From: Smithellaceae bacterium
Lineage (GTDB): Bacteria; Desulfobacterota; Syntrophia; Syntrophales; Smithellaceae
Assembly: GCA_028693285.1 (NCBI GenBank)
Contig: JAQUVQ010000005.1
Coordinates: forward strand, 19,160 to 83,159
Direction of reading: 5' to 3'
Length of the DNA stretch: 64,000 nt
Part shown: piece after piece, positions 1 through 64,000 of the stretch
How the letters are laid out: every line of letters starts with the position of its first letter
Numbering within the stretch: position 1 is the stretch's first letter
Notes under the pieces: generated by a model
Database searches by the model: none
The model's input: the letters and a program-made list of their open reading frames with translations, nothing else
Told to the model about the DNA's origin: nothing
Position numbers and translations under genes: made by a program

Positions 1-419
1 CAGAGATCAATTTCCCAACTGGCGTTGAGCGTGGTCTGATAGGCGGGATAAGGATTGGAAACGCCGGCGGGCCAGGGCGACGCTCCTGCTTCCGTGGAAC
101 GCTGCCTTGTGGCGGACCCTGCCGCTTGCGCCTGGGGAAAGAGATCGCCCCGGGCAGCCGCATAGCGGCCCTCATACTCCTCGATCCGCGCCGCCGCGAT
201 GAGGACGTCTTTGTTCTCCTTCAGGGCTGTTTCAATGAGCCCGTTGAGGACGGGATCGTTGAACTGCTCCCACCAGCGCGCATTAATCAGCGTTCGCGCC
301 TCCTTGTCCTCAAAGCGCCATTCGGTCGGCGCCTGGATGTCCGGACGCCGGTAATCCGGACCGACGGCGCAGCCGGCGATGAGGAGGATGAAAAAGAGAA
401 TGGATATCTTCCTGATCAT
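1..419 (-). CDS. Efflux outer-membrane factor lipoprotein (NodT/OprM family), 5' part only; gene runs off the left edge
   Basis: My own reverse-strand translation from ATG 419-417 gives MIRKISILFFILLIAGCAVGPDYRRPDIQAPTEWRF... The lipobox LIAGC followed by GPDY is the usual NodT-family N-terminus. It starts 1 nt after the RND gene stop (421-423). It is not in the ORF track because it is truncated. Confidence 0.8.
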   Translation of the reverse strand, partial: MIRKISILFFILLIAGCAVGPDYRRPDIQAPTEWRFEDKEARTLINARWWEQFNDPVLNGLIETALKENKDVLIAAARIEEYEGRYAAARGDLFPQAQAAGSATRQRSTEAGASPWPAGVSNPYPAYQTTLNASWEIDL

Positions 420-420
420 T

Positions 421-3400
421 TTATTTCCCCTCCCCGGCCGGGGTTTCCCCGGTTGTTGCCGTTGGCGCGGCGCCGCTCTGCAATTTTTTGTTTCCCGATC
501 TTCCCAAACGCTCCGTCAGTTTTTCCAGAAGGAAGTAGAACATCGGAATGAAGAAAACGGCAATCAGTGTCGCGCCCAGCATTCCTCCGATGACGCCCGT
601 GCCGATGGAGTGCCGGCTGTTGGCCGAGGCGCCGCTGGCGACGGCCAGGGGGACGCAGCCGAGAATAAAGGCCAGAGAGGTCATGACGATGGGGCGCAGG
701 CGCATTTTCGAGGCCGAAACCGCTGCATCAAAGGCGCTCATCCCCTCCTGGCGCTTCAGTACGGCAAATTCGATGATGAGAATGGCGTTTTTTGCAGCCA
801 GAGCAATCAGCGTGATCAGACCGATCTGGAAATAGATGTCATTTTCCTGGCCCCGAAGCCAGATGGCGACGAGCGCGCCGAAGATGGCGAAAGGTACGGC
901 CATCAGGACGCCGAAGGGCAGCGACCATTTTTCATACTGGGCGGCCAGAATGAGAAACACCATGATCAGGCCGAAGATAAAGACCACTACCGTCGTCCCG
1001 CCCGATTTCTTTTCTTCAAAGGACTCTCCGCTCCATGCGTAGGAGAAGTCCTGAGGAAGAACTTCCGCCGCGACTCGCTCCATGGCTGCGATGGCGTCTC
1101 CCGAACTGTAACCGGGGGCGGGGCCGCCAATAACCTTGGCGGCGGGGAAATTATTAAACCGCGTAACCAGATCGGGGCCGGTGACATTTTTCTGCGAGAC
1201 CAGGGCTTTCAAGGGCACCATACTGCCGCTTCTGGATCGGACATAGATCTGATCCATATCGCTGGGACGGGAGCGGTATTCCGGCTCCGCCTGGAGGATC
1301 ACCTGCCACAGGCGGCTGAATTTCGTGAACTGACTGACGTAGGAGGAACCGAAGAGGATCTGGAGCGTGTTGTAAACGTCTTCCACGGGAACGCCCAGAT
1401 TTTCCGACTTTTCCCGGTCCACATCCACCAGAAGCTGCCGGGAATGGACGTTAAAAAGGGTCGCTACACCCTGGAGTTCGGGCTGCTTTTCCGCCCGGGC
1501 GACCAATTCTTTTGTGAGGGATTCCAGTTTGGACATGTCCCCGGACCCGCGATTCTGTATCCAGAACTCAAACCCGGCGGTAACTCCCAGGCCGGGGATC
1601 GACGGCGGGTTCATCGGCATGACGAATCCTTCCCGAAGTCCCAAAAACAATTTGGATGTTTTGTCGATGATCGCCGGAGCGCGGAGCTCTTTGGGTTTTC
1701 GTTTCTCGTAGTCATTGAGGGAAATGAACTGCAAACCCGCATTGGTTTTGCTTTCTCCGTCCAGGAGGCTGTAGCCGTCCACTTCCACGACGTTCTCAAC
1801 GGCTGGATGCCCGGCATAAATCGTTCTGACCTTTTGATTTAAATCCTGGGTGCGGTCCAGACTGGCCGCGTCGGGCAGTAAAGCGACGCCGAGGAGGTAG
1901 CCCTGGTCTTCCGAGGGCACAAAGCTGGTGGGGACATGTCTAAAGAGAACGAAGACGCAGGTGAGCATAACGGCAAAGATGCACAGGGCCACTGCCACAC
2001 GCTTGATGATGAGCGAGACGCCCCTGGAGTATCCTTCCGTCAGACCGGCGAATTTCGCATCGAACGTCCTGAAGAACCGGTTTTTCTCCCCGTGCCGGGG
2101 TTTCAGGAGCAGAGCGGCCATGGCGGGGGAAAGCGTCAGGGCGACAATTCCGGAAAAAACCACGGACATGGCGATGGTAATGGCAAACTGCTTGTAGAGC
2201 TGCCCCGTAATGCCGCCGAGAAAAGCGACGGGGATGAAAACGGCGCACAGAACGAGGACGATGGCGACGACGGGCCCCGTGACCTCCTCCATGGCTTTCT
2301 TGGCCGCGTCCTTGGGCGATAGATTGAATTCCCTCATGTTCCTCTCGACATTTTCGATGACGACGATGGCGTCATCGACGACAATGCCGATGGCCAGCAC
2401 CATTCCGAAAAGCGTCAGCATGTTGATGGAAAATCCAAAGAGCGTCATGCCGATAAAGGTTCCGATAATCGAGACGGGGATGGCCAGAATGGGGATGACC
2501 GTGGCGCGGATACTCTGGAGAAACAGGAAGACGACCACGATGACGAGCAGGCAGGCCTCGAAGAAAGTGATGACAACCTCTTTGATGGAGGCCCGCACAA
2601 ATTTCGTGGTGTCCATGGCGATTTTGTAATCAATGCCGTCGGGAAAGCCTTTCTTCAGCTCCTTCAGGGTTTTTTCCACCTGTTTAGAAACGTCCAGGGA
2701 GTTGGCGCCGGCCTGCTGAAAAACGGCAATAATCGTTGCGTCTTTTCCATTTAAACGGCAGCGGGTGCCATAGTCTTTGGCCCCAAATTCCGCCCGCCCG
2801 ACGTCTTTGAGGCGAACCATGGCGGCGCCTTGAGCGTTTACCCGGAGGATGATATTTTCAAATTCGGCGGGTTCGATGAGCCTTCCCTTGGTCGTCACGG
2901 AGAAGGTCTGCTCTACGCGCCCCTTCGTCGGGGCCTGGCCGATCTTGCCGACGGCGAACTGCTGATTCTGGTTTTTGATGGCATTGGCCACGTCGGAGGC
3001 TGTGATCCCCAGCTGAATGAGCCGGTCGGGCTTCAGCCAGATGCGCATGGCATAGTCGGGCATGCCCATGATCGCCGCCTGACTGGCGCCGGGGATTCGC
3101 TTGATGGCGTCGAGAATATACAGATTGGCATAATTGGCGACATACTGGTGGTCATAGCGGTCGTTGGGCGAATAGATGCCGACGACCATAAGGAAGCTGC
3201 TCGATTTCTTGCTGACGATGACGCCCTGTTGCTGGACGGATTGGGGAAGCTGAGGCAAGGCCTGATTGACGCGGTTTTGAATGTCCACCTGGGCCAGATC
3301 TGGGCTGGTGCCGATTTCGAAATAGACGCTGAGGTTCATCATACCCGAGCTGGAACTTGTGGAGGACATATAGATCATATTATCCGCCCCGTTCACTTGA

Positions 3401-3603
3401 AGTTCGATGGGGGCGGCGATATTTTCGGAGATGACGTCGGCGCTGGCGCCCGGATAGGTTGCCGAGACGGTGACCACGGGAGGTGTGATATCCGGGTATT
3501 GGGCGATGGGCAGATTGCTCATGGCCACCAGCCCGGCGATAACAATAACGATGGAAATCACGGAGGCAAAAACAGGGCGGTCGATGAAGAAGTGGGAAAT
3601 CAT
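421..3603 (-). CDS. RND efflux permease (HAE1, AcrB/MexB-like)
   Basis: 1060-aa ORF. The N-terminus MISHFFIDRPVFASVISIVIVIAGL and the size are characteristic of the AcrB family. It sits between the adaptor and OMF genes. Confidence 0.95.
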   Translation of the reverse strand: MISHFFIDRPVFASVISIVIVIAGLVAMSNLPIAQYPDITPPVVTVSATYPGASADVISENIAAPIELQVNGADNMIYMSSTSSSSGMMNLSVYFEIGTSPDLAQVDIQNRVNQALPQLPQSVQQQGVIVSKKSSSFLMVVGIYSPNDRYDHQYVANYANLYILDAIKRIPGASQAAIMGMPDYAMRIWLKPDRLIQLGITASDVANAIKNQNQQFAVGKIGQAPTKGRVEQTFSVTTKGRLIEPAEFENIILRVNAQGAAMVRLKDVGRAEFGAKDYGTRCRLNGKDATIIAVFQQAGANSLDVSKQVEKTLKELKKGFPDGIDYKIAMDTTKFVRASIKEVVITFFEACLLVIVVVFLFLQSIRATVIPILAIPVSIIGTFIGMTLFGFSINMLTLFGMVLAIGIVVDDAIVVIENVERNMREFNLSPKDAAKKAMEEVTGPVVAIVLVLCAVFIPVAFLGGITGQLYKQFAITIAMSVVFSGIVALTLSPAMAALLLKPRHGEKNRFFRTFDAKFAGLTEGYSRGVSLIIKRVAVALCIFAVMLTCVFVLFRHVPTSFVPSEDQGYLLGVALLPDAASLDRTQDLNQKVRTIYAGHPAVENVVEVDGYSLLDGESKTNAGLQFISLNDYEKRKPKELRAPAIIDKTSKLFLGLREGFVMPMNPPSIPGLGVTAGFEFWIQNRGSGDMSKLESLTKELVARAEKQPELQGVATLFNVHSRQLLVDVDREKSENLGVPVEDVYNTLQILFGSSYVSQFTKFSRLWQVILQAEPEYRSRPSDMDQIYVRSRSGSMVPLKALVSQKNVTGPDLVTRFNNFPAAKVIGGPAPGYSSGDAIAAMERVAAEVLPQDFSYAWSGESFEEKKSGGTTVVVFIFGLIMVFLILAAQYEKWSLPFGVLMAVPFAIFGALVAIWLRGQENDIYFQIGLITLIALAAKNAILIIEFAVLKRQEGMSAFDAAVSASKMRLRPIVMTSLAFILGCVPLAVASGASANSRHSIGTGVIGGMLGATLIAVFFIPMFYFLLEKLTERLGRSGNKKLQSGAAPTATTGETPAGEGK

Positions 3604-3616
3604 TTATAATTTTCTC

Positions 3617-4843
3617 CTATTTCTTCACCGGCGGCGCCGGCGATTTCTGATCCGTGACAGGTGCGGCGCCTTTGGCAACCGGGGACGTATCGATCTTGAG
3701 GGGTGCTCCCGGCGACATCTTGAGCAGGTTGTCGAGGATGATGCGGTCGCCGGCGGCAAGGCCGCTGTTGATGAACACATCATTGCCCTGCCAGTCTCCG
3801 ACTTCCACGGCGCGGAATTCCGCCTTGCCGTCTTTCCCCGCGATCCAGACGAAAAATCCCTGCGCGCCCTGGTTGACGGCCGTTCGGGGGATCAGGATGC
3901 CGTTGGGGCGGATGCCTCCCAGCAGGTGCACGCGGACGAACTGCCCGGGCCGGATGACCGTCGGGGAGTTGATGGGATTGGGAATTTCCGCCCGAACCTC
4001 ATAGGTTCCGGTTTCGGAATTATAGGAAGGATCGGCGAAATTAAGGCGGCCCTTGTGGGGGAAGATCGAGCCGTCGGCCATTTGAACCTTGACCTCGAAA
4101 TCGGAGCCCTTGGGCATTTTAAAAAGCCCTTTGGCCAGATGGTCCATCAGCTTGAGGTTTTCGTTTTCCGAGATGCTGAAATCCACCCAGATGGGGTCGA
4201 TCTTGGCCACATAGGTCAGAAGGCTGGCCTGACCCACGGAGATGTAGCTTCCCTCCTGCTGCTTTGCCCGTCCGGCCAATCCGTCAATGGGGGAGGTAAT
4301 CGTGGTGTAGCTCAGTTTCAGCTCCGCGTCCTGGACGCTTCCCTGGGCGGCAAAGACGGCGGCGCGGGCGCTCTTTTCCGCGCTGACGGCGTCATCGAGG
4401 TCTTTCTGGCTGACGGCGTTTTTCTCCGCGAGGGGACGGACTCTTTTCAGCGTCGCTTCGGCATTGACCAGCTTGGCCTCCTGCTGGGCCAGCGCGCCCC
4501 GGGCCTGCTGGAGATCCGCTTCAAACGGCCGGCGGTCGATTTGAAACAGCGTTTGACCGGCCCGGACGCGTCCGCCTTCCTCGTAGGTTTTCTTTTCCAG
4601 AAAGCCTTCGACGCGGGCGCGGATTTCCACCTGATGGGAGCTTTCCGTCGTGCCGACAAATTCGATGTCAATCGGGACATCCCGGGGAGCGACCGTCATG
4701 ACCGTGACGGGAATGGCCGGCCGGGAATGCTCTTTGTCGCTTTTATCGCCGCATCCCGAAAAGACGGCCGCGAAGATGAGAAACCAGCCGATGCAAAATA
4801 CCAGGAAAAAAAACGAGCGGTGCGAACGACCTGTACCATCCAT
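3617..4843 (-). CDS. RND efflux membrane-fusion (periplasmic adaptor) lipoprotein
   Basis: The ORF track starts at TTG 4849, but GGAGG-N7-ATG at 4843 is the likelier start. It has a lipoprotein signal (...AAVFSGCGDK) and AcrA/HlyD-type adaptor text (e.g. LKLSYTTITSPIDG). Confidence 0.9.
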   Translation of the reverse strand: MDGTGRSHRSFFFLVFCIGWFLIFAAVFSGCGDKSDKEHSRPAIPVTVMTVAPRDVPIDIEFVGTTESSHQVEIRARVEGFLEKKTYEEGGRVRAGQTLFQIDRRPFEADLQQARGALAQQEAKLVNAEATLKRVRPLAEKNAVSQKDLDDAVSAEKSARAAVFAAQGSVQDAELKLSYTTITSPIDGLAGRAKQQEGSYISVGQASLLTYVAKIDPIWVDFSISENENLKLMDHLAKGLFKMPKGSDFEVKVQMADGSIFPHKGRLNFADPSYNSETGTYEVRAEIPNPINSPTVIRPGQFVRVHLLGGIRPNGILIPRTAVNQGAQGFFVWIAGKDGKAEFRAVEVGDWQGNDVFINSGLAAGDRIILDNLLKMSPGAPLKIDTSPVAKGAAPVTDQKSPAPPVKK

Positions 4844-5042
4844 GTACAAACCTCCATCCGTGTAAAAAAGCTGCGTGACGAATGTTTTGAAAAATTCAGA
4901 ATGACTTTTTCATCGGAGCCATCCGGTTGGAACCGGAATCCCTGGCGATCGGACGATTCCGGATGCATTCTTCGACGAGATGCCCCCATCGGGGCGTTTT
5001 GCGAAACTCTCCTGTGAACGCCAATTGTTGTCCTGGCTGCAA

Positions 5043-5071
5043 CATATAGGAAAATTCCACCGCCAAGTCAA
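5043..5071 (-). promoter_or_regulatory. Candidate sigma70-type promoter for the efflux operon (TTGACT-N17-TATATG)
   Basis: On the minus strand: -35 TTGACT (5071-5066), a 17-nt spacer, then -10 TATATG (5048-5043). It lies about 200 nt upstream of the MFP start. Confidence 0.45.
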
Positions 5072-5168
5072 TGGTTTTATATGCCTTATGTCTGAACCTT
5101 TGGCGGGCGTCTTTTGGGCTCATCCGCTCTGTTATTCACACGGATGCCCGACGGGGTCGAAGGCGTTC

Positions 5169-5834
5169 TTAGGTGGCAAGGCCCGGCAGCGCGATCCGTT
5201 TCTCCAGTCTGCGCGCTGCAAGAACGATGATGGAAATCAGCGCCAGGTAAACTGCTCCGGCCGTGACATAGGCCTTGAAAAACTGAAAATTGGTTGAGGC
5301 AACCTCCTGCATCTGGGCAAAAAAGTCATGATACTGAATAAGAAAAGCGACGGAAGTGTCTTTCAGGTTCTGGATCGCCTGGTTGGTCAGCGAAGGAACG
5401 GACATGCGCATCACCTGCGGCATAATAATCAGGCGAAACGTTTCCCGGCGTGTAAATCCCTGGGACCGGGCGGCTTCCAACTCGGTTTTGTCCAGACCGT
5501 TGTAGGCCGTCGCCAGGTAACGGGCGTTGTAGGCGGAAACATTCAGGGTAAAACCGATGACCGCCACGGTAAACGCCGACAGGCGAATGCCGAGTTCGGG
5601 CAATCCGTAATACATCAGAAAAAGATGAACGATCAGCGGCGTCCCGATAAAGAAGGATATAAAACCGTCCATCCATCTCCGCACGGCTTTATGGCTGCTG
5701 AGCGTCAGGTAAAAGACGCCAACCCCTCCCATCAATCCCGTAACCGACATGATCACCATGAGCACAACGGTGTTTTTCAAGCCCGCCAGAATCTGGGGCC
5801 AGTAGGCAATCAGGTCTTGAATAAAAGCGTCCAT
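5169..5834 (-). CDS. Polar amino-acid ABC transporter permease (HisM/GlnP type)
   Basis: 221-aa multi-TM ORF with the EAA-like loop region (ELEAARSQGFTRRETFRLIIMPQ). It sits in an operon with an ABC ATPase. Confidence 0.9.
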   Translation of the reverse strand: MDAFIQDLIAYWPQILAGLKNTVVLMVIMSVTGLMGGVGVFYLTLSSHKAVRRWMDGFISFFIGTPLIVHLFLMYYGLPELGIRLSAFTVAVIGFTLNVSAYNARYLATAYNGLDKTELEAARSQGFTRRETFRLIIMPQVMRMSVPSLTNQAIQNLKDTSVAFLIQYHDFFAQMQEVASTNFQFFKAYVTAGAVYLALISIIVLAARRLEKRIALPGLAT

Positions 5835-5839
5835 AACGG

Positions 5840-6577
5840 TTACCGGTGATCGATGACACTCATGAAGAAATGTTTGATGCGCGGGTCGGCATGGTTGTAA
5901 AAGAGGCGCTCGGCGATGTCTTCAGCCACGACCACTCCTTCATCCAGGAAAATAATGCTGTCGGAAATATATTTCGCCAGAAACGGGTCATGCGTGACGC
6001 AGAGCATGGTGACATTTTCCAGAAAAAGCTTGTTGATGACGGTGACCACTTCGCGGGACATTTCCGGATCGAGGGCGGACGTCGGTTCGTCCAGGAAAAG
6101 CACCGCCGGGTCCATGGCCAGCGCCCGGACAATGGCCGCCCGCTGTTTCTGTCCGCCGGAAAGCTGCGCGGGATACTTGCCGCGGTGTTCAATCATGCCC
6201 ACGCGCTCCAGCTCGTGCGAGGCTTTTTGGACGGCTTCCGTCGCTTTCATTTTTTTGAGTTTGCGCAGCCCCAGCGTGACATTTTCCTCCACCGTCAGAT
6301 GCCGGTACAGCGCAAAATGCTGAAACACAAACCCGATATCCGCGCGGACTTTGCGAATGTCCACGCCCGGACGGGTGATGTCCTCTCCCTTGAAGATGAT
6401 CCGGCCGGACGTCGGCGGCAACAGCAGATTCAGGCAGCGCAGCAGCGTGGACTTGCCGCAGCCCGAAGTGCCCATGACGACTTTGGACTGCCCTTCGGAA
6501 AGTTCCAGGTTAATCCCCTTGAGGACGGTCTTGCCGTCAAACGCCTTTGCCAGATCTTTCACTTCAATCAGTGCCAT
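5840..6577 (-). CDS. Polar amino-acid ABC transporter ATP-binding protein (GlnQ-like)
   Basis: Walker A GTSGCGKST, ABC signature LSGGQKQR, Walker B LFLDEPTSALD. Confidence 0.95.
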   Translation of the reverse strand: MALIEVKDLAKAFDGKTVLKGINLELSEGQSKVVMGTSGCGKSTLLRCLNLLLPPTSGRIIFKGEDITRPGVDIRKVRADIGFVFQHFALYRHLTVEENVTLGLRKLKKMKATEAVQKASHELERVGMIEHRGKYPAQLSGGQKQRAAIVRALAMDPAVLFLDEPTSALDPEMSREVVTVINKLFLENVTMLCVTHDPFLAKYISDSIIFLDEGVVVAEDIAERLFYNHADPRIKHFFMSVIDHR

Positions 6578-6589
6578 CAGGGTTCCTTT

Positions 6590-7243
6590 TTACTTGGACG
6601 CCAGTCCGGGAACGCGGAATCTCTTTTCCAGCGTCATGAAAAACATCACAAACAGCTTGTAAATCAAAAAGTAAAGGATCCCGACAGCCAGATAAATTTC
6701 CAGGCCCCTGAGCGTCAGGGCGGCCAGGCTCATGGCCTCTTTCATGATTTCGGGAATCCCCACCGTGTAGGCAAAAGGCGTGTATTTCAAAACGGAGGTA
6801 AACTCGTTGATCATGCCCGGAACGGACATGCGAAACATCTGGGGCATGATGATGTAGAAAAAAATCTCCCAGCGGTTAAGCCCCGCCGCTTCGGCGGCCA
6901 GAATTTCATCGCCATCGACGGCAGCCATCGCGCCCCGGAACACTTCCGCCAGATAGGCTCCGGAAACCAGCCCCAGGGTGGCGACCATCGATACGAACGG
7001 CGAAATCCGTATGCCGATCCCCGGCAGGCCGAAAAAAAGAATAAACAGGAGAACGAGGACGGGAATGCTGCGGAACACATACGTATAGACGGCCAAAAAC
7101 AGACTGACCGCCTTCCAGCGCAGCGTGCTTAAAACGGCCAGCGACAGCCCGACCGCCAGACCGGCGCTGATGCTGGCCAGCGTCACCAAAACCGTGTATC
7201 CGGCGCCTTCGGCCAGAATGATCAGGATATTCCCGAAAGTCAT
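6590..7243 (-). CDS. Polar amino-acid ABC transporter permease
   Basis: 217-aa multi-TM ORF with the EAA loop (ILAAEAAGLNRWEIFFYIIMPQ). It is a paralog of 5169-5834. Confidence 0.9.
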   Translation of the reverse strand: MTFGNILIILAEGAGYTVLVTLASISAGLAVGLSLAVLSTLRWKAVSLFLAVYTYVFRSIPVLVLLFILFFGLPGIGIRISPFVSMVATLGLVSGAYLAEVFRGAMAAVDGDEILAAEAAGLNRWEIFFYIIMPQMFRMSVPGMINEFTSVLKYTPFAYTVGIPEIMKEAMSLAALTLRGLEIYLAVGILYFLIYKLFVMFFMTLEKRFRVPGLASK

Positions 7244-7262
7244 CGGTGCGGCGGGCGCCCTT

Positions 7263-8012
7263 CTACTTCATCCACTTATCGACGATGACTTTCAGTTTTT
7301 CCGGCCCCAGTTCTGCCAGATACTTGTCGAAATCATCGCGCAGCGGAGATCCTTTGGGAAACGCAAAGCCAAACATGTCAAATCCGGTGAAGACATAGCT
7401 GTCCTGAATGTCCATTTTCTTTTTGTAAACCGAGGCGACCGAACCGTCCAGGAATGCCAGATCCAGGTTGCCGTTTTTCAGGTCGGCCAGCACTTCGTTG
7501 TACGTCGGATACATTTTGACGTCGCTGAGCTTGTAAACGCCCTGCGGCTCCAGTTTGTTCTTGATGAAATCGCTGTAGGCCATGCCGCGCGGATAGCCGA
7601 TGGCGTATTTCTTCAGCTCGGCCAGATCGTTGATGACAAGATTCTTGCTTTTGAGGCTCACCAGATTCCAGGTGTTGTCCATGTATGGTTTGGAAAAATC
7701 CATCACTTCCTTGCGCTTGTCGGTAATGGAAATCGCGGAAAACGCCACATCGGCCTGCTTGCCGATCACCGCGCCGAGCATTCCCTGCCAGTCGTAGGAA
7801 GTGATCTTGTACTGCCGGTTCCGTGCCTTGCAGAAACCCTCGAAAATTTCCAGGTCCATGCCCTGAAACTTCCCGTTTTCCTCAAACAGGTTCGGCGGCG
7901 ACGTGGGGCACACGGCTACCTGGATGAGAGAAGATTCTTCTTTCTTGCCGCAGCCGACGAGGCCCATAACGAAAATTACGAAAAGAATCATTAAGATGGT
8001 TGATTTTTTCAT
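7263..8012 (-). CDS. Amino-acid ABC transporter substrate-binding lipoprotein (family 3 SBP)
   Basis: The likely start is ATG 8012 (MKKSTILMILFVIFVMGLVGCGKK, with a lipobox). The track ORF extends to 8048. The text is SBP_bac_3-like (DVAFSAISITDKRKEVMDFSKPY). Confidence 0.85.
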   Translation of the reverse strand: MKKSTILMILFVIFVMGLVGCGKKEESSLIQVAVCPTSPPNLFEENGKFQGMDLEIFEGFCKARNRQYKITSYDWQGMLGAVIGKQADVAFSAISITDKRKEVMDFSKPYMDNTWNLVSLKSKNLVINDLAELKKYAIGYPRGMAYSDFIKNKLEPQGVYKLSDVKMYPTYNEVLADLKNGNLDLAFLDGSVASVYKKKMDIQDSYVFTGFDMFGFAFPKGSPLRDDFDKYLAELGPEKLKVIVDKWMK

Positions 8013-8050
8013 GATAAGTCCCCTTGTGCGATTCAATGCTTTTCGCACCG

Positions 8051-8079
8051 TTTATAGGGGAAGCCGCATGCCCTGTCAA
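8051..8079 (-). promoter_or_regulatory. Near-consensus sigma70-type promoter of the amino-acid ABC operon
   Basis: On the minus strand: TTGACA (8079-8074), a 17-nt spacer, then TATAAA (8056-8051), about 40 nt upstream of the SBP start. Confidence 0.6.
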
Positions 8080-8097
8080 CGAAAAAGAGGATAAATC

Positions 8098-9111
8098 TTG
8101 ACAAAGGTTTGGGAATCGGGAAAAAGCCATCCCCGTAACAATGATTTTGACCAACAAAGGATTTCAAAATTGCCCATCCTGTATTTGGCTCCGCTTCAGG
8201 GAATGACAGACCGCATTTACCGCAATCTGTTTCCCCTGTATTTCAAAGGCGTCGATCTGGCCGTCGCGCCCTTTCTTTCCGCGACAAAAAGCATCAAGCC
8301 CGGCAGTCTGCTGCGCGACTATTCTCCCGATCAAAACTCGGGGATTTCGACGATACCGCAGATCATGAGCTCCGGTCCGGATGATTTTACGCGGCTGGCC
8401 AACGCGCTGTTCGACATCGGGTACGGCACGGTCAACTGGAATCTCGGCTGTCCGTTTCGCATGGTGGTGAAGAAGGGCAGGGGCGCGGGGATGCTCTGCC
8501 GACCGGACCGGATCGAAGCCTTTCTCGAAAAAGCAGTGCCCGCGTTGAAACCGAAATTGTCCATCAAGCTCCGGCTGGGCTTGAAAGATCCGGACGAAAT
8601 CCTGGAGCTCATTCCCGTTTTCAACCGGTTTCCGCTCGATGAGCTGATCATCCATCCGCGGACAGCCGTGCAGATGTACGATGGCGAGGTTGACCTCGAT
8701 AGGTTCGGGAAGTGTCTGGATATCTCGAGGCACACTGTGGTCTATAACGGAGACATCGATACGGTCCGGACGCATCGGATGCTTGCCGGGCGCTTCGGGT
8801 CCGTGGACCGCTGGATGATCGGCCGGGGCCTTCTGGGCAATCCGTTTCTCGCGGAGGAAATCAAAGGTCGCATCGAAAGGCCGTATAAGGAGAAAGTCCA
8901 AATCCTGCGCGCTTTCCACGATCACCTGTTTGCCGAATATTCCCAAATCCTGTCCGGCCCCGCGCATATCACGAATAAAATGAAGGAATTCTGGACGTAT
9001 TCAGGGAGTTTTCTGAAAAACAGGGAAAAAATCCGCAAAAGCATCAACAAAACTTATCGCCGCGATCAGTACCTGGACGTTGTTCGGACCATATTTGATG
9101 ACCTACTGTGA
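8098..9111 (+). CDS. tRNA-dihydrouridine synthase family protein
   Basis: Dus hallmarks are present: LAPLQGMTDRIYR, NLGCP, HPRTAVQMY, VYNGDI, MIGRGLLGNPF. The true start is uncertain. The TTG at 8098 is part of a TTGACA hexamer, and an internal TTG near 8170 is an alternative. Confidence 0.8.
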   Translation: MTKVWESGKSHPRNNDFDQQRISKLPILYLAPLQGMTDRIYRNLFPLYFKGVDLAVAPFLSATKSIKPGSLLRDYSPDQNSGISTIPQIMSSGPDDFTRLANALFDIGYGTVNWNLGCPFRMVVKKGRGAGMLCRPDRIEAFLEKAVPALKPKLSIKLRLGLKDPDEILELIPVFNRFPLDELIIHPRTAVQMYDGEVDLDRFGKCLDISRHTVVYNGDIDTVRTHRMLAGRFGSVDRWMIGRGLLGNPFLAEEIKGRIERPYKEKVQILRAFHDHLFAEYSQILSGPAHITNKMKEFWTYSGSFLKNREKIRKSINKTYRRDQYLDVVRTIFDDLL

Positions 9112-9229
9112 TGTTTGGTTGATCTTTGCCGGGAATTCTGTTACCGGATTTTCATGCAAATCGAATGGAAAAGGGAGTTCTTCCGGGGGTAGGCCGCCCG
9201 CGCCACGCCAGGGGGCTTGAGGCCACGGG

Positions 9230-9562
9230 ATGCTCCGGTATCATTACCTTTTTGACCGGGTGCGGATTCTGCGCAACGAGCAGGAGGCGCCGTGCTTTCG
9301 GAAGAAAAAATATTCGGTGTCCCTGCTGGGCCTGGGAAGGTTCACGGCCGTCATCGACGAGCGCGACCGAAAGATTCTCTCCGTCCTGCAAAAGCCCCTG
9401 TCGCTCACGGAGATTGCCGAACGGGGACTCATTTACGGCCGCAAATATCACGTCGACGCCTGGATCTGCATGTGGGAATTCATCATGATCAGAAAGCATG
9501 TGCAAAGAATGGTCGGACAGGGCCGGATTTTGGATTTGGGAGATCAATTGATCGCGGCCTGA
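9230..9562 (+). CDS. Hypothetical 110-aa protein with a winged-helix-like segment
   Basis: The ORF ends 24 nt before the APC permease gene. The segment RDRKILSVLQKPLSLTEIAERGL resembles wHTH recognition regions. No family was recognised with certainty. It could also be a remnant of a longer gene. Confidence 0.35.
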   Translation: MLRYHYLFDRVRILRNEQEAPCFRKKKYSVSLLGLGRFTAVIDERDRKILSVLQKPLSLTEIAERGLIYGRKYHVDAWICMWEFIMIRKHVQRMVGQGRILDLGDQLIAA

Positions 9563-9586
9563 CCTTTCGGAGAAAGGAATGTCCCG

Positions 9587-10921
9587 ATGCTTGAATTCGC
9601 CAGACCCAGAGAGACGCTTTCCGTGGTTGATGCGGCGGCCATTGTCGTGGGCATGGTGCTGGGCGTGGGCATTTTCAAGACCCCGTCCATCGCGGCCGCG
9701 AGCGCCGAAAGCGAAGGGATGCTGATGCTGTTGTGGCTTGCGGGCGGACTGGCCTCCCTGGTCGGCGCCCTGTGCTACGCGGAGCTGATGTCCTCCTGTC
9801 CGCATGCCGGAGGAGATTACCATTATCTCAACAGGGCGTTCGGTTTCACGCCCGCTTTTCTGTACGCCTGGGCGCGCCTGGCCGTCATCCAGACCGGCTC
9901 CATCGCGATGGTGGCGTTTCTTGCCGGCGACTATGCCTCGGAAATTTTTCACCTGGGCCCTCTGTCCTCCTCCCTGTACGCAGCGCTGTTCATTGTTTTT
10001 CTCACGGCCGTCAACATCGCGGGCATAAGGCAGGGCAAGGTGACGCAGATGCTGTTTGCCGCAGGAATCCTTTTCGGATTGCTGATCGTGTCGGCCGCGG
10101 GAATTCTGGCCGACGGACCGCGCGCGCCTGTTTCCGAAGGCGGAATCGTTCCGGGACGGCAGGCGCTGGGCACGGCCATGATCTTCGTGCTGCTGACTTA
10201 CGGCGGCTGGAACGAGGCGTCGTTTCTTTCCGCCGAAGTGCGGCAAGGACCGCGGAATCCGCTGAAGGTCCTGCTTTTCAGTATTGGAACGGTTACGGCC
10301 GTTTATCTGCTCGTCAACGCAGCTCTTTTAAACAGCCTGGGCCTGTCCGGCATGGCTTCCTCCAAAGCGGTGATGGCGGACATGATGCGAAGCCTGCTGG
10401 GGACGGCTGCCGTCGGTGTCGTCAGCCTGCTGATTCTGCTCGCGGCCGTCAGCACGATGAACGCGTCCATCATGACCGGCGCGAGGACGGGTTATGCGCT
10501 GGGGCGGGATTTTCCGGTTCTGGGGCTGCTGGGGCGATGGCAGGGAAAAAGGCAAACACCGGTCAACGCCCTGCTCGTTCAGGGGGGCGTCGCGTTGGCT
10601 CTTGTCGCGCTGGGGACTGGCGCGCATGACGGGTTCGTCATGATGGTGGAATACTCGGCCCCCGTGTTCTGGCTGTTTTTCCTGATGGTCGGCGTTTCCG
10701 TCTTTGTGCTGAGGCGCAGATACCCGGATTTGCCCCGCCCTTTTCGCGTGCCGCTGTATCCGTTGACGCCCCTGGCGTTTATCGCCGTCTGCGCCTTCAT
10801 GCTGTACGCAAGCCTGGCGTACACCGGCCGCGGTTCCTGGGTGGGCGTATGCGTTCTGCTTTCGGGAATTCCACTTTGGGTTTGGCAGAAGAAAAGACGA
10901 ACGGCGGACGGACATTCGTAA
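9587..10921 (+). CDS. APC-superfamily amino-acid permease
   Basis: 444 aa with about 12 TM segments. N-terminal text AAIVVGMVLGVGIFKTPS and LTYGGWNEASFLSAEV is typical of the APC/LAT-type family. Confidence 0.9.
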   Translation: MLEFARPRETLSVVDAAAIVVGMVLGVGIFKTPSIAAASAESEGMLMLLWLAGGLASLVGALCYAELMSSCPHAGGDYHYLNRAFGFTPAFLYAWARLAVIQTGSIAMVAFLAGDYASEIFHLGPLSSSLYAALFIVFLTAVNIAGIRQGKVTQMLFAAGILFGLLIVSAAGILADGPRAPVSEGGIVPGRQALGTAMIFVLLTYGGWNEASFLSAEVRQGPRNPLKVLLFSIGTVTAVYLLVNAALLNSLGLSGMASSKAVMADMMRSLLGTAAVGVVSLLILLAAVSTMNASIMTGARTGYALGRDFPVLGLLGRWQGKRQTPVNALLVQGGVALALVALGTGAHDGFVMMVEYSAPVFWLFFLMVGVSVFVLRRRYPDLPRPFRVPLYPLTPLAFIAVCAFMLYASLAYTGRGSWVGVCVLLSGIPLWVWQKKRRTADGHS

Positions 10922-10956
10922 AACCTAAAGTGATCAAACCATGGAGGGGGAGAAAA

Positions 10957-11748
10957 ATGAAAAGAAGTCTTGATAAAGGCGGCTTCGGGACCCCGGTGGA
11001 TTCGGGCTTTCGCGTTTCGCTCCTGCCGGGAAAACCGGTTTTGGTTTTTATCCTGGCCTTCTGCTGCCTCTTTCTACCCGCCTGGAGTCCGGCGGCGGAT
11101 AAGACGGAAGCAGAGTACGCCGCTCAAAGAGAGAACATGGTTGCACGGCAAATCGAGGACAGGGGAATTTCCGATCCCGGCGTCCTTCGGGCCATGCGCG
11201 CCGTCAGGCGGCACAAGTTTGTTCCTGAAAGCCTGCGCGGCGGAGCCTACGCGGACCACCCACTGCCGATCGGGGAAGGGCAGACCATTTCCCAGCCCTA
11301 CATCGTTGCTTTGATGACGGAGGGGATCCGGCCGAAGTCTCATATGAAAGTGCTGGAAATCGGAACGGGTTCCGGCTATCAGGCCGCGGTGCTGGCCGAA
11401 CTCTGCCAAAGCGTTTACTCGATCGAAATTGTCGAATCCCTGGGAAAAAGAGCGGCAAAGCTTCTCTCCGGACTGTATGACAATGTTCATGTCCGGATCG
11501 GCGACGGGTATCAGGGGTGGCCGCAGGAGGCGCCCTTTGACGCGATCCTCGTCACCTGCGCCCCGACAAAGGTTCCCCGGCCGCTGGAAGATCAGCTCAA
11601 AGAGGGCGGCCGGATGGTGATTCCCGTCGGAGAATCCTGGGTGCAGGAACTGGTTGTGCTGACCAAAAGGAACGGCCGCCTCGAACGACAGGAAATCATT
11701 CCGGTCCGCTTTGTGCCCATGGTGGATGCGAAGGGCCGAAAGTATTGA
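10957..11748 (+). CDS. pcm: Protein-L-isoaspartate O-methyltransferase with N-terminal signal/anchor extension
   Basis: GGAGGGGG-N8-ATG at 10957. Motifs HKFVPE, GEGQTISQPYIVALM and the SAM motif VLEIGTGSGYQAAVLA are present. The first ~45 aa contain a hydrophobic stretch (PVLVFILAFCCLFLPAWSPAADK). Confidence 0.9.
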   Translation: MKRSLDKGGFGTPVDSGFRVSLLPGKPVLVFILAFCCLFLPAWSPAADKTEAEYAAQRENMVARQIEDRGISDPGVLRAMRAVRRHKFVPESLRGGAYADHPLPIGEGQTISQPYIVALMTEGIRPKSHMKVLEIGTGSGYQAAVLAELCQSVYSIEIVESLGKRAAKLLSGLYDNVHVRIGDGYQGWPQEAPFDAILVTCAPTKVPRPLEDQLKEGGRMVIPVGESWVQELVVLTKRNGRLERQEIIPVRFVPMVDAKGRKY

Positions 11749-11766
11749 AGCAAGATTTCTTTCGGC

Positions 11767-12042
11767 TCAGCCCATATTGATGGTGTGGAGCTTCAGAAGA
11801 AATTCCTTGAATTTGTCCTTCGTCGTCTCTTTGATGGATTCAAGCCGGACGACCACGGCCTTGTTGTAAAACGTATACCCGTTTTCGATGATTTCAGGAT
11901 CGTTGTCGTCATCGATGAAGCGCTCCATGAACTTCATGGTGTGTCTTCTTGCCTCTGTTTCATCTTTGGCGGTCACCAGGTAATGATGGTATTCCAGATC
12001 CCCGTCCGTCGTCTCGCTGATTTTTACCCTGTAGTCAGGCAT
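11767..12042 (-). CDS. Hypothetical small acidic protein (91 aa)
   Basis: Clean ORF with GGAG 8 nt upstream of the ATG and its own promoter. No family was recognised. The DNA is visibly more AT-rich than its neighbours. Confidence 0.5.
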   Translation of the reverse strand: MPDYRVKISETTDGDLEYHHYLVTAKDETEARRHTMKFMERFIDDDNDPEIIENGYTFYNKAVVVRLESIKETTKDKFKEFLLKLHTINMG

Positions 12043-12081
12043 ATAATCGTTCTCCTGTTTTTAATGAATGCTGCCGGCCGG

Positions 12082-12110
12082 TATATACTCCAATCACTGG
12101 CCGAAGGCAA
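12082..12110 (-). promoter_or_regulatory. Candidate sigma70-type promoter (TTGCCT-N17-TATATA) for the 91-aa ORF
   Basis: On the minus strand: -35 TTGCCT (12110-12105), a 17-nt spacer, then -10 TATATA (12087-12082), about 40 nt upstream of ATG 12042. Confidence 0.5.
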
Positions 12111-12323
12111 CTATCCCGTTGGGAAGCGGATGAAAATTTTGCCGCACCGGAAACGTCCGTTTTTTCAATCCCGCTTTGGCGGGACGAGCGTTGATTCTCC
12201 GCAGCCTGCTGCGATATGATGACGTTCACTTCATGCCTCGACAGCTTGGCGCGAGGTATTTGACCACGGCCCCGGCGAAGAACGGGAATGCTTGCCCGCC
12301 GGAAAAGCGAAAACCGGATCCGG

Positions 12324-13091
12324 CTATTTCTTCTTCAGGCTGCGGAAATCGGGCTTGCGCTTTTCCATGAAAGCCATCATGGCTTCAATGCTGGCCGGAC
12401 CGCCGGCCAGACGGTCCATGGCCTCCCGCTCGACCTTCAATGCCGCTTCGATGCCCGCCCGATGAGCGGTTTTGAGGCACCGCTTTGTTTCAAGAAGCGA
12501 GCTCAGCGGCAATTGTGCAATCTCCGCGGCCTTCGCCATCGCGCAGGGCAAAAGCTCATCATCGGCGAACTTGCGGGTAGCGATGCCGGTTAGCAGGGCC
12601 TTGTCGGCGTCGATCCATTCCGTGGTGAACAGCAGCTCCGCCGCGAGCTGCGGTCCGATCCGCATCTGCAGCATGTAGCTGCTGGCGAACTCCGGCGCCA
12701 TTCCCAGGCTGTTGAACGGGAGGCGCATCCGCAGACTTTCGCCGACGTAGAGCACGTCGCTGTGGAACAGGATCGTCGCGCCGCCTCCGACGGCGACCCC
12801 TTTGGCCGCTGCGACCAGCGGCTTGTCGAAGTCCACGACCGCGCGCTCCGTGATGCGGTAGCTGTGCGCCTTGCCGGAAACGGCGTAATCCTTCAGATCC
12901 TGGCCGGCGGAAAAGTCTTTGCCCGCCCCCGTGACGACGACCACCGTAACATCGTCATCGGCCCGCGCCGCATCCAGCTCCGCGGCAAAAGATTCCCACA
13001 ATTCCTTGTTGAATGAGTTTTTGCTCTCCGGGCGGTTCAACGTCAACAGCAGGACGCCGTCCTTGAATTCCTTTAAAACCGTGTCGCTCAT
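12324..13091 (-). CDS. Enoyl-CoA hydratase/isomerase (crotonase family)
   Basis: 255 aa. Crotonase text includes LLTLNRPESKNSF, VVVVTGAGKDFSAGQDL and AAAKGVAVGGGATI. Confidence 0.9.
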   Translation of the reverse strand: MSDTVLKEFKDGVLLLTLNRPESKNSFNKELWESFAAELDAARADDDVTVVVVTGAGKDFSAGQDLKDYAVSGKAHSYRITERAVVDFDKPLVAAAKGVAVGGGATILFHSDVLYVGESLRMRLPFNSLGMAPEFASSYMLQMRIGPQLAAELLFTTEWIDADKALLTGIATRKFADDELLPCAMAKAAEIAQLPLSSLLETKRCLKTAHRAGIEAALKVEREAMDRLAGGPASIEAMMAFMEKRKPDFRSLKKK

Positions 13092-13230
13092 TTTTGATAC
13101 CTCTTTTCTTTGAATGTATTTTTCCGGGAGTTTTGCCCCGGCAATTGCGCAAGTTCCGGCCGTCCCTGTTCACCAGGCCGCAAAGAGCAGCGGGCGCCGT
13201 CACGCCCGGTGCAAGCCGGCGGGTCTGAAA

Positions 13231-14064
13231 TCAGATTTTTTCGTATCGCACTTTTCTGCGGTTGACGGTTCGAAGATATTTCACCTTGGGATGCCCGAAG
13301 ACCATCATGAAAATCACCGATTCCCCTTCCTGAATCCCGACTTTTTGCCTTAATTCGGGCGATCGGTCAAACGCGAACGTTCCAAAACCCATCAGGCAGG
13401 CGCCCAGTCCCAGCGCGTTGATCATCAGCTCCAGATGGCCGGCGTTGAAGCAGCCGTCCACCTCGTTGCAGGTGCGGCTGACAATCAGAAGCGCGTTGGG
13501 CGCGCCATGAAACAGCGAATCCCTTTGCTTTTTCTGATAAAAAGAATGCCAGTTGGCCCAGATGGGCTGAAAATCCAGGTATTGGGAAGGGACCCGCATC
13601 GTTTTTTTGTCCACCTGCCGGATGTCCAGTTCCGCCAGGGTTTTCAGGGCGATCGGCGTGATCTCCCGCAGCGTTTCTTTCGTCAGCACGATATAGCGAA
13701 GCGTCTGCGTGTTCGCGCCCGTTTGCGTGTACCGGCCCATTTCCAGAATTTTGGCGATGTCCGCGTCGCTCACCGGTTCGTCGGTATATTGACGGACGCT
13801 TCTGCGGAATTTGACAAAATTCAGGAGGCGATCCGGCGCGATTTCAAACTTCTTCGGATCGTCGTATTCGAGAACTTCGGAAGGATCGTAGTCGCCGGTA
13901 AAAAGAACCGCTTTCTCGGGGCACACGGCCAGGCAGTGTCCGCATTCCAGGCACCATTTGCCGTGAACGGCCTTTCCGTCTTTGATGGCGATGTTGGCGG
14001 TGGGGCAGTCCGCCCTGCATGTGCCGCAGCCGATGCATTTGTCGGGATCCACTTGTATGATCAT
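13231..14064 (-). CDS. Nitroreductase-family protein with N-terminal 2x[4Fe-4S] ferredoxin domain
   Basis: Two CxxCxxCxxxCP motifs (CIGCGTCRADCP, CLECGHCLAVCP) are followed by nitroreductase-like text (RRSVRQYTDEPV ... LGLGACLMG). Confidence 0.85.
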   Translation of the reverse strand: MIIQVDPDKCIGCGTCRADCPTANIAIKDGKAVHGKWCLECGHCLAVCPEKAVLFTGDYDPSEVLEYDDPKKFEIAPDRLLNFVKFRRSVRQYTDEPVSDADIAKILEMGRYTQTGANTQTLRYIVLTKETLREITPIALKTLAELDIRQVDKKTMRVPSQYLDFQPIWANWHSFYQKKQRDSLFHGAPNALLIVSRTCNEVDGCFNAGHLELMINALGLGACLMGFGTFAFDRSPELRQKVGIQEGESVIFMMVFGHPKVKYLRTVNRRKVRYEKI

Positions 14065-14279
14065 GAAACTCTCCTGTGATTCCGGATGATGAAGATTTCT
14101 TAACGCCGCTTCCTGTATTCTCCGGAGATTTTCCTTCTTCCGTCGAATTGCTTTTTGAAAACCGCCCGCAAACAGCCGCCGGTACGGCGATTTCCGGTTG
14201 GAATTAATATGGGGGCCTTGCCCTTGTCAAGATAAAAGAACGGGATGAATCCCTTTATACAAGACAGGCACCTGTTCAA

Positions 14280-15479
14280 TCATGGTTCCGGTCCTTGTGC
14301 CGGTCTGCCGGACCATTTTTTTCCCAGCAGAAAATAATACAGGGGAATGGAGGCAAGAATCACAAAGGTCATGAGGACATACAGGCCGCGGTATCCCACG
14401 AGGGGGACAAGCGCGCCCAGCACGTACGGACCGACGCCAAACCCCATATCCACGAAGATGAAAAAGGTCGTAATCGCGAGCCCCATCCGGTGAGGAGGCA
14501 CCCCTCTGATCGAGATGGCCTGCGCGCAGGAAATAAAACTTCCGTAGCCCAGCGCGAGCAGGACCGCCGCCGCAAGCAGCGTGATCCCCTGGGCGGCCTG
14601 GCTGAACAGCAGCATGCCCAGGGCATAAAGGACCAGGCAGGGATAAACGACAAAATTGGCGCCCCGGATATCCATCAGTCGTCCGGAAAAAGGCCGCGAG
14701 ACGAAGACGGCGATGGAATACACCAGAAAATAAAAGCTGGCGGCTTTTTCCAGATGGATTTCCTTGGCGTACAGGGAGATGAACGTCAGCAGGCCGGAAT
14801 AGCTGAATCCGATGACCAGGATGATGATGGAGATCGGTATCGCTTTGAATTCCAGATAATCGGAGATTTGAAACCGGCGAGCTGCTCCGGACGGCTCCGG
14901 CGCAGGTTTTTCATAGACCGGCTTGTTGACCAGAAACGACATGGCAAAGCTGGCGGACGCCAGAAGCGAGGTAAACGCAAAGATCATCCTGAAATCCGCA
15001 TGATGGATTAAAAAGATGCCGATAAACGGACCCAGGGCCACCGCCAGGATGGCGCCCATGCTGTAATAGCTGATGCCTTCCCCGCGCCGGGCAGGCGGGA
15101 TGATCTGGGCGATGATGGTGCCGGTTGCCGTGCTGGCCGCTCCGAAGGCGATCCCGTGCAGCAGCCGGATGACGATCAGCAGGAATAAATTGACGGCCGC
15201 AAAATACAGTGCCGACGTTATGATAAAAAAGAAGGCGCTGATGATGAGAACTTTCTTGCTTCCGATGTCTTCGATCACACGCCCGGTTCCCAGCCTTCCG
15301 ATCAACGCGCCGATGATGAAGATTCCCGCGACAAGCCCCGCAATGTCCGTGGATGCATGGAATTCATCCACGGCATAAGACGCGATCGTGACGATCAGCA
15401 GAAAATGCGTCAGAAAGACAACGAAATTGATCACGGTGACCGTGATAAAATCCTTGGTCCATAGCGTTTCATGGTTCAT
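14280..15479 (-). CDS. MFS transporter
   Basis: 399 aa with about 12 TM segments. It has the MFS loop motif GRLGTGRVIEDIGSKK. Confidence 0.85.
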   Translation of the reverse strand: MNHETLWTKDFITVTVINFVVFLTHFLLIVTIASYAVDEFHASTDIAGLVAGIFIIGALIGRLGTGRVIEDIGSKKVLIISAFFFIITSALYFAAVNLFLLIVIRLLHGIAFGAASTATGTIIAQIIPPARRGEGISYYSMGAILAVALGPFIGIFLIHHADFRMIFAFTSLLASASFAMSFLVNKPVYEKPAPEPSGAARRFQISDYLEFKAIPISIIILVIGFSYSGLLTFISLYAKEIHLEKAASFYFLVYSIAVFVSRPFSGRLMDIRGANFVVYPCLVLYALGMLLFSQAAQGITLLAAAVLLALGYGSFISCAQAISIRGVPPHRMGLAITTFFIFVDMGFGVGPYVLGALVPLVGYRGLYVLMTFVILASIPLYYFLLGKKWSGRPAQGPEP

Positions 15480-15538
15480 GGTCTGTTTCCTGAGTGCCCG
15501 CCCCCTGTGCCGCGCAACAAGCGGAATCCAAAGAAAAA

Positions 15539-16258
15539 TTATCCGCCCAGATAGGCTTCTATTACCTTCGGGTTTCCGGTCAGTTCTTTGCCGGCGCCGG
15601 AAAGCACGATGCGGCCGGTTTCCAGAACGTAGGCGCGCGAGGCGATGTGCAACGACATGTTGGCGTTTTGTTCGACCAGCAGAATCGTTTTTCCCGCCTG
15701 GTTGATTTCCCGAATGATTCTGAAAATTTCTCTCACCAGCACCGGAGAGAGGCCCATGGAGGGTTCGTCCAGAAGCAGCATCTGTGCATCGCTCATGAGC
15801 GCGCGGCCCACGGCCAGCATCTGCTGCTCTCCGCCGGACAGCATGCCTCCCAACTGTTTGCTTCGTTCTTCCAGCCGGGGGAACAGTGCAAAAACATTTT
15901 TCAGATCGGCGGCGATTTTGGATTTGTCTTTGCGCTGCCAGCAGGCCAGTTGAAGATTTTCCCGCACGGTGAGGTTGCCGAAAATGCCGCGGCCTTCCGG
16001 CACATGGGCGATGCCGGCTGCGACAATCCGGTCGGCGGCAAGGTTTCTCAAATCTTTGCCGGCGAAATTGACGCTTCCGGTGTAGGGAATCAGGCCGGAA
16101 ATCGCGCGCAGGGTGGAGGACTTGCCCGCGCCGTTTGCGCCGATCAGCGTGACAATTTCTCCGCGGGCAACCTCAAAAGAAATATTGTCAACAGCCTGGA
16201 TGCTGTCGTAATGGACGCTTAACCCGGCCACGGAAAGAAGAAGATCGGCGCGGCTCAT
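15539..16258 (-). CDS. livF: Branched-chain amino-acid ABC transporter ATP-binding protein (LivF type)
   Basis: Walker A GANGAGKSS, signature LSGGEQQML, Walker B LLLDEPSMGL. It has a 4-nt overlap with the upstream ATPase gene. Confidence 0.9.
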   Translation of the reverse strand: MSRADLLLSVAGLSVHYDSIQAVDNISFEVARGEIVTLIGANGAGKSSTLRAISGLIPYTGSVNFAGKDLRNLAADRIVAAGIAHVPEGRGIFGNLTVRENLQLACWQRKDKSKIAADLKNVFALFPRLEERSKQLGGMLSGGEQQMLAVGRALMSDAQMLLLDEPSMGLSPVLVREIFRIIREINQAGKTILLVEQNANMSLHIASRAYVLETGRIVLSGAGKELTGNPKVIEAYLGG

Positions 16259-17025
16259 GAGGCGACCTCCTCGCCAAGATAGGCTTCCAGCACTTTGGGG
16301 TTCGCCTGAATTTCGGCAGGCAGACCTTCGGCGATGGTGGCGCCGAAATCCAGCACGACCAGACGTTCGCAGATGCCCATGACCAGGCGCATCTGGTGTT
16401 CAATTAAAAGGATGGTGACGGAAAAGGTCCGGCGAATCCAGCCGATGAAATCCATGAGCTGAAAGATTTCATTGGGGTTCATGCCGGCGGCCGGCTCATC
16501 CAGCAGCAGAAGTTTCGGCTCGGCGGCCAGCGCGCGGGCCATCTCCAGACGCCTCTGCAGCCCATAGGGCAGATTTTTGGCCGTTTCATTGGCGGATTCG
16601 TCCAGATGGAACACGGCCAGCAGATCCAGCGCCTGGCTGGTGATGCGTCTTTCTTCGGCGCGGAAGCGGCCGATGTGCAAGAGGGCCTCGGCAGGCGAGT
16701 AGGCCATTTGACCATAGTGCGCGATGCGGACGTTGTCCAGAACGGAGAGCTCCTTGAAAAGCCGGATGTTCTGGAAAGTCCGGGCAATGCCCAGCCGGGT
16801 GATCGAATGCGGGTCGAGCCCCACCAGTTCCTTGCCCTGAAAGTTGATGCTGCCTTCGCTTGCCCGGTACACGCCGGTCATCAGATTGAAGACGGTGGTT
16901 TTCCCCGCGCCGTTGGGGCCGATAATGCCGACCAGCTCGTTTTGTTGAAGCAGCAGGTTGAAGTCCGACACCGCGCAAAGTCCCGCGAAACGGTGAGTCA
17001 GTCCGGAGATTTTAAGGAGAGGCAT
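16255..17025 (-). CDS. livG: Branched-chain amino-acid ABC transporter ATP-binding protein (LivG type)
   Basis: Walker A GPNGAGKTT, LPYGLQRRLEMARAL, Walker B LLLDEPAAGM. Confidence 0.9.
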   Translation of the reverse strand: MPLLKISGLTHRFAGLCAVSDFNLLLQQNELVGIIGPNGAGKTTVFNLMTGVYRASEGSINFQGKELVGLDPHSITRLGIARTFQNIRLFKELSVLDNVRIAHYGQMAYSPAEALLHIGRFRAEERRITSQALDLLAVFHLDESANETAKNLPYGLQRRLEMARALAAEPKLLLLDEPAAGMNPNEIFQLMDFIGWIRRTFSVTILLIEHQMRLVMGICERLVVLDFGATIAEGLPAEIQANPKVLEAYLGEEVAS

Positions 17026-18061
17026 CGGAGGCCTCCTTTTTCTTTTGCCGCCAGAGCTTTTCCGTGACCAGATCGCGAAGCGGCGTGAACAGGCGGATTT
17101 CCCGCATGCCCATGATGCCGCGCGGCCGGTAAATCATGAGCAGGACCAGCATCAGCGGCATGAAAACCATTCGCCAGACGCCCAGGGGGCGAAGAATTTC
17201 CAGCAGGACGGTGTAGATGACCGCGCCGAGAATCGATCCGGCAATGGATCCGATGCCGCCCAGATAAACCATAATCAGAATATCGGTGGATTTGAGAATG
17301 TCGAACATGCGCGGGTTGATAAATTGCAGCGCGTGGGCAAACAGCCCACCGGCAATGCCGGCAAAAAAGGATGAAACGACGAACGCAATGATTTTGACCT
17401 GGCGCGTGTTGACGCCCATCAGGTCGCTTGCGATTTCATCTTCCCGAATCGAGAGAACGCCGCGCCCGAAATTGGAATAAACCAGATTCCGGATCACCCA
17501 GACACAAAGAGCCGTCCAGAAAAAGACCCACGGCAGCGTGGTGAGCTTCTCCATGCCCAGAAGGCCGCGGGGCCCTCCCACGGCGTCAATGTTTTCCAGG
17601 ATTGATTTGACGATCATTCCGAAGGCCAGCGTGACGATGGCCAGATAATCGCCGCGCGTTTTAAACGAGGGGATGGCCACCAGAAAACCGACCAGGGCCG
17701 CCCCCATGCCGCCGGCCAGAATCGCCGCCGGAAATAAAATGCCGGCGGTGTTCTGCGGAAAGACGTACACGGTCAGAATCGAGGCAATGTATGCGCCGAT
17801 CGCCATGAATCCCGCGTGCCCCACGGAGAATTCTCCCATGTAGCCGTTGATCAGGTTCAGGCTGGCGGTGAGAATGATGTTGATGCCCACATAAATGATA
17901 ATGAGCTGCAGGTATAAATCCACAAAGTCATAAACGTCGGCGGCGATGCAAAAGGCAAGTCCCGCAGCCAGAAAGACCGGCCAGAAATATTTCAGGCCGG
18001 CAAGAAAGCGCCATTGATTGAGCAATGCTGTGCCGGCGGCTTTTATCTTTGTCATGCTCAT
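17012..18061 (-). CDS. livM: Branched-chain amino-acid ABC transporter permease (LivM type)
   Basis: 349-aa polytopic membrane ORF between the LivH-type and LivG-type genes, overlapping both. Confidence 0.9.
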   Translation of the reverse strand: MSMTKIKAAGTALLNQWRFLAGLKYFWPVFLAAGLAFCIAADVYDFVDLYLQLIIIYVGINIILTASLNLINGYMGEFSVGHAGFMAIGAYIASILTVYVFPQNTAGILFPAAILAGGMGAALVGFLVAIPSFKTRGDYLAIVTLAFGMIVKSILENIDAVGGPRGLLGMEKLTTLPWVFFWTALCVWVIRNLVYSNFGRGVLSIREDEIASDLMGVNTRQVKIIAFVVSSFFAGIAGGLFAHALQFINPRMFDILKSTDILIMVYLGGIGSIAGSILGAVIYTVLLEILRPLGVWRMVFMPLMLVLLMIYRPRGIMGMREIRLFTPLRDLVTEKLWRQKKKEASDASP

Positions 18062-18933
18062 ACCTTTTGCGGCTGGGGTTTGCCCAGAATGCCGTAGGGC
18101 CGCAGAATCAAAAGAACCAATAGCAGCGTGAAAGCGACGAAGTCGCGGTACGTGGACGGAAAAAACGCCGCCACGAGAATTTCCACCGCGCCCAGAATGA
18201 AACCGCCGATCATGGCGCCGCGCACGTTGCCGATGCCGCCCACCACCGCGCAGATAAAGGCTTTCCAGCCGACCATGATGCCCATGTAGGGATCAATCAC
18301 CGGGTAGGCCAGCCCGTACATGACGCCCGCCGCTCCGCCCAGACCCGTGCCGATGGCGAAGGTGAGCGAAATGATTTTATTGACCGGCACGCCCATCAGG
18401 GGAACGATCGTCTTGTCCCAGGAAATGGCGCGCATGGCCATGCCCGCTTTGGTGCGCTGGACGACAAAATCCAGAATCAGCATCAGAATCAGCGAAAGCG
18501 CGATTACCAGCACCTGCAAAGAAGAAATGGACAACGATCCGATCGCCCAGGTGGTGTTGGTCAGAAGCGGCGGGATGTGCTTGGGATACGGGGAAAGGGC
18601 CAGCGTGAAATTTTCCAGAAACAATCCCACGCCCAGCGCGGTGATGATGGCGGAGACGCGCGGCGCGGCGCGCAGCGGTTTATAGGCCAGTCTTTCGATG
18701 ATGACGCCCAGACAGGCCACTCCCAGCATCGATAAAAGCAGGGTCGGGACAAACGACAGCTTCAGATAAACAGCCAGCAGGAAGCAGAAAAACGCTCCGA
18801 CCATGAACAGATCGCCGTGGGCGAAGTTGATCATCGTCAGAATGCCGTAAACCATCGTGTAGCCCAGCGCGATGAGCGCATAGATGCTGCCCAGCTGAAG
18901 GGCGTTTAGGGCTTGCTGAAAAAGATAGGCCAT
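18058..18933 (-). CDS. livH: Branched-chain amino-acid ABC transporter permease (LivH type)
   Basis: The likely start is ATG 18933 (MAYLFQQALNALQLGSIYALIALGYTMVYG, the typical LivH N-terminus). The 21-codon extension in the track ORF lies inside a repeat element. Confidence 0.9.
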   Translation of the reverse strand: MAYLFQQALNALQLGSIYALIALGYTMVYGILTMINFAHGDLFMVGAFFCFLLAVYLKLSFVPTLLLSMLGVACLGVIIERLAYKPLRAAPRVSAIITALGVGLFLENFTLALSPYPKHIPPLLTNTTWAIGSLSISSLQVLVIALSLILMLILDFVVQRTKAGMAMRAISWDKTIVPLMGVPVNKIISLTFAIGTGLGGAAGVMYGLAYPVIDPYMGIMVGWKAFICAVVGGIGNVRGAMIGGFILGAVEILVAAFFPSTYRDFVAFTLLLVLLILRPYGILGKPQPQKV

Positions 18934-18940
18934 ACCGGAA

Positions 18941-19030
18941 CCTTCCCCGCCCCCTGCGGGAGGGGATCGAGGGGAGGGGAGTTTTATTTGGATCACCCTT
19001 CCTCGATCCCTCCCATCAAGGGAAGGATCG
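18941..19030. repeat. Intergenic G-tract/C-tract inverted-repeat element (stem-loop; G4-capable arm)
   Basis: GGGAGGGGATCGAGGGGAGGGG (18958-18979) faces its near-complement CCCTTCCTCGATCCCTCCC (18996-19014). A third partial copy, GGGAAGGATCG, lies at about 19019-19029. Confidence 0.7.
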
Positions 19031-19053
19031 CTGATGAAGGATGAAAATACTTT

Positions 19054-20220
19054 CTATGGTTTTGCGTCCGCAAACCACGCAAACTTTCCGTCTTTAATCT
19101 GCAGAATGACCGCGCTTTTGATCGGGTCGCCGGAGCCTTCTTTAAACTGCATGCTGCCGGTTACCCCCTGATAGAGAGGAATTTTTGCCAGCGCGTCGCG
19201 CACGGCCTGCCGGTCGTTTTTACCGGCGGTTTTAATGGCCTGCAGGAGGAGTCCGAAGGAATCATACGTCAGGGCGGCTACATCGTCGGGGGTCGTCCCG
19301 TATTTGGCTTTGTAGGCCTCAATGAATTTTTTTGTCGCGTCGCTTGCCGAGTCGGCCGCGTAATGCGTGCTGAAATAATAGCCTTCGCATTCTTTGCCGC
19401 AGAGCTTGAGCAGCTCTTCGGATCCCCAGGAATCCGAGCCGATAAACGGGACGGTGATTCCCAGACGCTTGGCCTGCTGGATTTGCAGCGGAACTTCGCT
19501 GTAATAGTTCGGCAGGAAGATAATGTCCGGGTTTGCTTTTTTGATCTTGGTGAGCTGCGATGAGAAGTCCTTGTCATTGGTCGTATACGTTTCAAAAGCG
19601 ACGATTGCGCCGCCGTTTTTCTCGTACACCTCTCGGAAAATCTCGGCGATGCCTTTGTTGTATTCGGAAGCCACATCGTACAGCACAGCTGTTTTTTTCA
19701 GCTTTAAATTATCCAGCGTGAATTTGGCGATCACGCCTCCCTGAAAGGGATCGATAAAGCAGGCGCGAAAAACGTATTGTTTGGAGGCATTGGTCTTGGA
19801 ATTCAGCGTGGCCTTGGGTGCGGTGGACCAGGGGGTAATCAAAACGGTTTTGCCCGACTCGGCGATTTCCGCCGCCGGCAACGCGTAGCGGCTGGCGTTG
19901 GGGCCGACAATGGCTGTTACTTTCTGCTGGGTGATCAGCTTCTGCGCGGAGGAGGCGGACTGATCGGCTTTTCCGGCATTGTCTTCGATGATCAGTTCCA
20001 CCGGATATTTCTTATCCCCCAGAAGAATGCCGCCGCCGTCGTTGATTTCCCGGACCGCAAGCTCCGCGGCGTTTTTGCAGGAGGCGCCGACCGCCGGAAT
20101 GTCGCCGGTCAGCTCGGCGATGACGCCGATTCTCACCGCGTCGGAATCCTTTTTGGCACAGCCGAAAATACACAGTGAGCCAATCACCAAAAGAGCAATC
20201 CATATATAAGTTTTTCTCAT
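19054..20220 (-). CDS. Branched-chain amino-acid ABC transporter substrate-binding lipoprotein (LivK type)
   Basis: 388 aa with a lipoprotein signal (SLCIFGCAKK). The text is typical of type-1 periplasmic binding proteins of the Leu/Ile/Val family (VRIGVIAELTGDIPAVG, FIGSDSWG). Confidence 0.9.
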   Translation of the reverse strand: MRKTYIWIALLVIGSLCIFGCAKKDSDAVRIGVIAELTGDIPAVGASCKNAAELAVREINDGGGILLGDKKYPVELIIEDNAGKADQSASSAQKLITQQKVTAIVGPNASRYALPAAEIAESGKTVLITPWSTAPKATLNSKTNASKQYVFRACFIDPFQGGVIAKFTLDNLKLKKTAVLYDVASEYNKGIAEIFREVYEKNGGAIVAFETYTTNDKDFSSQLTKIKKANPDIIFLPNYYSEVPLQIQQAKRLGITVPFIGSDSWGSEELLKLCGKECEGYYFSTHYAADSASDATKKFIEAYKAKYGTTPDDVAALTYDSFGLLLQAIKTAGKNDRQAVRDALAKIPLYQGVTGSMQFKEGSGDPIKSAVILQIKDGKFAWFADAKP

Positions 20221-20259
20221 GGGGAATCTCCCGTCCGGAACTAAAAATTTTGACCACAG

Positions 20260-20288
20260 CTTATAAGGGAAGGACGGGGCAGTGTCAA
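20260..20288 (-). promoter_or_regulatory. Near-consensus sigma70-type promoter of the liv operon
   Basis: On the minus strand: TTGACA (20288-20283), a 17-nt spacer, then TATAAG (20265-20260), about 40 nt upstream of ATG 20220. Confidence 0.6.
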
Positions 20289-20451
20289 TGGAAAAGAAGG
20301 TCGTTGACGTACCGGACGACGGCCGGCGAGGCGGTGAGTCCCGGCGATGATATTCAGGGCGGCAGCTCCGTTTCGGCGGCCGGCGAAAAAATCTTGAGCG
20401 GTGCGGCCGGTCGTGGTAAGAACCGGAGAAAACGGAAAGGCCTTTTCAATA

Positions 20452-21234
20452 TTGAAGATTGCCACGTACAACGTCAATTCGATTCGTTCCCGTCTGCATA
20501 TCGTGCTGCCCTGGCTTGAAAGCCATCAGCCGGATATTTTCTGCATGCAGGAAACCAAGGTCGAGGACGCCAAATTTCCCCTCGCTGAATTTGAGGCGGC
20601 GGGATACACGGTAACCTTCCGCGGCGGCAAACAATACAATGGCGTGGCCGTCGCCTCCCGCATCAAGCCGCAAAAGACTTCCTTCGGACTGGCCGGTGAT
20701 CCGTCAGACCCGGACCGCCTGGCGGTTGCGCATTTCGGGGATCTGGTTGTTTTAAACGCCTATGTGCCGCAGGGGCAGGAAGTGGATAAACCCCAGTTTG
20801 CCTATAAGCTGGCGTGGCTGGGAAGGCTGAAAAAATATCTTCTTACGAACTTCCGTCCCGATCAAAAGCTGGTGTTGTGCGGTGATTTCAATGTGGCGCC
20901 CCAACCGATGGACGTTCATGATCCCAAGCGCATTCTGGGGCATGTTTCCTTCAATCCGGAGGTCTGGAAGGCTTACGAGGATGTTTTGTCCTGGGGGCTC
21001 GTGGATGTTTTCCGTCATCATCATCCCGACGAGCCGGGGCAGTACACTTTTTTTGATTACCGCGTGAAGGATTCCGTCGGGCGAAACCTGGGCTGGCGCG
21101 TGGATCATGTTCTGGCCACAAGGAAAACAGCGGATCAATCGAGCGGCTGCGTCATTGACCGGGCCACGCGTCTTGCGGAAAAGCCGTCCGATCATGCGGT
21201 GATTTACGCCGAGTGGGAAGGGAAGCTTCGATGA
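20452..21234 (+). CDS. xthA: Exodeoxyribonuclease III
   Basis: Starting at TTG 20452 gives M-KIATYNVNSIRSRL, the canonical XthA N-terminus. The track ORF starts at GTG 20401. The C-terminal text LGWRVDHVLAT ... SDHAVIYAEW fits the family. Confidence 0.9.
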   Translation: MKIATYNVNSIRSRLHIVLPWLESHQPDIFCMQETKVEDAKFPLAEFEAAGYTVTFRGGKQYNGVAVASRIKPQKTSFGLAGDPSDPDRLAVAHFGDLVVLNAYVPQGQEVDKPQFAYKLAWLGRLKKYLLTNFRPDQKLVLCGDFNVAPQPMDVHDPKRILGHVSFNPEVWKAYEDVLSWGLVDVFRHHHPDEPGQYTFFDYRVKDSVGRNLGWRVDHVLATRKTADQSSGCVIDRATRLAEKPSDHAVIYAEWEGKLR

Positions 21235-21806
21235 GGAAAAAAGAGGATATTCATCGCATCAATGAAGATCTTGCGGCGCGCTTTGCGAAAGTGGAAGCAA
21301 CGATCGCGTCCGCCCCCACCATGGCCGGACTTTTTGAGGCGCTGGTGGAAGGCATCGAAAGGGAATTTGCCGTTCCTTTTGTCTGGCTGACGTTTGTGGA
21401 TCGGCCGGGGGTGGATTTATGGATAGATGACGCGGGCGCATCGGAGATTCTGAAAAGCAGGTTTAGCGTCGTTTCCGCGGAGCTTCTGGGAAAAATTCTT
21501 TCAGGCGGGCTGCATCCCGTTCTCTCCAATCAAAATCTTCAGCCTTTTTACAAGCTGATGCCGCCCAGTCAAAAATATTTTGTCCGGTCAATCGCCGTGG
21601 TTCCTTTTGCGCAGGACGGTCAGGTGATCGGAGCCTGGAACAACGGCGATGCGGACGCGGACCGCTATTCGCCGGATATGGATACCGCGCTGCTTTCGTC
21701 ACTGGCCGACAGTGTTTCCCTTCGGCTGACTGAACTGGCCGCGGAGAAAAATGCCGCATCCGCTGCGGAGAAAAGCGCGGAGCAGCCGGGAGGTTTTCAT
21801 GGTTGA
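21231..21806 (+). CDS. DUF484-family (GAF-like) protein
   Basis: ATG 21231 overlaps the xthA stop (ATGA). The layout is an N-terminal coiled segment followed by a GAF-like region (FVRSIAVVPFAQDGQVIGAWNNGD), as in DUF484. Confidence 0.6.
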   Translation: MRKKEDIHRINEDLAARFAKVEATIASAPTMAGLFEALVEGIEREFAVPFVWLTFVDRPGVDLWIDDAGASEILKSRFSVVSAELLGKILSGGLHPVLSNQNLQPFYKLMPPSQKYFVRSIAVVPFAQDGQVIGAWNNGDADADRYSPDMDTALLSSLADSVSLRLTELAAEKNAASAAEKSAEQPGGFHG

Positions 21807-22149
21807 CGAGTGGATTCAAGAGATCAAAAAAAAGTGCCCGCCGGACATGCTGGGAATGATTCTGGTGCACAACGGCGTTGTGCGGGCCACGTCCAAAAAA
21901 GGCGGTCCGGTGGCGCGCATGAAACTTTCTTACAGCCGGGCCGCGCTGGATGAGGCGGTGCGCCGGTTCAAGGAAAGGGAAGGCATCGCGGAGATTCGCG
22001 CCTGGATCAACGAAGGGACGCTCGGCGTCGGCGACGACATTATGGTGGTTTTGGTGGCGGGCCGGTTCCGCACGGATGTTTTGCCGGTGTTTCAGGAGCT
22101 CATTTCGCTGATCAAAACAGAAATCGTGAGGGAAGATGAGACTTCATGA
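21799..22149 (+). CDS. MoaE-like (molybdopterin synthase catalytic subunit family) small protein
   Basis: GGAGG-N6-ATG at 21799. The text GMILVHNGVVRA ... IAEIRAWINEGTLGVGDDIMVVLVAG.FR follows the MoaE pattern (GAxVxFxGxVR ... HRxGxLxxGDxIVxV) by eye. Confidence 0.5.
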   Translation: MVDEWIQEIKKKCPPDMLGMILVHNGVVRATSKKGGPVARMKLSYSRAALDEAVRRFKEREGIAEIRAWINEGTLGVGDDIMVVLVAGRFRTDVLPVFQELISLIKTEIVREDETS

Positions 22150-22295
22150 GCAAGGCCCTCATTTGCTTTGCCCGCCGCCGGTTTTTGGCAGGCGGCAGGC
22201 AGGAACGCGAATATAGATAACACTTTTGAGCCCGAATATGCTAGCTTGCGTTCACCAAACGGAAAAGCCGCTCTTCGGGCCGGGAAGGAAATGCG

Positions 22296-23420
22296 ATGGA
22301 CACCATGACGGAATTCAGGGAAGTTGCTGACCAACCTTACGGGTATCTGCAAAAACTCAAAGACCAAACCGGAAAGAAGATGGTGGGCTATGTCTGTTCC
22401 TACACGCCGGAGGAGATTCTTCTGGCGGCCGGGGCCCACCCGGTGCGTCTTTTCGGCACCAAACAGCAGATTCATCTGGCCGATTCCCATCTTCAGTCCT
22501 ACAGCTGCTCGATTGTCCGCGGCGTTCTGGAGGAAGGCCTTTCCGGGAGAATCGGATTTCTGGACGGCATGGTTTTCCCGCACACCTGCGATTCCATTCA
22601 GCGGCTGTCCGACATCTGGCGTCTGAATATTCCGTTCGGATTTCATTCGGACCTGGTGCTGCCCGTCAAGCTCAACACGCCCTCCGCACGGGACTATATG
22701 ACGGATGTCCTGAGAAAATTCCAAAACGACGTCGGCCGCGCGCTTGGGGTGGACATTACCGACGACGCCCTGCAAAAAGCAATCGGGACGATGAATGCCA
22801 TTCGGCAATCGATCAGGGATATTTACGAGATCCGCAGCCAATACCCCCGTCTCATGTCCGGCGCGGATTTATACACGCTGGTCCGGGCGTCTATGATGAT
22901 GGACCGGGAGCGTCTCGCGGGGATGCTTTCCGAAACGGTTGTGAAGATGAAGGCAAAAGCGGCCGGGGAAAAGCCGGACCCCTCTCTGAAGAGGATTGTT
23001 CTTGCGGGCGGCATGTGCAATCATCCGGATATTTATCCCATGATTGAAGAGGCGGGCGGAGCCGTTGTCTGGGATGATTTCTGTACGGGGGCGAGATATT
23101 TTGCCGAGCTGGTCGCCGGTGGGGATGACCCTGCAGCCGGCATCGCGGAGCGGCTGATCCGGCGCGTGGTTTGCCCGGCCAAGCATGCCGGCCTGGACAG
23201 GCGCGCCAAACATATCCTTCGCCTCGTAAAAGAACAAAACGCCCGGGGCGTCATCTTTTTGCTTTTCAAATTCTGCGATCCGCATGCGTTTGATTATCCC
23301 GACATTCGGAAAAGCATGGACGAAGCGGGAATTCCCGTTCTGCTTCTGGAGATGGAAGACCCTCTCCCCGGGGAAGGGCAGCTGAAAACGCGTTTTGAAG
23401 CATTTCTGGAAATGGTGTGA
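22296..23420 (+). CDS. 2-hydroxyacyl-CoA dehydratase / benzoyl-CoA reductase-family subunit (HgdB/BcrC-like)
   Basis: 374 aa. The text GYVCSYTPEEILLAAGAHPVRLFG and FKFCDPHAFDYP is typical of the HAD/BcrBC family (DUF/BcrAD_BadFG partner subunits). Confidence 0.85.
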   Translation: MDTMTEFREVADQPYGYLQKLKDQTGKKMVGYVCSYTPEEILLAAGAHPVRLFGTKQQIHLADSHLQSYSCSIVRGVLEEGLSGRIGFLDGMVFPHTCDSIQRLSDIWRLNIPFGFHSDLVLPVKLNTPSARDYMTDVLRKFQNDVGRALGVDITDDALQKAIGTMNAIRQSIRDIYEIRSQYPRLMSGADLYTLVRASMMMDRERLAGMLSETVVKMKAKAAGEKPDPSLKRIVLAGGMCNHPDIYPMIEEAGGAVVWDDFCTGARYFAELVAGGDDPAAGIAERLIRRVVCPAKHAGLDRRAKHILRLVKEQNARGVIFLLFKFCDPHAFDYPDIRKSMDEAGIPVLLLEMEDPLPGEGQLKTRFEAFLEMV

Positions 23421-23431
23421 AAGGAGGCGTC

Positions 23432-24676
23432 ATGTCCGAAGCAAAATCTGAAAAGGAAAAAAGGAAAATCCAGTCCGAAAAGAAAATGCGGGATATCATG
23501 ACCGCCTACTATATCGACGCCAAAACGGCCCGGCAGAACAACAAGAAGGTGGCCTGGATCACGAGCGGCGGGCCGGTGGAGCCGCTGATCGCCATGGATA
23601 TCATTCCCGTCTATCCGGAAAACCACGGGGCCATGATCGGCGCCAGCAAAATGGGCGTGGACCTGTGCGAAAAAGCCGAGGCGATGGGCTATTCCAACGA
23701 CCTGTGTTCCTACGCCCGCTCCGACATCTCCTGCGCGACGGTCAACGGCGGACCGATCGGCGGCCTGCCGGAGCCGGACATGCTGGTGTGCTGCAACAAT
23801 ATCTGCGGAACCGTCCTGAAATGGTACGAAGTCCAGGCGCGCTATTTCAATATTCCCCTGTTTATTTTCGACACGCCCTTTTGCCATACGGAATATACAA
23901 AAGAGGCGAAGCGCTATGTGGAGCGGCAGATTGGGGAATATGTCGCCTTTCTCGAAGGCGTCTGCGGCCGCAAAATGGATCAGGACCGCATGAAGGACGT
24001 CGGCAGAATCTCCTTTGAAGGCCAGAAGCTGTGGCAGGAAGTCCTGGATACGGCGGTCAACAAGCCTTCTCCCATGACGGCTTTCGACGCTTTTTTTCAC
24101 CTGGCGCTCATCGTGACCCTGCGGGGAACACAGCAGACCATCGATTACTACCAGGGCTTGCTGGCCGAGATGAAAGACCGGATTCGTGACGGCATCGGCG
24201 CCATTGCGCAGGAAAAGTACCGTTTGCTCTGGGACAATCTTCCGATCTGGTACCGGATGAAGTGGCTGTCGAAGAAATTTGCCGAACACGACGCCTGCCT
24301 GGTGGCCGACACGTACACCTCGGCCTGGTGCGGAGCGATGAAGTATATCGACGAAAACAAATTTCTGGATTCGATGGCCGAGGCCTACTCGCGCATTTAC
24401 CTGAACATCGGCGTCGATGAAATGGCCCGCATGGTCATCGCGATGATCGACAAATATCAGGTGGACGGATTTGTGCTGCATTCCAACCGCAGCTGCAAAC
24501 CCTATTCGCTGGGCCAGTTCGATATTCAGCGGATCGTCGAAAAGGAGCGGAACATTCCCTGTCTGATGATCGAAGCGGACATGGTGGATGAACGGAGTTT
24601 TTCGGAAAGCCAGATCTCGACGAGAATCGACGCCTTTATGGAAATCATCAAGGACAGGAAAAAGGGAAGGGCGTAA
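23432..24676 (+). CDS. 2-hydroxyacyl-CoA dehydratase-family subunit (HgdA/BcrB-like)
   Basis: AAGGAGG-N6-ATG at 23432. The text VAWITSGGPVEPLIAMDIIPVYPENHGA and HSNRSCKPYSLGQ is typical of the large dehydratase subunit. Confidence 0.85.
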   Translation: MSEAKSEKEKRKIQSEKKMRDIMTAYYIDAKTARQNNKKVAWITSGGPVEPLIAMDIIPVYPENHGAMIGASKMGVDLCEKAEAMGYSNDLCSYARSDISCATVNGGPIGGLPEPDMLVCCNNICGTVLKWYEVQARYFNIPLFIFDTPFCHTEYTKEAKRYVERQIGEYVAFLEGVCGRKMDQDRMKDVGRISFEGQKLWQEVLDTAVNKPSPMTAFDAFFHLALIVTLRGTQQTIDYYQGLLAEMKDRIRDGIGAIAQEKYRLLWDNLPIWYRMKWLSKKFAEHDACLVADTYTSAWCGAMKYIDENKFLDSMAEAYSRIYLNIGVDEMARMVIAMIDKYQVDGFVLHSNRSCKPYSLGQFDIQRIVEKERNIPCLMIEADMVDERSFSESQISTRIDAFMEIIKDRKKGRA

Positions 24677-24768
24677 AGTTCAGCGGTTCAATACGGAAGA
24701 CGAACGACAGGGAACGGCTGGAAACCGCTTTCCGCAGGAGATAATCGGCGAAATACAAGATACGGGAA

Positions 24769-25536
24769 ATGATAACAGCAGGCATTGACATCGGGTCCAT
24801 CACGGCAAAAGCGGCTCTGGTTGAAAACGGGAAAATTCTGGGCACGAAGGTGACGTTTACCGGCTATAACGCGGAGGCGGCAGGCCGAAAGGTTTATGAA
24901 GATGTGCTGGCCGACTCCGGCCTGGAGGCGTCAGCCGTGGGTAAAATTGTATCCACCGGCTACGGGCGCAATTCAGTGAAATTTGCCGACAGGACGTTCA
25001 CGGAAATCATGGCGCATGCCGCGGGGGCGAATTTCCTGAAGCCGGAAGTCCGCACCATTATCGACATCGGCGGACAGGACAGCAAGGCCATCGCGCTCGA
25101 TGAGCGGGGAAAAGTCAAAAATTTTGTCATGAACGACAAGTGCGCCGCGGGGACCGGCCGTTTTCTGGAAGTGATGGCGCGCGCGCTGGAAGTCGATCTG
25201 GATGAGTTCGGCGCCATGTCGCTTCAGTCGGGCGCCCCTTCTAAAATCAGCAGCCTGTGCACGGTCTTCGCGGAATCGGAAGTCATTTCCCTGATCGCCC
25301 GCGGCGAACAGAGATTCGACATCATTGCCGGCATCCATGAATCGATCGCGGCGCGCATCTCCTCGATGATCGCGCGCGTCGGCCTGACCGAACCGGTCAT
25401 GATCACCGGCGGCGTCGCGCGCAATGCCGGTGTGGTGGCCGCGCTGGAAGGAAAACTCGGCGTGAAGATCGCCGTGCTGCCCTCCGCGCAGGTCAACGGC
25501 GCGATCGGTGCGGCAATCCTGGCGTCGTCTCTTTGA
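24769..25536 (+). CDS. CoA-substrate-specific enzyme activase (HgdC/BcrAD/BadFG ATPase)
   Basis: 255 aa. It has ASKHA-fold motifs GIDIGSITAKA and DIGGQDSK, plus NDKCAAGTGRFLE carrying the cluster-bridging Cys context. Confidence 0.9.
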   Translation: MITAGIDIGSITAKAALVENGKILGTKVTFTGYNAEAAGRKVYEDVLADSGLEASAVGKIVSTGYGRNSVKFADRTFTEIMAHAAGANFLKPEVRTIIDIGGQDSKAIALDERGKVKNFVMNDKCAAGTGRFLEVMARALEVDLDEFGAMSLQSGAPSKISSLCTVFAESEVISLIARGEQRFDIIAGIHESIAARISSMIARVGLTEPVMITGGVARNAGVVAALEGKLGVKIAVLPSAQVNGAIGAAILASSL

Positions 25537-25630
25537 GTTTGTTACGTTTTAGCTTATCTGCTTTTGCGATCAGTAAATGGGATACATTGTTTGTTCTGAG
25601 CCTCCGCATGGATTCCTTCAGCATCAATCT

Positions 25631-27865
25631 TCAGCCGAGATAGCTGACCAACTGATAGGCCGCGATGCCGCCCAGGTAGGAGACCATCAGGGTTAATGCG
25701 ATCGTGGAGTAAAACCACTTGTTGCTGTTCATTTCCTTGCGCAGGACGGCGATGGTTGCGACGCAGGGAATGAAGAGCATCATCACGACCAGAAACGCGG
25801 CCGCGGAGGCGCGGCTCATGATCGTCGGCAGAACGGCCGATATTCCCCCGTCGCCCACGGAATACAGAACGCCCAGCGTGGCCACCACGGTTTCCTTAGC
25901 GACGAGTCCGGTGAGCAGCGCGGTGATCATCTTCCAGTCCAGCCCCAGCAATTCCCCCAGCGGCTCAATCATTTTTCCCATAGCGGCCAGCCAGCTTTCC
26001 TCTACCGTTCCGGCGGGGAAATACGAAAGAATCCAGATCAGGACCGACATTCCCAGAATGACGGTGCCCGCCTTGCGCAGGAATGAAAGCGTTCTCGACC
26101 AGATGACCATCCCGATGGTCCGGGCATCCGGCGTGTGATAAATGGGCAACTCCATGATAAAAGGCGCGTCCTGTTCCCGGAGCGTACGGTTGACCAGAAT
26201 GCCCGCCAGTCCCAGCACGGCGATGTTGAGGGCCAAAATCGTCCAGGAAACGAGGGCGGCGTATTGGCCAAAGACGGCGGCCGATACCAGGGTGAGCACC
26301 GCCAGCCTCGCGGTGCAGGGGACAAACGGGATGAGCAGCAGCGTGATCATGCGGGCCTTGCGCGTCTCGATGATCCGCGCGCCGAGCACGGCGGGCACGT
26401 TGCAGCCGAAGCCCAGGCACATGGGAATGAAGCTTTTTCCGTGCAGTCCCACCAGATGCATGATGCGGTCCATGACGAACGCGGCCCGCGCCATGTAGCC
26501 CACGTCTTCCAGAAATGCCATGATCGCGAAAAAGATCAGCAAAATGGGCAGAAAACTCAGCACGGAGCCCACGCCGCCAATCACGCCGTCAACGAGAAGC
26601 CCCCTGGCCCAGCCGGGCCATTGGGCAAGCGACGGTTCGAAGGCCCGACTCAGATATTGGATGCCGTCGTTCATCGCGTTTTGCAGCGGCACGCCGAGGG
26701 TGTAGGTCAGAAAGAAAACCATCGCCATGATGGCCAGCAGAATCGGGATGCCGAAAACCGGACGGGTCAGCACATGGTCAATGCGGTCGGTGAGCACCAC
26801 CTGCCCCATTTTAAAGTGCGAAACCGCCGCACGGGTCATTTTTTCGATCCAGTCGTAGCGGCCGTTGACGACGGCGTGAAGTGCGTCTTCATGCTCGCTG
26901 AGCAGTTTCAGGATGAATTCATTGACGGCCGGCTGGATTTTCGTTTTCACCATGGCCGTGACTTCCGGGTCGCCTTCCATCAATTTTACCGCCACCCATT
27001 CGGGCGTGTAGGGCTCCCGGATAAAAGGCCGGATGGCGGCCAGAATCTTTTGGTAAATTTCCAGATGGTCGGCGGAAACCTCCGGCAGCTCGGGCCGAAA
27101 GTTCTGCGGGGAAGAAGTCAGCTCCGTAATCTCATCCACCAGTTCCTGAATGCCGCTGTTTCGTTTGGCTACCATGGGGACCACCGGGAGTCCCAGTGAA
27201 TTTTGCAGCGCTTTGGCGTCAATCTGCGTGCCCTGATTTGAAGCGACATCCAGCATGTTGATGGCCACCATCACAGGACGGTCCAGAAGCAGCACCTCGG
27301 ATAAAAGATACAGGCTGCGCTCCAGCGCCGCGGCGTTGAGCACCAGGACGACCAGATCGGGTTTCTCTTGAATAATGTAATCCCGGGTGACCCTTTCTTC
27401 CTCGGAAAAAGAGGTCAGGCTGTAGGTGCCCGGCAGATCCACGATCCGGATAAAAACGTTTCTGGCGCGGTGGACGCCTTCTTTTTTCTCGACGGTTTTC
27501 CCGGGCCAGTTGCCGACATGCTGGGAAAGACCGGTCAGGATGTTGAAGATGGTGGATTTGCCGACGTTGGGCTGGCCGACCAGGGCGACGGAAACTTCCT
27601 TCTCGATCGGAGGGAGGCAGGCATCGTCGGCCGGATCGATTTTGCGCGCCATGATCTTTGACGCTTCGCCCCGTCCCAGCGCAATCCGGGTGGACCCAAC
27701 GGAAAGGACGACCATGCCGCCGCTGACCTGCGCGATGCGGAACCGGGCGCCGCCGGCGATGCCCATGCCGGCCAGGCGGCTGGTCAGCCCGGACCCGCCG
27801 TCGATCGAAGAAATGACGCCTTCTTCGCCTTCCCGAAAATCGGTAATCACCGTCAGGCTGCTCAT
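25631..27865 (-). CDS. feoB: Ferrous iron transporter, FeoA domain fused to FeoB
   Basis: The N-terminal ~75 aa are FeoA/SH3-like (GEEGVISSIDGGSGLTSRLAGMGIAGGARFRI). Next comes the FeoB G-domain (VALVGQPNVGKSTIFN, VDLPGTYSL) and then the polytopic membrane domain. ATG 27865 overlaps the upstream stop (ATGA). The track lists GTG 27871. Confidence 0.9.
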   Translation of the reverse strand: MSSLTVITDFREGEEGVISSIDGGSGLTSRLAGMGIAGGARFRIAQVSGGMVVLSVGSTRIALGRGEASKIMARKIDPADDACLPPIEKEVSVALVGQPNVGKSTIFNILTGLSQHVGNWPGKTVEKKEGVHRARNVFIRIVDLPGTYSLTSFSEEERVTRDYIIQEKPDLVVLVLNAAALERSLYLLSEVLLLDRPVMVAINMLDVASNQGTQIDAKALQNSLGLPVVPMVAKRNSGIQELVDEITELTSSPQNFRPELPEVSADHLEIYQKILAAIRPFIREPYTPEWVAVKLMEGDPEVTAMVKTKIQPAVNEFILKLLSEHEDALHAVVNGRYDWIEKMTRAAVSHFKMGQVVLTDRIDHVLTRPVFGIPILLAIMAMVFFLTYTLGVPLQNAMNDGIQYLSRAFEPSLAQWPGWARGLLVDGVIGGVGSVLSFLPILLIFFAIMAFLEDVGYMARAAFVMDRIMHLVGLHGKSFIPMCLGFGCNVPAVLGARIIETRKARMITLLLIPFVPCTARLAVLTLVSAAVFGQYAALVSWTILALNIAVLGLAGILVNRTLREQDAPFIMELPIYHTPDARTIGMVIWSRTLSFLRKAGTVILGMSVLIWILSYFPAGTVEESWLAAMGKMIEPLGELLGLDWKMITALLTGLVAKETVVATLGVLYSVGDGGISAVLPTIMSRASAAAFLVVMMLFIPCVATIAVLRKEMNSNKWFYSTIALTLMVSYLGGIAAYQLVSYLG

Positions 27866-28731
27866 GCGCACCCCGCCTTGAGGCTCACTCGGTATTTTTT
27901 TAAAATCTGTTCCGGACCGTAGGACGTCTTCGTTTTTCGCAAATTTTTATTGCCGAGGTCCTCTTCCAGGTTCAGGTACTCATAGCGGGACTGCAATCGG
28001 ATGGCCGAATCGTTGAACATGAATTCATAGATGCCGTGATAGCTTTTCAATCCTTTGGCGAAATGCAGACAAAATGTGTCCCGGTTCAACGCTTCTCCAA
28101 TCACAAAGCCCGCCGGCTGATTTTCGATGGAATACAGGGTTCCCCAAAGTGCAAGCTCGGAGAATTTTTGCAAAGCCTCCTCGCATACCGCAAAATCTGT
28201 TTTGCCCTCGGCGAACCGGGATTCATCCTGCCAGCGTCGCAGTACGGCCAAGGCATCCTGAAGATTGCCCGGACCCAGCGGTTGACCCTCCGGACGGTAC
28301 GCGCCAAAGAACTGATTCAGATGGTTGCGGTGGCGCGTGTAGGGCTTGCCGGCAAAGGACGCCAGGTTTGCCGTCCGGTAGATATAATCCGATTCGCTTT
28401 CGTCGAAGGTTGCGCAGAATTCATTTTCGGGGAAAAACGGCAGCCACTCCTCAGGGATCGGAAAGAAAAAGTTGCGTCCGTTCAGCAGTCCCTTCAGCAT
28501 CTCCAGACAGCAGACGCGGAGATCGGCAAGCGGCATGATGTAGTTTTGCCCCTGCCGGTTGTAAGCGGAAATGAAAACGCCGCATTCTTTTTTCAGGATT
28601 TCATAATGGCTGACCTTGCGGAACAGATAAACATTGGCAAAGGTGTAGTCCGAAATGTTCAGATGCATTTGGTGAAACTGCTCCGCCAGAAATGACCGGT
28701 GCGCCAGCTCGATGGTTTCAGTAATGTCCAT
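27862..28731 (-). CDS. DUF2156-family protein (MprF/LysX C-terminal, GNAT-like fold)
   Basis: The text NISDYTFANVYLFRKVSHYE ... YTRHRNHLNQF ... NLEEDLGNKNLRKTKTSYGP resembles stand-alone DUF2156 proteins. The start is either ATG 28731 or GTG 28797 (the latter overlaps the M48 gene). Confidence 0.6.
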   Translation of the reverse strand: MDITETIELAHRSFLAEQFHQMHLNISDYTFANVYLFRKVSHYEILKKECGVFISAYNRQGQNYIMPLADLRVCCLEMLKGLLNGRNFFFPIPEEWLPFFPENEFCATFDESESDYIYRTANLASFAGKPYTRHRNHLNQFFGAYRPEGQPLGPGNLQDALAVLRRWQDESRFAEGKTDFAVCEEALQKFSELALWGTLYSIENQPAGFVIGEALNRDTFCLHFAKGLKSYHGIYEFMFNDSAIRLQSRYEYLNLEEDLGNKNLRKTKTSYGPEQILKKYRVSLKAGCA

Positions 28732-28768
28732 AAAATAAAATCTCTTCAGCCCTTTTCCGGTTTTTTGC

Positions 28769-29455
28769 TCAAAGATCAAAATGCTGCTGATGCTCACGCA
28801 GCCAAAGTCTTCGGGTTTGATAATCCGGGATTACTTCTAGCACTAAGCTCCAGAATTTTGAAGAATGATTTTTCTCCCGGATATGCATCATTTCATGAAC
28901 AACCACGTAATCCACCATTTGCGGCGGCGCCATGATCAGGCGAAAAGCGAAGGATAAATGATTCTTTTCAGAGCAGGAGCCCCACCGTTTTTCGGCGGAG
29001 GTAATCCGAATGCCGCCGGGCGTGAGACCCAGAAGCCGGCTGTAGAAATCCACCCGTTGGGTGAGATGCCGCCGGGCCTGCTTCCGGTACCAGGCCGTCA
29101 GGAAATATTTACGCAGTTTCCGGTCCGCGGGGCAGTTCAGAAAAAAACGATGATCCCTGAACACCACTCCCGGATACTCCAGCGGGTCAAAAAAAGCTTC
29201 CAGCGGGCAGGCCTCGCCCAGATAGTAAAACTGTTCGCCCGTTTCACAGGCTTTCTTGGAATGCGAGGCCTGCTGCAGGGCCTGCCGGCGCAGGGATTTT
29301 TCGATCCAGGCCTGTTTTTCTTTGACAAAGCGCTGAATCTCCGCGGCCGGCATGTGATAAGGCGCCTGAACCGTTATTTCCGAACGGCTGCCGATTTGCA
29401 GCGACAGGGTCTTTTTTCGTTTTCGGCTTCGGATCAGCGAATATTGAATATCCAT
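28769..29455 (-). CDS. YgjP-like M48-family zinc metallopeptidase (DUF45)
   Basis: The likely start is ATG 29455 (MDIQYSLIRSRKRKKTLSLQI, the typical YgjP N-terminus). It has the HEMMH zinc motif in VVHEMMHIREKNHSSKFW. Confidence 0.8.
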   Translation of the reverse strand: MDIQYSLIRSRKRKKTLSLQIGSRSEITVQAPYHMPAAEIQRFVKEKQAWIEKSLRRQALQQASHSKKACETGEQFYYLGEACPLEAFFDPLEYPGVVFRDHRFFLNCPADRKLRKYFLTAWYRKQARRHLTQRVDFYSRLLGLTPGGIRITSAEKRWGSCSEKNHLSFAFRLIMAPPQMVDYVVVHEMMHIREKNHSSKFWSLVLEVIPDYQTRRLWLREHQQHFDL

Positions 29456-29490
29456 GGCGTTTACGGAGCGAAGCACTACCACATTGCCGG

Positions 29491-29519
29491 GGGAAATGCG
29501 AGACGGGAAATGAAGAGAC
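29491..29519. repeat. Tandem direct repeat GGGAAATG-N2/3-AGAC x2 in a divergent promoter region
   Basis: GGGAAATGCGAGAC (29491-29504) is directly followed by GGGAAATGAAGAGAC (29505-29519), 36-64 nt upstream of the M48 start on the opposite strand. Confidence 0.6.
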
Positions 29520-29646
29520 GGTTTTGCCGTCCGTTGGCCGCGAGGCAGCTCTCCGAAAGGGGCCGCGCCGGGCCTGCGGGCAAAGATGCTTTTCATTTTC
29601 CGGGGATTGTGATAGGGCCAGGAAAAAAAGCCGGGAAGTGAAACCA

Positions 29647-29991
29647 ATGGAAGAGAAAAATCTTCGCCCCTGGGGCTACTATCAAATCCTGTCCGATGCC
29701 GCCGATCACAAGGTTAAAAGAATTCTGGTGGTGCCGGGCGGCACCCTGAGCCTGCAACGCCACACCAGACGAGCGGAGCACTGGTATGCGGTTTCGGGCA
29801 GCGGCGCGGCGGCGATTGACGGCAAAGTCCATCCCCTTTCGGCCGGCGGCGCCGTGGATATTCCAAAGGGCGCCACTCACCGCCTGGAAAACACCGCCCG
29901 CGAAGATCTGGTGATCATCGAAGTGCAGACCGGGACCTATTTCGGCGAGGATGACATCGAGAGGCTCGAAGACAAATACGGCAGGGCGTAA
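29647..29991 (+). CDS. Cupin-domain protein (mannose-6-phosphate isomerase type II C-terminal-like)
   Basis: The start is ATG 29647. The text RPWGYYQIL ... VKRILVVPGGTLSLQRHTRRAEHWYAVSG ... THRLEN is the ManC-type cupin signature. Confidence 0.8.
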   Translation: MEEKNLRPWGYYQILSDAADHKVKRILVVPGGTLSLQRHTRRAEHWYAVSGSGAAAIDGKVHPLSAGGAVDIPKGATHRLENTAREDLVIIEVQTGTYFGEDDIERLEDKYGRA

Positions 29992-30002
29992 AGAAAGGGC
30001 TG

Positions 30003-31733
30003 CTACTTCTTCGCGCCGGCCTTCTGATGCTTTGCGCCGGGGAACCGGCGTCGGGCGGCGGCCATGTCTTTCTGCCTTTGTTTTTTGACGGGGTCCTTTT
30101 CTGCAAAAATTTTCCGTCCGTTGGCCGGATCGATTCCCGTCCAGTACATCAGCGCCGACCAGGTGGATGGCAGAGGCGTGTAAATCTGCACCTGCTCCAA
30201 AACGGTGTGCAGCTCCCGCGCGGCGAAGGATTGAAGAGCGCGCATATCTTCCTCGGTGCATCCCGGATGAGCGGCGATGAAATAATAGGTCAGAAACTGT
30301 TTTCGTTTTTCCTCATTATTCAATTTTGCAAAGAGCGCCTTGAATTCGGTTAGCGTCTGCGCCGGCGGTTTGCCCATCAGCTTCAAAACGCCCGGCGCGG
30401 TATGCTCCGGCGCAATCTTCAGCTGGCCGGAAACGTGGTGTTTTACGAGTTCACGCAGGTAGGATACGCCGTGCTTTTTATCCGCCAGCACCAGATCGTG
30501 GCGGACGCCGGAGGCGACAAACACTTTTTTGACGCCGGGAATGCTGCGCAATCCCGCGAGGAGTCGAATCTGCCGGGTGTGATCGTTTTTAAGCGAAGGG
30601 CAGGGCTGCGGATAAAGACACTCTTTGTCCGCGCAAGCGCCCCGGGCGGGTTGGCGTGCGCAACCGATGCCGTACATGTTGGCCGTCGCGCCGCCCACGT
30701 CCGCCAGAACCCCTTTGAAGTCCGGCCGTGCGGCGATCTCCCTCGCTTCCTGCAAAATGGAAGCTTCCGACCGGCTCAGGATGGTCCGGCCTTCGTGCAA
30801 TGCGATGGAGCAAAACCGGCACCCGCCGAAGCAGCCGCGGTGCGTCGTGAGGGAAAACGAGATGGTGTCGATGGCGCGGACTTTGCCCTGCTTTGCGTAA
30901 AACGGGTGTACGAGCCGGGTGAAGGGGAGCGCGTAAACCGCGTCCAGTTCCGCTTCCGTCAGGTGCGGCTGCGGGGAATGGTGAACGAGAAAGCGGTCGG
31001 CGTGCCGCTGCGCGAGCCCCTGCGCCGTGGCCGGGTCCTGGTTGGCGGAAAAACGGCTGAACATCTGAAGGAAGGCTCTTTTATCGGCCGCCGCGTTTTC
31101 AAAAGAAGGCAGTTCCAGGTAATCGGGGGGCGGTTCGTTTTCGATGACGCAGGTTCCGCGGATGTTGCGGAGGTCTTCTCCGGCGTTGAGACGCCGCGCG
31201 ATTTCCAGGACCGCCTTCTCCGCCATCCCGTAGGCCAGTATGTCGATGCGGGCGTCGAACAGAATGGAGCGGCGGACGGCATTTGACCAGAAGTCGTAGT
31301 GCGCGATGCGCCGCAGACTGGCTTCGACGCCGCCGGCGACAATCGGCTTTGTGTTTTTGAATGAGCGGCGGATCCCATTGGCGTAGGCAATAACGGCGCG
31401 GTCGGGCCGGCGGTTGTTTCTTCCGCCGGGGGTCAGATCATCTCCCGCTCTCTTTTTTTTCAGCGCCGTGTAATTGGCGACGAGCGAATCCATGCAGCCG
31501 CCGGTGACGCCCCAGAACAGACGCGGCTCTCCCAGACGGCGGATGTCCCCGTCGTCCGCCGCGTCCGGCTGGGCAATGATGCCGACGCGGTAGCCCGCGG
31601 CTTCGAGCACCCGGCCGATCACGGCCGCGCCGATGTGAGGACTGTCGATGCAGGCGTCGCCCGTGACGAGGATGACGTCAAGGCGGCCCCATCCCTTTTT
31701 TCGAAGTTCTTCAGGCGTGGTCGGCAGGAACAT
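30003..31733 (-). CDS. ygiQ: YgiQ-family radical SAM protein (UPF0313)
   Basis: 576 aa. It has the N-terminus MFLPTTPEELRKKGWGRLDVILVTGDACIDSPH and the radical SAM cluster motif CFGGCRFC. Confidence 0.9.
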   Translation of the reverse strand: MFLPTTPEELRKKGWGRLDVILVTGDACIDSPHIGAAVIGRVLEAAGYRVGIIAQPDAADDGDIRRLGEPRLFWGVTGGCMDSLVANYTALKKKRAGDDLTPGGRNNRRPDRAVIAYANGIRRSFKNTKPIVAGGVEASLRRIAHYDFWSNAVRRSILFDARIDILAYGMAEKAVLEIARRLNAGEDLRNIRGTCVIENEPPPDYLELPSFENAAADKRAFLQMFSRFSANQDPATAQGLAQRHADRFLVHHSPQPHLTEAELDAVYALPFTRLVHPFYAKQGKVRAIDTISFSLTTHRGCFGGCRFCSIALHEGRTILSRSEASILQEAREIAARPDFKGVLADVGGATANMYGIGCARQPARGACADKECLYPQPCPSLKNDHTRQIRLLAGLRSIPGVKKVFVASGVRHDLVLADKKHGVSYLRELVKHHVSGQLKIAPEHTAPGVLKLMGKPPAQTLTEFKALFAKLNNEEKRKQFLTYYFIAAHPGCTEEDMRALQSFAARELHTVLEQVQIYTPLPSTWSALMYWTGIDPANGRKIFAEKDPVKKQRQKDMAAARRRFPGAKHQKAGAKK

Positions 31734-32126
31734 TTAAAAGATTCCGATCATGGAGAGCCCCAGGGTCAGCGCGGCAAGGATTGCGATCAGGGAAAGGCGG
31801 CCCGACCAGCGGTGAACGGCTCGAAAGACGTTTTTGTTGGGGGCTTTTAAAGAATAGAATCCGAGAAGCACCGTCAGAAATGCCAGCATGACGGCGATGG
31901 CCCCCACCTGTTGGTGGATTCCCGCCAGATGATCTGCGCCCGCCAGGATGATATGCACAAAGGCCATGACGCCGCCCGCGGCCAGAAAAATGCCCCCGGC
32001 GCTGTTGAGATTTTTGTGTCCCTGCAGCCAGAATTTTCTTTTCCTTCCGAACATGGCCAGGCCGACGCCTGCCAGAAGGCATAAAGACGCCGCAAGCATC
32101 AGCAACAGATGAATAATGATCAGCAT
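31734..32126 (-). CDS. Hypothetical 4-TM membrane protein
   Basis: 130-aa ORF with four hydrophobic segments and several His residues. Its stop (31736-31734) abuts the ygiQ ATG (31733) with no spacer. Confidence 0.55.
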   Translation of the reverse strand: MLIIIHLLLMLAASLCLLAGVGLAMFGRKRKFWLQGHKNLNSAGGIFLAAGGVMAFVHIILAGADHLAGIHQQVGAIAVMLAFLTVLLGFYSLKAPNKNVFRAVHRWSGRLSLIAILAALTLGLSMIGIF

Positions 32127-32177
32127 GACATGAGGTCTCCTCGCGCCGGGGGATTCGGGTTTTTTCTTAAAACAAGA

Positions 32178-33017
32178 CTACAGGGACAATTCCATTCCCT
32201 GATAAACGGCAAAGCATTCCAGGGGTGAATGTTTTTCGGCGATGATTTGCCGGCAGGCGTCGACCATTTCGTCGACGGCCGTGTCGAAGCGGTCCTGATT
32301 GTGATGGAACAGCCCCAGTTGTTTGACGCCGGCATCCAGCGCAAGTTTCACCGCCTGTTCGATGGTGGAATGCCCCCAGCCGATCCTTTTGGAATACTCT
32401 TCATTCCAGTATTCAGCGTCGTGAATCAGCAAATCGGCGTTTTGGCAAAAAGCAACATAGTTTTCATAGGACAGCGATCCTTCGTGCCGGAATCCCAGTT
32501 CGTTGTCGGTCAGGAAAACAAAGCGTTTGCCGTTTTCTGAAAATTGATAGCCGTTTCCCTGATTGGGGTGGTTGAGCGCGACCGGCGTGATGGTCATGCC
32601 GCCCAGTTCGTAGGCTTCCATGCAGATGTCCGCATAGGTGACATCGGCATGGATGGCGTCGAAATTGATGGGGAAGTAGGGAGCGGACATGACGCGCGCG
32701 AGCATTTCCCGGATGGAGTCCTGGGCAAACGCGCAGCCCCAGACGTCGATCTTGGTTTTGCGCAGGTAAAGCGGTTTGAAGAAAGGGAATCCCATAATAT
32801 GGTCCCAGTGGGCATGAGTCAAAAGCAGAATAAAATCGTGATGGCCGTTGTCCAGAAAGCTGTTTCCTGCTTCGCGGATGCCGGAGCCTGCGTCCACCAG
32901 CAGAATATCGTTGCGGTTGTTCCGGATTTCCAGACAGGTCGTGTTGCCGCCGTACCGAAGGTATTTCCGTCCTGATACCGGTATGGAACCTCTCGCCCCC
33001 CAGCAACGTATGATCAT
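32178..33017 (-). CDS. MBL-fold metallo-hydrolase
   Basis: It has the HxHxDH motif (LLTHAHWDHIMG) and downstream His/Asp ligands (HDAEY, FHHNQD). Confidence 0.85.
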   Translation of the reverse strand: MIIRCWGARGSIPVSGRKYLRYGGNTTCLEIRNNRNDILLVDAGSGIREAGNSFLDNGHHDFILLLTHAHWDHIMGFPFFKPLYLRKTKIDVWGCAFAQDSIREMLARVMSAPYFPINFDAIHADVTYADICMEAYELGGMTITPVALNHPNQGNGYQFSENGKRFVFLTDNELGFRHEGSLSYENYVAFCQNADLLIHDAEYWNEEYSKRIGWGHSTIEQAVKLALDAGVKQLGLFHHNQDRFDTAVDEMVDACRQIIAEKHSPLECFAVYQGMELSL

Positions 33018-33092
33018 AAATCATCCCCTGTTGGCATAATCATACAGAATATTTGTTTTTTTTCAAGCAGGGAGATCATAAAAAATGCGGTT

Positions 33093-33123
33093 TTGCCCTT
33101 GCTATTGGACCAATAACCATTAT
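33093..33123 (+). promoter_or_regulatory. Candidate copZA promoter with long spacer containing palindrome TATTGGaCCAATA
   Basis: TTGCCC (33093-33098), a 19-nt spacer, then CATTAT (33118-33123). A perfect 6-1-6 palindrome at 33103-33115 is centred in the spacer. Confidence 0.35.
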
Positions 33124-33156
33124 GATAAAAAAAATGAGAATCATCGGAGGTGTCCT

Positions 33157-33357
33157 GTGAAAAACATTCAAATTGCGGGCATGAGTTGCGGGCACTGCGT
33201 CATGGCGGTTACAAAAGCGCTCGGTGCGGTTGATGGAATTAAGGATATCCGGGTCGATTTAAAAACAGGGGTCGCGACGTATGATGAGGTGAAGCCCGTG
33301 GAAGCATCCATCGTTGCTGCGGCCATTAAGAAGGCGGGCTACGACATTGTCGGATAA
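33157..33357 (+). CDS. copZ: Copper chaperone, heavy-metal-associated domain
   Basis: GGAGG-N7-GTG at 33157. It has the MxCxxC motif (GMSCGHC) in a ~66-aa HMA fold. Confidence 0.85.
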
Positions 33358-35614
33358 AGTCGTGATCTCGGTGGGCGGCATGACCTGCGCGGCCTGTGTG
33401 CGCCGCGTGGAAAACGCGCTGAAAAACGTCGAAGGCGTGGTGGATGCGGGCGTCAATCTGGCCACCGCCCGCGCCACCGTGGTCCACCAGCCCCGCTGGG
33501 CGGGTGTACCCGCGCTGGCGCGCGTTGTTGCCGAACAGGGATACGAATTCCTGGGCGAGGTTTCCGATGCGGCCGCCGATCCGATCGAGGCTTCCCGCGT
33601 CCGGGAGCTCGGCGAGTTGAAGCTGAAAGTCTCCTGCGGCGCCGTGTTGAGCGTCTTGATCTTTTTCGGATCGATGCAGCACTGGTTCGGCTTTTTGCAG
33701 GCGATTCCCCGTCAGTCGATGCTCGCGGCAATGTTCATTTTAACGGCGCCCGCGGTGTTTTGGGTGGGGAGCCGGTTTTTCATCGGAGCCTGGAAGGCCG
33801 CGAAGCAAAAGACGTCGGACATGAACACGCTGGTGGCGGTGGGCGCCTTTTCCGCCTATGCCTATTCGGCCGCCGCCACTTTTTTCCCCCGTTTCTTTGG
33901 CAGTGCGGGCGTCGCTCCCCATGTGTATTATGACGGCGCGGCCATGATCATCACGCTGGTGCTGCTGGGCCGGCTTCTGGAGGCCGTCAGCAGGGGAAAG
34001 ACTTCCCAGGCAATTAAAAAACTGATCGGGCTGGCGCCGAAAACGGCGCGTGTCATTCGGGACGGCGCTGAAGTGGAGATGACCATCGATGCGCTGCAGA
34101 CCGGAGATGAGGTGCTGGTGCGGCCGGGAGAAAAAGTTCCGGTGGACGGAATCATCCTGACGGGCCGATCGACGCTGGATGAGTCCATGCTGACCGGCGA
34201 GAGCCTGCCGGTTTCCAGGGAGGCCGGCCAAAAAGTGTTTGCCGCCACCATGAATCAGGCAGGAAGCTTCACGATGCGCGCCACCGGGGTAGGCGCGGAC
34301 ACCATGCTGGCGCATATTATCCGCATGGTGGAGGAAGCGCAGGGCTCCAAGGCGCCGATTCAGCGCCTGGCGGACAAAGTAGCGTCTGTTTTTGTGCCGG
34401 TTGTCTTTTTGATTGCCTTCCTGACGTTTGGTGTTTGGTATTTTGTTCCCGCCGACGCCAATTTCAGCCGTGCTCTGATCAATTTTGTGTCGGTGCTGGT
34501 CATCGCCTGCCCCTGCGCGTTGGGGCTGGCCACGCCCACGGCGGTCATCGTGGGTACGGGTCTGGGCGCGCAAAGCGGCATCCTGATCAAGGGAGGCGAG
34601 GCCCTTGAAAAGATCCACAAGCTTTCCATGGTCGTATTTGACAAAACCGGAACGCTGACGCGCGGTGAACCGGAAGTGACGGATGTGGTCTGCGCCGCGG
34701 ATTTTACCGGCAGGCGGGTGCTCACCGTGGCCGCCGCGCTGGAGAAAACGTCGGAGCATCCGCTCGCGAAAGCGATTGTTGATCGGGCGCGAAAGGACGG
34801 CATTTCGCCGCCTTCCACGGACAGCTTTGAAGCGCTCTCCGGCATGGGCGCCAGAGGCTTTGTTGACGGAAAGGCGGCGCTGGCCGGAAACCGTTTCCTG
34901 ATGACGAAGCAGGGGTATTCGGTTGATCTTCTGGACGGCGAGGCGGTCCGTCTGGCCCAAAAGGGAAAAACCCTTGTGTATGTAGCTGAAGGGGAAAAAA
35001 TCATGGGCCTCATCGCGCTTGCCGATGCGCCCAAAGCGTCCGCGAGAAAGGCCGTGGAAAGCCTGAAGCGTCGCGGTTTGAAGGTGGCGATGATTACCGG
35101 CGACAATGCGGGAACGGCGGCAAGTGTCGGCGCACAACTGGGCGTCGAACAGGTCATGGCGGATGTGCTGCCGGGCGGCAAGGCAGACGCTATCCGGCAA
35201 CTGCAGGCATTCGGAGAGGTAGTGGCCATGGTCGGGGACGGCATCAACGACGCGCCGGCGCTGGCGGCAGCCGATGTCGGGATTGCCGTCGGAGCGGGTG
35301 CGGATGTGGCGATTGAAGCGGCGGACATCACGCTGGTGCGGGAGGATTTGAATGCCGTGCCGGAAGCCATCGCCCTTTCGGCGGCGACGATACGGGTGAT
35401 TCGCCAAAATCTGTTTTGGGCGTTTATTTACAATGTCATCGGCATTCCGATTGCGGCGGGGATTCTTTACCCCTTCTTCGGGATCCTGTTAAGTCCTGCA
35501 TATGCGGCAGCCGCCATGGCTTTCAGCTCGGTTTCCGTCGTGAGCAATTCCCTGCGGCTGAAAAGGGTTTGGGCAAAGCGAAGCCGCTTGAGGAATGAAG
35601 GGGATGGGATATAG
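33347..35614 (+). CDS. copA: Copper-translocating P1B-type ATPase
   Basis: It has one HMA domain (GMTCAAC), the CPC motif in TM6 ([11 protein letters not shown]), [15 protein letters not shown] and TGES. The track ORF starts at 33314. TTG 33347 is the likelier start and overlaps the copZ end. Confidence 0.95.
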
Positions 35615-35626
35615 GTCATAGGCCAT

Positions 35627-35663
35627 GGGTTATGGGCTATAGGGCATAGGGCGTTGGGACGGG
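35627..35663 (+). repeat. G-quadruplex-forming motif (six GGG tracts, loops 2-5 nt) followed by T5
   Basis: GGGttatGGGctataGGGcataGGGcgttGGGacGGG, then TTTTT (35664-35668). It begins 13 nt after the copA stop. Confidence 0.7.
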
Positions 35664-35758
35664 TTTTTGCCAATGGGTGATTGACGGCGCCAGGATGAAT
35701 AGAAACCCCTAATAAATTCAATCATCTCCAATTATTTACCAAAAATGAATTTTTTTTC

Positions 35759-35787
35759 TTGACAATCAGGAACGGGAAGAGTAATCG
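35759..35787 (+). promoter_or_regulatory. Weak candidate promoter (TTGACA-N17-TAATCG) behind an A/T-rich UP-like tract
   Basis: Perfect -35 TTGACA at 35759-35764, preceded by aattatttaccaaaaatgaatttttttt. The -10 is poor (TAATCG, 35782-35787). Confidence 0.3.
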
Positions 35788-35794
35788 AATAGCC

Positions 35795-35836
35795 ATTGGT
35801 TGAACGTCCAATCAAGAATTGGGTTGATCGTCCAAT
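35795..35836 (+). promoter_or_regulatory. Tandem candidate operator sites ATTGG-N8/9-CCAAT x2
   Basis: ATTGGTTGAACGTCCAAT (35795-35812) and ATTGGGTTGATCGTCCAAT (35818-35836). They are near-identical direct copies 23 nt apart, and each is an inverted repeat. Confidence 0.5.
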
Positions 35837-35904
35837 AAGGATCAGAAACATCATGGACGCAGGTTTTCGGCTTATTGGTTACGGGAATCATTTTGAAGGT
35901 TTCT

Positions 35905-36456
35905 ATGCTGTTAAAAGGCTGCTTACACACCCACACAACCTGTTCGGACGGAAAATTATCCCCGCAGGAAGTTGCGGATGCTTATGAGTCAAAAGGCTAT
36001 GATTTCATTGCCTTTACGGATCATGATTACCTTTTGAAGCCAAACTATCTGGAGACTTACGGCCGGGTCAGGACAAGCATGATGGTTTTCTACGGCATAG
36101 AGCTTTCGGTTTTTGTCAACGGAAACATTCATGTGGCAAAAATTGAAGGCGACCGGGAGCAGCTCCATGTCTTCAATCACATCAGCGAGTATGATTTCAC
36201 ACCCCAGCAGCTGATCGTGCGTCTGCGGCAGCTCGAAAAAATGTATCCCCTGGATGCGGTGGAAATCACGAAGAAAGGATTCCGCGATTCGGTTTTTGAA
36301 GCGCTCGATCTTCCCTATCCCAAAATCGCCTCCGATGACTCGCACACACTGACGGGGATTGGCCGGGCGTGGGTAGAGTTGGATGCGAAGAGGGAAAAGG
36401 ATTCCATTATTCACGCGATCCGGCACGGTGAATTCTGGAACTGTTACCTGAGTTGA
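35905..36456 (+). CDS. PHP-domain (polymerase/histidinol-phosphatase-like) metal-dependent phosphoesterase
   Basis: The likely start is ATG 35905 (the track lists TTG 35875). It has the PHP motif LHTHTTCSDG and a second motif FTDHD. Confidence 0.7.
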   Translation: MLLKGCLHTHTTCSDGKLSPQEVADAYESKGYDFIAFTDHDYLLKPNYLETYGRVRTSMMVFYGIELSVFVNGNIHVAKIEGDREQLHVFNHISEYDFTPQQLIVRLRQLEKMYPLDAVEITKKGFRDSVFEALDLPYPKIASDDSHTLTGIGRAWVELDAKREKDSIIHAIRHGEFWNCYLS

Positions 36457-36459
36457 GTA

Positions 36460-36485
36460 CGGCGGCCGCTTTCGGGCGGACGCCG
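36460..36485 (+). terminator. GC-rich hairpin after the PHP gene (no U-tract)
   Basis: CGGCGGCCGC-tttcgg-GCGGACGCCG forms a 10-bp stem with one mismatch, 4 nt after the stop. It is followed by CAAATACGG, so it is not a canonical intrinsic terminator. Confidence 0.3.
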
Positions 36486-36538
36486 CAAATACGGATCAGT
36501 CATTATTCGGTCATATGAAACAGGAAGGAGGACGGGGA

Positions 36539-37684
36539 ATGGGAAAAAGATTGGCGGTCTGCGCAGTGGCGCAGATTAAAAACCATCCGGATTATCATGA
36601 TTGGCGTTTTCAAAACATGCTGCTCGAATGTTTCGAACCGATCGTGGAGGAGACAAAGGTGACCTTCGACATGGACAAGGGCATCCGGACGATCATCACC
36701 TGCTCGGACGACATGTTCGATGCCCGGACCATATCCGACAACGGGATTACGGATGTCGTCGGGGCGCATTTTCGCGGCGAGGAAAAGATGGCACAGGAAA
36801 GCATCAATGGCCTCGGATACGCCATGGCCTGCATTCTCTCCGGCCATGACGACGTGATCCTTTTTATGGGCCACTGCAAGGAGTCGCAGGGGGAAAGCCG
36901 CAGGATGATTTCCAATCTTGCCTATGATCCCTTCTACTGCAGACCGCTGGGCATGGACTACCACAACGTGGACGCGCTGCAGGCCCGCGCTTACATGGAA
37001 AAATCAAAGGTGACGGACGAGCATCTGGCAAAAGTGGTGGTCCGCTCCAGAGCGAACGGCAAAAAAAATCCCTATGGCCGCGAAAACAAAATCGTCAGTG
37101 AAAAAGACGTGCTGAATTCACCGATGTACTCGGATCCCCTCCGGGAAATGCACATCTATCCGGTCACCGACTGGGCCTACGGAATGCTTTTGTGCAGTGA
37201 AAAGCGGGCCAAGGAGTTCACCAAGAAACCCGTCTGGATCACAGGATACGGCAGCTGCATGGACCGGTATTTCCTCGGCGACCGCGACATCGCTTCGAAT
37301 TTTTCGCTCAAGAACGCCGCCAAGCGGGCGTACGCCATGGCCGGCATTAAAGATCCCCGAAAAGACGTCCAGGTTTTTGAACTGAGCGATCAAGCTGCAC
37401 ATCAGCTCCCGATGTGGGCCGAAGGCGTCGGCATCGCGGAAGAAGGACGGGGCGGCCAGTGGATCGACGATGGCGGCATGGAACGGTTCAATGTCAACCT
37501 GTCCGGCGGCCAGCTCAACGGCAATCCGCTTCTTCTGGGCGGCGCGGCCAGGGCTCTGGAATGCTACTACCAGTTGTCGGGGCAGGCAGGCAAGCGGCAG
37601 GTCAAGGGTGCAAAACGGGCAGTTGCCCAGGCGGCGACCGGCGGGGCCGGGCAGCATCAGGCCGTCATCGTCATGGAAGCGTAG
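36539..37684 (+). CDS. SCPx/DitF-type thiolase-like protein, catalytically degenerate (pair 1, subunit A)
   Basis: GGAAGGAGG upstream of ATG 36539. The thiolase-like fold text is paralogous to 45835-46980. By-eye alignment gives Ala at the nucleophile Cys position and GNP instead of GHP. Confidence 0.8.
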   Translation: MGKRLAVCAVAQIKNHPDYHDWRFQNMLLECFEPIVEETKVTFDMDKGIRTIITCSDDMFDARTISDNGITDVVGAHFRGEEKMAQESINGLGYAMACILSGHDDVILFMGHCKESQGESRRMISNLAYDPFYCRPLGMDYHNVDALQARAYMEKSKVTDEHLAKVVVRSRANGKKNPYGRENKIVSEKDVLNSPMYSDPLREMHIYPVTDWAYGMLLCSEKRAKEFTKKPVWITGYGSCMDRYFLGDRDIASNFSLKNAAKRAYAMAGIKDPRKDVQVFELSDQAAHQLPMWAEGVGIAEEGRGGQWIDDGGMERFNVNLSGGQLNGNPLLLGGAARALECYYQLSGQAGKRQVKGAKRAVAQAATGGAGQHQAVIVMEA

Positions 37685-37696
37685 GGAGGTTGAATC

Positions 37697-38896
37697 ATGG
37701 CACATCAAAAGAAAAACAGAAATGTTGGAATTATCGGCATCGGTCAGACCAAACATTCCAGTCACCGCGAGGATGTCAACCAGCCTGAATTGATCCATGA
37801 AGCGGTCAGCCTGGCCCTGAAAGACGCGAACCTCACCATGAAAGACATTGACTGCGTGGTTCACGGCAATATGGAGCTTTTTGAAATGGTCCACTCGCCG
37901 GATCTCTGGCACGTGCTGGGAACCGGCGCCTACGGCAAGGACTCGATCCGGATCACTACCGGCGGGACGGTCGGGGCCACTCTGTCGTGCGCCTCGGACA
38001 ATCTGGTGGCGTCGGGAATGTACGACATCGTCATGGCCATCGGATTTGAAAAGCTTCAGGAGGGGCACACCACGGGCGGCATCACCAACATGGCCTGCCC
38101 GCTGTGGTTCAGGAAAATTCAGGCGGGAGCGCTCACCGGCTCCTCGGCCTATGACGTGGAGCGGGAATTCGGCCTGGAGCGGGCGGATCGCGCATCGCTC
38201 ATGTACCGGATCATCATGGACAAGCACGCAAGCCTCAATCCCAACGCCCACCGGGCATTCGGCCTGGACTTCAGCCAGATCGACGATCTGATCCGGACTT
38301 CGCCGAAGCTTGTCGGCGAACTGAAGCTCATCGAAATGTGCTCGCAGTCGGACGGCGCCTGCTGCGTGATCTACGCGTGCGAGAAAAAGGCGAAAGAGCT
38401 GTCCAAAATTCCGGTCTGGATCCGCGACCATATCACCGTCCACAAGGAAGAGAACTTCACGATCTTCGGCTACGACCGGAAATATCCGGTGCTGAAAACG
38501 CATAAATTCGCGGCCGAGCAGCTTTTCAAACGCAACGGCATCAATGACCCTTTGAATTATTTTGACGTGTTCGAAATGTATGATCCCGCGACCTGGTGGG
38601 CCATCGACTGGATTCGGGACTTCTTCAATCTGCAGGGGGACGAGCACCTCAGACTCATCGAGGAAAAGGAGATCATGATCGGCGGCAAGATGCCCATCAA
38701 TCCGTCCGGCGGCGTGATCGGATCCAATCCGATCGGCGCGACGGCGCTGGTCCGGGTGGCCGAGGCGGCCCTGCAGGTGCGCGGCAATGCCGGCCCGCAC
38801 CAGATTCCCACCCCGGTCAATCATGCACTCGCGTCAGGGTTTGGCGGCACCATGTGGACCGTGATGACAATGCTCGAAAAGGAACTTAACTGGTAG
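37697..38896 (+). CDS. SCPx-type thiolase-like protein, catalytically degenerate (pair 1, subunit B)
   Basis: The text IGIGQTKHS..., TTGGTVGAT...AIGFEKL and INPSGGVIGSNPIGATA shows SCPx-thiolase family spacing, but with Gly for the nucleophile Cys and Asn for His. Confidence 0.85.
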   Translation: MAHQKKNRNVGIIGIGQTKHSSHREDVNQPELIHEAVSLALKDANLTMKDIDCVVHGNMELFEMVHSPDLWHVLGTGAYGKDSIRITTGGTVGATLSCASDNLVASGMYDIVMAIGFEKLQEGHTTGGITNMACPLWFRKIQAGALTGSSAYDVEREFGLERADRASLMYRIIMDKHASLNPNAHRAFGLDFSQIDDLIRTSPKLVGELKLIEMCSQSDGACCVIYACEKKAKELSKIPVWIRDHITVHKEENFTIFGYDRKYPVLKTHKFAAEQLFKRNGINDPLNYFDVFEMYDPATWWAIDWIRDFFNLQGDEHLRLIEEKEIMIGGKMPINPSGGVIGSNPIGATALVRVAEAALQVRGNAGPHQIPTPVNHALASGFGGTMWTVMTMLEKELNW

Positions 38897-38906
38897 GAGG
38901 ACGATC

Positions 38907-40097
38907 ATGGCAGAATACTGGGGAGTAAAGGTAGAAGATATATTCAATACGATGAAAGACCGGTTCCGCCCCGAAGGCGCCAAGGATGTCGATGCGGTTT
39001 TCGGCTATGACATCGCCGGGGAAGGCAAATGGAAGCTGACGGTAAAGAACAATGCGATGACGCTCGAAAAGGCGGATCAATTATCCGGCTGCATCGCAAC
39101 CATGTCGGCCGACGGCGAGACCTTTGTCGGTGTCAACACGGGCAAAGTCGATGCGACCAACGCCTTTATGAGCGGAAAATTCAAGGTGGAAGGCGACATG
39201 GGCGCCTTCGGAAAGACCGGGAAACTTTTCCGCAAATTCGTCCTCGCCAAAAAGGAGATGACGACCAAAGAGTATCTTGCGGACATGTTCGCCACCATCG
39301 TGCCCCGCTTTAAGGCCAGGGAGGCCGAAGGGCTCGAAGCTTCCTTCGGTTTCGATCTCGGCGGACCGGACGGCGGCAAGTGGACCGTCTTTATTAAGGA
39401 TAAGGTCTGCACGGTTACGGAAACAATTGAAGGCAAGCCGACGGTTACGCTGGAATTCAACGACGCCAGGGATTACGTTGATTTCATCCTTGGAAAGATC
39501 GACGCGCAGAGCATCCTGGCCGCGGGAAAAGCGTCCGCGAAGGGCGATATCAACATGATGGCGTCGAAATGGCCGATCCTGTTTGAGAAATACAAAGATC
39601 CCATGGCCGGCGCTGTTCAGGAACAGGAACTGCTGGTGCTCAAAAAGACCATATCGTTGAACGAGAAGTTTTCAACCGGCCCCATCATGGGCAAGTTCCT
39701 CAAGGGCCTGAAAGAGAAAAAAATATTCGCGAATCGATGCCCCGAGTGCGGCCGGCTGCAGTTGCCGCCGCGGGAAGTGTGCGCGGAATGCCGCGTGCGC
39801 GCCGGTGAGTTCGTGGAGGTCGGGCCCAAGGGGGAAGTCCGATATATGGACGTGGTCTATTACGCCATGCCTGATCCCCTGACCGGCGTGGCCCGGGAAA
39901 CCCCGTATGGCTCCATCTTTATCCGACTGGATGGCTGCAAGGGCAACGAGACCCTGCCGCACTTTATCCGGAAGGATCAGATCGAAAAGATTCAGAGGGG
40001 CTGGAATGAAAAGAAAGGGACCCGCGTCCGCCCCGTCTGGGAGGAAAAACGGATCGGAGACATCTGGGACATTAAATACTTTGAGATTGATGAGTAA
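38907..40097 (+). CDS. SCP2 - SCP2 - DUF35 (Zn-ribbon/OB-fold) fusion protein
   Basis: There are two SCP2-like repeats (AVFGYDIAGEGKWKL...NAFMSGKFKVEGDMGAFGK and ASFGFDLGGPDGGKWTV...AAGKASAKGDINMMAS). They are followed by a DUF35 module with CPECG-N10-CAEC and an OB-fold tail (YGSIFIRLDG). Confidence 0.8.
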   Translation: MAEYWGVKVEDIFNTMKDRFRPEGAKDVDAVFGYDIAGEGKWKLTVKNNAMTLEKADQLSGCIATMSADGETFVGVNTGKVDATNAFMSGKFKVEGDMGAFGKTGKLFRKFVLAKKEMTTKEYLADMFATIVPRFKAREAEGLEASFGFDLGGPDGGKWTVFIKDKVCTVTETIEGKPTVTLEFNDARDYVDFILGKIDAQSILAAGKASAKGDINMMASKWPILFEKYKDPMAGAVQEQELLVLKKTISLNEKFSTGPIMGKFLKGLKEKKIFANRCPECGRLQLPPREVCAECRVRAGEFVEVGPKGEVRYMDVVYYAMPDPLTGVARETPYGSIFIRLDGCKGNETLPHFIRKDQIEKIQRGWNEKKGTRVRPVWEEKRIGDIWDIKYFEIDE

Positions 40098-40108
40098 GGA
40101 GAAGCGAT

Positions 40109-41536
40109 ATGACAACCAAAAAGACCGCAGGAGTCGAAGACAGCTATCAAATCGAAGGCAAAATGGCGCTCCCTTATTCTTACTTTGCCGGCCGGGTGGG
40201 CAGCAAATTCATTACGACCCTCCGGGATCAGAAGAAAATCATGGGAGTGAAATGCCCCGCCTGCAATACGGTCTATGTGCCGCCGCGGCAGGTCTGCGAC
40301 GTGGACTTTACCGATATTCGCGACGCGTGGGTTGAATTGGAAAGCACGGGCACGGTGAAGAATTTCACGGTCGTGCGTTATGACGACAAGCATCTGCCGA
40401 GAAAGGCGCCGTTTGTCCTGGCCCTCATTCAACTGGAGGGGGCCGGCACGCCGTTTGCGCACATTCTGGAGGAGTGCAAAATCGAAGACGTCAGGATCGG
40501 AATGAAGGTCGAGGCGGTATTCGCGAAGGAAACGACCCAAACCATTCTTGATATCGATCACTTCAAACCCGCGGCGGAAAAGGCGTCGATTCATGAGGTG
40601 AACGCGCGCAGGAAACAATGGGTTCCGACCGATGAACCCGCCGAAGCATCAACCAGAAAAGGAGGGAAGCCCGATATGTCCAAGCCCGTTATTATTACCG
40701 CGGCGCTCACCGGCGCCGCTACGATGAGAAATCAGAACCCGTCCGTACCCTACAAACCGGAGGAATTCGCGGAAGAAGCCTACAAGTGCTGGAAAGCCGG
40801 CGCCGCGATGGTGCATGTGCATGCCCGGGAAGACGGAGGAATGGCCACCCATGACCACGCGAGGATCAAGGCGACCTATGATGCCATCAAGGATAAGTGT
40901 CCGGAACTCATCGTCTGTCTGAGCTCCGCCGTCGGCATGGGCAAGACCGCCGAGCAGCGGATCTCCCAGATTGTCTATATCAAACCCGACATGGCCTCGC
41001 TCAACACCAACACCATGAACTTCGGCATCGTGGACCGCAAAACCGGCAAGATCTTCATCGACTATGTGTTTGAAAACACTTTCGGCATGCTGCAGGACTT
41101 CGGCAAAGTTATGGAAGAAAACGGCGTGAAGCCGGAAATCGAGTGCTACGACATGGGCGGTCTGGACAATACCCTCATGATCGGCAAGCAGGGCATTTTC
41201 AGCGATCCGATGAACTTCAATTTCGTCTGGGGCGTCGCCGGCGGGCAGCAGTTCAGGACCGAAGCCTTCATCGCCATGATGAACGCGCTTCCCCCGAAGG
41301 CGAACTTCACCACCTGCGGCGTCGGGATGGATCAGTATCCCTGCATCATGCAGTCCTGCATTCTCGGCGGGCACATGAGAGTCGGTCTGGAGGACAACAT
41401 CCGGATGCCCAACGGGGCGCTGGCCAAGGGGAGTTACGAGCAGGTGGAGGTGGCGGTGAACATCGCCAACTGTCTGGGACGCCCGGTGGCGACCACGGAC
41501 GAGGCTCGTCTCATTATGGGGCTCAGGAAGCGGTAA
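40109..41536 (+). CDS. DUF35 (Zn-ribbon/OB-fold) - BKACE (beta-keto acid cleavage enzyme, DUF849) fusion protein
   Basis: The N-terminal DUF35 has CPACN...VCDVD and APFVLALIQLEG. From about aa 190 the text is BKACE (PVIITAALTGAAT, AAMVHVHARED, ECYDMGG, GGHMRVGLEDN). Confidence 0.8.
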   Translation: MTTKKTAGVEDSYQIEGKMALPYSYFAGRVGSKFITTLRDQKKIMGVKCPACNTVYVPPRQVCDVDFTDIRDAWVELESTGTVKNFTVVRYDDKHLPRKAPFVLALIQLEGAGTPFAHILEECKIEDVRIGMKVEAVFAKETTQTILDIDHFKPAAEKASIHEVNARRKQWVPTDEPAEASTRKGGKPDMSKPVIITAALTGAATMRNQNPSVPYKPEEFAEEAYKCWKAGAAMVHVHAREDGGMATHDHARIKATYDAIKDKCPELIVCLSSAVGMGKTAEQRISQIVYIKPDMASLNTNTMNFGIVDRKTGKIFIDYVFENTFGMLQDFGKVMEENGVKPEIECYDMGGLDNTLMIGKQGIFSDPMNFNFVWGVAGGQQFRTEAFIAMMNALPPKANFTTCGVGMDQYPCIMQSCILGGHMRVGLEDNIRMPNGALAKGSYEQVEVAVNIANCLGRPVATTDEARLIMGLRKR

Positions 41537-41546
41537 AAAAACGGGT

Positions 41547-41587
41547 GGTTCGCCGCGGATGCCGGACAAGGGCGCCTGCGGCGAACC
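41547..41587 (+). other. Intercistronic stem-loop (10-bp perfect GC-rich stem, 21-nt loop)
   Basis: GGTTCGCCGC (41547-41556) pairs with GCGGCGAACC (41578-41587). It lies between the BKACE fusion and the ligase gene and has no U-tract. Confidence 0.5.
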
Positions 41588-41615
41588 GCTCTGGATCGAT
41601 TCGGGAGAACGCGCA

Positions 41616-43466
41616 ATGAAAATCGCAGAAAAAACCATGAACGACGTTTTTAGGAACCGCGTTCAAAAATATCAAGACCGTCTTGCCGTTGAAAAAAAGA
41701 TGAACGGCGTGTGGCACACCGCCACCTGGAACGAATACTACGAGCGGTCGCGCGCCGTCGGCATGGGGCTGTATGCCCTGGGGATTCGCAAAGGAGACAT
41801 GGTGTCCATTCTGTCCGAAAACCGGCTGGAATGGATCTACACCGACATGGGCGCGCTGGGAATCGGCGCCTGCGTGATTCCGATCTATCCGACGCTGACG
41901 GCCGAGGAGATCGAGTACATCCTCAATAATTCCGAATCAAAGGTTATTGTGACGGAAGACCGCGGCCAGCTCAAAAAAGTGCTGGCCGTCATTGAGAGGT
42001 GCCCCGGCATTGAAAAGATCGTCGTGATGGAGGAAAAGGACGCTCAGGGGCATCCCGGCGTGATGAGCTTTACGGCGCTGATGGAACTGGGAAGGAAAAA
42101 GCATGCCGAAGACCCTTCCCTTTTTGAGAAGCTCTCCCGGGAAGTGACGGTCGATGATCTGGCTACTCTCGTATATACGTCCGGTACGACCGGCTTGCCC
42201 AAGGGCGCCATGATCAGCCACGGGAACGTTTTCTGGATTGTGAAATCCCTGGACGCGGTCCAGCCTCCGTTTGCCGACGATCAGGACGTGCTGGTTGCCT
42301 TTCTTCCCCTCTCCCACGTGTTTCAGCGGATTCCCGGACATTTTTATGCCATGCACCGCGGGATCACCATCTCCTATGCCCAGTCGATCGACACGCTTCT
42401 GACGGACTTCGAAGAAAAGAGGCCGACCATGATTCTGGCCGTTCCGCGCGTGTGTGAAAAAGTGTACCAGAAGATCATTACGCAGGTGAAGGAACAGTCC
42501 CCTTTCAAGCAGAAGGTGTTTTACTGGGGGCAGTGTGTCGGCAACCGGATCAGCGAACTTCGCGAGAATCACAAGCCCATTCCGCCGGGGCTCAGACTGA
42601 AATACAAAATCGCCTATGCCGTCATCTTTAAAAAGCTCCAGCAGAAGCTGGGCGGACGGTTGAAATGGATGACGGCTGCCGGCGCGCCCACGGCGCCGGA
42701 AATTATCCGGTTCTTCAACGCCGCCGGAATTACGGTCATTCAGGGATACGGCATGACCGAAACGACGGCGCCGGCGTCCATCCAGTCCCTGTCCGATTTT
42801 CGCATCGGCACGACCGGCAAGCCGATGCCCGGCCAGGACATCAGGATCGCCGAAGACGGAGAGATTCTGATCAAGGGCGGAAATGTCATGAAGGGATACT
42901 GGAAGCTGCCGGAGGAAACCCGCGCCGTATTCACGCCGGACGGTTACCTGATGTCGGGCGACATCGGGAAGTTCGACGAGGAAGGCAATCTCCTCATCAC
43001 GGACCGCAAGAAGGATCTTCTCATCACCTCAGGAGGCAAAAACATCGCTCCGCAGATGATCGAAGGGCTGTTCAAGTCCGATCCGCTGTTTACCCAGTTT
43101 ATCGTGATCGGTGAAAGGAAAAAATACCTGACTGGATTGTGCAACATCGATCTGGAGATTGCCGCGATGATCGCCGACGATGAAAAGATCCCCTATCAGA
43201 AACCGGCGGACCTGCTGGACAACGACCGCTTCCTGGCGATTGTCAGAAACCATGTCGAGGAGCGCAACACGCATCTGGCCAAGTACGAAACCATCAAGGA
43301 TTACCGGATCATCAAAACGGATTTTTCCCAGGAGGGCGGCGAACTGACGGCGACGCTCAAACTGAAGCGCAAGGTGATTAATGAGAAGTACCAGGATCTG
43401 ATTGACGAGATGTACGGGAAGGAAGCGGTCGATGAGCTTTACGGGCAAAAGCAGTCCCGGGCGTGA
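41616..43466 (+). CDS. Long-chain acyl-CoA synthetase (AMP-forming, FadD/ACSL-like)
   Basis: The likely start is ATG 41616 (MKIAEKTMNDVF). It has the AMP-binding motif YTSGTTGLPKGA, GYGMTET, and C-terminal TDRKKDLLITSGGKNIAP. Confidence 0.9.
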   Translation: MKIAEKTMNDVFRNRVQKYQDRLAVEKKMNGVWHTATWNEYYERSRAVGMGLYALGIRKGDMVSILSENRLEWIYTDMGALGIGACVIPIYPTLTAEEIEYILNNSESKVIVTEDRGQLKKVLAVIERCPGIEKIVVMEEKDAQGHPGVMSFTALMELGRKKHAEDPSLFEKLSREVTVDDLATLVYTSGTTGLPKGAMISHGNVFWIVKSLDAVQPPFADDQDVLVAFLPLSHVFQRIPGHFYAMHRGITISYAQSIDTLLTDFEEKRPTMILAVPRVCEKVYQKIITQVKEQSPFKQKVFYWGQCVGNRISELRENHKPIPPGLRLKYKIAYAVIFKKLQQKLGGRLKWMTAAGAPTAPEIIRFFNAAGITVIQGYGMTETTAPASIQSLSDFRIGTTGKPMPGQDIRIAEDGEILIKGGNVMKGYWKLPEETRAVFTPDGYLMSGDIGKFDEEGNLLITDRKKDLLITSGGKNIAPQMIEGLFKSDPLFTQFIVIGERKKYLTGLCNIDLEIAAMIADDEKIPYQKPADLLDNDRFLAIVRNHVEERNTHLAKYETIKDYRIIKTDFSQEGGELTATLKLKRKVINEKYQDLIDEMYGKEAVDELYGQKQSRA

Positions 43467-43510
43467 GCCGGCGCGATGATTAAAAACCTTAGTCAGGAAG
43501 GTGGAGAACT

Positions 43511-44506
43511 ATGAATAAGGCAGTGGAATTGAAGCAGGGGCAGAATCAGCTTTTCTCTGATCCGAATGCGGACAAAGCGAGGGAGTTTTTCCGCAATAAA
43601 TCACGCGCCATGGTCAACAAAGTCACCACGGTGGACGAAGCGGTGAAAAGACTGGTCAAAGACGGCGACTATATCGCCATCGGCGGATTCGGCGCCAACC
43701 GCATCCCGACTGCGGTGCTTCATGAGATTGCCCGCCAGGGAAAGAAAAATCTGGCGTTTGCCGGCCACACCGCCACGCACGACATGCAGATTCTGGTCGG
43801 CGGGGAATGCATTGACCGCCTGGATATCGCCTACGTCATCGGTCTGGAGGCGCGCGGCCTTTCCCCCAACGCGCGCCGCGCGGTGGAGAGCGGGAAAATC
43901 AAGCTCACGGAATGGACGAACGCGACCCTCTCCTGGCGGATCAAAGCTGCGGCCATGGGGCTTTCCTTTCTTCCGGCGCGCAATATCATGGGAACCGATA
44001 CGTTCAAGTACAGTGCGGCCAAGGAAATTCTCTGTCCTTTCACCGGACAGAAATTTGCCGCCTTCCCGGCCCTGTATCCGGATTTCGCGGCCATCCATGT
44101 CCATGAGTGCGACGTTTACGGGAACGCGCACGTTTTCGGATCGACCGTGTCGGACCAGGATTTGGCCAAAGCGTCCAAACGCGTCGTGATCACCACGGAG
44201 CGGATCATCTCCAACGATGAGATCCGGCGGCAGCCGACGGCTACCTTCATTCCGTTCTGGTGCGTGGACGCGGTCGTGGAAGTGCCCTACGGCAGCTATC
44301 CCGGAAATATGCCCTACGAGTATTTTTCCGACGAAGAGCATATCCGGCAGTGGCTCAAAATCGAACGCGATCCCGAAGAGTTCCGGAAATTTTTCAAACG
44401 GCAGATTCTGGACACGAAAAATTTCTACGAATACCTGGAGCTCAACGGAGGCATCGCGAGAATGCTGAAGCTGCGCGCCATCGAGCATCTGACGCATAAT
44501 CGATAA
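43511..44506 (+). CDS. Class I CoA-transferase subunit A (glutaconate CoA-transferase GctA-like)
   Basis: 331 aa. The text DGDYIAIGGFGANRIP fits the family, and it is paired with a B subunit 11 nt downstream. Confidence 0.8.
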   Translation: MNKAVELKQGQNQLFSDPNADKAREFFRNKSRAMVNKVTTVDEAVKRLVKDGDYIAIGGFGANRIPTAVLHEIARQGKKNLAFAGHTATHDMQILVGGECIDRLDIAYVIGLEARGLSPNARRAVESGKIKLTEWTNATLSWRIKAAAMGLSFLPARNIMGTDTFKYSAAKEILCPFTGQKFAAFPALYPDFAAIHVHECDVYGNAHVFGSTVSDQDLAKASKRVVITTERIISNDEIRRQPTATFIPFWCVDAVVEVPYGSYPGNMPYEYFSDEEHIRQWLKIERDPEEFRKFFKRQILDTKNFYEYLELNGGIARMLKLRAIEHLTHNR

Positions 44507-44517
44507 GGAGGAGGAAT

Positions 44518-45288
44518 ATGGCGGACTTCAATGCAATGGAACTGATGATCTGCGTGGCCGCGCGGAACCTGGAGGACGGCGCGACCGTCGTCGTGGGAAC
44601 GGGCGCGCCCTGCGCCGCGGCGATGCTGTCGCAGAAAACGCACTCGCCCAATCTTACCATCATGTTTGAAGCCGGCGGCGTCGCGCCGATTCTGCCGTCC
44701 ATGCCGATCTCGGTGGGGGATTCGCGGACGTTTCACAAGGCCATTCTGGCCAGCTCCATGCCGGACATTATGGAAACCTGTCAGCGCGGCATGGTGGACT
44801 ACACCTTTCTGGGCGGCGCGCAGATCGATATGTACGGAAACATCAATTCCACCATGATCGGCACCAATCACGCGAAGCCGAAAGTGCGGTTCCCGGGATC
44901 CGGCGGCGCCAACGATCTGGCCTCCCTGTGCTGGCGGACCATGGTGATGACGCCGCAGGATTCCAAGCGCTTCACGGACAAGATCGATTTCATTACGTCC
45001 CCGGGATATCTGAGCGGCGGGAATTCGCGCTATGAGGCGGGGCTTCCCAAGGGAACCGGCCCCTACCGGATCATTACCAATATGGCGATCATGGGCTTTG
45101 ACGACACGTCCAAGCGGATGAAGGTGCTGAACATCAACCCCGGATACAACCGGACGGATATCCAGGACAACTGCGGCTTTGAACTTCTCTGGGCCGACCG
45201 GATCACGGAGACGGAGCCGCCCCGTGAAGACGAACTGCGGATTCTCCGCGAGGAAGTGGATCCGCACCGGTATATCATAGGAAGATAG
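44518..45288 (+). CDS. Class I CoA-transferase subunit B (GctB-like)
   Basis: 256 aa. Its text includes VVVGTGAPCAAAML and IMFEAGGV. The Glu in IMFEAGGV is in the context of the catalytic Glu of family I transferases. Confidence 0.8.
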   Translation: MADFNAMELMICVAARNLEDGATVVVGTGAPCAAAMLSQKTHSPNLTIMFEAGGVAPILPSMPISVGDSRTFHKAILASSMPDIMETCQRGMVDYTFLGGAQIDMYGNINSTMIGTNHAKPKVRFPGSGGANDLASLCWRTMVMTPQDSKRFTDKIDFITSPGYLSGGNSRYEAGLPKGTGPYRIITNMAIMGFDDTSKRMKVLNINPGYNRTDIQDNCGFELLWADRITETEPPREDELRILREEVDPHRYIIGR

Positions 45289-45350
45289 GCCAATTCATCT
45301 GCTCCTCCCGCGGCGCCCGCGGGGGTGGCAAAACCCTTAGGAGAAAAATC

Positions 45351-45818
45351 ATGTCCGATCAATTTCAAGGCATTGAGCCGATGGTTTACCAAAGCCAGAT
45401 CAACGTTCCCTATTCCTGGTGGGCAGGGGACACGGCGACCCGGTTTTTTGTGACGCTGCGCGATGAAAAGAAAATCACCGCGACCAAATGCGGCGACTGC
45501 GGAAAGGTATTGCTGCCTCCGCGCAAGATTTGTCCGCGCTGCTTCACCGAAAACATGGAATGGGTGAAGGTGTCCGATGAAGGGACCCTGCTCACGTTTG
45601 CGGTGGCGGGGCGGCCGTTCGCCGCCATTCCCGCGGATAAAAAGGTTCCAGTGATCTGGGGGCTGATTCAACTCGACGGCGCCGATACCGCCCTGCTGCA
45701 TTATCTGGACGGCGTCAGGCCCGAGGAAGTGAGCATCGGCATGCGCGTCCGGGCGGTGTACTCCGAGGTGCGCAAAGGCACCATCCGCGACATTTCGCAT
45801 TTCAAACCGGTTAAATAG
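45351..45818 (+). CDS. DUF35 Zn-ribbon/OB-fold protein (acyl-CoA-associated)
   Basis: 155 aa. It has CGDCG-N10-CPRC followed by an OB-fold (IWGLIQLDGADT..., IGMRVRAVY). Confidence 0.85.
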   Translation: MSDQFQGIEPMVYQSQINVPYSWWAGDTATRFFVTLRDEKKITATKCGDCGKVLLPPRKICPRCFTENMEWVKVSDEGTLLTFAVAGRPFAAIPADKKVPVIWGLIQLDGADTALLHYLDGVRPEEVSIGMRVRAVYSEVRKGTIRDISHFKPVK

Positions 45819-45834
45819 GGAAGGAGCCACAGCT

Positions 45835-46980
45835 ATGGACAGAGCAGCGATCATCGGCGTCGGAATGACGAAAATTGAAAAAAGAAAGATCAGCCAGACC
45901 TTTGCCGACATGGCGTGGGAGGCCGTGAACAAGGCCCTCACCGACGCGGGGATGACCCTCGACGACATCGACAACGTGGTGACCACCTCCAGCGACTTCT
46001 GGGACGGCCGGACGATTTCCTGCATGGCCGTGGGGGACGCCAGCGGCGCGGCCCACAAAAACATCTCCTGCGTCGAGGGCGACGGCACCTACGGCGCTTT
46101 TTACGGCATGACGAGGGCTCTTTCCGGCTCCTACCGGACCACCCTGGTGACGGGGCATACGAAAGGTTCCGAGAGCGTGTCGAGTCTCATTACCAACGCA
46201 GCCTTTGATCCCATCTACGAGCGGAGTCTGGGCATGGACATGATCACCGCCTGCGCGATGCAGGCGCGATCCTACATGCACCGCACAAAAACGACCGCCG
46301 AACAGTTGGCCCTGGTTTCCGTGAAGAACCACGGCAACGCGCTTAAAAATCCGCTGGCGCAGCTTCCCATGAAAATCACCGTCGAGGATGTTCTGAAATC
46401 TGAAATGGTCGCGGATCCGCTTCACAAGCTGGACTGCTCTCCGGTATCCGACGGATGCGCGGCGGTCATCATCGCCCACGAATCGGTGGCGGAAAAGTTC
46501 CGGCAGAAGCCGGTCTGGGTGCGCGGCGTGTCCTTCTGCGCGGACAGCTTCTTCTTTGGAGACCGGGACCTCTCCCGCGCCCGTTCGCTTGCCCAGGCGG
46601 CCAGGAAGGCCTACGCGATGGCCGGCGTCCACGACCCGAAAAAGGAAATCGATGTCGCGGAAGTCTCCGACGCTTTTACCTATCAGGAGCTTCTGTGGCT
46701 GGAGGAAATGGGGCTTGCCGACGACGCGGCGGCTGGAAAACGGCTGGAGCGGGGAGAGTTCAACCTCGACGGCCCGCTGCCGGTGAACGCCTCCGGCGGA
46801 CTGCTTTCCGGGCATCCCGTCATCGCCGCCGGCCTCTACAGCATGGCCGCGGTGGTCCGGCAGATTCGGGGAGACGCGGGCGGTTTTCAGGTGCAAAAAG
46901 CGAAAACCGGCCTGGTGCAGGGTGTCAACGGGCTGGGCGGCCAGTCCCACTGTGTGTGGATTCTGGACAAGGACAAGTAG
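45835..46980 (+). CDS. SCPx-type thiolase-like protein retaining Cys and GHP (pair 2, subunit A)
   Basis: Paralog of 36539-37684. It has NISCVEGDG at the nucleophile region and GGLLSGHPV near the C-terminus. Confidence 0.85.
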   Translation: MDRAAIIGVGMTKIEKRKISQTFADMAWEAVNKALTDAGMTLDDIDNVVTTSSDFWDGRTISCMAVGDASGAAHKNISCVEGDGTYGAFYGMTRALSGSYRTTLVTGHTKGSESVSSLITNAAFDPIYERSLGMDMITACAMQARSYMHRTKTTAEQLALVSVKNHGNALKNPLAQLPMKITVEDVLKSEMVADPLHKLDCSPVSDGCAAVIIAHESVAEKFRQKPVWVRGVSFCADSFFFGDRDLSRARSLAQAARKAYAMAGVHDPKKEIDVAEVSDAFTYQELLWLEEMGLADDAAAGKRLERGEFNLDGPLPVNASGGLLSGHPVIAAGLYSMAAVVRQIRGDAGGFQVQKAKTGLVQGVNGLGGQSHCVWILDKDK

Positions 46981-46991
46981 GAGGACAAACC

Positions 46992-48149
46992 ATGGCGAAA
47001 CGAGTTGCAATTGTAGGAACCGGACAGACCTTCCATAAGAGCCATCGCCCCGACGTCAACGGACAGGAGCTGATCCATGAGGCAGTTGCCCGTGCGCTGG
47101 CGGACGCCGACCTGAAGCTGAAGGACATCGACGCCGTCGTCATCGGGAACATGGATCATTTTGAGGGGATCAACTACGTGGACTGCTGGAGCGTGGACGG
47201 TTCCGGCGGGACGATGAAGCCCATTATCAAGCTGACCACCGGCGGAACCACCGGCTGCACCGTCGCCATCGGCGGATATCATCTGGTCGGCTCGGGAATG
47301 TTCGACCGAGTGCTGATCATCGGCTGGGAAAAGAACTCCGAATCGGACACGACCGGCGCCATCACCACGGCTTTTGATCCCATCTGGGACCGCCTGGTCT
47401 TCGCCGGCGCAATATCGGGTCTGGCGGCGGAGGCGCAGGCTTACATGGCCCGCTACGGCGCGACGGACCGCGACGGCGCCCGGGTGAGCGTGCGCGACCG
47501 GAAACATGCGATGAACAATCCGCACGCGCAGCTTCGAAAGGAAGTGAGCCTGGAAGAAGTGCTGGCTTCCCCGATGCTGGCGGACCCGATCCATCTTTTG
47601 GACGTTTGCCCCCGCTCCGACGGCGCGTGCGCGGTCATCATGGCCAGTGAAGACATCGCCGAAAAGATCTGCCCGAAACCGGACTGGATCTGGGGCACGG
47701 CTGCGCGCCACTCCTACAGCTACCTGGGCGACGCCGATTACGGCCGCCTGACCAGCATGCGCGAAGGATCGCAGGAACTCTGGAAGAAGGCGGGCATCAA
47801 AGAGCCGCGCAAAGAACTGGATGTTGTCGAGATGTACCAGCCCTATTCGTTCGGCGGTTTGATCTGGATCGAGGACATGGGCCTGGTGGGCCCCGGCGAG
47901 GCGCCGCGGTATATCTGGGACGGCAACACCGACATGGGCGGCGAACTGCCGATCAATCCGTCGGGCGGCGTGATTTCCTGCAATCCCATCGGGGCGACCG
48001 GGCTGATCCGCTGCGCGGAAGCGGCCATGCAGGTGATGGGCAAAGCCGAAGGCCGGCAGGTTCCGGACGTCAACTTTGCCTTCAGCAGCGGTTTCGGCGG
48101 CTGCTGGTGGACCGATATGATTCTGCACGGAAAGAAAAAACCGGCCTGA
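46992..48149 (+). CDS. SCPx-type thiolase-like protein, catalytically degenerate (pair 2, subunit B)
   Basis: GGAGG upstream of ATG 46992 (the track ORF 46455-48149 has a spurious N-extension). It is a paralog of 37697-38896, with TTGGTTGCT...IIGWEKN and INPSGGVISCNPIGATG. Confidence 0.85.
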   Translation: MAKRVAIVGTGQTFHKSHRPDVNGQELIHEAVARALADADLKLKDIDAVVIGNMDHFEGINYVDCWSVDGSGGTMKPIIKLTTGGTTGCTVAIGGYHLVGSGMFDRVLIIGWEKNSESDTTGAITTAFDPIWDRLVFAGAISGLAAEAQAYMARYGATDRDGARVSVRDRKHAMNNPHAQLRKEVSLEEVLASPMLADPIHLLDVCPRSDGACAVIMASEDIAEKICPKPDWIWGTAARHSYSYLGDADYGRLTSMREGSQELWKKAGIKEPRKELDVVEMYQPYSFGGLIWIEDMGLVGPGEAPRYIWDGNTDMGGELPINPSGGVISCNPIGATGLIRCAEAAMQVMGKAEGRQVPDVNFAFSSGFGGCWWTDMILHGKKKPA

Positions 48150-48169
48150 AGCAACAAGGAGGAACCAGC

Positions 48170-48634
48170 ATGGCGGAAAAAGAAAACATCATTATCGAAT
48201 CGGGCGACGCGGTTCAGCCCTTCGCGTATTCCGTGGGCATGCACGGAAGCAGGTTTTTTGCGGAGATTCGCGACCATAAGCGGTTTCTGGGGATCAAGTG
48301 CCCCAAATGCGGGAAGGTGTATATTCCGCCGCGCGGCGTCTGCGGAGACTGCTTTGTCGAGATGAAAGACTGGGTCGAAGTCGGGCCGAAAGGGGTCATC
48401 GGCACCTTTACGATTCTTCGCTACGCGTTTATCGACCCGGAAACGGGCGCGCAGAAGCCGGTCCCCTATGGCTACGGGTTTATCAGGTTTGACGGCGCCG
48501 ACACCCTGTTCCAGCACTACATCAACATTGAGGATGAAGCGAAGATTCGCGTGGGCGCCCGCGTGGAGCCGGTATTTGCCGGAGAGCGAAAGGGCAGCAT
48601 TCGGGATATTGAGTATTTTCGGGTCATCGACTGA
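48170..48634 (+). CDS. DUF35 Zn-ribbon/OB-fold protein
   Basis: AAGGAGG upstream of ATG 48170. It has CPKCG-N10-CGDC followed by an OB-fold (YGYGFIRFDGADT, VGARVEPVF). Confidence 0.85.
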   Translation: MAEKENIIIESGDAVQPFAYSVGMHGSRFFAEIRDHKRFLGIKCPKCGKVYIPPRGVCGDCFVEMKDWVEVGPKGVIGTFTILRYAFIDPETGAQKPVPYGYGFIRFDGADTLFQHYINIEDEAKIRVGARVEPVFAGERKGSIRDIEYFRVID

Positions 48635-49536
48635 TGGCCGCAAAGGAGTCGCCGACGGTTGAGATCAATCCATTCAAGCGGATTCTGAAGATGCCGGGGG
48701 CTCTGTGCGGGGGAATCAGCACCGGCAGCGATAAAATCCGCAGCGGATACGGCAACGGGGACTGCCTTTACTTTGATTTTGAGCACCTGGTCTTCGCCGT
48801 GGCGGACGGCACGGAACGCTTCCCCTGGGCGTCGAGGGATCTTTTGCAGCGGCTGTCGGAGAGGCTTTTGCGGTCCGGTTCCCCGGAAACGGCCCGGGAT
48901 TGGAAGGACATGATGAACACCGGGGTCTATGACGGCCAGAAGTACCAGCATAAGACGACCTTCAGCGCCGTCGCCCTTCGCCGTGAAGGAGAGGATGTTT
49001 TTCTGATCATCGCGAACGGAGGCGACAGCGTCGTAACGGTCATGGATGGCCTTACGGGAAAGATTCGCCGTCAGACGGGGCGCAACATGGATTTTGCGGG
49101 AAGAAGCAGGCAGATTGTGGATGTGACGGAGCACCGGATGCCGGACCGGGACCACCGGGTGCTTCTTTCCACGGACGGGTTCGATGATGTCTGGCGCTTC
49201 TATCTGCGCCGGTCGCCCGCCGGCTCCGCGCGCGGCGTTCTCGAAAGGGTTGGGCTGGACGGAATCGGCGAGGTGATTTCCGGGCTTCTGGAAGAGCACC
49301 GGGACCGTTTTGAGTATGATGATGTCGGCTTTATTCTTCTGGATCCGGGCGCGGTGAAGCCGGTGAAGGGAAAAGCTCTGATCATGGGAGGAACGCGGCC
49401 TTTTGAAGAAAATCGCTACCGGCTGCAGTATACACCGGAGGCGCATGACCGGTGGATCCCCGATGCCGAGTGGGCCGGACAGGAGGAAATGCTTGACGGC
49501 GCGGGAATCCGGGTGCTGAACACGGTGCGGTGCTGA
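48634..49536 (+). CDS. Divergent PP2C/SpoIIE-like phosphatase-fold protein
   Basis: The ATG shares its A (48634) with the upstream TGA stop. It has PP2C-like motif order: FAVADGTE, TTFSAVAL...LIIANGGDSVV, LLSTDGFDDV, YDDVGFILLD. Confidence 0.55.
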   Translation: MAAKESPTVEINPFKRILKMPGALCGGISTGSDKIRSGYGNGDCLYFDFEHLVFAVADGTERFPWASRDLLQRLSERLLRSGSPETARDWKDMMNTGVYDGQKYQHKTTFSAVALRREGEDVFLIIANGGDSVVTVMDGLTGKIRRQTGRNMDFAGRSRQIVDVTEHRMPDRDHRVLLSTDGFDDVWRFYLRRSPAGSARGVLERVGLDGIGEVISGLLEEHRDRFEYDDVGFILLDPGAVKPVKGKALIMGGTRPFEENRYRLQYTPEAHDRWIPDAEWAGQEEMLDGAGIRVLNTVRC

Positions 49537-49554
49537 AGGACCGGATTCCCTTTC

Positions 49555-50187
49555 ATGCAAGAAAGTGTTGCAGAAGAGATGAATGAGCGGAACAAAAATG
49601 ATTTGCTGAATCTGAGGCGGTCCCAACTGACGGCGGCGGCGTACAAAGTGGTTGCGCAGAAGGGGTACAACGATTTCACCATCAAGGATATCGCCGAGGA
49701 AGCCGGCCTGTCCACGGGCCTGGTCCACTACTACTTCAAAAACAAGGAAGATCTTCTTTTCAAGCTGCTCAAGGAGATGAACGCCAATCTTCGGGACAAT
49801 CTGAAAAAGGCCATGGGGGAGCTTGCCGAACCCAGGGATAAACTGATGGCTTTCTGCGACGAAGCCTTTGCGCTGGTGGACCGGGAAAAGGCGTATTTTT
49901 ACGTGCTCATCGATTTTTGGGCGCAGATCAATCACGATGCCAGGATTCGCCAGGCGAACGTCAAACTTTTTCAGAGCTACCGCGCCGAGATCGCGGCGAT
50001 CATTCAGGAAGGGGCGGCCAAAGGCGTTTTCACCGTGGAGGACGTGAACCTGACGTCCGTGATCATCATCGCGCTCATTCAGGGAACCATCATCCAGTAC
50101 GCGATTGATCGCGAGGCGTTCAATTACAGCGAGATCAAGGAGAAAATCAAGGAGCAGATTCTCTCCAGAATCGTCAACGGAAAATAA
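49555..50187 (+). CDS. TetR/AcrR-family transcriptional regulator
   Basis: 210 aa. It has the N-terminal HTH text GYNDFTIKDIAEEAGLSTGLVHYYFKNKEDLL. Confidence 0.9.
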   Translation: MQESVAEEMNERNKNDLLNLRRSQLTAAAYKVVAQKGYNDFTIKDIAEEAGLSTGLVHYYFKNKEDLLFKLLKEMNANLRDNLKKAMGELAEPRDKLMAFCDEAFALVDREKAYFYVLIDFWAQINHDARIRQANVKLFQSYRAEIAAIIQEGAAKGVFTVEDVNLTSVIIIALIQGTIIQYAIDREAFNYSEIKEKIKEQILSRIVNGK

Positions 50188-50206
50188 TGCATTAAAGGAG
50201 GCATTC

Positions 50207-51358
50207 ATGGAATTCGGTTTTACGGAAGAACAGCTGATGTTCAGAGATTCGGTCTATAAGTTCGCAAAAAAGGAAATTGTGCCGCTGGTCGAGGAGGCAG
50301 ATCTCAAAAGCGAGTTCTCCATGGAGGTGTGGCGGAAACTCGGTGAGATGGGCATCCTGGGCCTTCCGTTTCCCGAAGAACTGGGCGGATCGGGCGCCAG
50401 TGTAGAGACCTGCTGCCTGGCCGGCGAAGCCCTGGGCCATGCCGGCGTCGATCAGGGACATCTGCTTGCCCTGGGCGCCCACACTTACCTGTGCGCGGAC
50501 ACGATCTTCAAGCACGGCTCGCCCGAACAGCTGAAAAAGTACGTTCCGAAGCTGGCCAGCGGCGAATGGATCGGGTGCATGGGACTGACGGAGCCGGGCG
50601 CCGGTTCGGACGCCGCGTCCATCACCACCACGGCGGTCAAAAAAGACGGCAAGTGGATTCTCAACGGGACGAAGACCTTTATTACCAACGCCCCGGTCTG
50701 CGAAGTCTGCGTTGTGTATGCCACGGTGGACAAGGCCCTCAAGCACAAGGGCATTACCGCCTTCATCGTCGAGAGAGGCTTTCCCGGATTCGCAACCGGC
50801 GCGCCGTTTCACAAGATGGGCGTGCGGGCATCCGCCACCTCCGAAGTGATTCTGGACAACTGCGAAGTTCCGGAAGAAAACCTGCTGGGCGAGGTCGGCA
50901 AAGGGTTTGAATACACCCATGAGACCCTGTCCTGGGACCGCAGCTCCCTTCTGGCGCCTTTCGTCGGCGCCCTGCAGTTCGCCATCGAGTCCTGCACCAA
51001 ATACTCCCAGGAAAGGGTGCAGTTCGGCAAGCCGATCAACGCGTTCCAGGCGATTCAGCACAAGCTGGCGGACATCAAGATCATCCAGGAGGCCGCCAAA
51101 ATGGTTGTTTACCGCGTGGCTCACGACAAGGATTCCGGAAAGCCTTTGAATCATTTGCATACGTCCATCGCGAAATCCGTGGTCGGCGACTACGGCATCA
51201 AAGCCGCCAGCGACGCAGTCCAGATTTTCGGCGGCTACGGGTTCATCCACGAATATCCGATCGAGCGGTTTTTGAGGGATGTGAAACTGGCGCAGATCGG
51301 CGGAGGGACATCGGAAATGCAGAAATTCATCATCTCCCGCATCCTGAGCTTTATGTAG
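50207..51358 (+). CDS. Acyl-CoA dehydrogenase (paralog lacking the MCAD-type catalytic Glu)
   Basis: AAAGGAGG upstream of ATG 50207. ACAD text is present ([26 protein letters not shown]). The C-terminal motif reads [10 protein letters not shown] where MCAD has QIYEGTAQIQ. Confidence 0.85.
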
Positions 51359-51408
51359 CCTCAGGCCGGAAGCAGAATAACCAGACATCCATTGAAGGAG
51401 AATATGCC

Positions 51409-52581
51409 ATGAACTATGATTTAACGCCGGAACAGTTGTCGATAAAGGACAATTTTACGAAATTTTGCACAAAGGAAATCGAACCGCGCGCCGCGCTGCT
51501 CGATGAAGCGCCCCATGAAGAAGTCCCCGGGCTGATCAGAGAAAATATCAAGAAGATGGCCGGCATCGGCTATCTCGGCATCGGACACGAAGAAGCTTAC
51601 GGCGGAACGAATCTCGACCTGATCAGCCAGGCCATCGCGGGGGAAGCGGTCGCGGCCGCCTGCGCGTCCACCTTTTTATCCTGCGGCGCATCCTCCGGCC
51701 TGTTCGGCATGCCGCTGAGGCTGTTCGGCTCCGAAGAGCAGAAGAAAAAATATCTTCCCGGCATCATCAAAGGGGAAATCATCGGCTGTTTTGGCCTCAC
51801 CGAACCGGAAGCCGGCTCCGACGCCGCGTCCATCAAGACGGCCGCCGTGAAAGACGGGGACCGCTGGATTCTCAACGGAACCAAAACATTCATTACCAAC
51901 GCCACCATTGCCGACGTGGCGCTGATCTTCGCTTATAACGACAAGGCGAAGGGACCGGGGGCCGGCGTGACCTGCTTCCTGGTGGAGGCGGGCACACCGG
52001 GGTTCAAAGCGGGCAAACCTTTCGACAAAATGGGATTTCGCGGCTCCCCGACCGCCGAACTGATCCTCGAGGACTGCGAAGTGCCGGACAGCGCCGTTCT
52101 GGGCACGGTGGGCAGCGGCTTTATCCAGGCCATGATGACGCTGGAATACGGCCGGATCGGCATGGCGACCGTTTGCCTGGGCATTGCGTCCAAGTGCCTG
52201 GAGCTGGCCAACAAGTATTCCAAGGAGCGCGTGGTCTTCGGAAAGCCGATCAACCGCTTTCAGGACATTTCGTTCAAGCTTGCCGATATGCTGATCATGT
52301 CCGATACGGCGAGGCTCCTCATTTATCAGGCCGCGTGGGCCAAGCAGACCGGCCGTCCCGAGTCCGCCGTGCTGGCCTCCGTGGCCAAAGTCTGGGCTTC
52401 CGAGACCGGCAAGCAGATCTCCGACCTGGCCGTTCAGATTCACGGGGGCTACGGCTACATGAAGGAATACCCCGTGGAGCGCCTCTACCGCGACGCGAGG
52501 CTGGGAGAAATCGGCGAGGGCGCTTCGGAAATCCAGCGCATCCTGATCGCCAAAGACCTGATCCGGAGGTACGCGGCCTAG
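51409..52581 (+). CDS. Acyl-CoA dehydrogenase
   Basis: 390 aa with [13 protein letters not shown] and [13 protein letters not shown]. The C-terminal [10 protein letters not shown] retains the catalytic Glu. Confidence 0.9.
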
Positions 52582-52642
52582 CCGTTCAGACGAAGGCGCG
52601 CGCTTTCCGACCGGAGACATGACGCTGCAAGGAGAAAGACCC

Positions 52643-53080
52643 ATGGCCATCGACGCAAAATTCATCGGCAAGGCCTACCCATCCTATACCTATGAGGTGG
52701 GCAGGGAAAAAATCAAAGAGTATGCGAAAGCGATCAAGAATTTCGATCCGCATTATCTGGAAGACGATTTCGCCGCCAAATCGAAGTACGGAACGATCAT
52801 CGCCCCGCCCACCTTTGCGGTGGTCTATGGCGCCTACCTGATCGAGCCGGTGTTCAACGACCGGGATCTGAACCTGAACATGGCGATGCTGGTCCACGGA
52901 GAGCAGGAACTGGAGTTTTTCGAGGTGGTCAAGGCGGGAGATGTCATCACCACCGGCGCAAAGATAGTGCACATTCAGAACAAGGAAAAGCTGGATATCA
53001 TCGCCATTGAAGTTCAGTCGAAAAACCAGCACGGCCGGGACGTCTGCCGTGGAATTTACACCTTTGTCGTCAGAAAGTAG
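52643..53080 (+). CDS. MaoC-N-terminal-like hot-dog protein (HadA/ChsH-type non-catalytic hydratase subunit)
   Basis: The likely start is ATG 52643. It has a hot-dog fold without the D-x(4)-H catalytic motif and sits directly upstream of a catalytic MaoC partner. Confidence 0.7.
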   Translation: MAIDAKFIGKAYPSYTYEVGREKIKEYAKAIKNFDPHYLEDDFAAKSKYGTIIAPPTFAVVYGAYLIEPVFNDRDLNLNMAMLVHGEQELEFFEVVKAGDVITTGAKIVHIQNKEKLDIIAIEVQSKNQHGRDVCRGIYTFVVRK

Positions 53081-53090
53081 GAGGCACGCC

Positions 53091-53477
53091 ATGGCCATTG
53101 AAAAAGGACAGACCTTCAGCGGAAGCGAGAAGGTCGATAAATACAGGCCCATTTACTACGCCGGCGCATCCGGCGATTTCAATCCGATTCATATCGATCC
53201 CGAATTCGGGAAAATGGTCGGGCTTGGAGGGGCGATTCTTCAGGGATTGTGCACACTTGCCTTTGCGTCCAAAACCGTCACCGACTGGGCGGGAGATCCC
53301 GGGAAGCTCAAGAGGCTCAAATGCCGGTTCAGCGCTCCGGTGCTGATGGAAGATACGATTTCGGTCCAGGGAACCGTCACGGATGTGCAGTCGGGACGCG
53401 CCAGGATTGATCTGAAGGTGGTCAACCAGAACGGCGTGGAAGTGCTTCAGAAGGTTGAAGCCGAGGTCGAAGCGTAA
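53091..53477 (+). CDS. MaoC-like (R)-specific enoyl-CoA hydratase, catalytic subunit
   Basis: AGGAGG upstream of ATG 53091. It has the catalytic motif YAGASGDFNPIHID. Confidence 0.8.
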   Translation: MAIEKGQTFSGSEKVDKYRPIYYAGASGDFNPIHIDPEFGKMVGLGGAILQGLCTLAFASKTVTDWAGDPGKLKRLKCRFSAPVLMEDTISVQGTVTDVQSGRARIDLKVVNQNGVEVLQKVEAEVEA

Positions 53478-53513
53478 AATGCAGCCGTTTGCAGAATAAA
53501 TATTCCCGAACGC

Positions 53514-53542
53514 TTGACAATTGTTCTCAATTGCCATATGAA
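53514..53542 (+). promoter_or_regulatory. Internal sigma70-type promoter overlapped by CAATTG-N4-CAATTG
   Basis: TTGACA (53514-53519), a 17-nt spacer, then TATGAA (53537-53542). CAATTG occurs at 53518-53523 and 53528-53533. The element lies about 90 nt upstream of the long ACAD gene. Confidence 0.5.
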
Positions 53543-53629
53543 CTTCGTCGAAGCACCTTCCCGCACGCTCTTCAGGGGGAAACCGGAACGATTACTCGTT
53601 CATAAATAAAAGAAAACAAGGAGGTTTGT

Positions 53630-55468
53630 ATGGCAAGTTTGTGGGTTGACGAAAGGGATATCAAATTCCAGCTTTTTGAAATGTTCAACATCGGGGAAAC
53701 GCTCCTGGGAAAGGGCCGTTACGCCGATCACGATGCGGATATGTGCAACATGGTGCTGGACCAGGCGCAGAAATTTGCCGAGGTCGAGATCGCGCCCACC
53801 TATCCGGATGAGGTCCACCGCAAACCCGTCGAAGCGGTCTTCAAGGACGGCAAGGTTTTCGCACCGGAAGCCTATCACCGTCTCTACAAGCTTTATTGCG
53901 AAGGCGGCTGGATGACGACGGCGGATTCGCCCGAAGTCGGCGGTCAGGCTTTTCCGTTCATCATCGGGGCGGCCTGCGCCAACATGTTTCTGGCCGCCAA
54001 TCAGGCGTTTCTCATGTACCCCGGTCTGACCCACGGCGCGGCGCGCCTGGTGGAGGACTTTTTCCAGAATCCCCTGCGGGACATTATTCTTGAAAAGATG
54101 TTCTCCGGTGTCTGGGCCGGAACGATGTGCCTGACCGAGCCGGGCGCCGGCTCCGACGTGGGCATTCTGAAAACTACGGCCAAGAAGAACGCCGACGGCA
54201 CGTATTCCATCACCGGCACCAAATGTTTCATCTCCGCCGGCGACCATGATCTCGCCGAAAACATCATTCACCCGGTCCTGGCCCGCATCGAAGGCGATCC
54301 CGCCGGCACCAAGGGCATCTCCATTTTCATCGTTCCCAAGATCCGCATCAACGAGAAGGGCGAGCTGGGAGAACCCAACGACGTGCAGTGCGGCAACATC
54401 GAAAGCAAAATGGGCATCCACGGCAACGCCACCTGTACGCTGAATTTCGGCACCGACGGCAAGTGCATCGGCTACCTCATGGGCGAGGAGCGCGACGGCA
54501 TGAAGATCATGTTCCAGATGATGAATGAAGAGCGCCAGGGCGTGGGCATGATGGGCGTATCGCTCGCGATGGCCTCCTACCTGCACGCGCTGGATTACGC
54601 CAAGCAGCGCATTCAGGGCTCGAACATCATTGAAATGGCCATGAAGGTTCCGAATCCGAAAGCGGTTCCGATCATCCAGCATCCGGACGTGCGCCGCATG
54701 CTCCTCAAACAGAAGAGCATCACCGAAGGGATCCGCGCGCTGGCTTTCCTGTGCTACTACGCCATGGACCGGGAATTCAACGCCGGTCTCGAGAACAAAG
54801 AGCAGGACAAAGAATACTGGCACGGCATGATCGAAATGCTCACGCCGATGGTCAAGTCCTACTGCACCGAGCGGGGCATGGAAGTCTGCAGTGACGCCGT
54901 CCAGACCTACGGCGGCTACGGCTACTGCCGGGAGTACCCGGTCGAGCAGATGATGCGCGATCAGAAGATCAACCTGATTTATGAAGGCACCAACGGCATT
55001 CAGGCCATGGACCTTCTGGGCCGCAAGCTCGGCATGAAGAAAGGCCTGTATTTCATGAACCTGCTGGGTCTGACCCAGGCCGCCATTGCCGAAGCCAAAG
55101 GCAATGACAAACTCAAAGCCGAGGCCGAAATCGTCGAAGGCGCCCTCAACGCCTGTGCGGGAACCGCCATGGCATTTGCCAAAATGTTGAAGACGACGCC
55201 GTTTGTTCCCCTGATCGGCGCGGCCGACTACCTCAACTGCCTGTCCGACGCCCTGGTGGGCTGGCTGCACATCTGGATGGCCAACACCGCCGTTAAAGGC
55301 CTGGCCAATGCCGCGAGCGACAGGGACAAAGCTTTCTATTCCGGCAAGATCGAAGGCGCAAAATTCTTCATCAACCGAATCACCGGACTGGTGCCGGCCA
55401 GGTTGGAAAACCTGCAGAAGGACGAGCAGAGCGCGATGAACATCAGCGAAGAAGCCTTTGCCGTTTAA
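53630..55468 (+). CDS. Large acyl-CoA dehydrogenase with C-terminal extension (FadE-like)
   Basis: 612 aa with [12 protein letters not shown], the catalytic context LIYEGTNGIQ, and a ~170-aa C-terminal helical extension. Confidence 0.9.
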   Translation: MASLWVDERDIKFQLFEMFNIGETLLGKGRYADHDADMCNMVLDQAQKFAEVEIAPTYPDEVHRKPVEAVFKDGKVFAPEAYHRLYKLYCEGGWMTTADSPEVGGQAFPFIIGAACANMFLAANQAFLMYPGLTHGAARLVEDFFQNPLRDIILEKMFSGVWAGTMCLTEPGAGSDVGILKTTAKKNADGTYSITGTKCFISAGDHDLAENIIHPVLARIEGDPAGTKGISIFIVPKIRINEKGELGEPNDVQCGNIESKMGIHGNATCTLNFGTDGKCIGYLMGEERDGMKIMFQMMNEERQGVGMMGVSLAMASYLHALDYAKQRIQGSNIIEMAMKVPNPKAVPIIQHPDVRRMLLKQKSITEGIRALAFLCYYAMDREFNAGLENKEQDKEYWHGMIEMLTPMVKSYCTERGMEVCSDAVQTYGGYGYCREYPVEQMMRDQKINLIYEGTNGIQAMDLLGRKLGMKKGLYFMNLLGLTQAAIAEAKGNDKLKAEAEIVEGALNACAGTAMAFAKMLKTTPFVPLIGAADYLNCLSDALVGWLHIWMANTAVKGLANAASDRDKAFYSGKIEGAKFFINRITGLVPARLENLQKDEQSAMNISEEAFAV

Positions 55469-55492
55469 ACGTTCTTGAAGAAAACCAATTTG

Positions 55493-55531
55493 AAGGAGGA
55501 ACCGGAACCGTAACGGTTCCTCCTTTTTTTA
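55493..55531 (+). terminator. Rho-independent terminator
   Basis: AAGGAGGAACCG (55493-55504) pairs perfectly with CGGTTCCTCCTT (55514-55525). The loop is 9 nt and the stem runs into a T7 tract, 25 nt after the ACAD stop. Confidence 0.85.
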
Positions 55532-55600
55532 TCGAGCGTCATTTGGCGGACAGCCGAATGCAGATTCATTCAAATTAATCATACAGACAGGGAGAAAAGC

Positions 55601-56854
55601 ATGATGAAGGATGTGGTTATTGTTTCAGCCTGCCGGACGGCGATCGGTTCGTTCGGCGGATCGTTAAGGGATCTGCATGTGGTGGATCTTGCGAGCGTTG
55701 CGATGAGAGAGGCCATCCGGCGGTCCGGCGTAGCTCCGGAGCTGATTGACGACGTCCGCTTCGGAAATTGTTTTGAGCCGTACAATTCGCTCAACCTTAC
55801 CCGGATCGCGGCGCTGAAGGCGGGGGTTCCGAATACGTCGGTTGCCGTCACGATCAACCGGGTGTGCATTTCGGGCATGGAAGCCACGATCTCCGGAATG
55901 GCCATGATTCAGGCCGGCCTGGCGGATATTATTCTCTCCGGGGGCGCCGAGCACATGTCGGGCATCGCCTATGCCGTTCCCGGCGCGCGCTGGGGCTGCC
56001 GGCTGCAGAACAGCACGCTGGACGACCAACTCATTGAAGGCCTGATGTGCGGATCCAGAATTCTTCCCGCTCCCGCGGACAGCCCTCTGGCCGGAGGAAT
56101 GCCCTACGACCTGTACAAAGGCAAACCCTACATCATGGGGCACACCGCGGAATTTATCGCCCAGATGTACGGCATTTCCCGCGAAGAAATGGACGAAGTC
56201 GCCCTGCGCAGCCACAATAACGTGGAGCGCGCCACGAAGGAGGGGGATTTCGCCGAAGAAATCGTTCCGGTCGAGATTCCGCAGAAAAAAGGGAAGCCGC
56301 CCAAGATTTTTGACAAGGATGAACATTTCCGGCCCGGCATTACGCTGGAAGACCTGCGCAATCTTCCGCCGGCCTTCATTCCCAAAACCGGCAAGGTTAC
56401 GGCGGGAAACGCTTCGGGTCTGAACGACGCGGCCAGCGCCACCGTCATCATGTCCATGGAGAAAGCGAAGGAGCTGGGCCTCAAGCCCCTGGCCAAGATC
56501 AAGGCGGTCGGATACGGCGGATGCGACCCGTCCGTCATGGGACTGAGCCCCGTCCCCGCGGTTCGAAGCCTGATGAAGCGCTCCGGCCTGAAGCTGGAGG
56601 ATTTTGAGCTGATCGAGGTGAACGAAGCGTTCGCCGCCCAGTACCTGGGATGTGAAAAAGAGCTGAAAATCAACCGGGAGATTACGAACGTGAACGGCTC
56701 CGGAATCGGCCTGGGCCATCCGGTCGGCGCAACCGGCAACCGGATCATGGTAACGCTCATCCACGCGATGAAAAAGCGCAAAAAGACGCTGGGCCTCGCC
56801 ACGCTGTGCGGCGGGGGAGGCGTTTCCATCGCAACGGCCATTGAAATGCTGTAA
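55601..56854 (+). CDS. Acetyl-CoA C-acyltransferase (canonical degradative thiolase)
   Basis: It has all the thiolase signatures: INRVCISGMEA (Cys nucleophile), NVNGSGIGLGHPVGATG (His) and LCGGGGVS (second Cys). Confidence 0.95.
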   Translation: MMKDVVIVSACRTAIGSFGGSLRDLHVVDLASVAMREAIRRSGVAPELIDDVRFGNCFEPYNSLNLTRIAALKAGVPNTSVAVTINRVCISGMEATISGMAMIQAGLADIILSGGAEHMSGIAYAVPGARWGCRLQNSTLDDQLIEGLMCGSRILPAPADSPLAGGMPYDLYKGKPYIMGHTAEFIAQMYGISREEMDEVALRSHNNVERATKEGDFAEEIVPVEIPQKKGKPPKIFDKDEHFRPGITLEDLRNLPPAFIPKTGKVTAGNASGLNDAASATVIMSMEKAKELGLKPLAKIKAVGYGGCDPSVMGLSPVPAVRSLMKRSGLKLEDFELIEVNEAFAAQYLGCEKELKINREITNVNGSGIGLGHPVGATGNRIMVTLIHAMKKRKKTLGLATLCGGGGVSIATAIEML

Positions 56855-56899
56855 GCGGTCCGGCGGCAAACACCGGCCCGTCATCGGGGAGGGAAGACC

Positions 56900-57712
56900 A
56901 TGAAGGATTTGCGGGGTAAAATTGCCCTGGTTACGGGCGCGGCGATGGGCATGGGCCGGAGTTTGTCGGAGGATTTCCTCAGGGAAGGATGCGCGGTCGC
57001 GCTGGTGGACGTGAACGGACCGGCGCTTGCGGAGGCCCAAGCCGAGCTTGCGAAAACAGGCAGGTGCGCCGCCTTCGTCTGCGATATTTCCAACAGGGAG
57101 GCGGTTTACGAGCTGGCCCGCCGGGTGGAAAAGGAATTCGGTCCGGTCGATATTCTGGTCAACAACGCCGGCATCGTCAAGGCCCGGGAGCTGCTCGATC
57201 TTTCCGACGACGACATTGAAAAAACCATCCGCATCAATCTCACCGCCCAGTTCTGGACGTGCAAGGCGTTTCTGCCCTCCATGATTCAAAGGGGAGGCGG
57301 CCATATCGTCAACTTCGCCTCGGCGGGCGGCATTCTGTCTCTTCCCAATCTTTCCGCTTACTGCGCAAGCAAATTCGGCGTGGTGGGCTTCTCCGATTCA
57401 CTGCGCCAGGAAATGAAAAAACATCAGTACAACATCGGGGTCACCTACGTATGCCCCAACACGGTGAATACCGGCATGTTTGAAGGATCAAAGATGGTTG
57501 CGGGCACCAGAATGCTTTCCGCCTCCGACGTGACCAAAAAGGTGATCCGGGCCGTCAAGCGCAATCAGGCCATGGTCGCGGTGCCGGATTTTCCCGTGAA
57601 AATCCTGACGCCGCTCACCAAGGTTCTTCTTCCCATCAGGGCGATGGACTGGTTGAACAAAATCATGGGCATGGCCACCTGCAACGATTCGTGGAGAGGC
57701 CGGAGCTGTTAA
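56900..57712 (+). CDS. Short-chain dehydrogenase/reductase (SDR)
   Basis: It has TGAAMGMGRS (TGxxxGxG), NNAG and the YxxxK motif (SAYCASKFG). Confidence 0.9.
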   Translation: MKDLRGKIALVTGAAMGMGRSLSEDFLREGCAVALVDVNGPALAEAQAELAKTGRCAAFVCDISNREAVYELARRVEKEFGPVDILVNNAGIVKARELLDLSDDDIEKTIRINLTAQFWTCKAFLPSMIQRGGGHIVNFASAGGILSLPNLSAYCASKFGVVGFSDSLRQEMKKHQYNIGVTYVCPNTVNTGMFEGSKMVAGTRMLSASDVTKKVIRAVKRNQAMVAVPDFPVKILTPLTKVLLPIRAMDWLNKIMGMATCNDSWRGRSC

Positions 57713-57738
57713 AAAATAAATTTCAGGACGGGAATAAG

Positions 57739-58386
57739 ATGAAAGCATTAAAGGGAATTCTGATTTTTGCCGTTGTTTTGATTTGTCTGTCGGCCGTGGT
57801 GACCGGAATCAATATTCTTCAGAAGGGCGGCGCCTGGGACGGAAGAAGCATGGAGGAGATTCTGGGCGTTGCGCCTCAAAAGGCGACCCTGGAGGACATT
57901 GGCAAGCTCGACAAGGCGGAGATCTTCCAGCTTTACTATGCCGCTTCCGCGCCTTCCTTTCACGATTTCCGGGGCGAATTTGCCGCGGTGACGGTGGATG
58001 TCGGCATTCTGGCGTCCAGCGCGGCTTATTTCACCCATCACTTTTTCGGTCCGGGACGCTGGGAGGGCAAGGCCTTCAACCCGTCTGAAAAAGACAGGGG
58101 ATACGGGTACAATATTTTCAGGGATGCCGGGGGCAAAGTTTACCGGACGCGCAGAATGGACACGGAAATCGGACCGTCGGATTACGACGGCAAACCCGCC
58201 TTCAAACTTAATTACGGCGCCTACAATACAGGGACCGTTCATTCCATGCGCGACGAGATCCGCAGGATCAACGATCATCTGTTTCTCGGTCTCGGGTATA
58301 TGGCGCTGGGCGGAGGGAAAATCAATCCGGCTCCCTTTGCGCTCATCGGGCCGGCGAAGCAATGGGTAGGCGTCGATCAATCCTGA
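57739..58386 (+). CDS. Membrane-anchored GXWXG / DUF4334-like protein
   Basis: The likely start is ATG 57739, giving an N-terminal TM helix (ILIFAVVLICLSAVVTGI). It has a G-R-W-E-G (GxWxG) motif and C-terminal text RRINDHLFLGLGYM resembling DUF4334. Confidence 0.45.
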   Translation: MKALKGILIFAVVLICLSAVVTGINILQKGGAWDGRSMEEILGVAPQKATLEDIGKLDKAEIFQLYYAASAPSFHDFRGEFAAVTVDVGILASSAAYFTHHFFGPGRWEGKAFNPSEKDRGYGYNIFRDAGGKVYRTRRMDTEIGPSDYDGKPAFKLNYGAYNTGTVHSMRDEIRRINDHLFLGLGYMALGGGKINPAPFALIGPAKQWVGVDQS

Positions 58387-58390
58387 GGAC

Positions 58391-60469
58391 ATGAGCATGC
58401 ACTACAACCTCCTTTTTTCAGAAGGCCGGATCGGCAGCGTGATTTTGCGCAACCGCGTGGTTCTTCCTCCCCTGGAAGTGGGGATGGCCAATTTTGACGG
58501 GACCCCCTCGGAACAGCTCGTCGCCTATTATGAAGAACGCGCGAAAAACGGCCTCGGACTGCTGATGACCGGCATTACCCGCGTCAATGAACGTCACGGC
58601 GCGGGCCTGCCGCGCCAGCTGGCCATGACGTCCGATAGGCACATCGAACCCTTTGCCCGCATGGTTGAACGAATTCACCGCCACGGCACAAAAATTTTCT
58701 GCCAGCTTCATCACCCAGGCCGTCAGAGCAATTCGCTGATGATCGGCTCCTGGCCGCTGATGGAACGGATCGGCCGCCTCTGGCCGGGGTACTGGAAATA
58801 TTTTTTCAAGCTGGTGCCCGCGGCGGAAAAATTTGCCCAAACCGGCCTGGTGCCGGCCGTTGTGGCGCCTTCGGCCGTGGCCTGCGAATATTCCAAACAG
58901 AAAACCCGGGCTTTGTCGACCCGGGAAGTCCGCAGCCTGGTGAACGACTTTGTTCGGGCCGCGCGCCGTGTTCAGCAGGCCCGCGCCGATGGCGTGGAAC
59001 TGCACGCCGCCCACGGCTATCTCATCCAGCAGTTTCTGAGCCCCCGCACCAACCGGCGAACGGATGAATACGGCGGATCGATTGAAAACCGCATGCGCTT
59101 CATTCTGGAGATCATCCGCGGCATCCGCGGCCTTTGCGGTCCGGATTTTCCGATCGTTGTCCGTCTGGCGGTGGACGAATACTACCGGTGTGTCGGCCAG
59201 CCCGGCGAGGGCATTGAACTGGCCCTGGGCGTGGAGATCGCAAAACGCCTGGAACAGGCCGGCATCGATGCCATCGATGTTTCCTCGGCCAATTATGAAA
59301 CCATGAACTACTGGCTGGAGCCCGCCTCCTTTGAGACGGGATGGCGCAAGAATCTGGCCCGGGCCGTAAAGGAAGCGGTCGGGATTCCGGTGCTGGCCGC
59401 CAATGTGATTCGCAGCCCGGAACAGGCCGAGGCGCAGCTTCAGGAGGGGTGCCAGGATTTTGTGTGCCTGGGACGACCGCATCTGGCGGATCCGGCCTGG
59501 ACCAGAAAAGCCGCCGAAGGCCGCGAACGGGACATTCGGCGCTGCATCAGCTGCCTGTGGTGCTTTGAATCCTTTCTGACCAATGCCGCCAAAGGCGAGA
59601 CGCTGGAATGCGCCGTCAATCCGCGGCTGGGCCGTGAGCGCGAGACCGCCGAGCCGCTGAAGAACGGAGCCGGCCGCGTGGTGGTCATCATCGGTGCGGG
59701 GCCCGCCGGACTTTCCGCGGCCGGGATTCTGGGCCAGCGCGGATTCAAACCCATCGTTCTGGAAAAGAACGCCGCCGTCGGCGGCCAGCTGCAGCTTGCC
59801 AACAAGCCTCCCAAAAAGGAAAAGATCAACTGGTGCTTTGCCGATCTCGAGCATGCCGCCCTGCAAAACGGGGCTGAAATCCGTCTGAATGCCGAGGCAA
59901 CGCCCGCATCCGTGAAGGCTCTCGCTCCCTATGCCGTCATCATTGCCACCGGAGCGAAAGCCGTCGTCCCGCCCGTCGAAGGCGTTCATCTTCCGCATGT
60001 CTGCACCGTCACCGAAATCCTGAACGGCTCCGTCCGGCTTAAAAATCAGCGGGTCGCCGTGATCGGCTCGGGGATGACCGGCCTGGAAACGGCGGAGAAG
60101 CTGGCGGAGGAAGGCAACCGCGTCCTGGTGGCGGAAATGATGGACCGGATCGCGCCGGGCGTCCATCCGCAGCATCTGGACGATATCCTTCCGCGCCTGA
60201 AAGCCTATTCCGCGGATTTCATCACCGGCCACAAGCTTGCCAAAATTTCGGCCGGCGTCGTTTTTCTGGAAAGCGTTGCCGGCGGAAAACGCCGCGAAGA
60301 AAAGGCCGATGCCGTTGTTCTTTCCGTCGGCGTGCAAAGCAACAGCGCGCTGGCCGCGGCGCTTCAACCTCACTTTCCCAGACTCCGCGTCATCGGCGAT
60401 GCTCGCAGGGTCGGCCGCATTCCCCAAGCCGTGCGGGATGGTTTTGACACAGCCTGGAATTTGATGTAA
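58391..60469 (+). CDS. OYE-family NADH:flavin oxidoreductase with FeS and FAD/NAD domains (2,4-dienoyl-CoA reductase / enoate reductase-like)
   Basis: 692 aa. It has an N-terminal TIM-barrel OYE domain (HHPGRQ, AAHGYLIQQFLSPRTN.RTDEYGGS). The FeS motif is CISCLWC...EC. The C-terminal half carries Rossmann motifs (VVIIGAGPAGLSAA, VAVIGSGMTGLE). Confidence 0.85.
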   Translation: MSMHYNLLFSEGRIGSVILRNRVVLPPLEVGMANFDGTPSEQLVAYYEERAKNGLGLLMTGITRVNERHGAGLPRQLAMTSDRHIEPFARMVERIHRHGTKIFCQLHHPGRQSNSLMIGSWPLMERIGRLWPGYWKYFFKLVPAAEKFAQTGLVPAVVAPSAVACEYSKQKTRALSTREVRSLVNDFVRAARRVQQARADGVELHAAHGYLIQQFLSPRTNRRTDEYGGSIENRMRFILEIIRGIRGLCGPDFPIVVRLAVDEYYRCVGQPGEGIELALGVEIAKRLEQAGIDAIDVSSANYETMNYWLEPASFETGWRKNLARAVKEAVGIPVLAANVIRSPEQAEAQLQEGCQDFVCLGRPHLADPAWTRKAAEGRERDIRRCISCLWCFESFLTNAAKGETLECAVNPRLGRERETAEPLKNGAGRVVVIIGAGPAGLSAAGILGQRGFKPIVLEKNAAVGGQLQLANKPPKKEKINWCFADLEHAALQNGAEIRLNAEATPASVKALAPYAVIIATGAKAVVPPVEGVHLPHVCTVTEILNGSVRLKNQRVAVIGSGMTGLETAEKLAEEGNRVLVAEMMDRIAPGVHPQHLDDILPRLKAYSADFITGHKLAKISAGVVFLESVAGGKRREEKADAVVLSVGVQSNSALAAALQPHFPRLRVIGDARRVGRIPQAVRDGFDTAWNLM

Positions 60470-60502
60470 AAGAAAAAACCCATTAGACAGGAGGATCGGA
60501 TC

Positions 60503-61033
60503 ATGAGCATCATCAAGGACGTTCAATCCGGGAAAAAGCCGCTCAAGCGGGCGTATGTAGCCATTTTTCTGTGGTTCACCGGCCGCGCCATTCAGGCGGC
60601 GGCAAAGGTCGATTCCGAGGTCAAAAAAGAATTCGAAAAACTTCCCGAGGATTTCACCTTTTCTCTGGGCTGTCTGCCCTGCGGCCCCTGGATGGTGGTG
60701 GGCCGGGAAAAGGGCGTCGTGAAGTATCTGGGCGGAGATTCCCGCGGACGGCCCGTGCAGGTTCGCCTGGCCATCAAGAGCCTGGACGCGGGCTTTCTGA
60801 TTCTCTCCTTTCAGGAAAGCACGGCGCTCGCCACGGCGCGCAACCGGCTGATCACGGACGGGGAAATTCCCCAGGCGCTGGCCATTATCCGCATTCTCGA
60901 TATTGTGGAAGTTTACCTTCTGCCCAAGCTCATCGCCTCTCTGGCCGTGAAGCGGTATCCTTCCTGGTGGTCGTTCGGCCGCAAACTCGGCGGCCGCATC
61001 GGTGTTTACACCCGCACGCTGCTGGGCATCTAA
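60503..61033 (+). CDS. Hypothetical protein, possibly SCP2-like
   Basis: 176 aa. The segment TALATARNRLITDGEIPQALAIIRIL resembles the C-terminal SCP2 motif (A...G.l...GD...a). The assignment is tentative. Confidence 0.4.
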   Translation: MSIIKDVQSGKKPLKRAYVAIFLWFTGRAIQAAAKVDSEVKKEFEKLPEDFTFSLGCLPCGPWMVVGREKGVVKYLGGDSRGRPVQVRLAIKSLDAGFLILSFQESTALATARNRLITDGEIPQALAIIRILDIVEVYLLPKLIASLAVKRYPSWWSFGRKLGGRIGVYTRTLLGI

Positions 61034-61048
61034 CGAAAGGAATACGAT

Positions 61049-62215
61049 ATGAATTCCGCAGCCGTTTTTGATTTTACCTGCCCCGTCAAGACCAATTCCG
61101 GAAACAAGGCGCTGGAGCACCTGCCCGTGGAGCTGGCCGGACTCAATGCCGTGAACCCTCTGATCGTCGCCAACGCGCGGGCGGTCGGCCCCAAAGCCGT
61201 CCGGACGCTGATGAACGCATTCGGCGATTCGAAAATGACGCTGGGCCTTTTTGAAGGCGTCACCGAAGCAGCCGATCTCGGCGTCGTGGATCATTTGAAA
61301 AACATCTGCCTGGAAAAAAAATACGATGCCTTCATCGCGCTGGGCGGGGGGAAAGCCGCCGATGTCGCCAAGGTGCTGAATCTTGCGGTTTCGCTGAAAA
61401 CGCCGGACGCGCGGCAGCTTTCGCCCAAGACGCCCGTCCGCAAGCGCCTGCTGCCGCTGGTGGTCGTGCCGACGGCCGGAGCGGACGGCCTGGAAACCTC
61501 GGGCTTTGCCCATCTGAACCGGATGATTTTTTCCTCCGAATTTCTCGCGCCCGGCCTGGCCGTGCTGGATTCGCGCCTGGCGAGAGCAAGAAAAGGAATC
61601 CTGATGGCCGCGACGGGCCTTGCCGCGCTGGGCCGCGCCGTGGAATCGCACGTCAGCGCCGACAGAAACCCTTTCCAGAAAGCCTATTCCTTTGCCGCCG
61701 TCCGCTTTGTCCGGGAAAACCTTCCGGCCGCGGTCGCCGATCCCGGGAATAAAAAGGCGGCGCTTGCCGTGCTCAACGCCGCGGCGATGTCCGGCTGCGC
61801 CTTTTCCAATGCGGCCTCCGGCAGGCTCCACAAACTCGGTCAGGTGTTTTACGAACTGCTGGGCATTCCCCAGGGCGTGATCATGGGCATGTGCCTGTCC
61901 CGCGTTCTGGAAGATGGCTTTCGGGAAGGCTCCTGTGACCCGGCGGCTCTTCTTCAACCCCTGGCCGGAGACGACGCGTTTGCGCGAACACCTGCCGGAA
62001 AGAGGGCGGAGGCCGCTCTTGCCCTCCTGAACCGTTTTCTGGAAGAGCTTCGGGGCGCTCTGGGCAAGGATCTGCCGAAGAGCCTTTCGGAGGCGGGAGT
62101 GTCCGGCTACCGGAAGGAGGAAATTCTGGATGTGCTGGGAAAAGACGAAGACGGCCATTACCTGCGCGGCGTCGTGGAAGGGATGGCCGGAGGAAAACGG
62201 GAAAGGAAGGGGTGA
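61049..62215 (+). CDS. Iron-containing alcohol dehydrogenase-family protein lacking metal ligands
   Basis: It is a Fe-ADH fold with the GGGKAADVAK motif. The ligand motifs read TGLAALGRAVES and LHKLGQ...IPQG where the paralog has TGMDAMSHAVEA and VHNLGH...VPHG. Confidence 0.8.
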   Translation: MNSAAVFDFTCPVKTNSGNKALEHLPVELAGLNAVNPLIVANARAVGPKAVRTLMNAFGDSKMTLGLFEGVTEAADLGVVDHLKNICLEKKYDAFIALGGGKAADVAKVLNLAVSLKTPDARQLSPKTPVRKRLLPLVVVPTAGADGLETSGFAHLNRMIFSSEFLAPGLAVLDSRLARARKGILMAATGLAALGRAVESHVSADRNPFQKAYSFAAVRFVRENLPAAVADPGNKKAALAVLNAAAMSGCAFSNAASGRLHKLGQVFYELLGIPQGVIMGMCLSRVLEDGFREGSCDPAALLQPLAGDDAFARTPAGKRAEAALALLNRFLEELRGALGKDLPKSLSEAGVSGYRKEEILDVLGKDEDGHYLRGVVEGMAGGKRERKG

Positions 62216-62220
62216 TTCCG

Positions 62221-63468
62221 ATGCTTTTGCCGGATTATTATGAGTTCTGCTGTCGTGTGAAAATTGTCGCGGGTCATGACGCCCTGGAAAAAATACCGGA
62301 TCTGCTCATCGAGCGCGGCGCAAAGAAACCACTCGTCATCACGGACAAGGGAGTGGCGGGCGCGGGTCTCATCGATATCGTTTCCCGGGCGCTCGGGGAC
62401 CGCGTGCAGGCGGATCTGATCGCCGACGATGTTCCCCCCGATTCGGATCTCCGGGTCGTCAACCGGCTGGCGCGCCTTTACCGGGACAACGCCTGCGACG
62501 CGATCATCGCCGTCGGCGGCGGTTCCGTCATGGACACGGCCAAGGGGATCAACATCGTTGTTTCGGAAAACGCGGAAGACCTGATGGCCTTCAGCGGCGT
62601 CGGCGCGCTCAAGCGCCCCCTGAAGCCCCTGGTGGCCGTCCCGACCACCGCCGGCACGGGGTCGGAAGTCACGCAGGTGGCCGTTATCAAGGATCACGAG
62701 AAGCATTTGAAGATGGCCTTTGGGAGTTATTTTCTGCTGCCCGACATTTCCATCCTCGATTCCCGAATGACCCTGACGATGCCGCCTTTCATCACGGCCA
62801 TGACCGGCATGGACGCCATGAGCCACGCCGTGGAAGCCTACTATTGCCTTCAGAAAAATCCGCTCTCCGACGCCCACGCGCTTTCCGCCGTCGGCATGAT
62901 TTACCGGCACCTGCCGCTGGTCGTGAAAAATCCGGATGATCGCGAAGGCCGCCTGGCCATGGCGGTCGCCGCCTGCCTGGCGGGCATCGCCTTTTCCAAT
63001 TCCATGGTCGGACTGGTTCACAATCTCGGCCATGCGACCGGCTCCGTCTGCGGCGTTCCCCATGGCCTCTGCATGGCCATCCTTCTGCCCTACGGCCTGG
63101 AGTACAACCTGCACAAAATGGCGGACGTCATGGCGGAGCTCCTGCTTCCCATGGCGGGAGAGCAGGTGTATCTGGCCACGCCTGCGGAGCAGAGAGCCCA
63201 AAAAGTCGTATCCCTGATCCGCGGGCTCAATGAAGACCTCCACGCCATCACCGGCGGACGGCACGCCAGATGCCTGCAGGAGATCAAAGACCGCGAAGGG
63301 AAGCCGTCCGTCCCCCGGGACGTGCTGCCGCAAATCGCCGCCGCTGCGCTGCTCGACGGAGCGTCTATTTACAATCCGGAAGACACGGACTACGAGGACA
63401 ACCTGATGGTGCTGGAAGCGGCCTGGGAAGGGAAGCCTCTGGACAGGTCTCGCGTAAAAAAAGGCTGA
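62221..63468 (+). CDS. Iron-containing alcohol dehydrogenase
   Basis: It has GGGSVMDTAK, TGMDAMSHAVEAY and VHNLGHATGSVCGVPHG, so all four canonical metal ligands are present. The start is ATG 62221 or 62212. Confidence 0.9.
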   Translation: MLLPDYYEFCCRVKIVAGHDALEKIPDLLIERGAKKPLVITDKGVAGAGLIDIVSRALGDRVQADLIADDVPPDSDLRVVNRLARLYRDNACDAIIAVGGGSVMDTAKGINIVVSENAEDLMAFSGVGALKRPLKPLVAVPTTAGTGSEVTQVAVIKDHEKHLKMAFGSYFLLPDISILDSRMTLTMPPFITAMTGMDAMSHAVEAYYCLQKNPLSDAHALSAVGMIYRHLPLVVKNPDDREGRLAMAVAACLAGIAFSNSMVGLVHNLGHATGSVCGVPHGLCMAILLPYGLEYNLHKMADVMAELLLPMAGEQVYLATPAEQRAQKVVSLIRGLNEDLHAITGGRHARCLQEIKDREGKPSVPRDVLPQIAAAALLDGASIYNPEDTDYEDNLMVLEAAWEGKPLDRSRVKKG

Positions 63469-63487
63469 TGAACGAAAGGGAGCAGTC

Positions 63488-64000
63488 ATGATAAAACCTT
63501 ACATGGGAAAAATCCTCATGGTGGATTTGTCCAGCCGGACCATGACGGAAGAAGAAATCCCCGACCGGGTGTATGAACAGTATCTGTCCGGGATGGGGCT
63601 GGGCGCCTATATCCTCTACCATCGCATGCCGGCCGGCGCCGACCCGCTGGGTCCGGACAATATTCTCGGTTTCTGCTCGGGATTGCTCACGGGAACCGGC
63701 AGCCTGTTTTCCGGCCGCTGGACGCTTGTGGGGAAATCGCCGCTGACCGGGTGCTGGGGCGACGCGAACTGCGGCGGCACCTTTTCTCCGGCCATCAAGC
63801 ATTCCGGCTATGACGCCATTTTCTTCACCGGCATCAGTTCCGGCCCCGTTTATCTGTATGTGAAAAACGGCAAAGCTTCTCTGAAAGACGCGGCCGATCT
63901 CTGGGGGCGGGATGCCGTCGAGACGGAAGAAGCGCTCAAGAAGCAGTACGGCCCCAAAGCCGCCGTGGCCGTCATCGGCCCCGCCGGAGAGAAGCTTTCG
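63488..64000 (+). CDS. aor: Aldehyde:ferredoxin oxidoreductase (tungsten AOR family), N-terminal part; continues past the window
   Basis: Own translation from ATG 63488: MIKPYMGKILMVDLSSRTMTEEEIPDRVYEQYLSGMGLGAYILY...GRWTLVGKSPLTG...GYDAIFFTG. This is the typical AOR N-terminal domain. Confidence 0.85.
   Translation, partial: MIKPYMGKILMVDLSSRTMTEEEIPDRVYEQYLSGMGLGAYILYHRMPAGADPLGPDNILGFCSGLLTGTGSLFSGRWTLVGKSPLTGCWGDANCGGTFSPAIKHSGYDAIFFTGISSGPVYLYVKNGKASLKDAADLWGRDAVETEEALKKQYGPKAAVAVIGPAGEKLS

Follow-up and report, generated by a model that had tools for sequence, protein, structure and literature searches.

A possible aldolase/BKACE complex on a DUF35 scaffold, proposed to shorten acyl chains independently of thiolase, in a catabolic operon from an uncultured member of the Smithellaceae

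Introduction

Proteins of the DUF35 family have been demonstrated by experiment to act as scaffolds of thiolase-fold multi-enzyme complexes (PMC12329534; bioRxiv 10.1101/2024.07.05.601840). Among the aldolases of this fold, the position of the catalytic Tyr is described for TcLtp2 and CtSal (PMC12329534), where Ltp2 exhibits the motif YDHF together with a second Tyr and Sal the motif YDCY. In an anaerobic context, a pathway was proposed in which a 3-substituted glutaryl-CoA is cleaved at a tertiary alcohol (PMC12583861). The locus reported here was analysed in a window of 64,000 nucleotides and shares with side-chain-cleaving systems of the ChsE/ChsH/Ltp type (i) Cys-less thiolase-like proteins together with DUF35, (ii) a pair of acyl-CoA dehydrogenases (ACADs), and (iii) a split MaoC hydratase. 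This likeness, first pointed out in a sequence-only reading of the same DNA, is sound as an analogy of working principle, since the individual parts could be verified and profile searches found no equivalog-level match to any characterised pathway. The gene order had also been noted as unrecognised, and a literature search found no paper describing the cluster, which is real, uncharacterised and common to uncultured syntrophic Smithellaceae and Spirochaetota. As a whole, the earlier interpretation is supported in part, i.e., in its architecture, whereas its extent as a single island and one domain call are not, and another call is weak. Chances are about even, in our estimation, that the operon encodes a DUF35-scaffolded aldolase/BKACE complex shortening acyl chains independently of thiolase.

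Gene organisation and conserved core

Between 36539 and 64000, 26 consecutive genes are all borne on the plus strand, with a median intergenic gap of 19 bp and gaps below 50 bp in 21 of 26 cases, which confirms the co-directional run originally reported; 23 of the 26 domain calls made at that time were verified with Pfam. The two widest gaps (152 and 132 bp) lie on either side of the large ACAD, and the 132-bp one contains, at 55504-55520, a GC-rich hairpin of 7 bp where a terminator had been placed at 55.5 kb.

55504..55530, + strand: intrinsic-terminator-like hairpin and T-run, GGAACCGTAACGGTTCC then TCCTTTTTTT

These 26 genes do not form a single conserved entity but a composite of a conserved core and lineage-dependent neighbours. 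The core comprises 18 genes and begins one gene before 36539, from the PHP gene (35875) to the MaoC gene (ending at 53477), in the order PHP-T1-T2-SCP2D-DUF35/BKACE-(ECH)-LIG-CtA-CtB-D8-T9-T10-D11-U12-TetR-AC14-AC15-MaoN-MaoC. This order is retained in at least 80 species-level MAGs, every one of them uncultured, from the Smithellaceae/Syntrophaceae, Spirochaetota, Desulfomonilia, Bacteriovoracaceae and Chloroflexota. The genes 3' of MaoC vary from lineage to lineage; elsewhere, genes for the AOR, the ligase, the SDR and the GXWXG-motif protein are again found next to the core but differently arranged, the AOR and ligase adjoining it in four distinct arrangements, while the OYE, U23 and the two Fe-ADH genes, i.e., most of the downstream unit 2, were seen in close Smithellaceae relatives only. 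The cluster extends past the window end: the AOR gene (~645 aa) is completed there, and genes for a 4Fe-4S ferredoxin and for a cpYpsA-HAD hydrolase come next.

Thiolase-fold proteins and their DUF35 partners

Two pairs of thiolase-fold proteins and two stand-alone DUF35 proteins are encoded in the core, namely:

36539..37684, + strand: T1, alpha-type thiolase-fold protein (Pfam Thiolase_C_1 only)
37697..38896, + strand: T2, beta-type Cys-less thiolase-fold protein, putative retro-aldolase subunit
45351..45818, + strand: D8, stand-alone DUF35 protein (Pfam zf-ChsH2 and OB_ChsH2_C; Cys4 ribbon)
45835..46980, + strand: T9, alpha-type Cys-less thiolase-fold protein, partner of T10, GHP retained
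46992..48149, + strand: T10, beta-type Cys-less thiolase-fold protein, second putative retro-aldolase subunit
48170..48634, + strand: D11, stand-alone DUF35 protein (Pfam; Cys4 ribbon)

Motif alignments and gene neighbourhood agree with the initial description of Cys-less thiolase-like proteins next to DUF35 genes, the nucleophilic Cys being absent from T1, T2, T9 and T10 alike. T1 lacks the catalytic Cys, Tyr and His, with ESINGLG at the nucleophile, SDQA at the HDCF position and GNP in place of GHP, and is probably the non-catalytic partner of T2. In T9, with 35% identity to T1, the nucleophile region reads EGDGTYG (Cys to Gly) and the motif residue is a Ser, for which 44 of 49 orthologues have Tyr and the others Cys or His; both T1 and T9 exhibit lineage-specific substitutions at motif positions. 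The beta-type proteins T2 and T10 (42% identity to each other) conserve TTGGT.G (Cys to Gly), EMYDP and NPIG across 65 orthologues in the case of T2, and TTGGTTG, Y.QPYS and NPIG across 48 orthologues in the case of T10. Few proteins of the cluster are as conserved as the latter (81-99% identity across loci of this type in two phyla), and proteins encoded on actinobacterial plasmids share its motifs at 40% identity.

In alignments, the Tyr of T2 falls on the catalytic Tyr of YDHF/YDCY, the aldolase motif, and, in both T2 (EMYDP) and T10 (Y.QPY), an invariant Tyr occupies the catalytic-base position of TcLtp2 and CtSal. The acid partner of this Tyr (YDPA in T2, YQPY in T10) differs from those of both Ltp2 and Sal, so that aldolase activity is something we infer for T2 and T10 from their motifs. 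That they are orthologues of Ltp2 or Sal can be dismissed, since the second catalytic residue of either is absent. All variants have two DUF35 genes for each thiolase-like pair, and this holds also where DUF35 is unfused and in Streptomyces with its tandem-DUF35 protein.

SCP2-DUF35 and DUF35-BKACE fusions

Two further DUF35 domains are part of fusion proteins:

38907..40097, + strand: two SCP2 lipid-binding domains fused to DUF35, Zn-ribbon/OB (Pfam SCP2 twice, zf-ChsH2)
40109..41536, + strand: DUF35-BKACE fusion (Pfam OB_ChsH2_C, zf-ChsH2 and full-length BKACE, 1-274/274)

The SCP2-DUF35 fusion, with CxxC..CxxC from residue 278, is rare: a search of 1.84 billion proteins gave only 27 representatives at E<=1e-30, and the 8 clusters inspected consist entirely of metagenome or MAG sequences. 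In the DUF35-BKACE fusion, the catalytic residues of BKACE are intact: HxH and ED match those of Kce (2Y7D) in the alignment and are invariant in 14 fusions. DUF35 and BKACE are encoded as separate genes in three related loci (L093, L083 and L087). BKACE adjoins a thiolase-like pair, DUF35 and a CoA-transferase even in the compact Chloroflexota variant.

Activation, desaturation and hydration

Enzymes for CoA activation and the first steps of a beta-oxidation-like cycle are encoded by:

41559..43466, + strand: AMP-forming acyl-CoA ligase, long-chain, FadD11-like (Pfam AMP-binding, AMP-binding_C_3)
43511..44506, + strand: CtA, CoA-transferase subunit A, glutaconate CoA-transferase type (Pfam CoA_trans)
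44518..45288, + strand: CtB, CoA-transferase subunit B, catalytic Glu present (1POI_B, E 6e-45)
50207..51358, + strand: AC14, ACAD subunit without the canonical catalytic Glu (all ACAD domains present)
51409..52581, + strand: AC15, ACAD subunit with the catalytic Glu (Pfam)
52619..53080, + strand: MaoN, non-catalytic hot-dog subunit, HadA/ChsH2-N-like, of a two-subunit hydratase (Pfam FAS1_DH_region, MFE-2_hydrat-2_N)
53091..53477, + strand: MaoC, catalytic (R)-specific hydratase subunit, last gene of the core (Pfam MaoC_dehydratas)
53630..55468, + strand: AC18, large ACAD of 612 aa with an Acyl-CoA_dh_C domain (Pfam)

The best NCBIfam match of the ligase, FadD11, is under its cut-off. The CoA-transferase is of the glutaconate type, as proposed from the outset: CtA matches 1POI_A best in the PDB (E 3.9e-43), 3-oxoacid transferases reaching only ~1e-9, and the FEAGG of CtB is aligned to VESG in GctB, the segment with its catalytic Glu54. 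Next in similarity is AibAB, a 3-methylglutaconyl-CoA decarboxylase. Related genomes retain the CoA-transferase, the long-chain ligase or both; the ligase is absent in 7 loci retaining CtA/CtB and CtB in 8 loci retaining the ligase, and the two substitute for each other among genomes.

The ACADs described earlier as paired look like a heteromer in their sequences, as AC14 has IGGGT, invariant in 28 orthologues, at the position of the catalytic IGEGA of AC15, whose orthologues (67-94% identity) include Spirochaetes MAGs. The split of the MaoC hydratase was likewise correctly recognised: the hydratase-2 motif (YAGASGDFNPIH) is confined to MaoC and was not found in the MaoN sequence, which is HadA-like by NCBIfam. 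AC18 carries a YEGT motif and is a lineage-specific neighbour outside the core; on the contig of a related MAG (L027), over 120 kb separate its 82%-identical orthologue from the cluster.

Downstream genes

Past the terminator-like hairpin, eight features were considered:

55601..56854, + strand: THL, true thiolase, acetyl-CoA C-acyltransferase (Pfam Thiolase_N and Thiolase_C)
56900..57712, + strand: classical SDR (Pfam adh_short)
57739..58386, + strand: U21, membrane-anchored or secreted protein with a GXWXG motif (hydrophobic N-terminus)
58391..60469, + strand: FadH/BaiCD-family enoate reductase with OYE, Fe-S and flavin/NAD domains (Pfam Oxidored_FMN, Pyr_redox_2)
60503..61033, + strand: U23, 176-aa protein
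61049..62215, + strand: Fe-ADH family protein, C-terminal half divergent (Pfam Fe-ADH, ADH_Fe_C)
62221..63468, + strand: Fe-dependent alcohol dehydrogenase (Pfam)
63488..64000, + strand: AOR, aldehyde:ferredoxin oxidoreductase, N-terminal 171 aa, gene cut by the window end (Pfam AFOR_N)

THL scores 429 bits against TIGR01930 (cut-off 240). Orthologues of the SDR (70-72% identity) lie 5' of PHP in L028 and L078, and those of U21 (53-61% identity) in the same two loci and in L021, L022, L026 and L044. For the assignment of U21 to GXWXG/DUF4334, the invariant GPGRWEG is the sole support, with no match in Pfam or the PDB. The enoate reductase has a CxxCxxCx15C motif (Cys385, Cys388, Cys391 and Cys407) and stays under the cut-offs of the BaiCD, mycofactocin-OYE and bilirubin reductase models. 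U23 cannot be maintained as SCP2-like, as it has no Pfam or NCBIfam match and its comparison by hhalign with the SCP2 domains of the cluster itself gave less than 1% probability; its AF2 model has a pLDDT of 35. Every NCBIfam match of the first Fe-ADH protein is far under cut-off, and the called start of the second agrees with a 415-aa product in L009. In sister contigs (L009-L012), the full AOR counts 643-648 aa and is followed by the ferredoxin and cpYpsA-HAD genes.

Proposed pathway

The core appears to encode a cycle resembling beta-oxidation, except that C-C bonds are cleaved by aldol- and Claisen-type enzymes and not by thiolase. It appears to serve the oxygen-independent shortening of a branched or bulky fatty-acid-like compound, the probable substrate being a lipid-like acid of branched or alicyclic structure; the sequence-only reading had named isoprenoid, steroid, hopanoid or alicyclic compounds as candidates. 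The carboxylic acid would be activated by the glutaconate-type CoA-transferase or the long-chain ligase, and its CoA ester desaturated by the AC14/AC15 heteromer, then hydrated by MaoN/MaoC. The resulting hindered or tertiary 3-hydroxyacyl-CoA, barred from the dehydrogenase/thiolase route, would be cleaved in a retro-aldol reaction by the paralogous heterodimers T1-T2 and T9-T10, with two DUF35 proteins acting as a clamp on each. In the T1-T2 complex, one DUF35 partner would hold the hydrophobic substrate with its two SCP2 domains and the other bring in BKACE. In an HMG-CoA lyase-like step, a 3-hydroxy-3-alkylglutaryl-type CoA ester may be split into acetyl-CoA and a labile beta-keto acid; because these products are exactly the two substrates of BKACE, such chemistry is the most parsimonious explanation of its tethering. 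BKACE would convert them into a shortened acyl-CoA and acetoacetate, the latter to be activated and cleaved by the true thiolase. Together with the SDR and the FadH-like reductase, this thiolase could process unbranched or unsaturated stretches.

Against this scheme, neither the cluster nor the genes that recur at its flanks would turn a simple branched chain into an intermediate of the 3-alkylglutaryl type, a carboxylase not being found among the recurrent neighbours, and T9-T10 is given no specific role. Sequence does not reveal which substrates BKACE and the CoA-transferase accept.

The two Fe-ADH and the AOR with its ferredoxin would oxidise an alcohol or aldehyde, either as entry step or as aldolase product. 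The former, already suggested in the sequence-only reading, is plausible as AOR and ligase recur beside the core, but the AOR could equally re-oxidise an aldehyde set free by an aldolase, which would parallel Sad of the proteobacterial bile-acid route.

Other conserved core genes

Three more proteins belong to the core:

35875..36456, + strand: PHP-domain metallo-phosphoesterase, 193 aa, first core gene (Pfam PHP and PHP_C)
48634..49536, + strand: U12, conserved 300-aa protein, weakly PP2C/SpoIIE-like (profile matches)
49555..50187, + strand: TetR-family regulator, within the operon (Pfam TetR_N and TetR_C_6)

The PHP and PP2C-like proteins, though conserved, have no role in the proposed scheme. 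U12 has no Pfam match and its invariant residues are D58, GGDS129-132, DG181-182 and DD229-230. Its description as PP2C-like stands only weakly: the four best PDB matches of a profile from 21 orthologues are all PP2C (E ~0.1-0.9) and hhalign with a SpoIIE protein gave P = 0.001, the AF2 single-sequence model being unusable (pLDDT 32). The TetR gene is syntenic in most related loci. Among NCBIfam models, the PHP protein weakly resembles those of pAp phosphatase and RNase RNM, and its orthologue lies directly 5' of T1 in most of the at least 80 related loci, as also in L007, L008 and L093. Situated outside the coordinates initially considered, the PHP gene had been missed there.

Gene layout of the island

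From 36.5 kb to the end of the window, 26 consecutive genes lie on the plus strand, in agreement with the co-directional island described in the sequence-only reading, and the ORF list matches the gene calls on identical metagenome contigs. Intergenic gaps are short, with a median of 19 bp and fewer than 50 bp in 21 of 26, the longest being those of 152 bp (53478-53629) and 132 bp (55469-55600) on either side of AC18, the gene of a large ACAD. Flanked by the only long gaps of the island, AC18 fits a transcription unit of its own, sitting between the core, i.e., the 18 genes from PHP to MaoC, and unit 2, i.e., the genes following the terminator. The latter had been placed at 55.5 kb and is indeed present within the 132-bp gap as a 7-bp GC-rich hairpin with a T-run. 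Located 5' of the start initially assigned to the island, the PHP gene is syntenic in most related loci and as such constitutes the first gene of the cluster; further 5' come unrelated genes encoding a P-type ATPase, a metallo-beta-lactamase-fold protein and a radical-SAM protein. Past the window end, sister contigs carry the remainder of the operon, namely the rest of the AOR gene (643-648 aa for the full-length protein), a 4Fe-4S ferredoxin and a cpYpsA-HAD hydrolase, followed by unrelated genes.

Genes and sites of the island with coordinates in the window
35875-36456, PHP gene, first gene of the core
36539-37684 (+), T1, thiolase-fold gene
45835-46980 (+), T9, thiolase-fold gene
48634-49536 (+), U12, called PP2C-like
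55504-55520, terminator hairpin and T-run
55601-56854 (+), THL, thiolase gene
57739-58386 (+), U21, called GXWXG/DUF4334
60503-61033 (+), U23, called SCP2-like
63488-64000 (+), AOR, cut by the window end

The domain calls made at first sight are supported by Pfam for 23 of the 26 genes, the exceptions being U12, U21 and U23, for which no Pfam match is obtained at E<=10. With a profile built from 21 orthologues, U12 matches four PP2C structures in the PDB, all weakly (E 0.1-0.9), and an hhalign comparison with a SpoIIE protein yields P = 0.001 over 73 columns; the alignment of its orthologues displays invariant D/GGDS/DG/DD columns. For the GXWXG/DUF4334 call of U21, the sole support consists of a hydrophobic N-terminus and an invariant GPGRWEG; a profile search of the PDB returned chance matches only. 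As for U23, the SCP2-like call is not supported, hhalign against the SCP2 domains of the cluster itself giving a probability of 0.2-0.3%. Single-sequence AlphaFold models of U12 and U23 were unusable (pLDDT of 32 and 35, respectively).

Conservation, distribution and probable transfer of the core

One genome per species was scanned with an alignment of the fusion protein, yielding 259 relatives, the best 80 loci of which were examined. The cluster is present in all of these best 80 of 259 loci, every one a MAG, with about half of the hosts being Smithella, Smithellaceae, Syntrophaceae or other 'delta' bins and about half Spirochaetota (Leptospirales-like), besides single bins of Desulfomonilia, Bacteriovoracaceae and Chloroflexota. 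A cultured host was also sought by looking up eight SCP2-DUF35 clusters, all of which contained metagenome or MAG sequences only. The order kept across loci is PHP-T1-T2-SCP2D-DUF35/BKACE-(ECH)-LIG-CtA-CtB-D8-T9-T10-D11-U12-TetR-AC14-AC15-MaoN-MaoC, where T1/T2 and T9/T10 are alpha/beta thiolase-fold pairs, SCP2D is an SCP2x2-DUF35 protein, ECH a crotonase, LIG an acyl-CoA ligase, CtA and CtB the subunits of a CoA-transferase, D8 and D11 stand-alone DUF35 proteins, AC14/AC15 an ACAD pair and MaoN/MaoC a split hydratase. In some lineages, DUF35 and BKACE are separate genes. Among the best 80 of 259 loci, the ligase occurs without the CoA-transferase in eight and the CoA-transferase without the ligase in seven. 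On this comparison, the view of a single 26-gene island gives way to a conserved and mobile core of 18 genes, lineage-specific accessory genes and the unrelated AC18; the architectural analogy put forward with it is maintained.

The only recurrent extra family is a generic crotonase, found 3' of BKACE in 45 of the best 80 of 259 loci and lacking a counterpart in the window, where the gap measures 22 bp; no carboxylase recurs in the flanks of these 80 loci. Two examples of the crotonase gene between BKACE and ligase/transferase are the following.

Crotonase genes between BKACE and ligase/transferase in related loci
L007:11502-12281, crotonase
L008:11435-12211, crotonase

The crotonase encoded elsewhere in the window at 12324-13091 (-) was considered as a relocated copy and rejected, being only 28% identical.

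MaoC is the last gene of the conserved block, beyond which each lineage carries different genes, e.g., in a Spirochaete, a further thiolase-like gene, one for a 196-aa protein with weak similarity to DUF35 and an ACAD gene, or, in a 'delta' MAG, ferredoxin-like genes, ligases and AOR. The further thiolase-like protein, of 478 aa, reaches the NCBIfam PRK06365 cut-off and the 196-aa protein following it is 28% identical to D11 (E 1e-7); this pair (L095:12166-14204; L093:1-866) lies beside the cluster in a Spirochaete and a 'delta' MAG and does not occur in the window. AC18 was rejected as a core member: on the contig that bears locus L027, its 82%-identical orthologue is separated from the cluster by more than 120 kb, and its close homologues are of Smithella type only. 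Some unit-2 genes are nonetheless linked to the core: in several Syntrophaceae, orthologues of the SDR (70-72% identical) and of U21 (53-61%) are found 5' of PHP, as is a less closely related AOR homologue (39-42% identical across the N-terminal 171 aa), and the order in a compact locus of Chloroflexota is AOR-LIG-THL-DUF35-T9like-T10like-DUF35-BKACE-CtA-CtB.

Two Smithellaceae MAGs encode a DUF35-BKACE protein with 96% identity to the one of the window. Across phyla, identity within loci of the same cluster type amounts to 81-99% for T10 and 80-98% for CtB, and the cluster proteins of the Spirochaetota loci L033, L039-L045 and L059 are 72-95% identical to those of the window (85-95% for T10). 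Some of these Spirochaetota contigs are of megabase size, i.e., 1.74 Mb for L045 and 3.7 Mb for L059. Such a very high cross-phylum identity, together with megabase-sized contigs, argues for horizontal transfer over mis-binning, and the sequence comparison points to a recent transfer of the whole operon between Smithellaceae and Spirochaetota. Of note, three Spirochaetota MAGs (L054, L055 and L090) contain an extra minimal copy, T1-T2-SCP2D-DBKACE-AC14-AC15 (DBKACE, the DUF35-BKACE fusion), besides the full cluster. A long-read MAG (L028) has two ORFs in place of one for PHP, for the ligase and for T9, which are probably due to assembly frameshifts rather than being pseudogenes.

Thiolase-fold proteins and their DUF35 partners

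The thiolase-like proteins exhibit the SCP2-thiolase-like fold, with the Pfam domains Thiolase_C_1 and Thiolase_N, and match SCP2-thiolases, archaeal thiolases, BbsB and Ltp2 (6OK1) in the PDB; PhlC is among the matches of all four. The nucleophilic Cys is absent from T1, T2, T9 and T10, none of which thus shows the combination of Cys nucleophile and acid/base Cys of a true thiolase, and the sole true thiolase of the island is THL. The segment of the former nucleophile reads TTGGTVG in T2, TTGGTTG in T10, EGDGTYG in T9 and ESINGLG in T1. T2 and T10 are 42% identical to one another and share an invariant TTGGT.G as well as NPIG where GHP would stand. In all orthologues of both (65/65 for T2 and 48/48 for T10), the former HDCF motif begins with a Tyr, in the context EMYDP for T2 and E.YQPY for T10. 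The alpha-type partners, T1 and T9, are 35% identical; T1 lacks the motif Tyr and, in the window species, has Gln where 48 of 64 orthologues have His, and the motif residue of T9 is Ser in the window species, Tyr in 44 of 49 orthologues and Cys or His in others. All independent contigs of the species agree on this Ser, which is therefore not an assembly error. Given the invariant Tyr motif of T2 and T10, its absence from T1 and its variability in T9, T2 and T10 are likely the catalytic subunits.

In the steroid aldolases TcLtp2 (YDHF) and CtSal (YDCY), the Tyr at this position acts as catalytic base, and Sal, too, has a Gly where the nucleophilic Cys would be (PMC12329534). The second catalytic residue of Ltp2 and Sal is absent, i.e., YDPA in T2 and YQPY in T10 with an invariant Pro at position 3, and for this reason T2 and T10 are not filed as Ltp2 or Sal orthologues. 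From these motifs, they may be regarded as putative retro-aldolases acting on 3-hydroxyacyl-CoA.

Two DUF35 domains accompany each thiolase-like pair, hence four beside the two pairs here, and three of the four domains of the window display the CxxC...CxxC ribbon pattern. In characterised systems, DUF35, composed of a Zn ribbon and an OB fold, binds the thiolase-fold dimer and recruits further enzymes (PMC12329534; bioRxiv 10.1101/2024.07.05.601840). From gene adjacency, DUF35 is predicted to be the partner of the T pairs in the cluster as well. The same type of alpha/beta Cys-less pair with DUF35 also occurs on plasmids of aerobic actinobacteria, namely Streptomyces clavuligerus pF1D10B (L097) and Rhodococcus qingshengii pLP1 (L098), with Cys replaced by Gly, E.Y.PFS and NPIGA(T/S), the longer member being 40% identical to T10. 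The Streptomyces plasmid pair adjoins a tandem DUF35 protein, and the Rhodococcus plasmid presents ACAD-ACAD-MaoN-MaoC, then the pair, then a CaiB-type CoA-transferase, an SDR and a ligase.

BKACE, SCP2-DUF35, CoA-transferase and redox enzymes

The BKACE domain (PF05853) is full-length (profile 1-274/274, E 7e-91), and its HxH and ED residues align with those of Kce (2Y7D) and are invariant. All NCBIfam equivalogs remain below cut-off, i.e., 266/382 for Kce, 195/350 for 3-oxoadipate and 177/430 for 3,5-dioxohexanoate. Enzymes of this family convert a beta-keto acid and acetyl-CoA into an acyl-CoA and acetoacetate. SCP2x2-DUF35 is a rare architecture: a set of 1.84 billion proteins contains no more than 27 representatives at E<=1e-30. 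CtA (331 aa) and CtB (256 aa) are closest to glutaconate CoA-transferase 1POI (E 4e-43 and 6e-45, respectively), then to AibAB and IpdAB, and the catalytic Glu aligns in CtB; on these alignments, they belong to the glutaconate CoA-transferase subfamily (family I). In the library searched, no paper was found on BKACE paired with DUF35 or on this cluster in Smithella.

Regarding the ACAD pair, AC14 reads IGGGT, a form invariant in 28 orthologues, vs the catalytic IGEGA of AC15. By their motifs, AC14 and AC15 fit the ChsE1-ChsE2-type pattern of adjacent ACADs with only one carrying the catalytic Glu. Their best NCBIfam matches are generic butyryl/acryloyl-CoA-type ACADs, below cut-offs, and the steroid model IpdE2 scores 65-74 bits vs a cut-off of 450. 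MaoN and MaoC are adjacent small hot-dog genes with HadA- and HadB-like NCBIfam matches; the hydratase-2 motif, YAGASGDFNPIH, is found in MaoC and none in MaoN. The latter is 153 aa long, and no fusion of DUF35 to this non-catalytic hydratase subunit was found. In unit 2, the AOR, predicted to be of the tungsten type, has an AFOR_N domain in the window, and the full protein together with a 4Fe-4S ferredoxin is encoded on sister contigs. The FadH-like enzyme combines an OYE domain, a 4-Cys motif and Pyr_redox_2, i.e., the FadH/BaiCD type, below equivalog cut-offs (e.g., 423 vs 825 bits for BaiCD).

Comparison with known systems

The likeness to the ChsE/ChsH/Ltp2 architecture proposed in the sequence-only reading is sound in the sense of "works like," given the Glu-less/Glu ACAD pair, the split MaoC and the Cys-less thiolase fold with DUF35. 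Both ChsE1-ChsE2/ChsH1-ChsH2/Ltp2 and Scd/Shy/Sal/Sad share with the cluster an ACAD pair, a two-part hydratase and a Cys-less SCP2-thiolase fold with DUF35, as well as the Tyr in first position of the former HDCF motif and the Gly in place of the nucleophilic Cys; steroid and bile-acid modules likewise comprise a CoA ligase and a downstream aldehyde-oxidising enzyme (PMC12329534). There are also differences. Where Ltp2 has YDHF with Tyr344 and Sal has YDCY, the window proteins have YDPA and YQPY; the thiolase-fold proteins of steroid modules are homodimers, whereas those of the window form alpha/beta pairs; DUF35 is carried by the hydratase in ChsH2 and Shy but is stand-alone or borne by SCP2 and BKACE in the window; and the NAD-dependent aldehyde dehydrogenase of steroid modules contrasts with AOR in strict-anaerobe hosts. 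Because the second residues of Ltp2 and Sal are missing, DUF35 is unfused to the hydratase and the steroid, Bbs and Kce equivalogs stay below cut-off, the cluster is, as judged from its sequences, not a member of the ChsE/ChsH/Ltp2 or Scd/Shy/Sal/Sad families. The check for an already characterised pathway that had been called for was also made by profile searches, in which no steroid, Bbs or Kce equivalog model attained its cut-off.

Also comparable are the actinobacterial pairs of the Ltp3/Ltp4 type, likewise consisting of two adjacent thiolase-fold genes, of ~355 and 390 aa, and DUF35. The aldol-lyase role of Ltp3/Ltp4 is implicated by genetics, not by biochemistry, and PMC6273163 cites them as aldol-lyases required only for branched (C24) sterol side chains. 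By description, the actinobacterial plasmid pairs, i.e., the nearest T2/T10 relatives inspected, may correspond to Ltp3/Ltp4; the BKACE, the SCP2 fusion and the glutaconate-type transferase of the cluster are all missing from these actinobacterial loci.

The BKACE is, like Kce (PDB 2Y7D), a full-length TIM barrel with HxH and E/D, from which it differs by Ala instead of the Glu of TGAE and by being fused to or adjoining DUF35 between thiolase-fold pairs. DUF35 on a thiolase-fold dimer is also encountered in archaeal thiolase/HMG-CoA synthase, the Sulfolobus fatty-acid synthase complex, PhlABC and BbsAB, but these complexes have a catalytic Cys, whereas the window proteins are Cys-less and DUF35 is covalently joined to the enzymes recruited. 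The equivalog of BbsB, from the Bbs system of benzylsuccinate beta-oxidation, scores only 60-146 bits vs a cut-off of 750 in the window, and a Bbs-type reading was rejected. CtA and CtB resemble GctAB (1POI), of which AibAB and IpdAB are relatives, in the A and B subunits with catalytic Glu; the context of GctAB is glutamate fermentation, whereas that of the window is lipid-like acyl-CoA catabolism, and CtB, contrary to AibB, keeps the catalytic Glu. The operons lss and lrc of the methanogenic limonene study consist of different genes from the cluster, and Smithellaceae are mentioned there only as users of fatty acids and necromass (PMC12583861). What is new here is the unusual fusions and the uncultured anaerobic hosts, the kind of system being already known.

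Proposed mechanism and alternative readings

In the general mechanism suggested by gene content and motifs, the CoA-transferase or the ligase would activate an acid, AC14/AC15 would desaturate the CoA ester and MaoN/MaoC hydrate the product, two DUF35-clamped heterodimers would perform a retro-aldol C-C cleavage, and a beta-keto acid would be cleaved by the BKACE tethered to the T1-T2 complex. This four-step scheme is considered about evenly balanced between right and wrong. The conserved PHP and PP2C-like proteins find no place in it.

A more specific version, possible though less likely than not, is a metabolon where a Cys-less heterodimeric lyase would hand acetyl-CoA and a labile beta-keto acid to the DUF35-tethered BKACE, with SCP2 holding the lipid tail. 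As in an HMG-CoA lyase, a 3-hydroxy-3-alkylglutaryl-type CoA ester would give acetyl-CoA and a beta-keto acid, which BKACE would then turn into a shortened acyl-CoA and acetoacetate. Such a scheme would explain the tether, since both products of the lyase are the two substrates of BKACE, and it fits the presence of a glutaconate-type CoA-transferase and of a true thiolase. It also fits a precedent in the anaerobic limonene pathway, where a tertiary-alcohol cleavage of 3-substituted glutaryl-CoA has been proposed (PMC12583861). Its weak point is that no gene in the cluster would make 3-hydroxy-3-alkylglutaryl-type intermediates and no carboxylase is a recurrent neighbour. If true, the metabolon would represent a thiolase-independent way past chain branches for strict anaerobes, be it in isoprenoids, hopanoid and steroid side chains or alkyl-alicyclic acids, on an operon that would have passed horizontally, in digesters, peat and aquifers, between Spirochaetota and syntrophic Smithellaceae.

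An isoprenoid route, starting from phytol, polyprenols or isoprenoid acids, is rather unlikely, even if almost all enzymes of the window would find a function in it, the FadH-like reductase, Fe-ADH, AOR and BKACE among them. Therein, ADH, AOR and ligase would lead to a 3-methyl-2-enoyl-CoA, which the hydratase would convert to a tertiary 3-hydroxy-3-methylacyl-CoA; the aldolase would release acetyl-CoA and a methyl ketone, the ketone would be carboxylated elsewhere to a beta-keto acid, and BKACE would yield an acyl-CoA and acetoacetate before the FadH-like reductase, ECH, SDR and thiolase reach the next branch. The crotonase after BKACE in 45/80 loci (best 80 of 259) speaks for this sequence of steps, as does the fact that 6,10,14-trimethylpentadecan-2-one is a bacterial product of phytol whose anaerobic carboxylation has been proposed. 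A ketone or acyl-CoA carboxylase is, however, found neither in the cluster nor among its recurrent neighbours, the OYE enzyme, U23 and the two Fe-ADH were seen beside the core only in close Smithellaceae relatives, and the tether of BKACE to a thiolase-fold dimer is left unexplained.

Equally to be weighed is an anaerobic removal of the side chain of steroids, bile acids or hopanoic acids by Scd/Shy/Sal/Sad- or ChsE/ChsH/Ltp2-like enzymes, with AOR standing in for the aldehyde dehydrogenase. The module logic is the same, ligase and aldehyde-oxidising enzyme included (PMC12329534), SCP2 domains are present, and the best NCBIfam match of the OYE enzyme is the bile-acid BaiCD, below cut-off; moreover, several MAG names suggest digesters and peat or fen, from which we infer habitats where sterols and hopanoids are expected. 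That this is the function of the cluster nonetheless appears improbable, as the models for steroid thiolase, IpdE2, HsaA and BaiCD are all far below cut-offs, the YDHF (Ltp2) and YDCY (Sal) motifs are not kept, and genes for ring degradation or anaerobic C25-hydroxylase are absent from the window and the flanks of the best 80 of 259 loci. In addition, known side-chain routes make no use of BKACE or of a glutaconate-type transferase.

It is very unlikely that the island serves the ordinary beta-oxidation of fatty acids in a syntroph, with the odd genes being annotation noise. In methanogenic consortia, Smithellaceae do express enzymes that degrade long-chain fatty acids (PMC12583861), and AC18, THL, the SDR and the ligase are generic beta-oxidation parts; against this stand four conserved thiolase-fold proteins incapable of thiolysis, having no nucleophilic Cys, and the strong purifying selection across phyla on BKACE, SCP2-DUF35, the Glu-less ACAD and the glutaconate-type transferase, with the non-conserved genes being exactly the generic ones.

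A role in biosynthesis or acyl transfer, with catalysis running towards condensation as in the archaeal thiolase/DUF35 complexes (fatty-acid or HMG-CoA synthase) or the Friedel-Crafts acylase PhlABC, is barely plausible. DUF35 scaffolds are indeed known from condensing complexes, PhlC appears in the PDB matches of T1, T2, T9 and T10, and the BKACE reaction is in principle reversible; but condensing thiolases and HMG-CoA synthase use a catalytic Cys, as does PhlC, none is present here, and the neighbours, i.e., a TetR regulator, ACADs, ligase, CoA-transferase and AOR, are catabolic. This reading was rejected on the evidence counted against it, as was, being extremely unlikely, the six-carbon "propionate dismutation" of Smithella, in which BKACE would cleave 3-oxohexanoate into butyryl-CoA and acetoacetate: the host does belong to the Smithellaceae, short 3-oxo acids are among the substrates of BKACEs and, to our knowledge, the genes of the Smithella propionica pathway are not known, but the same cluster occurs at 70-95% identity in many Spirochaetota and other phyla, SCP2 domains and a long-chain-type ligase indicate hydrophobic substrates, and the core is devoid of a Claisen-condensing thiolase or a mutase.

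Significance

At the gene level, the anaerobic mineralisation of branched and polycyclic lipids is largely unknown, be it for isoprenoids such as phytol, for hopanoids, for the side chains of sterols and bile acids or for naphthenic-type acids, which in digesters, peat, sediments and oil-impacted aquifers make up major stocks of carbon that are degraded slowly. The cluster is a concrete and widely distributed candidate, carried by two abundant uncultured guilds, i.e., syntrophic Smithellaceae and anaerobic Spirochaetota. In terms of enzymology, it brings putative heteromeric Cys-less thiolase-fold lyases forming a subfamily apart from Ltp2 and Sal, the first BKACE seen in fusion with a DUF35 scaffold and a lipid-binding SCP2-DUF35 adaptor, at a time when aldolases and BKACEs are wanted as C-C bond biocatalysts.

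Other genes of the window

Three further groups of genes lie outside the island.

421-4849 (-), AcrB-type RND efflux pump (1060 aa) and HlyD-type adaptor
15539-20220 (-), five co-directional ORFs, the last encoding a Peripla_BP_6 binding protein
22296-25536 (+), two HGD-D subunits, then a BcrAD_BadFG activator ATPase

To judge by the binding protein alone, the five ORFs look like a Liv-type ABC transporter. The HGD-D subunits are 2-hydroxyacyl-CoA dehydratase/class I benzoyl-CoA-reductase-like and, together with the BcrAD_BadFG gene, correspond to a separate radical-enzyme system ~10 kb upstream of the cluster.

Follow-up and report, generated by a model that had tools for sequence, protein, structure and literature searches.

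Two paralogous thiolase-fold/DUF35 cassettes, putative heteromeric aldolases linked to a BKACE, in an operon of uncultured anaerobes

Introduction

What could four thiolase-fold proteins and four DUF35 modules, encoded side by side, accomplish together? The question is raised by eight genes in a stretch of 64,000 nucleotides from a Smithellaceae bacterium (contig JAQUVQ010000005.1), the whole of which we call the window. Their products are the thiolase-fold proteins A, B, A2 and B2 together with four DUF35 modules, of which one is joined to a pair of SCP2 domains and another to a BKACE domain. A preliminary description had seen here SCPx-type subunits in two paralogous cassettes, matched one to one by DUF35 modules. 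According to the reading that we favour, with a probability of about 0.55 for the explanation as a whole, the region forms the central part of a single long catabolic operon of modified beta-oxidation, in which DUF35-scaffolded heteromeric retro-aldolases would be coupled to BKACE.

The locus and its conservation

All eight open reading frames lie on the plus strand, each behind a GGAGG-type ribosome-binding site. Their starts and Pfam domains agree with those described before, and independent gene calls on near-identical contigs gave identical starts. The features are, in window positions:

35875-36456, +, PHP-domain metal phosphoesterase-like protein, 193 aa, first conserved gene of the unit (Pfam PHP/PHP_C)
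36539-37684, +, A, thiolase-fold subunit of cassette 1, 381 aa (Thiolase_C_1, E 1e-22)
37697-38896, +, B, thiolase-fold subunit of cassette 1, 399 aa, proposed catalytic, aldolase-type (Thiolase_C_1; alignment to 6hsj)
38579-38590, +, YDPA codons of B, equivalent to HDCF of thiolases (alignment; PMC12329534)
38907-40097, +, SSD, SCP2-SCP2-DUF35 fusion, 396 aa (Pfam SCP2, two stretches, and zf-ChsH2): SCP2-1 38907-39260, SCP2-2 39261-39614, beta-type DUF35 39615-40094 with Cys4 ribbon 39738-39791
40109-41536, +, DBK, DUF35-BKACE fusion, 475 aa (Pfam zf-ChsH2, OB_ChsH2_C and BKACE, the last at E 7e-91): alpha-type DUF35 40109-40573 with ribbon CPAC..VCDVD 40253-40306, variable linker 40574-40678, BKACE 40679-41533
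41559-43466, +, AMP-forming acyl-CoA ligase, long-chain type, 635 aa (Pfam AMP-binding and AMP-binding_C_3)
43511-44506, +, CoA-transferase subunit A, glutaconate-CoA-transferase-like, 331 aa (Pfam CoA_trans)
44518-45288, +, CoA-transferase subunit B, glutaconate-CoA-transferase-like, 256 aa (best PDB match GctB 1poi_B, E 6e-45)
45351-45818, +, D3, free alpha-type DUF35 of cassette 2, 155 aa, Cys4 ribbon 45489-45542 (Pfam)
45835-46980, +, A2, A-type thiolase-fold subunit of cassette 2, 381 aa (Pfam Thiolase_C_1; alignment to 6esq)
46992-48149, +, B2, B-type thiolase-fold subunit of cassette 2, 385 aa, proposed catalyst (Thiolase_C_1; alignment to 6hsj)
47835-47846, +, YQPY of B2 (alignment to 6hsj)
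48170-48634, +, D4, free beta-type DUF35 of cassette 2, 154 aa, Cys4 ribbon 48299-48352 (Pfam; ribosome-binding site upstream)
48634-49536, +, X, conserved 300-aa protein of PP2C/PPM-phosphatase-like predicted fold, its start overlapping the D4 stop (AF2 and Foldseek)
49555-50187, +, TetR-family regulator inside the unit (Pfam; position conserved across loci)
50207-52581, +, two adjacent acyl-CoA dehydrogenases, ACAD1 50207-51358 and ACAD2 51409-52581 (Pfam)
52619-53477, +, small hot-dog pair, HadA/HadB-like, MaoCa 52619-53080 and MaoCb about 53091-53477 (Pfam; NCBIfam)

The operon thus runs from PHP through A, B, the SCP2x2-DUF35 and DUF35-BKACE fusions, the ligase and the Gct-like transferase to DUF35, A2, B2, DUF35, the PP2C-like protein, TetR, the two acyl-CoA dehydrogenases and the MaoC pair. 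Gene order is shared with 80 of the 80 best related loci (MAGs from different phyla), a recurrence that puts the eight-gene arrangement far beyond chance. The operon is common to uncultured anaerobes, among them Smithellaceae and Spirochaetota. An NCBIfam search returned no equivalog for any of its components.

Duplication of a four-gene unit

A and A2 are 35% identical, B and B2 42%. With four outgroups from the PDB, a neighbour-joining tree (the only kind of tree built here) groups A with A2 (99% bootstrap), B with B2 (92%) and all four together (91%). This bears out the duplication of an ancestral A-B pair that had been proposed, and the tree also orders the events, the A/B split predating the duplication of the cassettes. 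The DUF35 modules separate at 88% bootstrap into an alpha lineage (the BKACE-fused module and D3) and a beta lineage (the SCP2-fused module and D4). The whole four-gene unit was duplicated, with its A-type subunit, its B-type subunit and its two distinct DUF35 lineages. Since each cassette holds one alpha and one beta module, the gene count of one DUF35 to each subunit goes back to the ancestral unit and has been kept in this operon. As a general rule, however, the one-to-one match does not hold, since in loci L091, L092 and L094 only one DUF35 accompanies each related heteropair.

The genes of A/B and A2/B2 are separated by gaps of 11-12 nt, and pair members always co-occur across loci. In an exploratory analysis, the strongest partial co-variation was found for A-B (0.53) and A2-B2 (0.49). 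From these patterns we infer that A/B and A2/B2 would form heterodimers. Weak co-variation and the gene order of cassette 2 suggest that the alpha DUF35 docks on the A-type subunit and the beta DUF35 on the B-type subunit; in the test with D4, co-variation did not favour B2 over A2.

Thiolase fold and active-site residues

All four subunits match Thiolase_C_1 (Pfam, E 1e-20 to 1e-34), their best PDB matches are SCP2-thiolases and archaeal thiolases, and database homologs are named 'acetyl-CoA C-acetyltransferase' or 'thiolase family protein'. One could then take them for genuine SCPx-type thiolases that cleave 3-oxoacyl-CoA thiolytically, but this is hardly credible. The nucleophilic Cys and the HDCF Cys of thiolases are absent from all four proteins and from all their orthologs (52-67 per family), so that none is a thiolase: Gly or Ser occupies the nucleophile position, and HDCF is replaced by YDPA (B), YQPY (B2), SDAF (A2) or SDQA (A). 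Moreover, only A2 keeps the GHP His, every NCBIfam thiolase model scores below its cut-off against the four subunits, and a canonical thiolase with all motifs is separately encoded at 55601-56854. The label 'SCPx-type' therefore remains apt for the fold and not for the chemistry.

The B-type subunits display a signature of their own. Aligned to the SCP2-thiolase 6hsj, B carries Gly90 for the nucleophile, Y295-D-P-A for HDCF and Asn344 for the GHP His, while B2 carries Gly, YQPY and CNP. The Gly, Tyr, Pro and Asn are conserved at 100% in 67 B orthologs and likewise in the B2 orthologs. Lacking a cysteine nucleophile, the B-type subunit would be incapable of thiolysis. In the steroid side-chain aldolases Ltp2 and Sal, Gly also stands at the nucleophile position and Tyr at the first HDCF position, the motif being YDHF in Ltp2, with Tyr294 as base, and YDCY in Sal, with Tyr302 as base (PMC12329534). 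B and B2 share both features with them, but have Pro at the third motif position instead of Cys304 of Sal, and Asn at the GHP-His position instead of Tyr344 of Ltp2. As the known catalytic acid is missing, they match the Ltp2/Sal definition only in part and might catalyse a different chemistry. The structural comparisons were less discriminating: B as a monomer was modelled poorly (mean pLDDT 63.7) and Foldseek did not separate aldolases from thiolases. Judged by these residues, B and B2 look like C-C-cleaving aldolase subunits of heteromers, misannotated as thiolases.

The A-type subunits are more variable. A has Ser at the nucleophile position, in a loop whose alignment is less certain because phmmer left the N-terminal third of A unaligned, and GNP for GHP; its HDCF position is hypervariable among orthologs (S/C/D/M/K/N/T). 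In A2, VEAACASG of 6esq becomes VEGDGTYG, with Cys replaced by Gly; most A2 orthologs read YDAF where the window lineage has Ser or Cys in place of Tyr. In every locus A is less conserved than B, and A2 less than B2. This lower conservation, together with the variable motif positions, indicates that A and A2 are probably diverged, non-catalytic partners.

Could both members of each pair be pseudoenzymes, the pairs serving as structural platforms for BKACE, SCP2 and perhaps hydratases, with all chemistry left to the cargo enzymes? Neither the Tyr/Tyr dyad of Ltp2 nor the Tyr/Cys dyad of Sal is complete in B and B2, inactive thiolase-fold partners such as PhlA are known, and the cargo enzyme on the alpha DUF35 differs between lineages. 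We nevertheless consider this unlikely. Few proteins of the operon are as conserved as B and B2; B ranks first of the eight cassette proteins and second in the operon (mean identity to the window 83.6%, vs 87.3% for CoA-transferase subunit B). Its polar residues at active-site positions (Tyr295, Asn344, His177, Cys215 and His249) are invariant, and the Gly/Y-x-P/N-P signature is family-wide, kept in about 40 distant clusters. Cassette 2, furthermore, has no cargo domain and as a scaffold would organise nothing encoded by fusion.

DUF35 modules and their cargo

D3 and D4 are complete DUF35 proteins by Pfam. The C-terminal 160 residues of SSD align over the full length of D4 (34% identity, E 5e-31), so the OB half is present there too; its two SCP2 repeats are 28% identical (E 3e-13). 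The Cys4 ribbon reported for three modules stands, and that of SSD is found in 82/82 orthologs. The ribbon of DBK does read CPAC...VCDVD, but we reject its description as degenerate: of 85 orthologs, 71 have CxxC...CxxD and the remaining 14 have Cys4. Judging from this alignment, it is a conserved Cys3Asp variant, with Asp at the predicted fourth ligand position, and not a decayed ribbon. In the same orthologs the linker is indel-rich and poorly conserved, and the BKACE domain highly conserved. Its HxH and RxGxED motifs align with those of Kce (2y7d), and by these metal and catalytic motifs the domain is intact.

DUF35 proteins are known to dock on thiolase-fold dimers and to recruit neighbouring pathway enzymes, and the idea that those of cassette 1 carry cargo gained support from related loci. 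The alpha DUF35 is fused to BKACE in 80 of them, the two are free adjacent genes in L081, L085, L087 and L095, and in L096 the fusion partner of the alpha DUF35 is a MaoC hydratase that keeps its hydratase motif, as in Shy and ChsH2. This variation supports a cargo adaptor and would place the complex after a hydratase. In the unrelated locus L091, BKACE again adjoins two heteropair-DUF35 cassettes, and the wider family includes fusions of the thiolase fold with DUF35x2 and with SCP2x2.

Flanking genes and metabolic context

In nearly all full-length loci the PHP gene immediately precedes A, whereas loci with cassette 1 only lack it; the encoded protein conserves HxH and DHD motifs. Protein X, present in most full loci, has no Pfam or NCBIfam match and only 197 homologs, all named hypothetical. 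Its AF2 model (mean pLDDT 87.7) has only PP2C phosphatases as top Foldseek PDB matches (E about 5e-8).

Every complete locus encodes the ligase, the CoA-transferase or both, the Gct-like transferase being absent from eight loci. The best NCBIfam match of the ligase is FadD11-type, below cut-off. Transferase subunit A is closest to GctA (1poi_A, E 4e-43, vs about 1e-9 for 3-oxoacid transferases), and the Glu of the 'E-x-G' stretch of subunit B aligns with GctB 1poi_B. In many loci the ACAD pair comes after the unit; in L052, L053 and L088 it stands immediately behind cassette 1. At what we take, by eye, to be the position of MCAD Glu376, ACAD1 reads IGGGT and ACAD2 IGEGA. The MaoC pair is kept downstream in several loci; the GDFNPIH hydratase motif is found in MaoCb and not in MaoCa. 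An SDR accompanies the ACAD pair, the MaoC pair and the canonical thiolase in the downstream set. A BaiCD-like flavoenzyme is also encoded downstream of the unit.

This context bears on the direction of the reaction. The complexes might run in the condensing direction, forming C-C bonds of aldol or Claisen type for an unusual lipid, as do the archaeal thiolase/HMG-CoA synthase, the DUF35 complexes of fatty-acid synthases and PhlABC. DUF35 complexes are known to pull unfavourable condensations, SCP2 could hold the growing lipid and the BKACE reaction is reversible. Yet TetR, AMP-ligase, CoA-transferase, three ACADs, hydratases and thiolase form a catabolic setting, no reductase set is found inside the conserved unit, and the Cys for acyl-enzyme formation is absent. 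We regard a biosynthetic role as very unlikely.

Proposed route

In the retro-aldolase reading, there would be two paralogous complexes, each built on a thiolase-fold heterodimer decorated with two different DUF35 zinc-ribbon/OB proteins. Catalysis would fall to the B-type subunit, whose Gly and Tyr are arranged as in Ltp2 and Sal, enzymes that split 3-hydroxyacyl-CoA thioesters by a retro-aldol reaction. Two lipid-binding SCP2 domains would be tethered by the beta DUF35 of cassette 1, and BKACE, via a flexible linker, by its alpha DUF35. The ligase or CoA-transferase would activate a hydrophobic carboxylic acid, the ACAD pair would desaturate it, and a MaoC or crotonase hydratase would give a 3-hydroxyacyl-CoA, proposed to be non-oxidisable because its alcohol is tertiary or hindered. 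The A/B complex would then split this intermediate into acetyl-CoA and a carbonyl product.

As to the substrate, we tentatively propose a compound of the 3-hydroxy-3-alkylglutaryl-CoA type. Its cleavage would yield acetyl-CoA and a labile beta-keto acid, precisely the two substrates of BKACE; the tethered BKACE could convert them to an acyl-CoA and acetoacetate, which would preserve the thioester and prevent the beta-keto acid from decarboxylating. The kinship of the transferase with glutaconate CoA-transferase fits a glutaryl/glutaconyl-type intermediate, and 3-substituted glutaryl-CoA tertiary alcohols needing aldol-type cleavage have been described in anaerobic terpene degradation. Against this proposal, the need for a second cassette is left unexplained, the Gct-like transferase is missing from eight loci, and the long-chain-type ligase and SCP2 domains suit a monocarboxylic lipid as well as a dicarboxylate. 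If correct, the retro-aldolase reading points to an undescribed route for the breakdown of branched or bulky fatty-acid-like compounds.

Comparison with known systems

The same genes recall the degradation of polycyclic side chains. The operon could be an igr/Sal-like module of anaerobes for steroids, hopanoids or other polycyclic compounds, with one aldol cleavage for each cassette, first C5 and next C3, in the manner of Sal and Ltp2 in Proteobacteria, and a side role for BKACE. In Comamonas, two DUF35-aldolase steps are known to follow each other, the acid being re-activated in between, and here the ligase or transferase lies between the cassettes. The igr-like ACAD and MaoC pairs, the tandem SCP2 (sterol-carrier) domains, the BaiCD-like flavoenzyme and the Shy-like fusion of L096 go in the same direction. 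This remains doubtful, however: no steroid-ring genes were recognised in the window, the conserved unit has no aldehyde dehydrogenase, SCP2 binds many lipids and the hosts are syntrophs and uncultured spirochaetes without known steroid catabolism. The tight conserved link with BKACE would also be left unexplained. Whatever its substrate, the combination of ACAD pair, MaoC pair and DUF35 complexes resembles the igr/ORF40-44 triad, in which a heteromeric dehydrogenase and a heteromeric hydratase accompany a DUF35-aldolase.

Organization and distribution of the operon

Between 35.9 and 57.7 kb, the window (G+C ~57%) carries an uninterrupted run of genes on the + strand, with spacers of about 10-60 nt and one 1-nt overlap. 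The preliminary description had drawn eight of these genes as two cassettes, and this anatomy is borne out, all genes being recovered at the proposed starts with the expected domains:

Cassette genes (coordinates, strand, product; domains according to Pfam)
36539-37684, +, A, thiolase fold
37697-38896, +, B, thiolase fold
38907-40097, +, SSD, SCP2-SCP2-DUF35 fusion
40109-41536, +, DBK, DUF35-BKACE fusion
45351-45818, +, D3, free DUF35 protein
45835-46980, +, A2, thiolase fold
46992-48149, +, B2, thiolase fold
48170-48634, +, D4, free DUF35 protein

Each of the eight genes is preceded by a GGAGG-like ribosome-binding site, and gene callers picked the same eight starts on near-identical metagenomic contigs. 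A and B lie in a shared reading frame with a 4-residue spacer. The genes between the cassettes encode a long-chain-type acyl-CoA ligase and a two-subunit CoA-transferase. A PHP-domain protein is encoded upstream, while downstream are found a 300-aa protein (X), a TetR regulator, two adjacent acyl-CoA dehydrogenases (ACADs) and two small MaoC/hot-dog proteins, followed further downstream by a third ACAD, a canonical thiolase and an SDR. A promoter and terminator scan of 35.5-55.5 kb gave counts not above those of shuffled controls, and no obvious internal terminator.

Scanning one genome per species, we obtained 290 related loci, and loci were annotated by BLASTP against the window proteins. 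The best 80 of the 290 all come from MAGs: Smithellaceae, Smithella and Syntrophaceae (96% identity to the window), many Spirochaetota/Leptospirales-like bins, Desulfomonilia, Thermodesulfobacteriota and one Bacteriovoracaceae bin. The order PHP-A-B-SSD-DBK is kept in essentially all loci and is usually continued by an optional crotonase, ligase and/or CoA-transferase, D3-A2-B2-D4, X, TetR and the ACAD pair; no complete locus lacks both the ligase and the CoA-transferase. Full-length DBK relatives extend down to ~60% identity. The feature is real and strongly conserved. Three MAGs carry a second locus with cassette 1 only (L052, L053 and L088; TetR, ligase, A, B, SSD, DBK and the ACAD pair, the PHP gene being missing), which argues that cassette 1 is a self-contained functional module.

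In some Spirochaetota MAGs (loci L031, L036, L037 and L041; proteins P0124, P0127), the operon proteins share 82-88% identity with their Smithellaceae counterparts in the window, far more than the distance between phyla would lead one to expect. This suggests either that the whole operon was recently transferred laterally or that contigs were mis-binned.

A thiolase fold with a different active site

All four subunits have the N- and C-terminal domains of the thiolase fold (Pfam Thiolase_N and Thiolase_C_1), with matches in the PDB (6hsj, 7yvy, 6esq, 4yzo) down to E 7e-48. The position of the nucleophilic Cys is occupied by Gly in B, B2 and A2 (TTGGT or VEGDG vs NNNCS or VEAAC) and by Ser in A, and the Gly is conserved in 96-100% of the orthologs, counted over 52-67 non-identical sequences per family. 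At the HDCF motif we read YDPA in B, YQPY in B2, SDAF in A2 and SDQA in A, and the GHP His, retained only in A2, is replaced by Asn in the three others. B orthologs have Gly90, Y-D-P (Tyr295) and the Asn at 100%, as have B2 orthologs their Gly, Tyr (Tyr282) with Pro, and Asn. A2 orthologs keep the Gly and the GHP His, their motif being mostly YDAF (43/52), and A orthologs combine the Ser with a hypervariable first motif residue. In the window lineage Ser or Cys replaces this Tyr: the A2 motif of the window (46666-46677) is SDAF and close relatives have Cys or His there, so that the A2 Tyr is dispensable in Smithellaceae.

The thiolase label of the preliminary description is therefore wrong, the catalytic Cys being missing both in alignments to solved thiolases and across orthologs. 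With neither nucleophile nor HDCF Cys, and the GHP His in A2 only, we rejected a thiolase identity for A, B, A2 and B2. All scores against the NCBIfam thiolase and lipid-transfer models lie under cut-off, and a canonical thiolase with all motifs is encoded separately (55601-56854).

A 2025 study of Sal described steroid side-chain aldolases with Gly at the old nucleophile position and Tyr as first residue of the HDCF equivalent: YDHF in Ltp2, where Tyr294 is the base, YDCY in Sal, where it is Tyr302, and YDCF in TbSLP (PMC12329534). This combination of Gly and first-position Tyr is found in B, B2 and most A2 orthologs, and neither in A nor in the A2 of the window. The published catalytic acids are absent in B and B2, with Pro instead of Cys304 (Sal) at the third motif residue and Asn instead of Tyr344 (Ltp2) at the GHP-His position; the spacing from the motif to the GHP-His position is +49 in both, vs +50 in 6hsj, and the Asn found at that position resembles the inert Gln352 of Sal. 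Sharing the Gly/Tyr and lacking the published acids, B and B2 are like, yet outside, both characterised aldolase types: they are predicted to be aldolase-like and members of neither. Four invariant residues are specific to B and B2 (His23, His177, Cys215 and His249, B numbering), and one of them could be the source of the missing acid. AlphaFold2 run on B with 22 close orthologs returned a poor model (mean pLDDT 63.7), with which Foldseek retrieved the whole DUF35-associated SCP2-thiolase-like group, aldolases not ranking above thiolases.

When B2 was searched against 1.84 billion cluster representatives, the nearest ~40 clusters shared the signature Gly / Y-x-[P/A]-x / x-N-P, true Cys/HDCF/GHP thiolases appearing only from about rank 70. 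Judged from these sequences, B2-type proteins are a broad family. The nearest clusters, and likewise ten distant relatives that were looked up, bear automatic thiolase names only. Thousands of such environmental proteins are annotated as acetyl-CoA acetyltransferases though predicted to be unable to act as thiolases; consequently, metabolic models of syntrophs and of spirochaetes from digesters count too many thiolases and overlook a step of C-C cleavage.

Probable catalytic and degenerate partners

In every locus conservation is higher for B than for A (mean identity to the window 83.6 vs 75.6) and for B2 than for A2 (73.2 vs 66.4). Taken with the variable motif of A and the replaceable Tyr of A2, this indicates that each pair probably consists of a catalytic and a degenerate subunit.

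Several indirect indications suggest that A and B form a heterodimer: their genes are strictly adjacent and co-occur, the split between them is ancient, a layout of A-like, B-like and DUF35 genes is repeated in distant relatives (L091-L094), and in an exploratory mirror-tree test the highest partial co-variation was that of A with B (0.53) and of A2 with B2 (0.49). The actinobacterial Ltp3/Ltp4 and Rv3521, reportedly needed for C24-branched sterol side chains, are a candidate heteromeric precedent. phlABC offers a precedent for an active/inactive pair of the thiolase superfamily with a DUF35 protein. One of the distantly related loci, L091 (a 54-kb contig of JGI 3300035701), has two divergently oriented A-like/B-like/DUF35 cassettes, with one DUF35 per pair; beside them lie genes for a ligase, an ACAD, a MaoC hydratase and an unfused BKACE.

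Duplication of a four-gene module

Pairwise identities are 35% for A-A2, 42% for B-B2, 36% for A2-B2 and 21% for A-B, values which by themselves do not prove the kinship of A and A2. We built a neighbour-joining tree from orthologs of 22 loci, rooted on the canonical thiolase of the window, with four solved relatives as further outgroups, their sequences rebuilt from printed alignments. A groups with A2 (bootstrap 99%), B with B2 (92%), and all four together (91%). The proposal that an ancestral A-B pair was duplicated agrees with this topology, in which the A/B split predates the duplication of the cassette.

By the same method, the DUF35 modules fall into four orthologous groups, the DBK module and D3 (alpha lineage) being separated from the SSD module and D4 (beta lineage) with 88% bootstrap. 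Since each cassette contains one alpha and one beta DUF35, the duplicated unit was a four-gene module. Both cassettes of L081, L085, L087 and L095 have the order A-B-D-D, which is probably the older arrangement. One DUF35 per subunit, as initially described, is conserved in this operon and does not extend to L091, L092 and L094, where there is one per pair.

DUF35 modules as putative adaptors

DUF35 proteins are known to dock on thiolase-fold dimers, one per protomer in Sal-Shy, and to bring in a neighbouring enzyme: a MaoC hydratase in ChsH2 and Shy, HMG-CoA synthase or reductase, or a dehydratase, in archaea. SCP2-DUF35 fusions were already listed in 2010. The DUF35-BKACE fusion is new here: no paper in the literature searched contained both terms, searches combining DUF35 with BKACE, DUF849, Smithella or Syntrophus gave no description of this operon or fusion, and the NetSyn study of BKACE contexts mentions neither thiolase nor DUF35.

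L081, L085, L087 and L095 encode the alpha DUF35 and BKACE in two separate genes that lie side by side. In L096 (Desulfobacterium sp. MAG GCA_016342325.1), a gene at 15247-16155 joins the ortholog of the alpha DUF35 (55% identity) to a MaoC domain whose hydratase motif is intact, an architecture resembling Shy/ChsH2, and BKACE is a separate gene heading the operon. The wider family also includes polypeptides combining the thiolase fold with two DUF35 or with two SCP2 domains. The idea that DUF35 modules are cargo adaptors gains from this alpha slot, which is free, BKACE-fused or MaoC-fused depending on the lineage. The linker of DBK (~35 residues) is poorly conserved and indel-rich, which would fit a flexible tether.

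The OB_ChsH2_C domain (Pfam PF01796; the ribbon family is zf-ChsH2, PF12172) is found in DBK, D3 and D4, and that of SSD is recognized by a full-length BLASTP alignment to D4 and by PDB matches (3irb, 6esq_E). All orthologs of SSD, D3 and D4 have a Cys4 zinc ribbon. The DBK ribbon, previously taken as degenerate, turns out to be a conserved Cys3Asp variant (CxxC...CxxD in 71/85 orthologs, Cys4 in 14/85), comparable with the Cys3His ribbon published for Shy.

The order D3-A2-B2-D4 and hints of co-variation suggest that alpha modules dock on A-type and beta modules on B-type subunits. Mirror-tree partial correlations, computed on distances that are not independent, favour three of these four assignments, D4 being the misfit.

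Associated enzymes and flanking genes

The BKACE domain is complete (PF05853, E 7e-91, profile positions 1-274 of 274), and its HxH...E zinc site and RxGxED motif align with Kce (PDB 2y7d) and are invariant in 12 orthologs. It lies outside the characterised subfamilies (Kce, 3-oxoadipate, 3,5-dioxohexanoate), scoring below the cut-offs of all four NCBIfam models (best 265.8 bits vs a cut-off of 382). NCBIfam scans covered all operon proteins, and none reached an equivalog cut-off. The CoA-transferase is far closer to GctA/GctB (1poi_A, E 4e-43; 1poi_B, E 6e-45) than to 3-oxoacid transferases, with a Glu aligned in the E-x-G stretch; 5mzw and 6con stand in the same match lists, other activities being found among the relatives.

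The two adjacent ACADs (50207-52581, +) differ at what we take to be the position of the catalytic Glu376 of MCAD (Y-E-G-T): aligned by eye, ACAD1 has IGGGT and ACAD2 IGEGA, and ACAD1 has Asp at what is presumably the IVD-type base position. By analogy with ChsE1-ChsE2, they may form a heteromeric ACAD. In the HadA/HadB-like hot-dog pair (52619-53477, +), only the second protein has the hydratase motif GDFNPIH, an arrangement like the heteromeric (R)-hydratase ChsH1-ChsH2.

Protein X (48634-49536, +), translationally overlapped with D4, has no Pfam or NCBIfam match and only 197 homologs, all named hypothetical and nearly all apparently in this type of operon. Its AlphaFold2 model (mean pLDDT 87.7) matched only PP2C/PPM phosphatases in Foldseek and its Asp-containing motifs are conserved, so that X is modelled as a PP2C/PPM phosphatase fold. 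The PHP protein (35875-36456, +), found before gene A in nearly all full operons, has conserved HxH and DHD motifs and weak NCBIfam matches to 3',5'-bisphosphate nucleotidase and RNase RNM. X and the PHP protein are thus two conserved, metal-phosphoesterase-like members of the unit.

Further along the + strand, 58391-60469 and 61049-63468 encode an OYE/FadH-type Fe-S flavoenzyme, whose best NCBIfam match is the bile-acid enzyme BaiCD, below cut-off, and two iron-type alcohol dehydrogenases. On the other side (22296-25536, +) lie two genes resembling the D component of 2-hydroxyglutaryl-CoA dehydratase, the next ORF being possibly the activator; in combination with the Gct-like CoA-transferase, these genes are reminiscent of the hydroxyglutarate pathway. 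These dehydratase-like genes (22.3-24.7 kb) were rejected as part of the operon, being absent beside it in other genomes.

A possible pathway and its significance

Since hydratase and BKACE are alternative cargoes of the alpha DUF35, the step of A/B can be placed between the two. It would belong to a modified beta-oxidation in which a hindered 3-hydroxyacyl-CoA is cleaved by retro-aldol chemistry. The most specific guess for its substrate would be a tertiary alcohol of the 3-hydroxy-3-alkylglutaryl-CoA type, such as those described in anaerobic limonene degradation. Its cleavage would give acetyl-CoA and a beta-keto acid, i.e. the two substrates of BKACE, and this proposal would account for the tether, for acetoacetate as a product and for the Gct-like transferase.

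A bolder reading, tentative and given a probability of a little under one in five, is that the cassette-1 complex serves energy-limited anaerobes as a hitherto unknown 'branch-bypass' machine. A heteromeric aldolase devoid of the catalytic Cys would cleave such a substrate and pass acetyl-CoA and the labile beta-keto acid directly to the tethered BKACE, which would re-form an acyl-CoA and release acetoacetate, while the tandem SCP2 domains would hold the hydrophobic tail. The Gly/Tyr-x-Pro/Asn site of the B type would then represent a third active-site solution among thiolase-fold aldolases. The 3-alkylglutaryl proposal leaves the second cassette unexplained; a live alternative is that side chains of the steroid or hopanoid type are degraded in a pathway that has two aldolase steps in succession.

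If the branch-bypass reading is true, lipids that are beta-branched, cyclic or derived from isoprenoids would be broken down with no need for carboxylation or for ATP-dependent re-activation. The operon is common to Smithellaceae and Spirochaetota MAGs from digesters, groundwater and peat, with protein identities up to ~88% across phyla, which marks it as a transferable trait, probably one that serves to degrade branched or bulky lipids in methanogenic settings, where such pathways are poorly known. The locus also provides a natural series on how DUF35 is wired to thiolase-fold cores (free, BKACE-, MaoC- and SCP2-fused) and a putative heteromeric version with one active and one degenerate subunit. 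If aldolase activity of B is confirmed, its active site would add a new catalytic variant, of interest to biocatalysis for C-C bond chemistry.

Comparison with known systems

As in the PhlABC/MucABC acyltransferases (PDB 5m3k, 9vbo), two different thiolase-superfamily proteins share an operon with DUF35; there, the components assemble into one complex and one of the two proteins is regarded as inactive. PhlC keeps the Cys nucleophile, PhlA is KAS III/HMGS-like rather than a sister paralog, there is one DUF35 per pair, and the chemistry is CoA-independent acyl transfer on phenols in a biosynthetic role. Here, in contrast, the Cys nucleophile is missing, A and B are sister SCP2-thiolase-like lineages and each pair has two DUF35.

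Archaeal DUF35-thiolase complexes likewise use DUF35 as a hub on a thiolase-fold dimer to recruit the next enzymes, with a proposed hand-over of the CoA-bound intermediate. In those complexes genuine Cys thiolases catalyse condensation and, unlike in the fusions here, partners are recruited non-covalently. BbsAB (PDB 7pxp) also associates SCP2-thiolase-like and DUF35 subunits in an anaerobe modified beta-oxidation operon with CoA-transferase, ACAD, hydratase and SDR; yet BbsB is a real thiolase, and BbsAB has a single subunit type and a single DUF35. The BKACE domain resembles the Kce/BKACE family in its full-length TIM-barrel and in its association with a CoA-transferase, as in lysine fermentation, and differs from known members in being fused or adjacent to DUF35.

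The Ltp2-ChsH2/ChsH1 and Sal-Shy systems (PDB 6ok1, 9myr) share with our locus the SCP2-thiolase-like fold with Gly for Cys and the motif Tyr, a DUF35 able to carry a neighbouring pathway enzyme, as the MaoC fusion in the L096 slot, and an operon with paired ACADs and paired MaoC hydratases. DUF35 is an obligatory partner there; here its association is seen at the gene level and in natural fusions of the wider family. Ltp2 and Sal are homodimers with one kind of DUF35, whereas two diverged subunit types and two DUF35 lineages are found per unit here, with BKACE and tandem SCP2 as cargo, in strictly anaerobic hosts. The igr/ORF40-44 system combines a heteromeric dehydrogenase, a heteromeric hydratase and a DUF35-aldolase, a logic mirrored here by the ACAD pair, the HadA/HadB-like MaoC pair and the DUF35-associated thiolase-fold proteins.
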